Assembly: GCF_006345805.1 (NCBI RefSeq) | Contig: NW_021834306.1 | Span: 1 to 49,671 of the forward strand | Reading direction: 5' to 3' | Length of the DNA stretch: 49,671 nt | Origin: Octopus sinensis | Lineage: Eukaryota | Shown: positions 1 to 49,671 of the stretch, piece by piece | How positions within the stretch are numbered: position 1 is the stretch's first letter | Layout: every line of letters begins with the position of its first letter | Made by a program: the position numbers and the translations under genes | Notes under the pieces: model-generated | What the model saw: the letters and a program-made list of their open reading frames with translations, nothing else | Database searches by the model: none | What the model was told of the DNA's origin: nothing

Positions 1-1196
1 ATATAATGCATATGTCTTTGCCAAATACTCAATTTGAAATAACGGGATTTATAGAAAATCATTCCAATATTCAAAATCAGCAAAACTTCATGGCAAATTA
101 AAAAATGGTCGATATTAAGCAAAATGGGATCTTTAAAAAATAAAAACCTCAGAGTAGAAAAATAATGACTACTACTTATTTTTTCAACTTTTTGTGTTTT
201 TGACTTTGGGATTTTTTATTGTGCCAAGAAAAACTAAAATTAAAAAAATTTTCATTCTAGTTGTTTTTCTTGTAATTTTTGAAATTATTAGTGTAATTAG
301 GTCTTTAAATCATAATTATTTTTCATTTGCTTTTCAAGAAAATTAAGTCTTTTTAATCTTTAGAATTGAAAATATTTAAAAATCAAGTTGAATGGAATAA
401 ATTAGAATTAAGGTCTTTTTATCAATAAGAAAAAATATTCTCATTCTTGTCACTTGGTTAGAGTCATTATTGGTGAAACATTTTCGTTAGTTAGATTACG
501 CAAACTTGCTTAAATTCCTGGCATTTCTAGCAATTTTGCACTTCACTGTATTACTAATCATCAAAATAGACTTTTTTAACTTTCCTAAGGATCTATTCTG
601 CCATCTCTGGGTGGCCCTAAGAAAAAAGGTTGTGACAAAGTCGACAGACTTGAAACCCAAAAATTGTCATTTCTTAATTGATATTTAATTATTTGAAAAC
701 TTATGGCCTATAATCATTCCCCTGTTCATAAAAATGGGAATCGTTAATTTGTAGACTTTAAAACAGTTATTTATCTAGAATAAGGGCAGACTTTTCAGAA
801 AAGCGACAAAACCACAATATTCGTTAATAACTCTCATTAGTGGTTTCACAATTTGTGTTTTCGAAAAATGTTAAAAACTGAAGGAGCAGTAATCAAAATA
901 AACAGAAATCAAACAGTTTTGTATAGTTTAAGCAACCGTCGAAATTATTAATCACATTGCAATTATAAAATATGCCATAATCTGCATAACTTCCTGGATA
1001 AAATGGAGGATATTCATTTACATGGATTACGTAAATGAAAGTATTACTTTTCGTACATGTCCTAACTAAATGATATAACCAAATGAATGAATCGATTAAA
1101 AAACACAATTTGCTGACTAAGCGAATCAATAAAACTGCGCACAAGCAATTAACCATGTATTAGTAAAGAAACCAGGAAAGAAGGTTAGAGATATAA

Positions 1197-1958
<762 letters not shown>

Positions 1959-2133
1959 TCAAACTAATTAAATATAAATTTTATATAGTTTAGATAATAA
2001 TCTGTTAAAAAAGAGAGTCTACCAATATGACATTTAATCTTTTGAGAGAATATAATTATTGGAAGTTATAAATTGCTTTTATAAAAATGAACAAACAATT
2101 TAATAAACTAATTATTACGATGTTACTCGCTTA

Positions 2134-3110
2134 TTATCCGCTGAAGATTAGTTTCCTTAAAGAAGAGGAAGTAACCAACCTTACTCCTATATCCTCTGCC
2201 TTCAAATCAGTTACGGCTCTTGGTCTCCTACTTTCGATATTGTCTTCATGCGAACAATTTGCTTCAATTATGAAGTTACTGGCTGAATTTGTCTCTTTAT
2301 CAGTGATTCCGTCCCTTTGTTCAACCACCATACTCTCCAGTGTTTTTTCCAACGACTGACTGTATATAGATCTAAGTTTAGTTCTCGAAAAATTTGGAAA
2401 CGACCCCGTCTAATGTCATAGCAAGTGGAATTATTTTGACTTGAGCGTCGTAGGAGCTGGACAACTACACAGCCAAAAGATTGTATTTTTAGTATTTATC
2501 AACTTTGGTTGCTTCAATTTATTCTTTCAATTTTTTGAATTAGCTGATTCCATACTTCCTACAAAAATGCAAAATGTAATATCACTACTTTTTTTTATGT
2601 CTTTAAGCATTTTCCCATACTTAGATGCTAAATGATATACGGTTTTTTTGATTCTCATATAATGGTTATAGAATGGGGCTATACAGCAAGTCCATTTTTT
2701 AAATAAAGAAGTTTTAGACTCCGTCGCAGTCATTTTTCTTTCAAACAAGGGCCCAATTGATGATGTTTAAAACAAAGTCTTCACTAAAGTCGGGTGTCGT
2801 ACTCTCTCAATTAATTGCTTGTTTCATTACATTACTATCGAATACTGAGTTTCTGGCTTTTCCATTCCAAACGTTTTTCAAAAAATTTATGCATTCGTAG
2901 TCCTCAAAGTTTAATTTAGCAACACTATTTTCACATAGATTTTTGCGAAACCTTCTGCGGTTAACCTCAAAGCATTTGTTATCTTTCGGAAAATCACTCC
3001 TCATTTTATAAATAAATATTTGTTTCTTTTTAATCCGTATTAAATTCTCAATTATCGACTGGATTCTGGATAGTTCTTCCTTTTTTGCACTTTTTATACC
3101 CATATGCACA
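2134..3110 (-). mobile_element. Decayed RLE-type non-LTR retrotransposon (R4/Dong-like) relic
   Basis: Fragments KCFEVNRRRFRKNL (pre-RT region), PLAMTLDG and EKTLES resemble the R4/Dong-like ORF; the latter two also occur in the 4834-5674 relic. Many stops and deletions. Confidence 0.55.
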
Positions 3111-3196
3111 CAACACGTCCATCACTTTTTCCTTTTCTGACACCAGGAGTGCTTGGTCCATTAAAGTTGTATTTTTTTCTATGTAGCTTCAACCCA

Positions 3197-4472
3197 ATTA
3201 AATGACAGATAATAATTCGGATTATAAAGTTTTCCAAACTTTAACGTCGAAAGCGCAAGCATTAGTGTTGACGCATCAAGCATTAGCTGTGGATGCTCTA
3301 AGAATTTGCTTTAAAGCCGCATATAAGCAAGAATTAGCGTTTTTTACGGAAATCAAGACAACATTTTGTAAAGAATCAATATTCTATATTTTCTGATCTG
3401 CAAGGAAACATATCTGAGAATTTTGCGATAAAAAAGTCACACTTATCAATAATTATTTCATTCATTTTTTAACTAATGACATTTTTCAACTCTAATTGGC
3501 TGTTGACATTCATAGAAATAACAAAACGCTTCCACACAGAGAATATACTCAAAAAAGGAGACTACGGTAATAAATATTCTAAGATTAAAATTAAGAAAGA
3601 CTTCAGTTAATCCTTCATAATAATGGATTCGGAATATTCTAATTTTTGTTGCAAGTTTTTACGACTTTGTTCAAGCATTCTTTGAAAGTTTCCCTATTTA
3701 AAGAAAAACATAAATATCATTGAAAATGATTCCATATATGTTCATTGCCGAAAAACAAAAATGTTTCTGCTTTTTTACTCGGTGCACCGTCAAATAGGGT
3801 GAATTTCCAGATTTGGCTCTCTTTTCGGACGTGTACAAACTGAAAATCCTACTTCGTCAAGAAAAATGATGTTCTTATCTTTGATTTCAATTTGCAAACG
3901 TCGAAAATTATCTCCATATTTGTTCTTAGTTTAATAGTTGTATTAATATTTTGCTTCGCAGCTATTTTCACTATTACTCGGACTGATATTTAACCGATAT
4001 TCAGAAAACAGCATGTCTCTTAACTTTGATAGTGTGAATAATTGATTATCATCAACCAAACCAGAATGTATTGCTTGTGTTAATTATTCAATTTGGAAGA
4101 ATAATCTCCACCAAGAAGTTTGCTCTCAATATCTCTGAATTTTCTCAATTGACTAAATATTTGGCTTATGAAGGATTAAGGCATGTTTAGAAAGACACTT
4201 ATTTCTTTATTGAATTTTCAATTAATTAAATATTCAAAAATCAGTTTCTTTGTTAAAAGGAATATTGTATTTTGTCCATATATATTACTTACTTGAACGC
4301 AGAATTTTCCGAAAAATGTTAGTGCTACTTATATGGGGTTTATAAGCTAATGTTTAGAGGTTCGACATTAATGCTTGAAACGTGAACACTAATAATTGAT
4401 GCTTCAACACTAATTCTTACGATTTCGAAGTTAAGCTTGGAAAACCCTATAAATAACCATCTGAATTTAATT
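3197..4472 (-). mobile_element. Old IS630/Tc1/mariner element with diverged ~160-bp terminal inverted repeats
   Basis: 3197-3353 is an imperfect inverted copy of 4306-4472. Between them the minus strand gives NIIFLDEVGF (~3845-3880) and YLLP*SPFL (~3550-3580), which are DDE motifs. Confidence 0.65.
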
Positions 4473-4833
4473 CAATCCATCAATCAACAATTTCATAAAT
4501 GGACATTTCTCATATATTTATTGAAACACCCACTAAATACTGATCATATCTCGATTGATCATTGGAGAATTGTATTTCACTCACATGACAACTCTCTGCT
4601 TTCATAATAATCAGTGAATTACGACACAAAAGAATGATGCGCTTCTATTCATAAAAAATATTAAAACATCTGACAAATGAGTGTTTATGGTCGAGTGCAT
4701 CGGGATCAAGTGACGTTTGTTTGATAAAATAAAAAAAATAAATTAGACAAAATTGTCGAGACGTTTAAAATAGCCGATTTGATTAAGCAAATAAGAAAAA
4801 AACCACTGCATGGAATTCTCTTTGAGTGTTTAA

Positions 4834-5674
4834 ATGATTTCAACGTCGATATTGGTGAATCCTCTTATTGATTATCTGATGGAAATAATTTCAAAAACAG
4901 AGAGACTTTTGTGTCCAATACAGGACCATAACCTAATTTTCGAAAATGTTAGAACATTGTGTAGACAATGTAACTCAGCCACGAAGACAGTTGATCACTT
5001 AGCGACGAGGTGTGGTCGAATGCTAAATAGTGATAAGACACAACGAATTAGTGAAGTGCATACATCAGCATTTATGTTCGAAGTATGGAATTAAAAAATC
5101 CAGGAAGTTGAAAACTCATTTTGTTCAGTCAGTAGTTGCGACTAACACTGTGGAGATTTGTGTAAGTACAGATCTGAGGGTCGAGAATAACCAGCCGGAC
5201 ATCTTCATACTCGAAAAAATGCAAGTTGAGGTAAAAAAGCTCCACAAATACGATTTGTTTGCCAGTGAACTGGGAGTAATCCATAACGCAAAGGTAACTA
5301 TAGTACCACTGATACTAACGTTGGAAGGTGCTGTGAGTAAATTCCACAAACATCACTGCGACTCAATTGCCACAAAGGACCCACACGAGCTTAATATCTA
5401 GTCTGTGGTCATCCGGAAAACATTGGAGAGCATGCGTACAGAATATAAGTTTGAAATGTACTCACTCGAAGATCGCCAAATGACCCGGTTTACAAAGACA
5501 ACGACAGAAGAAGCTTCCCCTAGTGAGACCATGGAATCGGGCTCAAGAACAACCACAAAAATCGCATGGCCTATAAAATGGATAATTGTTCACGTCAAAG
5601 ACATTGGCTCGGAAGAGGAGGAGAATCGAGTAAAGGCAGACGAATTAATTAAAAACTATTTCAAATTTGTTTAA
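4834..5674 (+). mobile_element. 3' part of RLE-type non-LTR retrotransposon (R4/Dong-like): CCHC finger plus restriction-like endonuclease, frameshifted
   Basis: CRQCNSATKTVDHLATRC, RHNELVKCIH, QPDIFI, KYDLFASELG, PLILTLEG and RKTLES across three frames. Confidence 0.85.
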
Positions 5675-5786
5675 TGAATTGATGACTAATAATATCTGAT
5701 TTATATGATAATTCGAAAACACCCCTCAGATAACCCAAGTCAACATTACTACATTAACATTAATTCAAAAGTCAATATCACACAGG

Positions 5787-8187
5787 TCAAAGACGCTTAA
5801 CAAAAATAGAAATCTCCAATTTGACAGCTTTCAGCTTATCCGAGTAAATACGCAACTTTTCATGGTCAACCGAGGGGTCTAAACTGTCAATCTTCAGGTT
5901 AATGGCATCTTCCAAACTCCTCAGTCCAGAGTAATACTCTGAATAACCCAGACAGCTCAAACCTGAAATAAACTGAGGGGTTGGATTAGACAACAAAGTC
6001 TGCAAATTTTCAATTTTTTTGAGCAGTTCTTTTCTTACTGATTGCAGTTTTCTGATCTGTTGAATGTCTTTGACAGACTGGATCTTCTCCTCTAACAGCC
6101 GAATGTCTATTTTGCAGACACCTAGACTGCTCAATCAAATCTCCCAACCCACCAAATATCAGTTCTCGACACAGGGAACTGAATACAGCTTATGGTCAGT
6201 TCTTGAGTGCACTTCTCCGTGGCAGAACGAATGCTCATTTTGAAGGATATGTCCCCACTGTTGGACGATAACTGGAATGGTCATTACAGAACTCGTCAAC
6301 TGAATGTTGGCAGTCCACCGTCTTATTCTTGGCCAGTGCTCCCAAAGGGATTCGAAGCTTCCCAACAACTTCGTCACGACGGAAAAACCCCCTTCGATGT
6401 GAGAAGGCCAAATCAACTTGTTTCGAAGAATAATCAACTCAAACCTTCGATTAGTCGACACAGATCTCCGGAAACGGAAAGACGTGGTGTTCACCTTCGC
6501 CAAAACAGGATTCGCAAAAACTAAACAACGTCAAATTAAAATCCAACCAGCCGATCCACCGACAAAACAAGCAGTTCCCGAGACTGCGGTGACATTACAG
6601 TCCTTCAATCAAATGGACAAACCAAAACCGAGCACATGGACAAGTCAGCTTCGAAACGGACTGTGGTGGAGTCGGGGAATGATTTATTTCGGTACACAAT
6701 CATGGACAGTTCGAACTGCCAGGAAGTCAAATGCGGGTTTATTCTAACAGTCAAAGCCAGAGAACTCAAACAGTGATATTTCCATTTTCTTATCATGTTT
6801 ATAAATTGACTCCAAATTTTCAACTTTGAAAACATGACTCCGTGTTTTGACAAGTTCCTCCCTCACGGAAAAAAGCCTAAAATTAACGGAATCCCACAAC
6901 CTCCTATAATCATCAGTCGAGTCATCCACATTGCCTATTACACCATCAATCATCCTCAATTGACTATCACAGTGCTCCACAACTTGCGAGTGTGATGAGA
7001 AATATTCTGAGACCTCAACTAGTGGTCTTGAAGGGAGGACGGGAATCTAAATTCCATCAAAAATTCCCAACTTGAGCAAGAGAGACCTCAGTCCCCGAAT
7101 TTAAATCCCTCACCAACGACTGTATTTGTATCAATTTGGGTCTCAATTCGGTCAAAAACTCGACTTGGCCTTTCTTTTTAGCATCCTGTTCCATCTCCAT
7201 AAGTTCTCGACATCTCTTTACAACCGCCTGTTTCACCCCTGAGACTCCCGACGTGGCTGGCAGTGGGGGACAACCCGGAGGACACACCAAAGAGGCATAG
7301 TCGTACTCCATATTACTCCTACAAGCATGGAGGGCTTCATTGAAGGTCTATAAGTCAGTCATTACACTACATTGACTATTCTCCCAAGTCTCCGGACTCT
7401 CGAGGTGTCTTTGGCCTGTTCTGCCACTGAAATGGTCTTTTCGATAGCAGCGAGTCGAGCTTTCAGACATTCTTCCAAAGAAATGACAGTTTTATGGACA
7501 TTCCCGTCAGTTTTTGTACTTATTTCACTTTTTTGTATTTCTACACGTTCGGAATGACTGGATGCTGAATTTTGTGGACGAGGGAGTGGCGGGAAGGGGG
7601 GACATCCAGGAGGACAGACGAGACTTTCAAAATCGAATTCCTTGTTTTCGTGCAGAGATTTCAAGGCGTCGTGGAAAGTCAAAAATTGGACATAATTAGG
7701 CTTACTGAGATTATTCGGCCCAGTCTTCTGATTTTTGAAAAATTATTTGCCGCCTTTGCTTCAGCCAGGGACTTCTGGATTACAGTGATCCGCAATTTTA
7801 GGGAATCCTCCATGCTCAACTCATTTGGTTGGGGTACCACCTAAAAATGTCACATGTTGGCAAAATACTGGGATTTCGGGGGGTTGGGGTTTCTCTGCTG
7901 AAATTCCATGTTCTGAAATGTCTACAAAATTATTGCCTTCTTCTGTGGTCTCTCTCAAAAGGGCGTCCATTTCTTTCTGTTGGTAAATGGATAGAAAAGA
8001 CCTCAATGTCTGCTTCGTCCTCTGAATTGAATGTCAAGTCATTTTTTGAATGTTTGTTTGCTTTTTTAAGTTGATTGGGTCTTTTTGGTGTTTGGTGTGG
8101 CATTGAGTCAGCCGCTTCAGTTAGTGACTCGAGTTCTTTTTCTAATGCTGAGTCAGAGCTGTCGATTGAGTATTCTTGGGGGTTCAT
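5787..8187 (-). CDS. CC2D1: Coiled-coil and C2 domain protein 1 (Lgd/Freud family), multi-exon with micro-introns
   Basis: DM14 repeats (SLKLRITVIQKSLAEAKAANNFSKIRRLGRII; CLKARLAAIEKTISVAEQAKDTSRVRRLGRIV) followed by PPGCPP linkers; C2 segment FSHRRGFFRRDEVVGKLRIPL; CC2D1A-like C-terminal helix. Example intron 7977-8001 (25 nt) restores the frame. The start may extend further 5'. Confidence 0.88.
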
Positions 8188-8815
8188 GAGATCAACCGCC
8201 ACACTAAATATCCACAAATTTATTTTATTTGTTATTTTTTAAATTACTATTTATTCATATTATTTAAAAAATATTTGTTTTTAATATATAAAATACTAAT
8301 ATACAAAAAAGTTCAATGATTTGTTCCGAAATTAAATTCGTATCTAGCTCATTTTATATTAATTTAAAATAAATATTTGATTTAAAATAAATCGAGTAAA
8401 ATACGTAAACGTGCTTATCATAAACAGAAACAAGTCGATTTTTTGAACTACAGTAAAATCCCTGCTGGTGGCCGTAATTTTAGCAAAAATTGAATTTTAT
8501 CTAAAAAATTTCAACAAATATTTTTTTGTTCAGAATTATTTTTTAACTTTTTTTCTAAGAGAATATTATTTGATTGAACTATTTTTCAAATGAACTTATT
8601 ATTTTTTTGAACTTTATGTGTTGGCAAAGAAGTGTAGTAGATTTATATTAGTAAACAACTTCGTATTATTGTTTACATAAAGGATTAATAAGTCTATTGA
8701 TGTCAAATAGATAATGAAATGAAATCATTAGTATTCGGCAAATATTGGATCCAGTTGATGAAAATCAATTAAGAATTTACGGAATTAGATTAAATGGAAT
8801 ACTATCTTGATATTA

Positions 8816-9174
8816 CAGTAGAAATCGGTTAATTTCATAAAATTTGTCCACGGAAAATCTTATCCAATTAACCGATATATGCAATTATCCGAATCGTCCT
8901 CATCGTCTTCACAAGAAATATCTCTTGACATTAAACATATTTCATCATCGGACATGATTCCGATACATTCGTCGTCCTCATTAGCAACATCCATCGCTAT
9001 GACATGTGCATTTTTATAAGAAAAAATAGTAAATGTTCCCAATGAGAGTATGCAATAAACCGATTTATGCAACTAACCGATACGCAATTATGCAATTAAC
9101 CGGTATATTTTAAATGGAAAGCATATAAATTATGATTTTAAACATAAATTTATGCACTTAACCGATTTCTACTG
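8816..9174. mobile_element. pogo/Tigger-like non-autonomous element (359 bp)
   Basis: TIR CAGTAGAAATCGGTTAA at both ends, TA on both flanks (8814-8815, 9175-9176), internal ATGCAATTAACCGA-like repeats, and an acidic ORF remnant on the minus strand. Confidence 0.88.
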
Positions 9175-9459
9175 TATTCAAATTCTCGCAGTACTGAGGG
9201 TAAGAATCTTTTTGGAAAATTTCTGCTGTGAAGAAAAAATTAAAGATGCTTAAAAAATAAAAGAATGATTTTAGGCTAATTTTTCATTCTAAAAATTGAA
9301 TCGATTATTAATAAATTACTCGCCGAATTCGCTTCTTATTTTTTCTTTGCTAAAATATTTTACTGTAAATATAACTAATTCAAGACTATTTGTGCGACAA
9401 AATCAACAAAAATAGTTCACAGAGTACAAAAACATTTAAAATATGATAGTTAATGAGTA

Positions 9460-9909
9460 TTAGGTGTAGAATTCATTCAGGTTGGTCAAGGATTGGTTGA
9501 AGGAATTAACAATATTTTGTCTTTCCTCGACACTCGTAGCTGTACAAAGCATCTTTCGAGTCTGGGCATTGTGATATATCGTAAAATGTCGTCGACACTG
9601 ACGAATACTTCCAGACACGTGCACTGTCTTGACTATAAGAGGAACACTCTCAATATTGGCAATAAATGGAAGAACTGATGCTACCATATTCTGACATTCC
9701 CTCCCAACTCTGACAATCACAATCTTCTGGTAGGGATTGATGTACATCACTTTCAGTTGCCCCACAATACAGGCCAAACCGTAGTCTCCATACAACAAAC
9801 TAGTCATTCTCTTCACTGCAGTGTTTATTGAGGCACCAGTAACCCCCTCCAGCTTACTCTCTGTGGAGTACAACTCACATATAAAATAACGTCGCTTAAC
9901 TCTCACCAT
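9460..9909 (-). CDS. POP5: RNase P/MRP subunit POP5 (149 aa, intronless CDS)
   Basis: MVRVKRRYFICEL start, LYGDYGLA and VHVSGSIRQC match the POP5/Rpp14 family. ATG at 9909. Confidence 0.93.
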   Translation of the reverse strand: MVRVKRRYFICELYSTESKLEGVTGASINTAVKRMTSLLYGDYGLACIVGQLKVMYINPYQKIVIVRVGRECQNMVASVLPFIANIESVPLIVKTVHVSGSIRQCRRHFTIYHNAQTRKMLCTATSVEERQNIVNSFNQSLTNLNEFYT

Positions 9910-9982
9910 CACAAACAACTAATTTATTTATTATTTAAACAACAAATAAAAGAATTAATAACTTAAATTAAACAAAAATTAA

Positions 9983-10536
9983 TTACTGATCAGAAATAAT
10001 TTCCCGAACTAATTCTAAACAATAAATTACAATAATAAACGTTCGTAGTTGACGTGACCCATCGAGGTGAAGTGCTTCATAATGAGCTGAAACTCTTCAT
10101 CAGTCAGTGGCTCCCCTGACGAAGGTTAGCCACACTAAACCTATCGAAGTGAACATTCGTCGACAATCTGCCACATAAAGTTGCCCAGAATGGTCTTTAT
10201 CAAAGATTCTGAACATTCCCAGGTAATCTTGGACAGTGAACGTGTCCTTGTTCTTTTTCATTGTTTGAACTATTGGAAGGAACTCTTCAAATGACACTCT
10301 CGGGTCTGGTCCGTCGAATTTGGCTGTACATTTCTTAATGTCTGCGAGAGTGACGTATATTCCTAGGCAGCGAATGGCATCCCCGACATGCCTGACAGCA
10401 ATCATGTCGTCTCCTCGGTCGTCATAGACGTTAAAGACTTCCCTGCACTCTTTTGATGTGTTAGGAATGTAAAAAAACCGGCAATGAAATTCTCAGTTAA
10501 CGAAGTCTATAATTTTACAAAATAACCACAAACCAT
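9983..10536 (-). CDS. MYL6: Myosin essential (alkali) light chain, 5 exons
   Basis: Introns 10507-10533 (27 nt), 10450-10478 (29), 10116-10140 (25) and 10015-10040 (26) give MTSLTENFIAECREVFNVYDDRGD...FDKDHSGQL...IGEPLTDEE...GHVNYEQLVREIISDQ*. Confidence 0.93.
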
Positions 10537-10817
10537 TAGGTATTAGCTATCAGGGATCGAATAATCTATTTAAAAATATTTCTTAGGGTAATTTCTTAAA
10601 AAAATATTTACAAATTAAAAAACATTATAATAATATTAAAAAATATCATAATATTTATTCATAATGTTTTCTAATCTATTAAAGATGATTATACGGTAGG
10701 TAAACAAACTAAATGAATAAACGAATTATTTAAAACTATTAAATAATTAAATTTATTATCAATTAAACATACAAATAAAATATTGTCACTAACTAAATAG
10801 TTTCCATTGGTGTCCCA
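10537..10817. promoter_or_regulatory. Putative bidirectional promoter between the light chain and TTC6 start codons
   Basis: 281-bp extremely AT-rich spacer between two divergent ATGs. Function is inferred from geometry only. Confidence 0.45.
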
Positions 10818-13800
10818 ATGTCCACTTATGAGACCACAGACCAGAGAAGAAGCCGACTTAGGTACATTCGAATAATCATGCAGAATGTGTCGAGTGGGAG
10901 AAATATTGGATTTAGACTTTGCTCCTAAGGTACTATCCCTCGTCCAATTCTGCAGAAATCCCCGACACTGAAATTTCGTAAAGTCGACAAAAAACAGATC
11001 CAACCTCTGGGAAAATACGTCTGTCCTCCTAATATTCCCAAACTTGGGATTTGTCGTGAGACTGGAAACATTATTTCTAAAGCAAGGGAGCAGTCGGCAT
11101 CCATTAAAGTGATTACTCGACCTACAAAGAATGGGGAAATTCGTCGATTAGAGAATGTATACATTCTGAACCCAATTGGCTAGATGTATCAAGAAATAAT
11201 AATGGAAAGAGCCTTGGTCGAGTACAAATTTGACAAAAATCCAACAGAAAAAGCAAAAATCATCACAAAACCAAAAAATATCTCAATTCGGTAAAAAAAT
11301 AATTTAAAATATTAAAGAAACGACAAGAGAATTGTCCTCCCTGGTATAATACAAAATAATAATTCGTAGCCCCTTTCGAGAACCTCACCGTGAAGACGGT
11401 AATGACTATTTATAAGTCATCAGACTGTTTCGGAGACCCCAATTGAGTGTTGCTTGTCCATCACGCCTTTTTCGGTGAAGGCAGGGACGTTCGGCTGTGA
11501 CGTGGATGAGAAGGACACGGTTGTTCGGCAAGAAATAAATTCGCATATTTTTTGTTTGGGTAATCAGTCCGATCTGCTGTCGTCTAATAAACAAAAAATA
11601 ATTCATCAGAGTTTTATAAACAGGCAAATTCATCAGGTTGGACAATCAGGGTGCAGTAGGTCAGATTCCCAACTTGAAACGACAGCTTTCTTGTGAGGAC
11701 GTTGCCTCTTTTACCAGTCAATCGTCGCTGCCATGTTTTCTGGTGACAGAAGAGGTGGATTTTGGGGTTTAGTTCGCAGGAGGCTTTTCAGACGTCGAAA
11801 AAACATATAAACAAGGTCAAAGACTTTAACTATGTGGTACCACCACTTGTCATTTCAAAACCAAGTCGAGTCGTAGAAAAATTATGTCCTCACTTTTTTC
11901 CGGAAGATGTACTTGTTTGGGGATCTATTTTTAGATCATGTTTTTTAAGGAGCACAGTTTTTATAATTTTGACAAGTAAAGTGATTAGTTCACAATTAGA
12001 CGCGACCATTACCTATTTTTGGACGAGGATGTTTTGGGTGGTTTTGTCACTAATTATTTTTAGAATCAGTCGATAGACCGTTGATGGAATAGTTTGATAT
12101 AATTAGGAATCCTTCAAGAAGGGGGTCCTTTAACGGTCTTTTGGAGGACGAATATTCAGAGGCAGTTGACCAACCCTCAAATGACATTCTCGAAATTATG
12201 CATCAGAAAGCTCAAGAAAGAAATCCCCAAACAGAGGATGACTATTTTGTCAAAGTTCCTTATTCAAGTATATTTTGGTGTTTTATTTGGAAGGATTGAC
12301 AATTAGAGATGTACTCCAATCTTCGATCTGTCAACAGGCTTTAAGAGAAGCCAAAGATTGGAAATGGCAAACCAACAACGTGGAAGAGTCGGATAACCAA
12401 GTTGAGGTGGAGAATGAAATGCGACTTGTCTCCGAGAAAATACGTAAGGCGGATGAGCTTCAACACATCTATCTCATACAGCGAGCAACAGCTGAAAGAA
12501 AGGTTTGGTCCAGAATCTCTACTGCAGGGCAATGAACTGGAAATGGCATATGAGGACACTCTACAGTTCGTCTTGTGGGGTTATTCTTAGAGCAATAAAG
12601 ACGAGACCGACTTATCTGCAGGCATATTGGGAGCAGCATTTTATTTACCTTAAAACAGCAAATTACGACGAAGCTCTTGACGAGTTGAGACATTTGGAGG
12701 CCAGAGACCCAAATTTTGCTTTAATTTATCTTTCCAAGTTGTTTTGGTAACATTATCGAGCAAGAGCTGAGATTCTTAAATTCAAGGGCAGAAAACAGGA
12801 GGCGGTGGCATGTTATAAACAATGCTGGGATTTGGGACATCGAAAATCCTACGTGCTGTTTGAGCAGGCAAAAATACTGGAAGAGGTTTGTCAGTTGTAA
12901 AGAACTGTTAGACCAATATAGAGAAGGCAATATCGCTTTATCGACAGTGCTATGAAATCAACCCGGACGAGACATCAGCTCTCTTTAAAATAGCCCACTT
13001 GGAGTACACTATTGGGTTGGATTGTTCACTGACGTTGAGGAACCACAAGAAATGTCTCCAAATGATTGATCAAATTCATCAACAGGGGCAAACTACATCC
13101 GAAGCGTATATTCTTCAAATTAAATGCCAAATCTGTCTCGAACGGTGGAAGGATGCCTTGGATTCGTGCATTCGTACCTTAAAAATCGACGGAGATAACA
13201 GCGAATGCTATTATTTGTATGCCTCCATTCTCAGAAGGTGTTTTTAGTCCAATATTTGCAGGATTCAGCCAATCAAGGCTTTCAGACTGTTGAAGAAGGC
13301 ACAAGAACAGGACCCCTCTAATCAGGAGGTCTCTTTCGCACTGGGCTACTTGGAATTAAAATTGGAGAGGTTCCCTTCCCGGTGAGTGGTAGATATTCGG
13401 AAGCTATCTCTACATTCGAGAAAATATTTAGAACGACCAAGGACATTCGTGCCCTCAAAGGACTCGCTTTGGTCTACTTGAAAGAGCAGAAATACAAACT
13501 GTGCTCATTCAGTGTATAAGTTAGCGCACTCGCCAAATTTATGGAAATGGCCAACCACGAATTCGAAAATATCGAGGCATACCTGGGAATGGCTCACTGC
13601 TACATTATCTTGAACAAGGTGAGGATATATCCACTTATTTCCAGAACAAGCAGGCTCTAAGGGAATATGACAAAATAATATATTTGTTCCCCTTCCACAA
13701 AGAGGCTTATATTTTGAGAGTCTGTCTATTTTTTTAGGCTTAGGGGAAATTGTTGCTCAAACTCAAAGACTTGGAGACATCCTCAACCTCCATAAGGTTG

Positions 13801-15944
13801 TCCCCCATTTCAACGAAAGGGCGATCGCCTCTATTTTCTCACGCGATTCGGAAATCAATTCCAGTTCGGAGTTAAGAGCATTTTTGGGAGATGTGGAGAC
13901 CAAAAAAGTGAGGGGATAAGTAATAGCCTGATCAGGACTGTTTGGACAATATGGAAGCCTACATTCTCACTGCGAATGGACTTATGCTCAATCAGAATTG
14001 GAATGAGGCAGACAAGTGTCTTGAGACTGCCGAGAGTCGATATGTGAGCATGTCTTTTAATTTAAATTTATTCAGAAGAATTCCCAGGAAGAGAATCCCA
14101 AAAGATATGCAGAAATCCTAAAACTCCGCGGACACTGCCAACTTATTCTCAATTCCAAAAAAACTGCCCGGGAACTTTTGTACAAATCAATCAAACTGAA
14201 CAGTCGATCATACATGGTTTCATCCTCACCTTACTCAAGGCTCACTATCTCTACGGAGTTTCTCTATTGTCGCTTAAAAACAACTCAGAGGCCGAAGAAT
14301 ACTTTTTGGAAGCTTTGAATTTAAATCCTGACTTTCACGAGGTTGGTTGGAGTCCCCATCCTAGGCATACGCGTGTCTCGCCATTTACTTCGCCTCTCAG
14401 CAGCGCTACTCGAAGGCCATTAGCCAGTGCAACAATTCCATCCGAATTAAGAATTGCAATTCGCTCTACTTTCTGTTGAGGTTTGATTAACGACTGAGTT
14501 TGTCACAGAGGTGCCCTCAAATGCATAATGTCACATTTTGAATTAGGACTGGAGGATTTGAATCGCTCAATTTCCCTAAATAAATTCAACTTTTACAGTC
14601 TTTATACGAAGGCGCTGTGTTGTGAAAAATTGGATAATGACACTCAGGTATCCCCTTTAATCATATCAAGGCAATACAACTATACACGTACATCATTGAG
14701 GAACAGTACTCAGCTCTTCTAAGCCAAGTGAGCTACTTTTTTTAGTTTTCTAGGGTTTAACACAACGGGGGATGATATATTTTAAAAAGAAAGATTTTGA
14801 AAAAGCAGGACGTGATTTTAGCAATATCCACACAGAGTGGGGTGCTTTAATGTACGCAAAATGTCAGTTTCGGTTTATATAAGTTAAACGACTTTGTAGT
14901 CTTGAAAACTACCAAAACGTGATTGAGTGCACGTCCGATAAGATTAGTCAAAACTTGGGATTGTGCGATGCCTACATTCTGCGCGGGAACGCCCTGTATA
15001 TGCAGGGAGGACTCCATGATTTGGCTTTGTATAATTTGCCCACATATTGGTCATAGAAAGGACGTGGAGAGTGCTTTGGCCATTTCTCCCAACAATTATT
15101 CCGCGAAAATTAACCAGGCAATTCTTCTCCACGCATCGGGGAAGTACGCCGCGTCCCGTCGACTGTTGCAGCATTTGATTAGCCACAACCCGAGTAGTTT
15201 TGTTATATGAAGTAGTGGACTATGATGAGGCAAGGACGGAATTATCATTGCTTCACGTGTCGATGGGGCAACTAGTTGATGCGTTTGCAGAACTGACTGA
15301 GGCTATTCGTGTGAGACCAAGTCCAGTCAATTTGTCCAACAGAGGGTGTATAAACATGGTTTATCACTCTTCACATATTTTCAGCTTATGGGAAACGTGT
15401 GTGAAGCAAAGAGAGATTTGTATGAAGCCTTAGTCTTGCAAGAAGACTATTACTCTGCAAATTTCAACATGGCGTCGATTTGCATCAAACAAGGACTGTT
15501 TAAAGAAGTACGCGATTTTAGAAATGGTAGGCAATTGCCCACTCACAAAAATGTGTGTTTGCAAATAAACTCGACGGAGTGTCATATGGGAGGATGGCTG
15601 TCATTTACGTATGAGGGAATTAAATCCCATTTATTAAATAGTTTAAAAATGACAATTTTAAGATGGCGTGGTACGCGATCGAAAATGCTTTTCGTTTGAA
15701 AGTGAGTCGGCATTTTTTGTTGGTGAAGGCGAGTATTTTGTATGCACTCGGAAGAGGGGATGAGGCTCGAAATTCATGTTCAAAATGTGAATAATTGTTG
15801 GTGATGAGAATAGATTTGACATATTTCCCACAAGACATAGAAGCACTGCATTTACTTTCCCGAATTAAGATAACTCAGGGTGATGTCGAGTCAGGAATGA
15901 AAGACTTTTATCAGGCCACTGTGATGGAGGTGATGGGTGACTAA
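10818..15944 (+). CDS. TTC6: TTC6-like tetratricopeptide repeat protein, many micro-introns
   Basis: The first six introns (10862-10883, 10930-10955, 11157-11183, 11291-11317, 11344-11369, 11399-11423) keep one open frame. C-terminal TPRs AYACLAIYFASQQRYSKAISQCN, NLSNRGCINM-LMGNVCEAKRDLYEAL and ...GMKDFYQA resemble TTC6. Internal exon boundaries were not all resolved. Confidence 0.82.
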
Positions 15945-16146
15945 TAATATGTCAATTTAACACAAAATTATTAATCTACAAAATATTTATGAACCATAAA
16001 TGAAGTGATTTCTATATGTGACTAAAAAAATACAAATTCAGAAAATTATTGACATTTTACAGTCAGTGACATATGCTACAATAATTATTAGACAATTAAG
16101 TAGTTAATTAGCGTCTTTTTAAAAAAAAGATGAATTGATATAGTCA

Positions 16147-17235
16147 ATGATGAGATATAAATTTCCCAGGAATTATAAAGTACTACTACTTGTTGCATAC
16201 CTGAGTGCTTTCATATATTTCTGTCACCGTATTGTCACTAATGGGAAAATAGTCGAAAAAAAAGTGATCAAGCAGATAGTTCTGCATAAAACTCACAAGT
16301 GTGCAAGCAGCACTGTGGTCAACATATTAGAAAGATTCGCCCTCAAACACAAGTTGAAAGTTGCCGTTCCACTTGGACTCCAATCGACTTTTTTTGGAAA
16401 TAAATTCAAGTTTTTTACCAGTTCCAGTGTCCATGAAGTATCTACGGCGCCCTTTGATATGCTTTATTTCCACTTTCGATTCAACAAAACTGAAATTTTC
16501 AAAATCATGAAAAAGGAGACAATTTATGTCACTATTCTGAGAGACCCAGTTGCACAATTCGATTCAGCTTTCAAATTCTTTAATCTTTACTACATATTGG
16601 GACTCAAGGCAAAGAACGGACTGGAGACTTTCATAAATAACCCTCATCAATTTTATAAATCACACAACAACAATTTCCTCAGGAATCCGATGGCATTCGA
16701 ATTCGGGTTTGACTCTAGAAAGAACTATACAAAAGAACAAGTGGACGTGTTTGTAAGAGAAACCCTCTCTAGCTTTGATTTAATAATGATATCAAATTAC
16801 TTTGACGAGTCGCTGGTTTTATTTAAACAAGTGACTGGGTGGAATATTTCTGACCTCATTTACTTCAGATTGAACCAACAACCAGTCACCCCGTCATTAG
16901 AGCGGCTCAGGTCAAAAATTACTGAGTGGAATGACGTGGACACCGCCTTGTATTCGGCTGCACTTTCTCTTTTTAAAAAGAAGCTCAGTCGTCTGAACAT
17001 TGACCAGTTTTTGACAGACTTAATTTCTTTGCGTGGAAAATCTGAGGAAATGTACAAAAAATGTGTTTTGACACGCACAATGAACAAATCTCTTTTAACA
17101 GAAAACACAGAATCCTGGAACGGAAAGACCTACGGATATTCTCTCACTCAATTTGGTCAAAAAAATAATCTATGCAAACAAATGGCAATGACTGACTATG
17201 GCATTCTGTTGAGTTACAGACGTAAATTTATCTAA
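16147..17235 (+). CDS. GAL3ST: Galactose-3-O-sulfotransferase family protein (362 aa, type II membrane)
   Basis: N-terminal hydrophobic anchor, PAPS-binding HKTHKCASSTV, ILRDP motif, LIMISNYFDESLV. Paralog identity is not resolvable. Confidence 0.9.
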   Translation: MMRYKFPRNYKVLLLVAYLSAFIYFCHRIVTNGKIVEKKVIKQIVLHKTHKCASSTVVNILERFALKHKLKVAVPLGLQSTFFGNKFKFFTSSSVHEVSTAPFDMLYFHFRFNKTEIFKIMKKETIYVTILRDPVAQFDSAFKFFNLYYILGLKAKNGLETFINNPHQFYKSHNNNFLRNPMAFEFGFDSRKNYTKEQVDVFVRETLSSFDLIMISNYFDESLVLFKQVTGWNISDLIYFRLNQQPVTPSLERLRSKITEWNDVDTALYSAALSLFKKKLSRLNIDQFLTDLISLRGKSEEMYKKCVLTRTMNKSLLTENTESWNGKTYGYSLTQFGQKNNLCKQMAMTDYGILLSYRRKFI

Positions 17236-18989
17236 AAAATAATAAATCAATATTTTATGAGATTGTCAAAGTGTTTATTGTAATGCGTATGTTTCTTTTA
17301 AACTATCTGCGAAGCCTTTTGAGAGACAAACTAACGTAGACTGAGCGGTTGATGCGCTGTGTCAAATCCTTTTTGAAACTTGACTAAAAAAACCAGCCGT
17401 ACATGAGGATCATTGATTGTAAATGTCAAATTTGAAATTTTTTTTTAAATGCACTTGTTTTTCAAATACTGAAAATAAAATTAATTTTTTTGTGAATTTC
17501 TCGAGCCGAATAAAAAAGTTTTGTATCAATTTGTCAAAAAAGAAGTCTTATCTGGGATTAATTCCTCGATTTGGTAGTTTATAAAATTATTCCTGATAGC
17601 ACGGATATTTTCTATGCCGGACAGCAAACTCTCTCGAGTATTATTATAATGGAAAATGTGTAGACCGACGAAGTAGTTAACAGTAAAGGACAACTCCAGG
17701 TAATTATATCAATTGCCAACACAAAACAGAAAATAGCGTTGGATTGGACACTTTGTCCAATATTAGTACCGAAACTTCAAGAAAGGAAATATGAGAAAAT
17801 TATTGTGTGAATTTAGGACCAAATAAATATTCTAAAAAAGAAACTCAGACTTCCGAATCAAGAAAACACAATTGATCTTAACCCAAGATGTTTTATAAGA
17901 GATTAAACAAAAAAATCTGTTCAAACTGTTCATTGGTATTTCCCCATGTCGATCCGTTATACGTCAGGACAAGGACAACAAACGTGTATTAAATGTTTAG
18001 TTTTGTCTTGAGAGAATTTAATTATTCACAGTGATTGATATTATCTTTCAGTTTTAACCAATTTTATAGAAACCAACTGAGAAAAATTATAAACATACAA
18101 TTTCCAAGAAAAATATCAAACTCAGATTTAATACAAAAAGATACAATTCGAGTCCGATCTCAGTGAAAACCCCGATTTCAAGATGGCGACTTTTTAGACA
18201 CATATTAAGACTGGGCAGTCTCACTCCGCTGAATATCGCGACGAAAAGCTATTTTTTGATCCAAAAGGGCATTCCGTAGAAGGCCTAGAGCCGCCCTACC
18301 TACCGCATTGAACGAAGATTTAGCAGGAATAAACAAACAATTCAAAATAGAGAGGATCTCAATGAAATACGAACATCAGCAAATAATAGAGGAAACCATG
18401 TGCAATAAAGTACTAACTGAAACACAAAGAAAACTTAACTAGCTTATGATTTTTCGTCAGTGCAAAACGAAATAGATTGTCTCTTCTTCTGAAAAATTGT
18501 TTAGAATAAACAAAAAAGTAGCAAGTTTTATTCTATACTGGAATCACTTGTCTTATACCAAAGACAAAGTTGTGAAAATCTTGCAAGGAAATGCGTAAAT
18601 TGTGTATTAAAAAGTGCGTAAATTGTTGATAGATGCGTAAAATTCAGTAACTATAAACCAAATCGATTTGCCAGAGTTCCAAAAAGCAGGCAATCTTAAA
18701 TAAAAGAATCCACCAGCAGAATAAAAGCCAGTTATTCTTTACCTGAATAAATGTCGAAAAGGCTTTGACAGAGTCGACAATGAGTACCTGTATTCCGTTT
18801 CTGACAAATTTGATCAGCCGTAGAAAAATAAAAATTTTAATTATTAATTTACAATAATTCTGTCTTTAAAATTAAATAATATTTTAAAAATAATACGGTT
18901 AACGAATAATCAATAAATTATAAAATCAGTATAGACACGCATTGTGGTTAGCTAACATAATATATAATAATCAATTCTCAGATATAAAA

Positions 18990-21900
18990 ATGCACTCTCA
19001 TAACGACAATAAACAAGGAATAATTCAGGTTATATTTCTGTCTTATCATTTATAGAACATGTTTACTGCTAGAGCTGTGGACAGCGACGAGTTTACAGGA
19101 GCAATGAACTACCTCAAGACTGTGCGAGACACTCCCTCTGGGCAATCAATCTTCCAACCACTCATAGAAATAGTCAGAAGGTTTAAAGCCAAAGAGTAGT
19201 TGTTTGTTTTATGGTGTAGAATTGTCGAATCAGAATTTACTCGACTAATATCTCTCGTTTTTAAGGACTATCCACAATATCTCGACAAATTTAACTCCTA
19301 CCTCCCCCAATATCTTCAAATCCCCACTTTGACCTCCCAAAATCCTACGAAGGACCGTCCTGGTCTTCCTTTAATCGACAAATCCATAATATTTGTACAA
19401 AGAGTGAAAGATCACTTCAAATATGCCCCTTCCTACTATTGGACCTTCATTCAAGTCATCCAAAACTACCAAAATGACCTGAAATTGGTTCCTCGAGGAT
19501 ATCCGCCCACATCACTGAAGAATAACCTCACCCCTGAGGACACTGTACTCAGAAAAATTTGCTCTCTCTTCACAGAGGAGCCCAATTTGTTGAATGAGTT
19601 TTTCGATTTGATCCCTCAGGTTGTATTTTGTGGGTTGATTGGTCAGTTTAAGAACTTGGTGGATCAGCCGGGCTTGCATTGTTCGGATATATATTCCGAG
19701 TCACCAGAAACGTCGTCTTTGCGGATAAACGGAGTGTTTTCACCAGTGAAAAGACAGTCCTCTCCATTAGTGGGTCACCCAGCCAAAGTTGTGGCGGAAG
19801 TGAGTGGTTTAATTCATTTTATTATTATTTAGGATGACGGTCTTTCGACACCTCCTTTGGGGGAGTGTCGAGGGGAATTATTGTCCGACTATTCCTTTTT
19901 TGACTGCGTAGTCATCAGGTGGACTGATGTGGTAGGTTAAGACTGTTCTGGTCGATCAGAGGGAGTACGACAACTTGATTGAATCAGTCAGACTATATAA
20001 GGAAGGAATTATATCACGGAGTAGACTATTAAGTAATGTGGAGGGAGTATTGGGGTGATGTCTTTATATATGTGTGTAGTATGTATCCCTCACTGCTTGA
20101 CCAGTTGAAGTATTTGTGTACAAAATGGAGGTCGAATGGATCTGTTTCTCCTCAGGTAAAGAAAGGTGGTTGGATTGGAGTGAGGAGTAGATGTGAGTGG
20201 ATTTAAGCCATATGGACAGAGCTATCGACAACTACCATCGACGTTGTCATCCTCCGTGTTGTACAACACACGGACAGTACTCGTTTATGTTGATTTGTAG
20301 AATCTGAATGTAACACATGTGTCATTCCCCTCATATGAAGACGACGAGAATTTGAGGGCAAAGAAGAATTGTTATCAAGACCAATTGACAAAGTGACCTC
20401 TTCTTTTATTGTTGTAGGGTGGAGGATGAGAGGATTGAGTTTGATTATGTCTTGACGAGCACACACGACTGTATTATGGCACTAAGGGGAGTCCATTCAG
20501 TCATTCGTGGGATGCTCAACCCGAACACTGTCAAGTTGGGAGACTCTCTAGGATTGTTGTCCCCAATGTTGGTTCATGCAGTGCTTTATCGGTACTCTTA
20601 TTTTGAGAATGTGCAGAATATTCCACGAAAAGTACTTGTCTGTGGTCAATTCGTTGGAATGTCTTCCATTTCAGGTGATTCCGATTGTGTTGGCGAGGTT
20701 GTGGGTGTTTTCGAATGTTAGATTGGAGAAGACCTACAACGAGTTATTCAACAGAAGGACTGCTTTATACGAGGATTGGGGGAGAGTGCAGAAGAGGACG
20801 TATTTGCGGTCACTCGACCATCAGAGTTCATGTTTCAAGACAGCCGAGTCCAAATCATTGCGTACTAGAGCACTGTGTGACGAGATTGAGAAGATGCGAT
20901 ATGTTGGTGGCCCCTCTCATGCCCAGCTGACGAGAGACCCGACTGTCGAGCCACATGTCACGTTGGACTATTCGACTATTGGAGTGATGGAAGACGCCGC
21001 TGATTTGTTGATATATTACGTCAAGAGACAGAACTGTACTGACTGGGTGACCATTTAGACTCCAATGAGGACAAAACGAGGATTAAGCGATTGGTTTATG
21101 TGTTCTTGGCTGACTTGGTGTTTATATCTCGTGGGGTTTTGTCTGATGATGAAGGTTTGTGAGTTTTTCTTATTGTAGAGTGTGGGTGTGTTGGGGATGT
21201 GGAGGAAGATTTGCGACTGTTTTATGGGGGTGTCCATTGGTACTGCTTCCTCAGACTGCATCATTTATTGTGCAATCGACTTGCTCGATTACAGGAGATT
21301 GTTACTGAGAGAATGCAAAGAGAAAAGGACTTGGATGATGACTCGGGGATTGCTCAACTCGTCGGACTCGACAATACAAGTATTCCCTCAATTCACGTGG
21401 CAGAACGGGATAGAATGAACTATTCTTATGGACTTCAATTAATTCGTGACTTGGTGGATGGGGTAGTCGACTCCTCCGCCTTTGAGGATCGGATGAGGGA
21501 AGTGTTTGGAGTCAATGCATTTATGTTATTCACAGTGGACAAACTATTGTACCACTCTGCCAAAAATGTATTGGTTTGTGTTATTTTGTAGTTGCAGAGA
21601 ATTGTAATGCGAGAATATAGTGTTGATGACGGGTCATTTTGTTTTATGAGGTTGTATGACAGATTTGTTAATCCTGGGGAATATTTTGTGGTAGTGTCCC
21701 ACGTCTATCAACTCTACAAATTCATTTTTGTATCTCCTTTGTGCTAATATGTCAGAACAGGAATCCCCGTTCTTTGGAAATCACTCTTCGACCGAGTAGA
21801 CCGGCTAATGACGGCGCTCGCATTCCTTTCCTGGCCAGGTTTGGGGAAGGCATTCATTTTAGGAATTTGAGGAAGTCTAGTTTGAGGAGATGTGTGCCTG

Positions 21901-22054
21901 ATATTCCCGATTCGGAAATGTTTGTGCGAGTAGGACGGTCAGGGAAAAGAGTATATTTGTGTGTGTATGTTAGTGGTCTTGGAACGAGCATGCGCGGAGA
22001 AGAATGACTGTGGATGGGAGTCCGATTTGGTTAAAGGGAATATTCCTTTTGTGA
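18990..22054 (+). CDS. SIN3: SIN3 transcriptional co-repressor, multi-exon
   Basis: PAH1 (AMNYLKTVRD...FKDYPQYLDKFNSYLP), PAH2 (IIFVQRVKDHF...LLNEFFDLIP), PAH3, HDAC-interaction domain (GQSYRQLP, VSFPSYED, VEDERIEFD, YLRSLDHQ) and Sin3_C (FYGGVHWYCFLRLHH, FEDRMRE). Introns 23-27 nt; both ends are approximate. Confidence 0.92.
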
Positions 22055-22876
22055 ACTGCACTGACTATATGTTTATAACTTGTCTTATCATTCTTCTTTA
22101 TGTGATTAAGTGGAATTGACAGACCTATAAGTGCTGTTCGATTGGTTCAATTAAATTATATTTGTGACATTAATGGTATTTATTTTGTTCAGAGGTTACT
22201 TTTACCAATCGATACCTGACCTGGTTGTTCAGACTGTTAATGTTCTAATCGATATTCTTTAAATTTAATTATGATTAGTTCATTTATTTAACCGCCAAGA
22301 CCACGATAAAAATCACACAAAAGTCACGTGATCCCGATTTATTTATTAACCCCCAAGCTTTCATGGCAAACCCAGCACAAACAGTCATAGCTAACTAATC
22401 GAATGAAAAAGCCAATTCGCCCAGTTCCCATTTGTCAGCCTCCTACCGTCGCTCACCGCACGTCATTGTTTTCGGAAGGGTTTTTCATAATGAAGATTTT
22501 TCATTGGTAATGTGATCAAGGGATCCCGATGCACTCGACACGGACCTCATCTTCGCTCGGAGATCTTTCCACGAGCCCACACAAGATCACACCGGGCGGC
22601 AGGCCGTTTTTGACGTAGCATTGACCTCAAAGTGCTGACAGATATCTTTGTCAATCCACTTATTTTGTATTGTTTTCCAGTGTGCTTATTAAGAATAATG
22701 TTTATACAAGATTAACGAATTTCATTAACCCGATTATTTCGAAAAATTAAAGTCGCGCAACATTCAAGTGGTGATTAGGTCACCAAATAGACTACATTAT
22801 TAGCAGAAAGTCCACCTGCTAAATAATACACATTCAGAATAAAAAACAAGAACTGATAGCGACCACAGGATCTTCA

Positions 22877-23651
22877 TTGCAAAACTGCGTAAAAAAGCAT
22901 CCAACTGGTAAAAATACATTGAAAGGCAAGACCAAATCCCAATATATACTTTTAGACAAAAAATTGAGGTTAGAGACATTTGTAAAGAAACATTGGAAGC
23001 AAATCGAGACTCTTATGGAGAAAATCGCACCCGAATCATCAGTAAAAACTCTGTGGGATCAAACAAAGCAGGTAATCTTAAAGTCGGCCAATATATTTCT
23101 TGGAGTTCAAAATTATCGTGCCCTAAAATTAGATAACCCCTAAACGTGCCAGATATGGTAAAGCATCGCAGAGAGCTATGGCTAAAAGTGCCAAACACGT
23201 CTGACAAGAGTAACCCGAAAGAAAAACCAGTAACCCAGAACTGATTGCATGACACTTTGAAACACTGTTGAATAAAGAAAATAAAGACTTTACTCCTTTC
23301 CAGAAAGAAGCAAAGGCGCTAAAAATCCCAATCACATTGGAAGAGATGAAATTAGCGATAAATAAACTGAAGAAGAAGAGTCCAATCACAGTGGAAAAAG
23401 TGAAATCGCCTGACAAGATAAGCCCTCAGCTTCTAAAATATTGGCCAAAGAAACTTAGCGACAGAAAACCCATAAATGACATCTTTGAAACTAATATCGA
23501 TCTATGCATTGAAAATGCATTATTAATGCCCATAAAAACCGAAAAAAACCAAACGGACCAGTTGAAAATCTCTGACCTAATACTCCTGAATTCGATGCGA
23601 AAGGTGCTGCCAAACATTGCACTAAGCCAGATAAAAAGTGTGTCGGATTAA
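22877..23651 (+). mobile_element. Decayed LINE ORF2 fragment
   Basis: PITLEEMKLAINKLKKK...SPDKISPQLLK resembles the pre-RT segment of LINE ORF2. Broken by stops. Confidence 0.55.
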
Positions 23652-23769
23652 TACCGACAAGCAAGTCAAAGTGGGTTCCGAGAAGGGAGGTCTACGGCAG
23701 AGATTGTATTGGTAAAGCACTAAAGATTTAAGAGCGCAACGACCGTGTTGAGAATACATCTCTCCAGAG

Positions 23770-24650
23770 CAGTGTTTCCCAACCTGAGTTTTGCGCAAAA
23801 TTTTAAGGGTTCCGGGGAGATCAGAAAAGCATATCGAAAAATAAAAATTCGAAATTAATTCACACGCATTTTTTTCTTCATCGTGAGGCATTGGTCGCAA
23901 AAACTATTGGACATTAAATTTTTTTGGACATATTGTAAAAATTATTAATTATATCAGAATGAGGCCGTTGAAATTATGAAAGTTCTTGAAACTTTGTGAA
24001 AATACAGAACATTCATTTTTGCTTTTCCATGCTGAAGTAAGATGTCTCTCAAAGGAAACATGTTAATTCGTTTCTATGAACAAAGACACGAATTCTTGAC
24101 ATTCTGCATACAAGACAAGTTGGATAACTTTATTAAATGCCCTAATGATGAATGTTAATGTTGCAAGATACCATGCTTTACCGATATTTTAATAAACTCA
24201 ATGTTCTCAATATGCAAAGAAGAAATGAAAATCTGTTGAGTTTTACACACAAAATAGCTGGTTTTATGAAAAAAAATAAAATATTAAAAAACATATAACA
24301 AATGGAAACTTGAAAATGTTTTCTCATGTGCAAGAAAGGAAGTGTAAAGAAATTATTCCATTAATTATTAATCATTTGGAGTCATTATTTATAAATTCAA
24401 AGAATTATTTTTCATCCATATGATTGGGTGAGGAATCCATTTGTTGAGCACGAAATCACTTTAAACGAGCTATTATTTAAAGAGGAAAAAGAACCTGCGT
24501 TTATTTCAAGAGACAGAAGATAAGAAATGGAATATTTAGAGCGTAATTTCAAAAGAAAACAAAGCTTTAAGAGTTTTGATTTGGTTTTCAACGACTTATC
24601 GCTGCGAAGGTGGATTTTCTGTTTTAACAAAAAAATGCGCCAACTTACTA
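23770..24650 (+). mobile_element. hAT (Buster/ZBED5-like) relic with one TIR
   Basis: TIR CAGTGTTTCCCAACC at 23770 preceded by the Charlie-type target CTCCAGAG; translated remnants FLHREALVAK, HAEVRCLSKG, DWVRNPF, FSTTYRCEGGFS. Confidence 0.75.
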
Positions 24651-24899
24651 TATGTAGAACAAGGGTTCACCTCCTCGTGGAGACGATTGGATGCTGATTC
24701 TCTTTCAGTAACAAGCAGAACCAACCTTTTCCCCTTGCCAACCAACCTGTCAACGGTTTGGTTGGTAATGGCTACGAGACGAGCGTCAAGCTTACGTTCC
24801 CTGACTCTTTTGACTACAGATACGTTGTCAAAAATCAAAAAATATAAAGAATCCCAAAATTTCGATGAACTTTTGGATAAGAAGGAGAAATATAAAGTC

Positions 24900-25423
24900 A
24901 AACAGCATTCAGAAACCTTATCGTTCACGACATCAACAACAAAGCATATTCCTTTCAATATCTTTATGGGAGTAAAGGGACCAAATGATGAAGAAATAAA
25001 AGCTCTCTGCGCGTTTTATGGAGAAGATGCTGATGCAGAAATTCAATTTATTGAAAATGAAAATATTACGAAAAATTTGTTATCAACATACGAGAATCTA
25101 ACGAAAGCAAGAGAAAAAATGAAAAGCAAACGGAAATGGAAATTCGACAAAAACGACATTAAGGTCGTTTAACGCGTGTTATGATGAGGATTAATGTCGG
25201 GGATAATGTTCTATTACGTCAAGATATTGATGCTAATCTACAGAATAGAAATTATCCATTATATGATCAAATTTATGCGAAAAAATATAAAGTTATTGCC
25301 AGAGAAAATATGAATTTTGATATTCAAGATGAAGAAGGATCTGTCGTAAAAAGAAAAAATATTGCGAGACTTTATAAAATGATCATCGGGAACGGACATG
25401 GCTTTTCCAACGCATATCAATAG
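24900..25423 (+). mobile_element. C-terminal remnant of an integrase-type (Ginger2/TDD-like) transposase
   Basis: STTKHIPFNIFMG and INVGDNVLLRQDIDAN resemble the region downstream of the catalytic E in this integrase class. Confidence 0.5.
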
Positions 25424-25518
25424 CCATCTTGCGTGGGAATTGCCATTCCATCCTATCCTCTGCTGCTAATTAAATATACATAATTATCATAAATTGATTC
25501 ACTTTATAAAATTGATTA

Positions 25519-25907
25519 ATGTTTTTGTTTATAAAAAATAATATAAGTAAAACGAATGCCGGGAGCGCAGTGGACAGACTGTATGCCGCGGAAAAAACGA
25601 TGAGGGCAAAGGAGAGAAAATATGAAGCGCTACGAGATCGATTCGTGTTCTGTCCGATTGTGGTCGAGACAACTGGAGGAATAAGTGGGAAATCGCTTCG
25701 CTTCCTAAAGAAGCTTGGACGCTTAGCCACATTAAAAAGCCACGACACACGTGAGACCCGGTGGCTTCTCCAGTTGATCTCCGTTGCTATCGTGAGAGGC
25801 AACGCAACGTCAATTATGTTGGCGGGGTCCACTTTGGACAGATGGCTTTATTAGCTAATTAGTTCCTTTTTAACTGATTTATTAATTTATCACATACCAA
25901 AAAAAAA
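25519..25907 (+). mobile_element. 5'-truncated CRE-clade non-LTR retrotransposon 3' end
   Basis: AGSA...KERKYEAL..FVFCPIVVETTGG...QLISVAIVRGNA endonuclease C-terminus; A10 tract at ~25898-25907. Confidence 0.8.
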
Positions 25908-26689
25908 ATTAAATATCATATACCAAAAAAATTCTATTGAATTGTTTCAATTTTCTAAAAAAATCAATTTCGTCCTTCGTTATAATTTGCATTTATATAT
26001 TTCCTGACCGATTTTTGTCGTCGTATTGTGCATGTCTGCTTCTGTCGTATTAAGAGAAGTAAATCCTAGGGCTCTCCTGATGAAGATTTAAATGTAAGCG
26101 AGAGACAATTGGATCTGGGGTTGGGCGGACCCTCTAGAAAAGCTGTTTGCGACCCTAAAGGTGCTGGAAATATGCCAACAAATTTGCACTCTGTCAATGC
26201 AATCGTTGGTGAAGCCGATTGTCCTTCTGAAAATTCACCGATTTCCCAAATTGAGGGAGCTGTAGAAGAACAGTCGATGAGGTTCAGGGGACTCTGTATT
26301 ATATTTTAAATCGGTTAAAAATAATTGCTCTTATTTCTATTAATGGCTCTTATTCTTACTAATAATTCTTGTTTTAACGGTTTTCCATTTTAAAAGTATT
26401 TTGTTATTTTTGGTTAAAATATTTCTGGTATTTTGGATTGCATTGTTATAAAATTTCTAATTAGAATTAATTTTTTATTAAAATTATTATTATTTAACAA
26501 AGACCACCGTCTAAAAACACAAAATAACTAATCAGGTGATTCCAGCTTCCGACGTTCTTCACAATATCTGTAGAGATGCGGCGGGTGTGTCATTTGGTAT
26601 TTAATCTCCCTATTTTTTCGCAAGATCTCCTAAAAGCGGCAATATTTAGTTGTTCGTTTGATCCTTCTAGAGTTTTGCAAATTCTTGAT

Positions 26690-27080
26690 TGAATTTTCGA
26701 ACTCGAATCCACCATTTCTCTAATTTTTCTTGTTGTAGATAAATGCCTTGCATACAAGGTGAATTTTATAACATTTACATTAGGTTTTGATTGAATTAAA
26801 CCAAATTTAAATAATATTTCTACCACGGAATACAACGTCGTTTTTGCAACCACTGGATCAGGGTAAAATTAAATCGTAAAAATGCAATTTTAATTCTTTT
26901 AAATTTTTAAATATTATTTAGAACATTGAAGCTGGGATAAGTCAGTATATTGCATACAAAAAATTAAACTTAAAAGATGCAATATTATTCAAACATTATG
27001 CATCGAACATTAATAGTTCCTAAATATTCAATGCTTCACACACCAAAAATGAATTTAAAACATTGAAAGTATAAATTATA
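26690..27080 (-). repeat. Old dispersed repeat, inverted homolog of 39810-40160
   Basis: Collinear shared blocks such as TCCCAGCTTCAAT, ACGATTTAATT-TACCCTGATCCA, GTGGTAGAAATA, ATAAAATTCACCTT and TCTACAACAAG. Confidence 0.75.
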
Positions 27081-27959
27081 AAAATTTGACAAAATTTTGA
27101 CAACTTTGCAAGTACCGAATACTTGGATTCAAATTTATTCAACATAAAGCTAGATTCGTCCAGTAATCCTTTACAATCCCAACTTTAATAAGATTAAAAA
27201 TTAATTTACAACTTTATCCCCTATGGCAGGGTCGGTAAATACTTTTGGTAAAGTGCCAATTTTGAACATTTTTGGAAATTTCGAAAAATTGAAGAGGCTA
27301 CTTCTACACTTGTCCAAATCAAAAATTCAAACTCATAAAATTAAATAGACATTCATTTAAAAAATAATTAAGAATTCATTAAAAAATAAAATTAATTAGC
27401 CTCATTTCTTTGGTAGTTTCTAATCTCTGAGTCGTAACTCGTTAATGTTAACCTGAGGTTAAACTTCAGATTCGAATCTGTAATTTTGTTTCTTAATTTC
27501 GATTTTATATAATTCATGTACGAAAAACTTTGTTAACACATATAAGTGGACCCAAATATTGTCAATTTTTTTAATTAGAACTTTTAATATTCTTGAAGAT
27601 ATTTTTTTACAATTCAGATATTTAATTAGCAGACATTTATAAAAAGAATCTGAAAGAAAATTCCACTTTTTGAAAATCAAATCTTCAATTTTCTTTAGTA
27701 TAAAATCAATATCACTTTTAATTTTACCGAATCATTTTATGTTCCAAGGTTTCAAGTTCTTCTGAAAGGCGAATTAACTTTGATACCCATAATTCCTTAC
27801 ATGTCAAGTCCATTAGCTGCATTTCGAACTTAACTGCTTTAATTTCAAGTGGCAATAAATTTAAAGTGCTGACTTAGCACATAGAGGGTTTATAACGAAT
27901 GATAGAGTTACCTTTTATTTTCTAAAATCCTTAAACATTTTAATATTTAAACGTTCATT

Positions 27960-28200
27960 TTGAAAATGTCAAACGTTTGCGCAGATAGTGCTTCTTGGTG
28001 GATAATAAAATGTAGAGTAATCACTTCGTGGTCAATTCTCTTTTTAATTAGCGTTATAAATCCCTTTCTCGATCCCAGTATGCGTGCAGCAACGATTTTA
28101 TTAAGAGAAATAAAATTCGTTTAAAATATTTTACGACTGCGCCAACAAGATATTCACCACGAATTTGACACTTTAAAGCCAATAATGCCAAAACTTATTG
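27960..28200 (-). mobile_element. hAT transposase internal fragment
   Basis: GSRKGFITLIKK...LHFIIHQEALSA resembles the hAT CxxH(Q/R)EAL region. Confidence 0.55.
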
Positions 28201-28562
28201 CCTCAGGAAACCTCGAGACACATAACGAACAAACAAAAACACCTAAGTATGACATTAACAATGTCATTTATATCACATGAATCATCTACTGCAGGGGTGT
28301 CAAACATGCGGCCCGCGGGCCGCATGTGGCCCTCGAAAGACATACAGTCTGTAACAGCAAAAAGGAATATTCTTAAAACACCATTTAAAATTAAATAATA
28401 TTCATTTTAAATATTTAAATCACTCTGATGACATTAATTATTATGTAATTACGTTTTTATAAATTTTAAAAATCTTTGAAAATACATAATTTTAGTTAAT
28501 TATTTGAAATTTTGTAACAGCAAAAAGTAATATATCAAAACCCAACAATAAAAACCATTGAA

Positions 28563-29542
28563 TTAATAGTTAGTATATTTTCCCTTGGCACGACAAAGGT
28601 CCAATGTTCTTTTTCTAAAACTTAACGACAATTTTTTGCATATTTCTTCATCAAATCCATTCCAAACGTTTAAAATTTCGGCCTTTAGATCTTTTAAATT
28701 CTGAGGCGCTCTTTCTGCTATTTTCTCTTTAATTATTCCCCATAAGTTTTCGATTGGGTTACAATCAGGAGATTGGGGGGGCCATTGCAACAATTCAACA
28801 TTTTTTTCATTCAAAAATTGTTTAGTAAGCTTTGCTGTGTGTTTAGGATCGTTATCCTGTTGGAACACAAATTCATCAAGCTGCATTTTTTCCGCATAAG
28901 AAAACAAATTCCTTGATAAAATTTCAATATATTTGTATTTGTCCATTATACCGTCAATAAAAACTAATTTGCCGACGCCATAATATGAGAAACAAGCCCA
29001 AACCATCAAACTGCCACCACCATGTTTTACAGTAGGTAAAATATTTTTGGGTTCTAACTTTTTATTGCGTTTTCGCCCAACAAAAGGCTTTCCATTGGTG
29101 TAGAAAAGGTTGAATTTACATTCATCTGAAAAAATAATGCTCTTAAGTTTTTTTTCATCATATTGAATCCATTTGCATGCTGCTTCATAACGTAATTTAA
29201 TTATTCGTGGTGTTAGCAATGGTTTTTTTATTGGTTTGTGTGCATATATTTTTTTCTTGTTCAACATTCTTTTAATTGTCATATGACTAATTGATAAGTT
29301 TCTCTCATTTTTCAATTTAATAGAAATTTTCCTAAGTGACAATTTGGAGTTTTGTTCAATTTCATAAGAAATCATGTTTGAAATTTCTTCAGAATAAATA
29401 TTATGACCACCACTGCCTTTTCTGGGTACCTTTGTATTGCTTAAAGACATTTTTTTATTTGTTTCGAAATTGTTGATTGGCTAACGTGCAGAATAGATGC
29501 AATATGTTTTTGCTTGAAACCGGCATTTTTTAATGAAATCAT
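28563..29542 (-). pseudogene. Tc1 DD34E transposase, one 1-nt frameshift in an A-run
   Basis: FSDECKFN, QQDNDPKH and WPPQSPDCNPIE give 34 residues between D and E. The N-terminal HTH (MISLKNAGFKQKHIASILHVSQSTIS) is out of frame at 29451-29456. Confidence 0.9.
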
Positions 29543-29795
29543 TTGTGCTATTTTATTTGTAGTCAGTTTAATTTCTATAAGTTATTATTAGGGCAACCAG
29601 AAATATGACCTTAAAAAGTTAAATATGACCGTAAAAAATATGACTTTATGACTTTAAAATTCTAAAATATAACTTAAAAATATTAAAATATGACCTAAAA
29701 AATCAAAATATGACCTATCGAATTTTGATTTTTAGATATTCTGAATTTGAAAATATGAAAAAATTAAACATTTCAATCAATCAATGAATTTATTA

Positions 29796-31122
29796 TGTCG
29801 CGACCCACGCTGGCGACCAGAGCGACCTTCATTGTTGACAAGATTGACAGGGCGGCCTACATAGTTTGACACTAATTACTGACTAAAGATAATTGCTAAA
29901 AAATCAAAAACTTAACATTTTTTTATCTCTATTCATAGTAACTATTTTGTAATTCGAACTAAATGTTGGTTAGGAAAGACAACTAACCATTAATCTGTAT
30001 TTAGACATTATATTTTTTCCCTTTTCTTCATATGGGGATTCAAATCTGTGTAGCTTCAATGACGGATTCGTCCCACAATCTTTTATTATTCGTTTCTAAA
30101 ATAAATATATCGTAAATTTACCATTAAGTTCATCTTCAACAAACATGCCTCGTTATTTTCATCTAAATTATAAATAAGAATATAACCTGGTATTTCATAA
30201 ATCACAGTGTTAATTCCAGAAATACCCCTAAACTTTTGAAGGGGGTCTCATTGATCGCCGAGTGGTGTGTCGTATTATAGGAAAAAGTTACTATTTAGTT
30301 AAGCGCTCAATTACACACTAATTTATTTCAAATTTATTCCTCGCATAGTTGAGCCATAAGTTGGTTTTTGAATTCCAACCCGTTGTCCGTTTGCAAGATC
30401 TGACAATATCCAATTTGATAAAACAATTTTGGAATTTATTCACCACTTCTTCAATTAAATTTCAAGTCTTACCAGAAGCAGTTTTATTTTTTAAAGATTT
30501 GCAGACAACAAATTTGCTGTAGATGTCAATAATTGGCAGTATCCAATTACATCCATCGTTAAACTCTTTATATCTTCTAACATCAATAAGATCCGCCTGG
30601 AATCTTTCATTGGGTTTTCCTGCAGTTACATGGTAATTAGAATCCGACATCTAGGTATATTTTTTTAAATACTTTCAATGGTAGGGCAAATTTACAAATT
30701 TCGCAGGCTTTTATAATTGGACGTTTTACAGTGAAATAGAATTCATTGCACTTTTTCTGAAGCTTTTGTATTCTCCAGTGGGATTCTTGGTGAATGGCGA
30801 ATGCTAGTGTCCTCATCTCCATTTCATTGTCCAGACAAATGACCAATTTGTGTTTTTGGTTATTCTCGTCCTTTAGATAAAGACTATGAGTTAGGAGTCG
30901 CAAATATACCGATCATTAATAATGATAAATTGAGTCGCTTTTTTCATGCTAACATATTTTGAGAGAAACCATAATTTTTTTTCTAAAATGACGCTAAACC
31001 ATTTCTTAAAATGAATTTTTTCCGGTTTAAATTAAATAACTAATCACCTGTCAAACTGAAGGTCATAACCTGTCAAACTGATGGTCGCCAGCGTGGGATG
31101 GTCGCCAGCGTGGGTCGCGACA
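29796..31122 (-). mobile_element. Ginger2/TDD-like integrase-type DNA transposon (family G1), internally decayed
   Basis: 24-bp perfect TIR TGTCGCGACCCACGCTGGCGACCA, 5-bp TSD TATTA; encodes an HQESH...CEIC zinc motif and rve core start PNERFQADLID...IIDIYSKF. Confidence 0.88.
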
Positions 31123-32450
31123 TATTATAATATTGCATCATATAATATTTAATATTTTCTGGCTTGAAGTTTCTATCCTTTTCGAGCAATTTATTCAGCA
31201 TAGAAAAGCTTCTTTCTGCAGATATTGATGTTGAAGGACATTTCCATAAGTAAATAAATGTTTCTGGAGAAATACTAGAAATTCTAGCATTTTTATATTC
31301 GTCCATGGTAACATACTTATCCGCTTTAAAAAATACTTGTTGATGTCACAATTATCCTCACCAAAATTAACGGAATCAATGAATTCAATTGCATCTTTAA
31401 TTGTATAAAATTTTTCTTGGCATTTTCTGATTTCATCAATAATAGGGTTGTATGAAGCCATTAACTCTGCCAGATTTTTCTCCAAATTTTCAGAGCTAAC
31501 AGCATTTTTCGCATTCATCACAATCTTTCCACAATTTGGATAGGATAAGACAATTTCGCGAACTCTTGAAAGATGTCGACTATAATATTTTGCTGCGTCC
31601 AACCAGCTGCCCCATCTTGTTAGAACAACATCAGGTGGAAGTCCAATAACTGTAAAAAGACTCCTCCGGGAGGGATTTTTTACAATCGACATTTTGATAG
31701 ACGAGATTAAGTCGTCAATATATTTATAATGTGCTCTAATCTTTAATGCACAATTGTGCAGAAGATGAGCAAAACAAGTTATATGAATCATTTTAATATA
31801 CATAACCTTCAATGTACTCCCTGCTAAAGTCATATAACGGGCAGCATCAGAAATAAATAATAAAAAATTTTCCCTTTTTATATCATAAATTCGAATTGTG
31901 TCATCCACAATTCTACAAATTGCAGATGCATCACAAATTTCAATTTCCAAACAATTTAATAAATAAATTTTTTCAGGACTTTCAATAGTCCCACAAAGAA
32001 CGTTAACAAATTTTTGTTTATTGATTTCCGTTTCATCAACAAGTATGAATATATCTTTTCCAGAAATAATCGTTTTAAGCATTTCAATCAATTGATATTG
32101 CAAATCTGGAACTATATTTCTGCACCAACTTTCGCTGGGAACAGTAAATCCGAGATTATTAAAAAAATTAATAAAGTGTTCATTTCTTATTTTGTAAAGA
32201 GGTATATTCGCCTTCGTCATCATTTCGACTAAGCAAATTCCGAAATTTTTCTTTGCTTCAAGTTTCGGAAGAGTGTTGAGTTCCGTTTGAAATTTTGTCT
32301 GTTCCTTTTTATGCCGGGTAGTTTCCCTGTCCGCACCACATTAAACGTTTTCGTAAAATTAACGAAAACTGAGCATTTCAAACAAAATAAACGTCCGCTG
32401 AATCAATCTGAAATTCAGACGGGTATCGTTTAATTATTTTATTTAACTTT
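31123..32450 (-). pseudogene. hAT transposase (DUF659 plus dimerisation domain), frameshifted
   Basis: ILVDETE, SDAARYM, HITCFAHLLH, PPDVVLTRWGSWL, TSISAERSFS. The last codons are cut off by the G1 insertion. Confidence 0.88.
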
Positions 32451-32891
32451 TGATTGTTAGATTGCTTTTGTTTCGGAATGTAAAAATCTATAATATTTAA
32501 GCGGCCAACTACCAAACGTGTGAAAACGTGTTATTGTCAAAATTTAAACAAAGATTAATAAAATATATGATTTAATAAATATAAATATGACCTAACAAAA
32601 AAAATATGACCTAACAAAAAAAATATGACCTAAAAATAATATGTCGCGAGCGCTGCGAGCGACCGAGCGCAGCGAGCGATCACTCAATTTCTAGATGCGA
32701 TCAATCAACAAATTCATAAATTGACAAATACCGGAGGAATAGGAATAGGAAGTTTTATTGGAAACAGAGAAGGGTTAAAGGTTAGGGGGAGTTTGTATAA
32801 TGAACAATAGGACTACCCTATCGACTTCTTCCCAGAAAAAAAGAGACCCCCTCAAGTAAATTTTTTTTTTTTTTTTTTTTTTTTTTCTTTT

Positions 32892-35521
32892 CTACCTCTG
32901 CAGGTACGTCCCAGTGACAATTGAGTTGGATTTATAACCACTTATAGCTTTTTTGACAGTTTCACCGACCATGGAGGATTTACTTTCAAGCCACAGGGGG
33001 ATTGGATCTTCAACTTTTTGGTGGTAAGCAAGCTTCAAAGCGAGCCTGCGAGACTTTTCAAATTTAGTTAAGATGGTGTCCTTCTTTTTAGAGAAGTACC
33101 ATCCCTCTTTTCCGTATAGTAGTCCCGGTAGGATCACCGTATTGAAAACGTAGAGGAAAGTATCAGGCTCCAAATTTAACTTCCTCAGGCAGAACAGAGC
33201 ATTAGTTGCTTTCCTTTTACTTAATTTTGCGTTTTCGAGATAGTTTCCCTTTTCATCGATGAACAAGCCAAGATATTTAATTGAGTTTTGTCGAGGTATG
33301 TTCTTGATCAGGCACGGTAAATTTATTAAATTTCTGCTTTCTGTGATTCTCAGTAATGCGGACTTCTCACGCGCAATAATGAACATATTTTCATCGCACC
33401 ATTGCTCCACTGTATTCATATATGATATAATCCTTTGTTCGGATAAGGCAGGTTTCGATGAAATGTCAAGGATTACAACATCATCGGCGTATATCAAAAT
33501 TTCCGTCCGTGTGTTGACAGGAGACGGCAGATTGCTCATCACAATGTTGAATAATAGAGGACTGAGGACTGATCCTTGAGGGACGCCTCTTTTAAGTTTC
33601 AGTTCATCCGAGTCATAGTTCAGAAAGCTTATCACAGAGCGCCTGTCGCGGAGGAAGTCTTTTAGCCATAGGAATAGTCCTTTGTCTATGTGACACTTCG
33701 CCAGATGTCTAAGGAGACCGAGGTGCCAAACCATATCAAAGGCTTTTGAGATGTCTAGAGACACAATTGTCAGACACTCTTTGAAATCCAGAGCCTTTAC
33801 AATCGACGAATTGAGTGTATAAAGACAGTCAGCACAGGAACGACCCCTCCGAAAGCCCCACTGCACGTCTTTGAGATAACCATTTCTCTCGACGTGTTCA
33901 GAGAGTCGTTCAAACATTACCCTTTCCATTATTCGACTGATGGTAGGAATTAGGCTTATAGGCCTATAACTTGTCGCCAAGTAACCAGGTTTTCCAGGCT
34001 TCCGTATCATCCTTACCTCCGTCAGTTTCCATGAAGAAGGGACGTATCCCAAGCTCACACTGCGGGAGAAGAGACATCCCAAATATTCGTAAAGTTGCTT
34101 GGGAGCTTCTTTGAACATGCGCATGGTTATCTTGTCCTTTCCCGGAGCGTTATTTTTGGAGTATCTAACTGCATTTTCCACGTCTTTGCACGTTATAGAT
34201 TCCGAGCACATTGGTAATGAGCTAAGATTGTCTTCCAACTCTTTTTCCATATCAAACAAAGCTGAATCAGATAGATTTGTATCCGGATTGACTTCTTGTA
34301 TTCTTTTGAGACTATCAGCAAATATGTTCGGGATTTCTTCATGAGATGCAGGGGATCCATCTTGTTTTAGCAGTTTAGGTATAGTTTTCTCAGACGTCGA
34401 GGTTAATTTCGAGTAGACCTTCCAAAAATTTGGACTTCCTTTATGTAGCTTTTTGCACTCAGTATTCCATTTTTATCCTTCGCCACCTTCGCCGATTTTC
34501 TTATTTCTTCCGTAATGGTGAAGATTTCACTTTCCAAAACGGACCGGTCACGAAAATCTGCGCAGCGCCGGAGTTTGTTCCTTAGACATTGTTTTTTCCT
34601 TAGTAGGATTTCAACATTCATGTTTGGCATGTGAGTTTTCCTATTGTTTGAGACGATTTTTGTAGAATATGTTTCCAGATAAGACTTTATGTATCCAATA
34701 AGGGAATTGCTAGACTTCTCGAGGTCCTCAGATGAAGAATTTTCGTCAAGTTTAGGAGCGAAATTGCTCAGATAAAGTGTAAAACATTTTCGGTAGTGTT
34801 CCCAGTTTATAGTCGAGAGGTTATATCGTATAAAAGTTGGTTTACCCTTTAAAGGTCCAAGGTTGAGTTTGTATAAAATTGGTAGATGGTCACTTCCAAT
34901 ATCATTTAAGGTGTACGGTTGTTCCATAAATTGAAGAGTAGACATAGAGACCAATGCTACGCCCAAATAGTCCCACCCTCCTGGTGAGTAATGATTTGGG
35001 GTTTTTGATGTGATGACCGAGAAACTGAGAGATTCTGAAAGCTTCTTAAGAATGATGCCATCCCTGTTGGTTCTCAGACAGCCAAAAGATGTGCATTTGG
35101 CATTTAGATCACCGAGGAGTATTGACAAATGATTGTGTTTATCGGCAAAAAAGTCCTTGATAAGCGATGAATAATTGGAAAGGGATTTTGAGTACATCCC
35201 TCCGATTGTTACCCACCCTTTTTCCAGAAGGACGTCGATTGTGAGGAATTCACACAATTCCTCGGACACAATTTTTAGATTTTTCACCCTTAGAGTTGAT
35301 TTGTAGTAGATAGAAGTGCCTGTTCCAGCGATCGAGCCCGGCTTCCACTTAATATCAAGGGAACGATAGCCATCCAAGTAGTAATCATCATGTTTTTTGA
35401 TTTTTGTTTCGTTTACGATCAAAAGGTCCACGGGGTTATGGGATAACATATCCTCAATCTCTGAACGCCTTCTCTTTAGAGAACGTGCGTTCACAGCGAT
35501 AATAGACAGAAAGGGGCTCAC
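32892..35521 (-). pseudogene. LINE ORF2 (AP endonuclease plus reverse transcriptase), frameshifted near 34260-34400
   Basis: VNARSL, VNETK, GDLNAK, SDHLP; YRPISL, QWGFR, LDISKAFD, GVPQGSVLSPLLF, YADD. Confidence 0.93.
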
Positions 35522-36685
35522 GCCTGATCAATCCTTTCCCTTCCAAGAGAAAGGGACAACAGATTGTTGATATCGAGACCTTTTTCATCGCATATAGCGA
35601 TTATTTTGCGAATCATAGAGGTAAGCTCAACGTCGATAGTTGGTGCTTTCCTCTTAAAGCGGGTTGGAGGCTCTGTGTGTTGTGTATTGGGAGGCAAAGT
35701 TGCGTCTTCACTAACATCTGTTTGCGTTGAGGAGTCAAAACAGCGGGAAATTGTGGGTTTTCGCCATACAGATTCAACGGCCTCCGCTTTTGACCATACA
35801 GTTTTTGAGTGTTCTGCTTTGGCCAGTCTGTCCCTGGCACTGAGCTGCTTTTTTAGTTGTTCAGTGGCTGCCTTAGCTGAAGAGCAGCCACCGTAGCAAG
35901 CCAAATGCCCACTCAGACCGCAGTTTATACATTTTTTCTCAGTTTTTCCTTTAATCGGGCACATTTTCATATTATGATCACCACCACAGAAAAGACATCT
36001 TTCCACTTCTTTGCAGAAGTTAGCAATGTGACCAAATTGTTGGCAGCGAAAGCATCTTGTTGCTGGGTTTTTAAACCATTCGCATCGTATTTTTTGAAAT
36101 CCCACTTCGATTCCCATCCTTACAAGCGAAGTGGCTTCTGCCCTCGAATTCAGACTCAACTTTCCACAGGTATACTCCGTCCATTTTTGTAGAACCGTTG
36201 GAAAGTAAAACCGGGGTTGAGAATTTCTTTGAGGTAAAGATCCAGGTCTTCCTCGGAGACCCAAGATGGTATTCCCTTCAAGACTACGGTCGATGGTTGC
36301 AGACTGCACGCAGAAATATAATGGCCGTCCTGGCCAAATGGTTTGTTATACTCGAAGTCATTCACAAACGAGTCCCTATCACTAGAATTTGAGAATTCGA
36401 GGGTAAAGTCCCCAGACTTCCTGGCAGTAATTCGGGCCTTCTGTGCAGTCTCGGATTTGGTTAGAATATTAAAGGACTTTATTCGTCCAATCGCATAATT
36501 TTTTATCTGCAGCGAGAGGACAAGAGACTCAGTACAGTTGGATTGTTCAAAGAGACTTGAGAGGAGTGTGACCCCTCCTCATCTTTGATACGGATTTCAT
36601 CTTTGCGTTCAAGCTCTTGAGACACAGAAGATTTTGAGTTTTTGATAGTTTTATTTTTTGCACCACGAGAAACGAAACGTGTCAT
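35518..36685 (-). pseudogene. LINE ORF1 (gag-like), frameshifted
   Basis: RCFRCQQFGHIANFC, CLFCGGDHNMKMC and CINCGLSGHLACYGGC zinc knuckles, split across three ORFs. Confidence 0.88.
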
Positions 36686-36928
36686 GAAATTTTTTTTCGA
36701 CATAATATTTTTGATTTTTAAAAATTTCTGTTGATTTCTGTTGATTCCTGTTGTGTACATGATAAATAAATAATAACTAGGGCAACCAAAAGTCATATAA
36801 GTCATATTATTTTTTATTGGTCATATTGATGTTATTTCTATAATTAATAAACTATTATTATATTTTTTAATAGTTTTATTAATTTTTTAGGTCTTATAGG
36901 TCATATTTTATGCCGTTAGGTCATATTA

Positions 36929-37516
36929 TGTCGCGAGCGCAGCGCGCGACCGAGCGCTAGACGCGACTTTGACACCTAACAAGCCTATCATCAACAAATA
37001 TATTTATTAATTATTTAAAATTTTAACATGATTTAAAATTAAAATTGAAATAACTTAAGTTTTCCATTGAATCCCATAAAATAATTTATAAGTAGACCTT
37101 AATAGAAAAAGTAAAATCAATGAATACTGAACGCTAATTTGGTTTAGGTTGTGAGGGGGGTAATAATTTGACAGATCTCATTGCTATTTTTTCGTTTTAA
37201 TCTCTAAAATTAGGTCTTCTAATCAAAAATGAACTGTGCAGACAGGCTTGCTCCTTCAGAAGATCTTGTTTTGACATTTTTATAAATTATGAAGCATTTA
37301 GATTTTTTCTCATTATTCTAAAATATCAATTATAAATTTTAAAATATTATTTTTATTTATGAAATCGGTTTTAAAGCTCATTCTGCTTGGCATCGATTTT
37401 AATTTTTGTTATCGAATATATTTAATCCCAAATACAAGCCTGGGTATTTGTCAATTTATAGATTTTTTGATTGATCGGATCTAGAAATTGAGTGGTCGCT
37501 CGCTGCGCTCGCGACA
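36929..37516 (+). mobile_element. TGT...ACA non-autonomous element (family G2), right copy, 588 bp
   Basis: TIR TGTCGCGAGCGCAGCG(C/A)GCGACC, flanked on both sides by TATTA (36924-36928, 37517-37521). No coding capacity. Confidence 0.88.
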
Positions 37517-37837
37517 TATTACTTTTTGCTGTTACAAAATTTCAAATAATTAACTAAAATTATGTATTTTCAAAGATTTTTAAAATTTATAAAAGCGTAA
37601 TTACATAATAATTAATGTCATCAGAGTGATTTAAATATTTAAAATGAATATTATTTAATTTTAAATGTTGTTTTAAGAATATTCCTTTTTGCTGTTACAG
37701 ACTGTAGGTGCGGCCCTCAGCGTACTTTGCCAAACATAAGTGCGGTCTGATTTAATGGCTATAAAATGCAAAAAATTATTTTTTATTTTTTACATTTAAT
37801 TAAAATTTTTAATTGTATTTTTAAATCGTGTTTGTTA

Positions 37838-39107
37838 ATGCCACGTGCTTCTTCTGGAATAAAAAAGAAACGGTGCTTGAAAGATGAACGGAGAGTGTTT
37901 CAAGATAAATGGGAACTTCTCTATTTTTTCACAATGGTTGATGGAAAAATACATTGTTTGATATGTAACAAGTTTATCGCTATACCGAAAGAATACAACC
38001 TAAAGAGGCATTATCAATCTAATCATCTATCATACATTTATTTCGAAGGTATTAAGTTGCTTATTAACCAAGAAGGTCCAATGCGTGTTTCAAAGCTAAA
38101 TGAATTGCGAAAAAATTTATCTGCCTTACAAACTCATTTCACAAAAAATCATATTCGAACTACTGCATTAGTCACTGCAAGCTATGAAATCAGTAGAATG
38201 CTTGCAGTAAATGGAAAATCATATTGTGATGGTGATTTCATCAAGCAATGCCTTGTAAAAACAGCGAATATTATTTGTCCAGACGACGCCCACTTGTTTA
38301 AAGATATTTCATTAACAATAAACACTGTTCCCGAACACATTAATGAAATGGCATTGAATTTGAAACACCAATTAAAGTCTGATTTGTTAAAATTCGAATA
38401 TTTTTCAATTGCAATCGATGAAACGGTCGACGTCGTTGGAATTGCACTTTTAGAGCGTGTGATTCAGATTTTAATATTTATGAAAAATTTCTCGAACTAG
38501 TACCAATGCACGATACTACTACAAGTAAAGATATCTTTATAAAACTACTACAAATTCTCTTTGAATATGGGTTTGATTTGAAGAAGCTTGTGTGTTTATC
38601 TTTAATGTTTCCAATGCAGATGAAGGGCGTTCATGTGGGCAGGATCGAACCTTTCAGTAGGATCTCCCTCGCTTGAATCGGGGACCACGGGGATTATAAT
38701 AATTAACTGGCTTACCCGTGTTTGGTCTTTAAATAAAATAAAAAAAATAAATAAATGCAGATGAAAGTTTACAAATGGAACTATTGGAAATCCAATCAGA
38801 TTCTATACTTAAAGCTAAATATTTGGAGGTTGGAATACCTGCTTTCTTTTCATATCTTCCTGGAAAGTTTAAAAACTTTAAAAAGTTTGCAACAAAAATC
38901 ATTGCTATGTTTGGTTCGACATATGTGTGTGAACAGCTTTTTTCATTTATGAAAATGACAAAAACTGCTCAAAGAACAAGACTGACTAATGAACATTTAT
39001 CCTCTTTAATAAAAGTCGGAACTACTCGAATAGCTCAGCCTGACATATCAAAAATTGTATCTAAAAAAAGATGTCAATCCTCTGGAAGCAGCTCTCACCA
39101 AAATTAA
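37838..39107 (+). pseudogene. Transposase of the outer hAT, with central deletion and retroposon insertion
   Basis: RVFQDKWE, CLICNK...NLKRHY, ASYEIS, GDFIKQC, AIDETVD, then LQMELLEIQSD...MFGSTYVCEQLFS...RTRLTNEHL. Confidence 0.88.
38625..38753 (+). mobile_element. Short retroposed insert (SINE or LINE 3' end)
   Basis: 12-bp TSD AATGCAGATGAA (38613-38624, 38754-38765) and A-rich tail. Removing it restores the hAT frame FNVSNADESLQMELL. Confidence 0.88.
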
Positions 39108-39809
39108 AGGGCGATAATTGAATAATTTAGTTTCTCTTATTTTGGTTATTCATCATAATAAATATCAGAACTAATCTTCCCTTAATGAGAAATTATTATA
39201 AATGCGGCCCTCAAAGCGAAATGAGTTTGACACCCCTGATCTACTGCAAATGAATTAGCCAATTTCATGTCAGAAACTTGTTGAACAGACACATTCGAAG
39301 ACATCTTAAAAGTCCTGTAGGCTACTATTTTTGCAGATAAAGGTACACTAAAGTCTTTCGAATCCGCAAATTTCGAGGATCGGAAAAATCTGGCGGATTT
39401 GAAAGACTTATGGATTTTTTAATCCATTAAAAATTTAAATTATTAAGCCAAAAAAATTAATTAAAACCAAAATAATGAGTCAGTTTCGAATTTTTCTTTT
39501 TCGAGTTTGGCTCATTGAAGATCCAATGTTTTCAATATACTCAAGATTTTCTATATTAAAGAATATTCTTGATTATAGAACTCTTTTAATTTGTTTAAAG
39601 CGATAAAAGCCTCGTTAATAGTAAACACTCTGACTTTGTTCACACTGTTCTTCGCTAATTTCTTGTTCTATTTTTTCTGAATTATTTAATTCAAGTTCTT
39701 CACTTTCGTTATATTCAATCTTAATATAAAGACTCTCTTCTAATGGATCAATAATATCCATTTTTTCCAGAATATGGTCATAAGTTTCAATAAAAGATTT
39801 TTCACAATT

Positions 39810-40160
39810 AATATTTTCACTGTTTTGAGTCCATTTTGCATGAGTGAAACAATTTAAAATTAATGAACTTTCTATTTTGTTCCAAGCATAATTAATATGT
39901 GAATAATATTGAATCTTTTATGCTTAGTTGTTTGTGTGAAACATAGGGGTTTGTCCCAGCTTCAATTTTTTAATTATATTAAAAAAATTTTAGAGAATTG
40001 AAGTTACATTTATACGATTTAATTATACCCTGATCCATGGGCTGTAAAAAAGATGTTGTATTAGGTGGTAGAAATAACATCTCAATTTGTTTTAGTTCAA
40101 TGTAAATTTCATAAAATTCACCTTATGTGCAGGAGATTGATCTACAACAAGTAAAATTTT
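39810..40160 (+). repeat. Old dispersed repeat, inverted homolog of 26690-27080
   Basis: Same collinear blocks as listed for the partner copy. Confidence 0.75.
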
Positions 40161-40167
40161 TCGCAAA

Positions 40168-40445
40168 GTGGAAAAATACAAGAATCTTGCCACTCGGCAT
40201 TCCTTCGTGCCTGTGGCTCTTGAGACATCAGGCGCTTCCGGTCCGCAGACCTCATGCTTCTTAAAAGACCTCGGTATCCTCATCGCTCGGAAGAAGATGG
40301 ATGCTCGCGAGTCCTCTTGGTTGAGGCAGAGGATCTCACTCGCAATCGTGCGTGGGAACGCGCAAGCAATCCGTTCGGCTGGATTAATTTAGTTAACTGA
40401 CAATTGTTTTGTTCATTTAAAGCAATACTATGTATAAAAAAAAAT
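40168..40445 (+). mobile_element. CRE-clade retrotransposon 3' end (second subfamily)
   Basis: KYKNL..HSFVPVALETSG...LRQRISLAIVRGNA followed by an A-tract at ~40436-40444. Confidence 0.8.
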
Positions 40446-40515
40446 TGATTATTTATAAATAAATTTAATTCAAAAATTATTTAAAATTAGGATACATGGC
40501 GGATTCATTATAATA

Positions 40516-41782
40516 TGTCACATGGGCGACTATGTCGCTATGGGCAGCCAGTACTTTCACGTGTTTCTATGGAAACCGCAGAAAAGGTATTAAATATTGA
40601 ATATAGCAATTTATATATGGAAGAGTGTAGATATAATCAATTATTCTAATTTAAAATTACATTTGAATTATCTTTTAAAAATGGCTTACCCAAAAGTATA
40701 TTAATTTAACAGCGTGGTTACTCACACTTTGTGATGTCTGGGTTTAAGGGTTACGTCAGAAATATTACGAATACAATCAAATTAAAGAAGCGTTAATCGG
40801 GATATTCCCGGAGGATATGAATGCTCGAAGCAAACACCGGTTGGCCAAAAAGGCTTCCATTTTTGTCAAAAATGTCTGAAGAATCGTCAGCAGAACATCA
40901 TTTAATTTCGAGTTAGGGTTACGTTAGGGCTTGGGTTAAGGTTAGGGTTAGATTTGAATATTTATTTTGTCACTTGCCAACGTTTGGGTTAGGGTTAGAT
41001 TTGAATATTTATGTTGTCACTTGCCAACGTTAGGGTTAGGGTTAGATTTGAATATTTATGTTGTCACTTGCTAACGTTAGGGTTAGATTTGAATATTTAT
41101 GTTGTCACTTGCCACGTTAGGGTTAGATTTTGAATACATTTATGTTGTCACTTGCCAACTTAGGGTTAGGTTAAGGTTAGGGTTAGATTTGAATATTTAT
41201 TTTGTCACTTGCCAACGTTTGGGTTAGGGTTAGATTTGAATATTTATGTTGTCACTTGCCAACGTTAGGGTTAGGGTTAGATTTGAATATTTATGTTGTC
41301 ACTTGCTAACGTTAGGGTTAGATTTGAATATTTATGTTGTCACTTGCCAACGTTAGGGTTAGATTTTGAATACATTTATGTTGTCACTTGCCAACGTTAG
41401 GGTTAGGTTAAGGTTAGGGTTAGATTTGAATATATTTATGTTGTCATTTGCCAACGTTAGGGTTTGGGTAAGGTTAGAGTTAAAGTTTTTACAAACTTTG
41501 CAAAAAATTTGATGTAAATTATAATTTGCTAATGTTGCAATTTATATTATCAAAAAAAAATAATTCACATTATAATTTGCTAATGTTGTAAATAATTTTA
41601 CTATTTTAAAGCAAGCATGGTTCAAATATAAAACATCATTTCCTCAAAAATTTAAAGTTCAATCATTAGTTCGGATCGCTTGTTTTTATATTATTTGGCC
41701 TTTAGTAAATATTTGCTATGTAGTTGCCATGGAAACACGTAAAGGCCAGGTTGCCCATAGGGGTCTGATCACCCATGTGACA
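40516..41782. mobile_element. TGT...ACA non-autonomous element (family G3) carrying a telomere-like minisatellite
   Basis: ~60-bp imperfect TIR TGTCACATGGG-N11-CTATGGGCA...ACGTGTTTC(C/T)ATGG and exact TSD TAATA (40511-40515, 41783-41787). Confidence 0.88.
40913..41480 (+). repeat. Minisatellite: 11 copies of ATTTGAATATTTATGTTGTCACTTGCCAACG separated by TTAGGG-type repeats
   Basis: Read unit by unit. Units 1-5 recur as units 6-10. Confidence 0.97.
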
Positions 41783-41879
41783 TAATAAATATGACGGATT
41801 CGAGAATTTTTTATAGGAAAAATGGCGGATAAGAAAATTTATTAGTTATAATTGGCATATTCGAGAGACTTTACTGTCA

Positions 41880-42420
41880 TTATCTTATTCACGATTTCTG
41901 CCTTATTTGAAAAATCGTTAAAAAGTTCTTCACAGATTTAAAACATGTCTTGATAAATTCGCCATCGGTAAATAGTTTTCCACTTTTTGTGATCTCGTGG
42001 CTTATCAAAAAGTTGACAATATTTGCAGTCCCGGCAGTGTGTTGCCAATATTTAAAAGAGGAATTATCAATCTGATTATTCTTTGCAAGTTCTTCTACAG
42101 ATTTCTTTAGTGAATCACCAATTAGATATTTTTTGCAAAATTTGAGTGTTTTGTGTTAAGTGTCTCTCTAAATTTGACTTTTTGTTTTAATTTAAAGTTT
42201 CCTGGAAAATAAGGCATTTCGGTAGTTGTTCTAAATTAGATGTGAACCAAGATACAATCCATATTGATTGAAAATGTCGGTAATTATAGATTTTTTTGTT
42301 TTATTTCTAGGTACATATAATGTACCATCAAAAATTCATGTTAAACATGTAAAGATTTTTTTATTAACAGAATATTTATTAATAAAGAAAAAATTAACAA
42401 AAAAATTAAAAATGGAAAAG
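41880..42420 (-). mobile_element. hAT (SPIN-like) transposase N-terminal relic
   Basis: FLISHEITKSGKLFTDGEFIKTC and a degraded upstream zinc-finger segment. Confidence 0.65.
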
Positions 42421-42534
42421 CCAATTTTAACCAAAGTTTGAAATACATGCTATATCGTATAAGCAAAATTTAGGAGTAAATATGTAAACTTTTAAATAGT
42501 TTTACACAAATCATATATTAAAACCAAATAAATA

Positions 42535-44210
42535 TACCATTTACAACTCTATTTTGCAAGTACGAAATTTAATTTGCGGTCAGTAAACTCATTCCTGCAA
42601 ATAAGAAATGATTTTTGCGGTTAAGAAAATCGATTTTGCAATCAAGAAAATTAATTTGCGGTCATGAAAGTCGGTTTTGCAAGTGGGAAATTAAATTTGC
42701 GGCTAGGAAAATCGATTTTGCTAGTAGGAATACTACCTTTGCTAGCAGGAAATTCAATTTGCAAATTCATTTTGTATAACCTTGACGCAACATTAATGCG
42801 TTTAAACAATATATAAGTATTTTTGCGTGTTAAAATTAAATTAAAAATGGCACAAAATCGAGAAGTCTCCGAAAATTCACAGAAAATGGTACAGAAGACA
42901 TTTGCATAAACAGACAAGGAAGAGGACATTACGGAAAATATTCAATGGAAAAACGGAAATTGATCATAGACACACACGATAGAGATGGAGATTGGCGCTC
43001 TTATGCAGGTCTTTGGAGTGAAAGAAAGGACCGCATATTATTGGATTAAAAATAAAAAAATTGAATTACTTCCTAAAGGAGGAAAGATTTGGAGTAAAAA
43101 AAGTGAAGAAATTATATCTGCTCTATTAACTTGGATTGAATGCGATTGCCAGATCTCATTGGTCGAATGTACTGAAAAATTCAAGCTCAATTCAATGTTA
43201 CTGTTTGTGTAAATACAGTAAAAATTGGCTTGATGGACAATTAATTTCATTGAAATCAATTCGGCCAGTCACAATAAACATGAATACAGAGGAAAATAAA
43301 ATAAAAAGAATGGAGTATTTAACACGTCTTTTGAATGCGAGATCTAAAGGAAGAACTATAATTTGGATAGATGAGTCAAATTTTAATTTATTTTGTCGTC
43401 GTAAAGAAGGACGTTCAAAAATTGGATGTCGGTCTATTGTTCTTGCACCCAGTAGCAGAGGGTCAAATTTACATTGTATAGCTGCAATGTCATCATCACA
43501 AATATATAATTTTAAGTGCAGAGAGAGGCTCATATACAGGGGAGTCCTGTAAAACATGGTTTAGGCAACTTATTAATGAATGTGATGCATCAGGAGTTAC
43601 ACATCCAACATTCGTAATTGATAATGCTCCTATTCCAGTCAACTTGAGTCTGTAATAAATCCAGGAGAAAATAGTGAATTATTAAGACTAGCGCCATATT
43701 CTTATTTAATCAACCCAAAGAATTGCTTGGAGTTCATTCAAAGCTGAAGTAAAGAAGAGATTCGTGAAAATATGGATATAATTATAAATATAAAAAAAAA
43801 TGCAGAGGGACTGTCAATAACCGAATTCAGAATGAGAATCTTGGAAAGGATTGAATTGAGGCAAAAGAAGTATTAACTCCACAAAAGTTAATGGAATTCT
43901 CGAATCATGTGGAGAGATATTACCCCTCAGTAATTCGATGTGAAGATTTAAACTGACAATTCTTATTTGTAATAAAAATTTCTTGCAAAATAGAATTTCT
44001 CACTTGCAAAAATGGTTTTCATGACCGCAAATTTAATTTTCTTGATTGCAAAATTGGTTTCCCAGTCGCAAAATTCATTTACTATTTGCAAAAATGATTT
44101 TCCTAACCGCAAACCGGATTTCTTACATGCAAAATTGCCATTCTTGACTGCAAATTTAATTTCCAGATTGCAAAATGATGTTCTCAGCTGCAAATTGACT
44201 TGTAATGGTA
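42535..44210 (+). mobile_element. IS630-like Tc1/mariner-superfamily element with ~250-bp repeat-array ends and frameshifted transposase
   Basis: Ends TATACCATT...AATGGTATA; IWIDESNFNL, VIDNAP and LRLAPYSYLINPKE (about DD33E after one frameshift). Confidence 0.88.
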
Positions 44211-44400
44211 TAGTTATAAAAACAATAAAATTGAAGAGCCTACTTAAGACTCAAAGAGCCATCAAAGGCTCGCAAGCCCGCTTTTCCGACCCCTGCTCTA
44301 TGGCATAATTTGCATTTATTACAATGCACGCACATTGGAAAACGAGTGCATCGTTATATTGTAGGAATAAACCAAATATTTCACCCTCTGCCCGTCCAAC

Positions 44401-47400
44401 ATGCCGGAAGCGCAGTGGACAGACTGTATGCCGCGGAAAAAAAACGATGAGGGGCGAAGGAGAGAAAATATGAAGCGCTACGAGATCGATTCGTGTTCTG
44501 TCCGATTTGTGGTCGAGAAATGGAGGAATATCAAGACCAATTGACAAAGTGACCTCTTTTTTATTGTTGTAGGGTGGAGGATGAGAGGATTGAGTTTGAT
44601 TATGTCTTGACGAGCACACACGACTGTATTATGGCACTAAGGGGAGTCCATTCAGTCATTCGTGGGATGCTCAACCCGAACACTGTCAAGTTGGGAGACT
44701 CTCTAGGATTGTTGTCCCCAATGTTGGTTCATGCAGTGCTTTATCGGTACTCTTATTTTGAGAATGTGCAGAATATTCCACGAAAAGTACTTGTCTGTGG
44801 TCAATTCGTTGGAATGTCTTCCATTTCAGGTGATTCCGATTGTGTTGGCGAGGTTGTGGGTGTTTTCGAATGTTAGATTGGAGAAGACCTACAACGAGTT
44901 ATTCAACAGAAGGACTGCTTTATACGAGGATTGGGGAGAGAGTGCAGAAGAGGACGTATTTGCGGTCACTCGACCATCAGAGTTCATGTTTCAAGACAGC
45001 CGAGTCCAAATCATTGCGTACTAGAGCACTGTGTGACGAGATTGAGAAGATGCGATATGTTGGTGGCCCCTCTCATGCCCAGCTGACGAGAGACCCGACT
45101 GTCGAGCCACATGTCACGTTGGACTATTCGACTATTGGAGTGATGGAAGACGCCGCTGATTTGTTGATATATTACGTCAAGAGACAGAACTGTACTGACT
45201 GGGTGACCATTTAGACTCCAATGAGGACAAAACGAGGATAAGCGATTGGTTTATGTGTTTGGCTGACTTGGTGTTTATATCTCGTGGGGTTTTGTCTGAT
45301 GATGAAGGTTTGTGAGTTTTTCTTATTGTAGAGTGGGATGTGTTGGGGATGTGGAGGAAGATTTGCGACTGTTTTATGGGGGTGTCCATTGGTACTGCTT
45401 CCTCAGACTGCATCATTTATTGTGCAATCGACTTGCTCGATTACAGGAGATTGTTACTGAGAGAATGCAAAGAGAAAAGGACTTGGATGATGACTCGGGG
45501 ATTGCTCAACTCGTCGGACTCGACAATACAAGTATTCCCTCAATTCACGTGGCAGAACGGGATAGAATGAACTATTCTTATGGACTTCAATTAATTCGTG
45601 ACTTGGTGGATGGGGTAGTCGACTCCTCCGCCTTTGAGGATCGGATGAGGGAAGTTTTGGAGTCAATGCATTTATGTTATTCACAGTGGACAAACTATTG
45701 TACCACTCTGCCAAAAATGTATTGGTTTGTGTTATTTTGTAGTTGCAGAGAATTGTGATGCGAGAATATAGTGTTGATGACGGGTCATTTTGTTTTATGA
45801 GGTTGTATGACAGATTTGTTAATCCTGGGGAATATTTTGTGGTAGTGTCCCACGTCTATCAACTCTACAAATTCATTTTTGTATCTCCTTTGTGCTAATA
45901 TGTCAGAACAGGAATCCCCGTTCTTTGGAAATCACTCTTCGACCGAGTAGACCGGCTAATGACGGCGCTCGCATTCCTTTCCTGGCCAGGTTTGGGGAGG
46001 CATTCATTTTAGGAATTTGAGGAAGTCTAGTTTGAGGAGATGTGTGCCTGATATTCCCGATTCGGAAATGTTTGTGCGAGTAGGACGGTCAGGGAAAAGA
46101 GTATATTTGTGTGTGTATGTTAGTGGTCTTGGAACGAGCATGCGCGGAGAAGAATGACTGTGGATGGGAGTCCGATTTGGTTAAAGGGAATATTCCTTTT
46201 GTGAACTGCACTGACTATATGTTTATAACTTGTCTTATCATTCTTCTTTATGTGATTAAGTGGAATTGACAGACCTATAAGTGCTGTTCGATTGGTTCAA
46301 TTAAATTATATTTGTGACATTAATGGTATTTATTTTGTTCAGAGGTTACTTTTACCAATCGATACCTGACCTGGTTGTTCAGACTGTTAATGTTCTAATC
46401 GATATTCTTTAAATTTAATTATGATTAGTTCATTTATTTAACCGCCAAGACCACGATAAAAATCACACAAAAGTCACGTGATCCCGATTTATTTATTAAC
46501 CCCCAAGCTTTCATGGCAAACCCAGCACAAACAGTCATAGCTAACTAATCGAATGAAAAAGCCAATTCGCCCAGTTCCCATTTGTCAGCCTCCTACCGTC
46601 GCTCACCGCACGTCATTTGTTTTCGGAAGGGTTTTTCATAATGAAGATTTTTCATTGGTAATGTGATCAAGGGATCCCGATGCACTCGACACGGACCTCA
46701 TCTTCGCTCGGAGATCTTTCCACGAGCCCACACAAGATCACACCGGGCGGCAGGCCGTTTTTGACGTAGCATTGACCTCAAAGTGCTGACAGATATCTTT
46801 GTCAATCCACTTATTTTGTATTGTTTTCCAGTGTGCTTATTAAGAATAATGTTTATACAAGATTAACGAATTTCATTAACCCGATTATTTCGAAAAATTA
46901 AAGTCGCGCAACATTCAAGTGGTGATTAGGTCACCAAATAGACTACATTATTAGCAGAAAGTCCACCTGCTAAATAATACACATTCAGAATAAAAAACAA
47001 GAACTGATAGCGACCACAGGATCTTCATTGCAAAACTGCGTAAAAAAGCATCCAACTGGTAAAAATACATTGAAAGGCAAGACCAAATCCCAATATATAC
47101 TTTTAGACAAAAAATTGAGGTTAGAGACATTTGTAAAGAAACATTGGAAGCAAATCGAGACTCTTATGGAGAAAATCGCACCCGAATCATCAGTAAAAAC
47201 TCTGTGGGATCAAACAAAGCAGGTAATCTTAAAGTCGGCCAATATATTTCTTGGAGTTCAAAATTATCGTGCCCTAAAATTAGATAACCCCTAAACGTGC
47301 CAGATATGGTAAAGCATCGCAGAGAGCTATGGCTAAAAGTGCCAAACACGTCTGACAAGAGTAACCCGAAAGAAAAACCAGTAACCCAGAACTGATTGCA

Positions 47401-49671
47401 TGACACTTTGAAACACTGTTGAATAAAGAAAATAAAGACTTTACTCCTTTCCAGAAAGAAGCAAAGGCGCTAAAAATCCCAATCACATTGGAAGAGATGA
47501 AATTAGCGATAAATAAACTGAAGAAGAAGAGTCCAATCACAGTGGAAAAAGTGAAATCGCCTGACAAGATAAGCCCTCAGCTTCTAAAATATTGGCCAAA
47601 GAAACTTAGCGACAGAAAACCCATAAATGACATCTTTGAAACTAATATCGATCTATGCATTGAAAATGCATTATTAATGCCCATAAAAACCGAAAAAAAC
47701 CAAACGGACCAGTTGAAAATCTCTGACCTAATACTCCTGAATTCGATGCGAAAGGTGCTGCCAAACATTGCACTAAGCCAGATAAAAAGTGTGTCGGATT
47801 AATACCGACAAGCAAGTCAAAGTGGGTTCCGAGAAGGGAGGTCTACGGCAGAGATTGTATTGGTAAAGCACTAAAGATTTAAGAGCGCAACGACCGTGTT
47901 GAGAATACATCTCTCCAGAGCAGTGTTTCCCAACCTGAGTTTTGCGCAAAATTTTAAGGGTTCCGGGGAGATCAGAAAAGCATATCGAAAAATAAAAATT
48001 CGAAATTAATTCACACGCATTTTTTTCTTCATCGTGAGGCATTGGTCGCAAAAACTATTGGACATTAAATTTTTTTGGACATATTGTAAAAATTATTAAT
48101 TATATCAGAATGAGGCCGTTGAAATTATGAAAGTTCTTGAAACTTTGTGAAAATACAGAACATTCATTTTTGCTTTTCCATGCTGAAGTAAGATGTCTCT
48201 CAAAGGAAACATGTTAATTCGTTTCTATGAACAAAGACACGAATTCTTGACATTCTGCATACAAGACAAGTTGGATAACTTTATTAAATGCCCTAATGAT
48301 GAATGTTAATGTTGCAAGATACCATGCTTTACCGATATTTTAATAAACTCAATGTTCTCAATATGCAAGAAAGAAATGAAAATCTTTTGAGTTTTACACA
48401 CAAAATAGCTGGTTTTAGGAAAAAAATAAAATATTAAAAAACATATAACAAATGGAAACTTGAAAATGTTTTCTCATGTGCAAGAAAGGAAGTGTAAAGA
48501 AATTATTCCATTAATTATTAATCATTTGGAGTCATTATTTATAAATTCAAAGAATTATTTTTCATCCATATGATTGGGTGAGGAATCCATTTGTTGAGCA
48601 CGAAATCACTTTAAACGAGCTATTATTTAAAGAGGAAAAAGAACCTGCGTTTATTTCAAGAGACAGAAGATAAGAAATGGAATATTTAGAGCGTAATTTC
48701 AAAAGAAAACAAAGCTTTAAGAGTTTTGATTTGGTTTTCAACGACTTATCGCTGCGAAGGTGGATTTTCTGTTTTAACAAAAAAATGCGCCAACTTACTA
48801 TATGTAGAACAAGGGTTCACCTCCTCGTGGAGACGATTGGATGCTGATTCTCTTTCAGTAACAAGCAGAACCAACCTTTTCCCCTTGCCAACCAACCTGT
48901 CAACGGTTTGGTTGGTAATGGCTACGAGACGAGCGTCAAGCTTACGTTCCCTGACTCTTTTGACTACAGATACGTTGTCAAAAATCAAAAAATATAAAGA
49001 ATCCCAAAATTTCGATGAACTTTTGGATAAGAAGGAGAAATATAAAGTCAAACAGCATTCAGAAACCTTATCGTTCACGACATCAACAACAAAGCATATT
49101 CCTTTCAATATCTTTATGGGAGTAAAGGGACCAAATGATGAAGAAATAAAAGCTCTCTGCGCGTTTTATGGAGAAGATGCTGATGCAGAAATTCAATTTA
49201 TTGAAAATGAAAATATTACGAAAAATTTGTTATCAACATACGAGAATCTAACGAAAGCAAGAGAAAAAATGAAAAGCAAACGGAAATGGAAATTCGACAA
49301 AAACGACATTAAGGTCGTTTAACGCGTGTTATGATGAGGATTAATGTCGGGGATAATGTTCTATTACGTCAAGATATTGATGCTAATCTACAGAATAGAA
49401 ATATCCATTATATGATCAAATTTATGCGAAAAAATATAAAGTTATTGCCAGAGAAAATATGAATTTTGATATTCAAGATGAAGAAGGATCTGTCGTAAAA
49501 AGAAAAAATATTGCGAGACTTTATAAAATGATCATCGGGAACGGACATGGCTTTTCCAACGCATATCAATAGCCATCTTGCGTGGGAATTGCCATTCCAT
49601 CCTATCCTCTGCTGCTAATTAAATATACATAATTATCATAAATTGATTCACTTTATAAAATTGATTAATGT
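44401..49671 (+). repeat. Permuted segmental duplication: 44401-44530 matches 25556-25683, then 44529-49671 matches 20373-25522
   Basis: Near-identical by eye, with identical ORFs offset by ~24.15 kb. The junction GGAGGAA-TA-TCAAGACC shares TA between the two donors. Confidence 0.96.
44529..46204 (+). pseudogene. SIN3: 5'-truncated SIN3 copy (no PAH domains), with indel frameshifts
   Basis: Starts mid-exon at YQDQL; +1 frameshift at ~44935 and further indels at 45240-45670 relative to 20373-22054. Confidence 0.85.

Follow-up and report, generated by a model that had tools for sequence, protein, structure and literature searches.

Two non-homologous DNA joints place a partial Sin3-like gene copy and retroelement debris at the end of a probable dicyemid contig

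Described duplications of comparable form

The colour-sidedness alleles of cattle KIT were reportedly made via circular DNA intermediates, a result ascribed to Durkin and colleagues in 2012. These alleles are described in PMC12235870, and human segmental duplications formed via circular DNA show block pairs A-B/C-D in the order B-A/D-C (Chicote et al., 2020, PMC7450558). The repeat analyzed here resembles the human and cattle cases in its swapped blocks, its kept orientation and a joint with microhomology only. It differs from them in its unit of about 5 kb (versus 10^5 bp or more), in an acceptor that shares a contig with the donor at a distance of 18.7 kb, in one block being 128 nt long, and in the far end of the copy, which lies beyond the contig; moreover, its support looks thin.

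Dicyemids, the parasites to which this contig probably belongs, reportedly produce extrachromosomal circular DNA under developmental regulation (Noto et al., 2003, as cited in PMC6543705). In Dicyema sp., the class of "circular contigs" above 500 bp has a median length of 702 bp (PMC6543705). The probable taxon of our contig matches, and the joint 25683|20373 would be the joint of such a circle. However, the reported circles are small, free molecules whose re-insertion is not described there, whereas here the joint is read in the contig only.

Tandem duplications made by FoSTeS/MMBIR are also similar: the repeat is arranged head to tail with a constant spacing of 24.15 kb, a microhomology of 2 nt and a filler taken from nearby in the same orientation. 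In contrast to them, the filler begins exactly at a retroelement boundary beside an AT-rich tract, and the second unit is visible for 5.1 kb. False duplications at the ends of long-read contigs, or spurs derived from single reads, share the position of the copy at the contig end, the dominance of indels and the occurrence of all frame breaks in the copy, but the present repeat is permuted across two non-homologous joints and hence is no simple haplotig or undetected overlap.

Geometry and gene content of the repeat

The window, meaning the whole stretch of DNA analyzed (49,671 nt), is the complete contig VCDQ01006449.1 of the Octopus sinensis PacBio assembly (GCA_006345805.1), and the copy ends at its last base, position 49671. 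BLAST of the window against itself aligned a long block at 20373–25522 with 44529–49671 (5152 columns, 99.67% identity, 6 mismatches, 10 gap openings, E = 0) and a short block, here called the leader, at 25556–25683 with 44401–44530 (132 columns, 93.9% identity, 2 mismatches, 5 gap openings, E = 5e-50), all on the + strand. The order of the blocks is swapped and their orientation is kept: in the copy, 25556–25683 stands before 20373–25522. The spacing of the direct repeat is constant at 24,150–24,156 nt, and the repeat runs off the contig. As the window is the complete contig, the long match terminates because the contig does, not because of any property of the repeat. Of the 5311 donor positions, 5278 are represented in the visible copy, which breaks off at the equivalent of 25522, 33 nt before a full turn; a unit length of 5309–5311 nt presumes that the copy ends at 25555.

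Across the joint at 44529–44532 (+ strand) the copy reads ...GGAGGAATA|TCAAGACC..., the donor at 25683 reads ...GGAGGAATA|AGTGGG and the donor at 20373 reads ...AATTGTTA|TCAAGACC. The overlap between the donor ends is TA alone, with no extended homology. In the contig tail, DNA is thus joined without homology at two points separated by 128 nt (44400|25556 and 25683|20373). These joints place the 3' part of a Sin3-like gene, with adjoining retroelement debris, a second time downstream of the first copy. A preliminary description of this DNA had reported the coordinates, the swapped order and the TA microhomology correctly, as judged from the self-comparison and the letters at the junction. Hairpin and cruciform potential at the four breakpoints was nothing special (z-scores of -0.7 to +0.6).

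The donor gene, a Sin3-like co-repressor, was placed at 19200–22100 on the + strand (3' limit approximate) by Pfam matches and a spliced frame. On this strand the domains follow the order of Sin3: PAH (19200–19829) and the tail of the HDAC-interaction domain (Sin3_corepress, 20389–20718), both below the Pfam cut-offs, and then Sin3a_C (21163–21588, E = 4e-26). Splicing out four introns at 20393–20417 (25 nt), 20632–20674 (43 nt), 21036–21058 (23 nt) and 21155–21178 (24 nt) gave an unbroken frame of 396 codons. The donor of the long block begins in a Sin3 exon, 20 nt ahead of the 25-nt intron, and continues through the 3' part of the gene into decayed mobile-element sequence; no Pfam family was found in the stop-free stretches between 21592 and 25420. 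At 44529–49671 the copy is a 5'-truncated, frame-broken Sin3 fragment. It keeps all four introns (25, 43, 23, and 24 nt), and applying the splicing of the donor to it produced 9 stops and 4 frame changes. Lacking the 5' exons, it is not a working gene and cannot encode the full protein. The intron loss of a retrocopy or a LINE-mediated transduction was not observed, and because the introns are retained in the Sin3 part, the copy was most probably made from DNA and not from RNA.

Introns of only 23–43 nt in a contig of an octopus assembly suggest that its source is probably a dicyemid parasite, contaminating a host-directed assembly; the preliminary description had guessed at this taxon, and the introns support it. 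Among animals, introns of this length have been reported solely from Dicyema and myxobolid myxozoans (PMC13644364, PMC6543705). A sulfotransferase gene is also present on the contig.

Retroelement tails and differences between donor and copy

All six frames of the contig were searched with a retroelement profile of 50 relatives. At 25372–25467 (+ strand, profile positions 201–232, E = 2.5e-8) it matched the last ~30 codons of the nuclease domain of a non-LTR retroelement, referred to as tail X; this match lies inside the duplicated block and recurs in the copy at 49521–49616. It is followed on the same strand by a tract with a GC content of 12.5% (25468–25555), probably the 3' UTR of X. No other 80-nt stretch of the unit is as rich in AT; the permutation point lies at the right edge of this tract, and the contig's end falls at the tract's equivalent. 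At 25556 the GC content rises abruptly from 12.5 to 50%, and a second tail, Y, begins (25556–25854, + strand, profile positions 144–233, E = 1.6e-26), whose first 128 nt (25556–25683) are the donor of the leader. Judged by sequence similarity, Y is the 5'-truncated C-terminal tail of an RT-bearing non-LTR family with a restriction-like nuclease domain; "CRE" is the label of the preliminary description. It has 1074 relatives at E ≤ 0.001, the long ones bearing RT, CCHC and nuclease motifs, while only ~90 residues of the element are present at Y and no RT adjoins it. No target-site duplication longer than 7 nt was found around Y, and tRNA and Rfam scans at the start of the leader revealed neither a SINE-like promoter nor a ribozyme.

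The flank to the left of the leader (44250–44400, no strand assigned, GC 45%) is open in the leader's frame, as had been stated before, but shows no detectable similarity to the retroelement family. The profile search in six frames gave no similarity there; the 57-codon peptide upstream of the leader, searched alone, gave just a non-significant CCHC-like match; and in a shuffle test against the nuclease region of the family the observed score was no better than those of the shuffles. A sensitive nucleotide search of 44180–44400 against the contig returned one 15-mer only, which we judged to be chance. Protein searches beyond the contig with the Sin3 exons and the retroelement tail found nothing, and a 24-mer common to the leader and 25556–25683 had 0 matches in a metagenome scan.

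The long block of the copy differs from the donor by 10 indel events and 6 substitutions, the leader by 5 indel events of the homopolymer type and 2 substitutions. In the other repeats of the contig, 15 indels were found versus 154 substitutions (about 10:1 in favor of substitutions), and the indel share of the leader was unlike theirs (p = 2e-4). Differences were 18-fold denser in the leader than in the long block (Fisher p = 5e-7). The clustering of indels near the junction noted in the preliminary description is therefore real but one-sided, with 7 differences in the 128-nt leader versus a single one in the 400 nt that follow the joint. The two blocks' similarity to the donor was 93.9 versus 99.67%, and the excess differences of the leader are homopolymer indels, of the consensus-error kind. 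All frame-breaking changes were located in the copy and none in the donor, the indel load of the copy was at least 10 times that of the rest of the contig, with the leader being worst, and ~8 kb of other reading frames in the contig were unbroken. As error-like differences concentrate in the copy, and above all in the leader, we infer that they represent consensus error and that few molecules support the joint. Error-prone repair synthesis was rejected as a source of the leader's 5.5% differences, which are far above reported error rates.

Origin of the copy

The reading that we consider most likely, tentatively and with a probability of roughly 0.3, is a 24.15-kb duplication in head-to-tail arrangement, or a large circle, in which a 128-nt templated filler sits at the joint; it fits about as well as a re-inserted 5.3-kb circle. 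The segment 20373–44400 (24.15 kb) would have been repeated in tandem, or would have formed a large circle by looping out, and the joint would have been made by break repair or by template switching during replication. The filler would have been copied first, from 25556–25683 inside the same segment, and synthesis would then have resumed at 20373 on two bases of microhomology. The circular permutation would be only apparent, the contig stopping 5.1 kb into the second unit. The rearranged molecule may have made up only a small part of the DNA sequenced, stemming from a minority allele, a co-infecting lineage or a somatic event, and the assembler may have retained it as a spur with thin support where the contig ends; this would account for the consensus-type indel errors in the copy and especially in the leader.

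Such a duplication needs only the two observed joints, while each other model needs a third, unseen one. It is consistent with the constant spacing of a repeat that runs off the contig, with TA microhomology in place of extended homology, and with a short insert at the joint. The template of this insert lies nearby (5.2 kb into the unit), its orientation is unchanged, and TA is shared where the second switch occurs. Joints made by replication or repair commonly carry short templated fillers, as known from FoSTeS/MMBIR. The retained introns make an RNA intermediate unlikely, and the dominance of indels, with frame breaks confined to the copy while the other frames of the contig are intact, also fits a 24-kb duplication kept as a spur. 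Three pieces from within 24 kb in one orientation would almost never be given by random ligation of library fragments. Nevertheless, the duplication leaves the filler's start exactly at the retroelement boundary 25556 unexplained, and it requires a coincidence of ~1–3%, as the contig ends 33 nt short of a full 5311-nt turn in the AT-rich tract that borders the filler's source. Only 5.1 kb of the putative 24.15-kb second unit lie in the contig, any match past 25683 falling beyond 49671, and the model gives no reason why the assembler took a rare joint over the normal continuation after 44400.

The end of the contig so close to a full turn is better explained by the re-integrated circle that the preliminary description had proposed, which we regard as possible but doubtful. 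A 5.3-kb piece (20373–25683) would have circularized on TA, broken at 25555/25556 and been end-joined at 44400, 18.7 kb from its origin, as one permuted unit. Two donor blocks in swapped order and the same orientation, with a microhomologous joint lacking long homology, are the published footprint of circular intermediates (PMC7450558). The geometry is exact, a stop 33 nt before the turn closes is expected if donor similarity and read support from the donor locus end at 25555, and a single cut in the unit's most AT-rich tract would account for where the leader starts and where the copy ends; the circles attributed to dicyemids by Noto et al. (2003), as cited in PMC6543705, add to this. However, the two-joint 24-kb duplication predicts the same visible sequence, and the circle requires the third joint. 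The random opening at 25556 that had been envisaged would give a leader of at most 128 nt in only 2.4%, or more broadly ~2–5%, of cases, the reported dicyemid circles are far smaller than 5.3 kb even in their long class, and neither a free circle nor a 20372|25684 excision scar was seen within the contig. Had a real insertion been flanked by normal sequence, the assembler should have continued into it. The more specific statement that the tail is a dicyemid extrachromosomal circle, formed by 5.3 kb from the Sin3-like gene and its flanking retroelements and re-entered into the chromosome 18.7 kb away in a minority of cells or individuals, is quite unlikely. Less likely again is the same final structure without a circle, by re-ligation of breaks at 20373, 25556, 25684, and 44401 or by three successive template switches in repair synthesis. 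It would give identical joints and microhomology from pieces that are all local and keep their orientation, and the leader's start and the long block's end could both stem from a single break at 25555/25556. Against it, a free 128-nt fragment would probably be lost in break-and-rejoin, template switching would have to land at 25556 and leave at 25555 by coincidence, and sequence alone cannot tell it from the circle.

The error-type differences, which suggest very few supporting molecules, bear out part of the earlier warning of an artefact; the artefact itself stays a minority reading that we consider unlikely. The tail would then derive from one or very few aberrant long reads, and its joints would exist in no genome. 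The position at the very end of the contig, the error-like spectrum with its high indel load, and the possibly uneven support of a probable parasite contaminant in a host-directed PacBio assembly all favor this explanation, but a chimera from blunt ligation would join fragments at random, most of them from the octopus, and would not give three pieces of the same orientation from one 24-kb neighborhood, one of them only 128 nt long. A missed hairpin adapter would produce inverted and not direct repeats, and the joints have no sequence overlap able to mislead overlap-based joining. In addition, read-correction steps usually split joints backed by a single read. Another explanation would take the leader as an older resident copy of the same family, with a break repaired via donor Y and copied leftwards to 20373 before end joining, or with recombination of a circle. 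The sharp change at the joint from 94 to 99.7% identity (leader to Y versus long block) and the open 45% GC flank agree with a resident copy, and homology at one end would account for the meeting of the two loci. Nothing resembling the element was found upstream of 44401, however, so that the leader would share the exact 5' truncation of Y by chance or the family would have a fixed 5' end; 5 of the 7 leader differences being homopolymer indels is improbable (p = 1e-4) given the indel share of the contig's real repeats; and since leader-specific differences reach within 10 nt of the joint, a crossover with a circle would need to sit in those last 10 nt. The recombination with a resident "CRE" copy suggested previously is thus not supported, and a resident leader in any form is very improbable. 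An RNA-mediated copy would start from a read-through transcript whose 3' terminus coincides with that of tail X (25555); the element's enzyme would reverse-transcribe it and jump at 20373 onto RNA of the Y family. The 3' end of the retroelement tail and its UTR falls at 25555, where the permuted reading predicts the right end, and template jumping is a known trait of the enzymes in this class of elements. The retention of all four short introns is a strong argument against this origin, which would need a 5.2-kb unspliced RNA template and of which neither a poly(A) tail nor a target-site duplication is visible in the contig; we regard it as extremely improbable. Unequal crossing-over between Y and the leader was rejected, as it would duplicate 25684–44400 and not the Sin3 block, and a haplotig duplication is ruled out for the left side by the permuted order.

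If the tail is a 24-kb duplication or a spur, the practical value lies in recognizing that this contig, part of a widely used octopus reference, is probably of parasite origin and that its final 5.3 kb should not count as a gene duplication. Circular DNA and genome rearrangement have been reported in dicyemids for two decades and are barely characterized. A true permuted 5.3-kb insertion would provide these animals' first example of circle re-insertion at the level of sequence, and if a dicyemid circle did re-enter the chromosome here, developmentally produced circles would be able to re-insert and remodel genes.

The permuted repeat and the source of the contig

Comparing the window with itself, we aligned 44529-49671 to 20373-25522 at 99.67% identity over 5152 columns, and the leader that opens the copy (44401-44530) to 25556-25683 at 93.9% over 132 columns, reproducing to the base the repeat coordinates of the preliminary description. 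In a three-way alignment the copy jumps to 20373 after the equivalent of 25683, and TA, the microhomology noted before, is all that is shared at the switch; the sequence left of the leader showed no similarity to the donor sequence before 25556. Donor and copy keep a constant spacing of 24,150-24,156 nt. A permuted repeat far beyond chance is confirmed. The last base of the copy is equivalent to 25522; it lies within an AT-rich tract, and another 33 nt would complete one 5311-nt turn. The long match stops because the contig stops, and has no natural end.

The window spans the whole of contig VCDQ01006449.1 in assembly GCA_006345805.1, which PMC10700109 (citing Li et al., 2020) gives as the Octopus sinensis genome built from PacBio and Hi-C data. 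The contig's genes are compact and not cephalopod-like in appearance. An unbroken 396-codon frame of its Sin3-like gene requires four introns of 25, 43, 23, and 24 nt; no animals other than Dicyema and myxobolid myxozoans have been reported to have introns so short (PMC13644364; PMC6543705). GC content is 35.5%, and D. japonicum has 36.7% GC and 49% repeats (PMC6736024). Together, intron length, its reported taxonomic range and GC content make it likely that the contig derives from a parasitic dicyemid of the kidney whose DNA was assembled with that of its host, in line with an earlier guess. Only two genes are annotated on the contig, between 6150 and 27235. Three host-type genes are intact: polyubiquitin with three 228-nt units (1200-1958), an Rpp14/Pop5 RNase P subunit (9463-9918), and a single-exon galactose-3-O-sulfotransferase (16147-17235), for which even the best relatives from elsewhere reach only 32-34% identity.

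The duplicated unit and neighboring repeats

On the plus strand of the donor locus, matches to PAH, Sin3_corepress, and Sin3a_C follow one another in that order, and 20373 is an exonic position of the Sin3-like gene, 20 nt ahead of the 25-nt intron. All four introns are kept in the copy, which was therefore made from DNA; a route through RNA is hardly credible. Because the copy, spliced like the donor, contains 9 stops and 4 frame changes and lacks any exon upstream of 20373, it does not represent a working gene. Beyond the Sin3 matches no recognizable domains were found in the block before tail X, a retroelement tail of about 30 codons (25372-25467). An 88-nt tract of 12.5% GC (25468-25555) and a longer second retroelement tail, Y (25556-25854), follow. 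The Y family has 1074 relatives at E ≤ 0.001, and its long members combine a reverse transcriptase, a CCHC motif, and a restriction-like nuclease domain.

C-terminal tails of one kind of non-LTR element occur at four separate places in the contig (X, Y, the leader, and 40159-40380), and no full-length copy of it was found there. Tail Y follows the probable 3' UTR of X without a gap, and the tail at 40159 adjoins an inverted copy of the repeat at 26722-27085. Near the start of Y, GAGCGCAGTGG (25561-25571) agrees at 10 of 11 positions with TRGCNNAGTGG, the pol III A-box consensus, and its leader counterpart is AAGCGCAGTGG (44406-44416); tRNA and Rfam scans of this A-box-like start gave no match. 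A fixed 5' end would be accounted for if members of the family were short elements that carry a promoter of their own.

A satellite at 40921-41484, some 3 kb upstream of the rearranged joint, forms an interstitial telomere-like array, with two to three TTAGGG telomere-type repeats per 47-nt unit and the units in a 235-nt higher-order repeat of 96% identity. A decayed DDE_3/HTH transposase remnant (42970-43549) is flanked on both sides by arrays of a 41-nt repeat, inverted relative to each other (42545-42749 and 43982-44195); 42545-44195, which stops some 200 nt short of the leader, probably represents an old Tc1/mariner-like element. A 197-nt inverted repeat (28340-28536 and 37513-37709, 98% identical) encloses 9 kb with a Tc1/mariner transposase (28566-29480), a DUF659 hAT-like ORF (31198-32340), and a LINE with APE and RT domains (32895-36345), all on the minus strand; a hAT element (37751-39104) lies just outside.

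How the copy differs from its donor

The long block differs from its donor at 15 sites, 10 of which are indel events, and the leader at 7, including 5 indel events; almost all alter the length of a base run or drop a base between runs. Other repeat pairs in the contig showed 154 substitutions vs. 15 indel events (indel share compared with these pairs, p = 2e-6 for the long block and 2e-4 for the leader). Frame-breaking changes in the Sin3 exons are all in the copy, and elsewhere in the contig about 8 kb of reading frames show no breaks. Difference density in the leader was 18 times that of the long block (p = 5e-7). The indel clustering near the junction described previously holds to the left of the joint, with the 7 differences of the leader, but not to the right, where the first 400 nt contain only one. 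Based on the indel spectrum, the copy-only frame breaks and the leader density, we infer that the differences represent consensus error, not age. The long block could be corrected up to the joint by the abundant donor-locus reads, but the 128-nt island could not, so that the quality of the island would reflect only the few molecules truly crossing. Support for the joint looks thin.

Origin of the two joints

Two joints, 44400 to 25556 and 25683 to 20373, have to be explained by any model; the probabilities we assign are judgements, not computations, and do not add up to the whole, part of which is left unassigned. Our leading, still tentative reading (about 0.3) is that 20373-44400 was duplicated head to tail, or as a large circle, with a 128-nt filler that would have been templated from 25556-25683, inside this segment. 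The two joints seen suffice for it, the constant spacing fits, and short filler from nearby sequence is usual at such duplication joints; however, the contig end just short of a full turn and the filler start exactly at the X/Y boundary would both be coincidences. Re-insertion of a 5.3-kb circle, proposed in the preliminary description, would explain both by a single cut within the tract where the unit is richest in AT, and its geometry equals a published footprint (PMC7450558). Nevertheless, this doubtful route needs a third, unseen joint, a leader this short is expected only 2-5% of the time, the circle would be far larger than those reported for dicyemids, and the failure of the assembler to continue into normal flank is left unexplained. 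The swapped-block geometry and TA joint of that proposal stand, while the circle itself is one of two comparably likely readings, which remain close.

Less probable than either is a pure artefact: random ligation would have had to join three pieces from one 24-kb neighborhood in the same orientation, one of only 128 nt, in a library of mostly octopus DNA. As such ligation is unlikely, a real but rare molecule is the more likely explanation. A circle-free route to the structure expected from a re-inserted 5.3-kb circle is unlikelier again. Recombination with a resident element copy had also been suggested, but that the leader is such an older copy is very improbable, given the indel spectrum (p = 1e-4), the lack of element similarity upstream of 44401, and the need for exactly the same 5' truncation point as Y. 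The left flank of the leader (44305-44319) shares 15 identical nt, including ATTTGCAT, with 25982-25996, about 130 nt downstream of the Y stop codon (E = 0.008, short-query search); no extended similarity surrounds this match, which is therefore probably due to chance.

Under any of these readings the kind of event is already known, be it a circular-intermediate duplication, a tandem duplication with a templated insertion, or a spur at a contig end. The taxon, with its link to dicyemid circular DNA, would be the sole novelty, and only if a 5.3-kb circle was in fact re-inserted.

Follow-up and report, generated by a model that had tools for sequence, protein, structure and literature searches.

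Duplication of a TA dinucleotide at the target site is the hallmark of Tc1/mariner-type insertion. In the TBE elements of Oxytricha the inverted repeats are tipped with true telomeric repeats; these elements also code for a transposase of their own and generate a 3-bp duplication. Internal tandem repeats have often been described in transposons and MITEs (reviewed in PMC6947457; for Tetris see PMC4079207 and for a MITE with a minisatellite PMC4596501). Xstir of Xenopus, the pearl/BIV160-type elements of bivalves, Tetris of Drosophila virilis and MITEs with hitchhiking microsatellites are comparable to the element described here, a non-autonomous element with terminal inverted repeats that we term G3. 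It lies in VCDQ01006449.1, an unplaced contig of the Octopus sinensis assembly GCA_006345805.1, and the full length of this contig, 49,671 nucleotides (49.7 kb), was taken as the window of analysis.

Like the Tc1/mariner-derived (Stowaway-like) MITEs, G3 has terminal inverted repeats and a TA duplication, lacks coding capacity and is inserted into AT-rich, transposon-dense DNA. It is larger than typical MITEs at 1.27 kb, mainly through its array, and its terminus reads WTATGTCRC, whereas the Tc1-like elements of the window have CAGT-type ends. The features shared with transposons containing internal tandem repeats are a minisatellite between the terminal repeats, apparently amplified from the element's own sequence, and a higher-order duplication, with the possibility of acting as a seed of satellite DNA; the G3 unit differs from theirs in containing telomere-like TTAGGG cores. 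The likeness to the Oxytricha TBE consists of a plausible tie to the Tc1/mariner superfamily, the combination of telomere-like repeats with a transposon and an organism reported to eliminate DNA, but the motifs of G3 are internal, degenerate and spaced, in a gene-free element flanked by a TA duplication. Interstitial telomeric sequences are also degenerate, internal and telomere-like, with one orientation and interspersed with other sequence. In G3, however, such repeats are the cores of 41–60-bp units within a bounded transposon, and neither a long head-to-tail tract nor a telomerase-RNA-derived flank nor any sign of chromosome fusion is present. We therefore place G3 among systems of known kind: it is probably a MITE-like non-autonomous transposon of Tc1/mariner type with a passive, internally amplified telomere-like minisatellite.

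G3 spans positions 40513–41785 on the plus strand (1273 bp in all, of which 694 bp remain when the array is discounted). Its terminal inverted repeats were located at 40513–40596 on the plus strand, with a well-aligned core to about 40576, and at 41703–41785 on the minus strand. They are 64–84 nt long with the end sequence WTATGTCACATGGG, and their identity falls from 93 % over the first 14 nt to 77 % over 64 nt and 69 % over 88 nt. The first-pass annotation had proposed matching terminal inverted repeats, and an inverted repeat does bracket the region, with a local alignment score of 57 for the two ends compared with 16±2.4 for shuffled sequences (z of about 17). The 12-mer ATGTCACATGGG was found in the window only at 40515–40526 on the plus strand and 41772–41783 on the minus strand, against an expectation of 0.12. 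Two sub-repeats of approximately 18 nt, TATGTCACATGGGCGAC and TATGTCGCTATGGGCAGC, can be read off the sequence inside the left terminal repeat.

The exact limits were set by comparison of seven related ends, namely those of G3 and of two related elements, E2 and E3, including an extra left end of the latter. All seven read TA followed by WTATGTCRC, while the bases beyond the TA vary. The frequency of the TA dinucleotide in the window is 0.072, so that TA at seven of seven ends would be expected by chance with a probability of about 1e-8. The limits 40513–41785 and a TA duplication, with copies at 40511–40512 and 41786–41787, were adopted because TA alone is common to the seven ends, and the terminus shared between G3, E2 and E3 therefore indicates insertion of Tc1/mariner type. 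The first-pass annotation was right that a bounded element with a target-site duplication is present, but the element does not end at 40516 and 41782, and the duplication is the dinucleotide TA in a different place rather than a longer sequence.

Several other duplications were considered and rejected. TAATA, the sole flanking match when the element is bounded at 40516–41782, is partly terminal repeat. This and the other longer candidates, ATAA and AAT, each fit G3 alone, which they do because the flanks are AT-rich, and they were discarded because the WT that follows the TA belongs to the terminal repeat. An 11-bp Mutator-like duplication was suggested by the 11-mer ATGGCGGATTC in the left flank (40496–40506, plus strand) and its near-copy ATGACGGATTC in the right flank (41791–41801), but E2 and E3 have no comparable repeats. 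The underlying motif, ATGRCGGAT(TC), was counted four times where 0.45 would be expected: at these two flanking sites, once 31 bp further downstream (41822–41830) and once within E2 (30059–30069). The third and fourth copies identify it as a recurring local motif, and no homology was seen between the G3 flanks and the interior of E2. Most simply, the 11-mer would be a short tandem repeat that pre-existed at the target site. The presence of ATGRCGGATTC on both flanks is nevertheless unaccounted for by the TA duplication and counts against the TA-insertion account.

The longest reading frame of G3 is 48 aa, indicating no coding capacity and no transposase gene. The element would have been mobilized in trans by a transposase encoded outside the window, in which no autonomous element with WTATGTCRC ends was found, both Tc1-like elements ending otherwise; a partner may be present in another part of the genome. 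No second copy of the G3 arms or array and no empty-site paralogue were found in the window. Metagenome scans with the terminal-repeat pattern and with the unit pattern gave no matches, exact protein look-ups of the reading frames from G3 and from the hAT fragments described below gave none, and there were no known RNA families or tRNAs in the window.

The two related elements are both non-coding and both lack an array. E2 (29793–31125, minus strand) is oriented opposite to G3 and carries the same TA and WTATGTCRC terminus; its terminal repeats are perfect over 24 nt (ATGTCGCGACCCACGCTGGCGACC), and it contains a single CCCTAA. E3 (32639–37519, plus strand) has terminal repeats of approximately 95 nt and is split by a minus-strand LINE at about 32861–36700, with the further related left end at 36926. 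The LINE is nearly intact (32861–36309), with zinc knuckle, endonuclease and reverse transcriptase frames and an A31 tail that begins directly past the stop codon of the reverse transcriptase frame; its best database relatives are only about 33 % identical. Tandem repeats of 19–21 bp with the core AAATATGACCT adjoin the E2 and E3 ends in both orientations (29601–29717, 32560–32633 and, inverted, approximately 36780–36925), and may be sub-terminal repeats of another element that received the E2 and E3 insertions.

Between its arms G3 holds a compound minisatellite of 11 units and a degenerate tail (40912–41490, plus strand), as delimited by Tandem Repeats Finder, unit parsing and hexamer counts, and its telomere-like units begin 399 bp inside the element, between the terminal repeats. 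Each unit (40–60 bp, the first being longer) consists of a degenerate telomere-like tract of 10–27 nt followed by an AT-rich spacer of 30–34 nt, GATTTGAATATTTATGTTGTCACTTGCCAAC. The tract amounts to a degenerate (TTAGGG)1.5–4, as in GTTAGGGTTAGGGTTA and TTAGGGTTAGGTTAAGGTTAGGGTTA. Tandem Repeats Finder returned periods of 41, 47 and 235 bp rather than 6 bp. Five unit types of 57, 47, 47, 41 and 44 bp make up a 235-bp higher-order block, of which the array contains 2.3 copies. The identity between blocks 1 and 2 is 98.3 %, far above the likeness among the five unit types within a block, and because of this identity the last growth of the array can be attributed to a recent block duplication. 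This growth within the array may postdate the insertion of G3, and the first-pass annotation's statement that the array travelled with the transposon is not supported here.

On the plus strand of 40912–41490 there are 18 copies of TTAGGG and none of CCCTAA, where approximately 0.1 same-strand hexamers would be expected, in agreement with the one-strand orientation of the G-rich repeats claimed in the first-pass annotation. In the rest of the window TTAGGG is close to background, with 5 copies on the plus and 10 on the minus strand. The same annotation had described a 570-bp TTAGGG-rich array, and this description did not hold: the cores are spaced and degenerate, perfect hexamers cover 108 of 579 nt (19 %) and no perfect telomeric run exceeds 17 nt. 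The cargo of G3 is thus a minisatellite with short degenerate telomere-like cores and not a telomere-type array. An isolated, degenerate and putatively telomere-like stretch, GGGTTTAAGGGTTACGT, was also read off the sequence in the left internal arm (40740–40756, plus strand). A spacer motif, TTTTGTCACTTG, resembles the terminus TTATGTCACATG and was considered as a pseudo-end, in which case the array would be a series of binding sites for transposase; the likeness is not significant because approximately six matches with two or fewer mismatches are expected in the window by chance.

The origin of the unit was addressed through the related elements. The left arm of E3 contains one unit-like motif, AGGGTTAAAGGTTAGGGGGAGTTTGTATA (32771–32799, plus strand), which aligns to the core and the spacer start of the G3 unit with z = 5.4, a value reached by none of 200 shuffles, and which has the same orientation to the ATATGTC end as in G3. 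Outside the G3 array, GGTTAGGG was found only in this arm when both strands of the 49.7-kb window were searched. Convergence is possible, as the match extends over 29 nt and derives largely from the telomere-like core. Neither the G3 arms nor E2 contained a recognizable single-unit progenitor. Because E3 holds one such motif, the motif is probably native to the transposon lineage. This speaks for amplification of a sequence intrinsic to the element rather than for capture of telomeric DNA, and on sequence comparison the telomere-like motif would probably belong to the lineage with TA and WTATGTCRC ends and have been amplified inside G3.

The proposed course of events is one in which a segment of approximately 47 bp within G3, already holding a short telomere-like motif of the transposon lineage, would have undergone ordinary tandem amplification by replication slippage or unequal exchange. 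Single units would have multiplied first, and the five-unit block of 235 bp would have been duplicated later and recently. The telomere-like cores would then be passive passengers, the structure being explicable without a telomere-related function.

The principal alternative is that the telomere-like tract came from outside G3 and was tandemly amplified thereafter, either by telomerase adding TTAGGG during repair of a break (e.g. after aborted excision) or by pick-up of a subtelomeric minisatellite. Short telomeric-like repeats are known to be inserted at break sites in vertebrates (PMC8537989), interstitial telomeric sequences in clusters are frequently degenerate, with other repeats lying among them (PMC9498494), and the strict single-strand orientation in G3 would be consistent with such a source. 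Inheritance within the lineage fits better, however, with the similar single motif of E3, which has a comparable place and the same orientation, and the array retains no long perfect tract, 17 nt being the maximum. An outside origin is regarded as rather unlikely, and amplification of a lineage motif as the preferred reading.

G3 lies within a nest of transposons. The first Tc1-like element (28335–37705) ends in TA followed by CAGTCTGTAAC and has inverted repeats of approximately 200 bp that are 98 % identical, a TA duplication and two copies of the motif GTAACAGCAAAAAG in each inverted repeat. It retains an intact transposase frame of 295 aa (28563–29450, minus strand), for which the closest proteins, from metagenomes and microsporidia, are only 50–55 % identical, and it is swollen to 9.4 kb by the nested E2, a hAT fragment, E3 and the LINE. 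The second, degraded Tc1-like element (approximately 42545–44194) ends in TA followed by CCATTTACAA and includes a DDE_3 fragment at 43136–43552. Its long inverted repeats are composed of 41-bp sub-repeats (TTTGCGGTCA...GAAAATCG), another instance in the window of tandem repeats within transposon arms. Three hAT-type transposase fragments, with DUF659 and a Spin-doc-type zinc finger, were identified at 31195–32223 (minus strand), 37766–39107 (plus strand) and 41889–42100 (minus strand); as the last lies just downstream of G3, the element may have inserted into or beside a decayed hAT copy. Upstream of G3, and ending 120 bp short of it, lies a 74-aa C-terminal frame (39799–40392) that matched no Pfam family; given an inverted paralogue of 75 % identity at 26722–27084, this frame probably represents a piece of some other repeat family.

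A direct duplication of 5.15 kb with 99.67 % identity (20373–25522 and 44529–49671) covers the 3′ part of a Sin3 gene, and its second copy reaches the contig end. A 130-bp segment with 93 % identity follows copy 1 (25556–25683) and precedes copy 2 (44401–44530), and since these copies and segments flank it, the 18.7-kb transposon nest that holds G3 lies between repeat units. The two copies reflect either tandem duplication in the recent past or an artefact of assembly. This bears on whether G3 is mobile at all, as a similar picture could in principle arise from a fortuitous or locally formed inverted repeat enclosing a minisatellite, or from an error in a contaminant contig of low coverage. 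Only one G3 copy occurs in the 49.7-kb window, short duplications arise readily in AT-rich flanks and the near-identical 5.15-kb duplication that runs to the contig end is suspicious. Against this, the G3 end alignment lies approximately 17 standard deviations above shuffles, the same terminus and TA recur at five further ends in E2 and E3, and the E2 terminal repeats are perfect over 24 nt, making a non-mobile origin very improbable.

The source organism was assessed from the host genes of the contig. The Sin3 gene, at approximately 18.9–22.2 kb, is readable only with introns of 24–27 nt that have pyrimidine-rich ...TAG ends, and the spliced product contains the PAH, Sin3_corepress and Sin3a_C domains in the correct order. 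A weak match to Parvo_NS1 in the frame 20576–21058 (E = 0.004, below the cut-off) falls within this gene and was taken as chance. Among animals, introns of the 24–27-nt type have been reported only from myxobolid myxozoans and Dicyema japonicum (PMC13644364). The latter inhabits, and was sequenced from, O. sinensis and has a genome with 36.7 % G+C and 48.9 % repeats (PMC6736024), to which the G+C and repeat content of the window are similar. Owing to these introns and this likeness, the contig probably derives from a dicyemid, a parasite of the kidney, and not from the octopus itself, and the dicyemid host guessed at in the first-pass annotation is thereby backed by an intron class reported outside Myxozoa only in D. 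japonicum. The other host genes are a polyubiquitin of three units that are 84–85 % identical in DNA (1197–1910, minus strand), the POP5/Rpp14 subunit of RNase P (9460–9918, minus strand) and an intron-less galactose-3-O-sulfotransferase (16147–17235, plus strand) with nearest relatives, from various animals, of about 32–34 % identity. Only two intron-less genes were called on the part of the contig examined.

A dicyemid host raises the question of function, as chromatin diminution and the formation of extrachromosomal circular DNA have been reported in dicyemids (PMC6543705). On this view selection would maintain the array as a module that distributes telomere-protein binding sites, seeds new telomeres or marks DNA for programmed elimination or circle formation. 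The excess of 18 same-strand TTAGGG copies over approximately 0.1 expected would be compatible with it, and telomere-like repeats at break sites may aid healing (PMC9498494). The cores are, however, short, degenerate and separated by 30-nt spacers, the relatives E2 and E3 have no array, telomeric repeats are absent from both contig ends and nothing in the sequence tells the array apart from a neutral minisatellite. TTAGGG as the telomere repeat of the dicyemid host is itself an assumption, telomeres being unmentioned in two dicyemid genome papers (PMC6543705, PMC6736024). We consider a selected role highly unlikely, and the link of G3 to telomeres or DNA elimination is speculation. Still less credence is given to an extension in which the WTATGTCRC lineage carries the motif as a candidate module and G3 copies would be preferred sites of breakage, telomere healing or excision during the chromatin diminution and circle formation reported for the dicyemid soma, which if true would make it an animal counterpart of the ciliate telomere-bearing elements.

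Passive amplification within a MITE-like transposon thus remains the reading preferred here, and the description of G3 is an annotation-level result concerning an element of ordinary type whose motif is unusual. Nothing in the present data indicates that the array is a site of breakage or telomere addition, although this would be a notable finding if true. G3, E2 and E3 form a hitherto undescribed group of small transposons, inserting at TA, in probable dicyemid DNA, and a 49.7-kb contig of the O. sinensis reference assembly is flagged here as probable parasite DNA. Within this group, G3 shows a short internal motif growing into a minisatellite. Because somatic DNA rearrangement has been reported in dicyemids, a catalogue of their transposons and telomere-like repeats would be useful for long-read tests.
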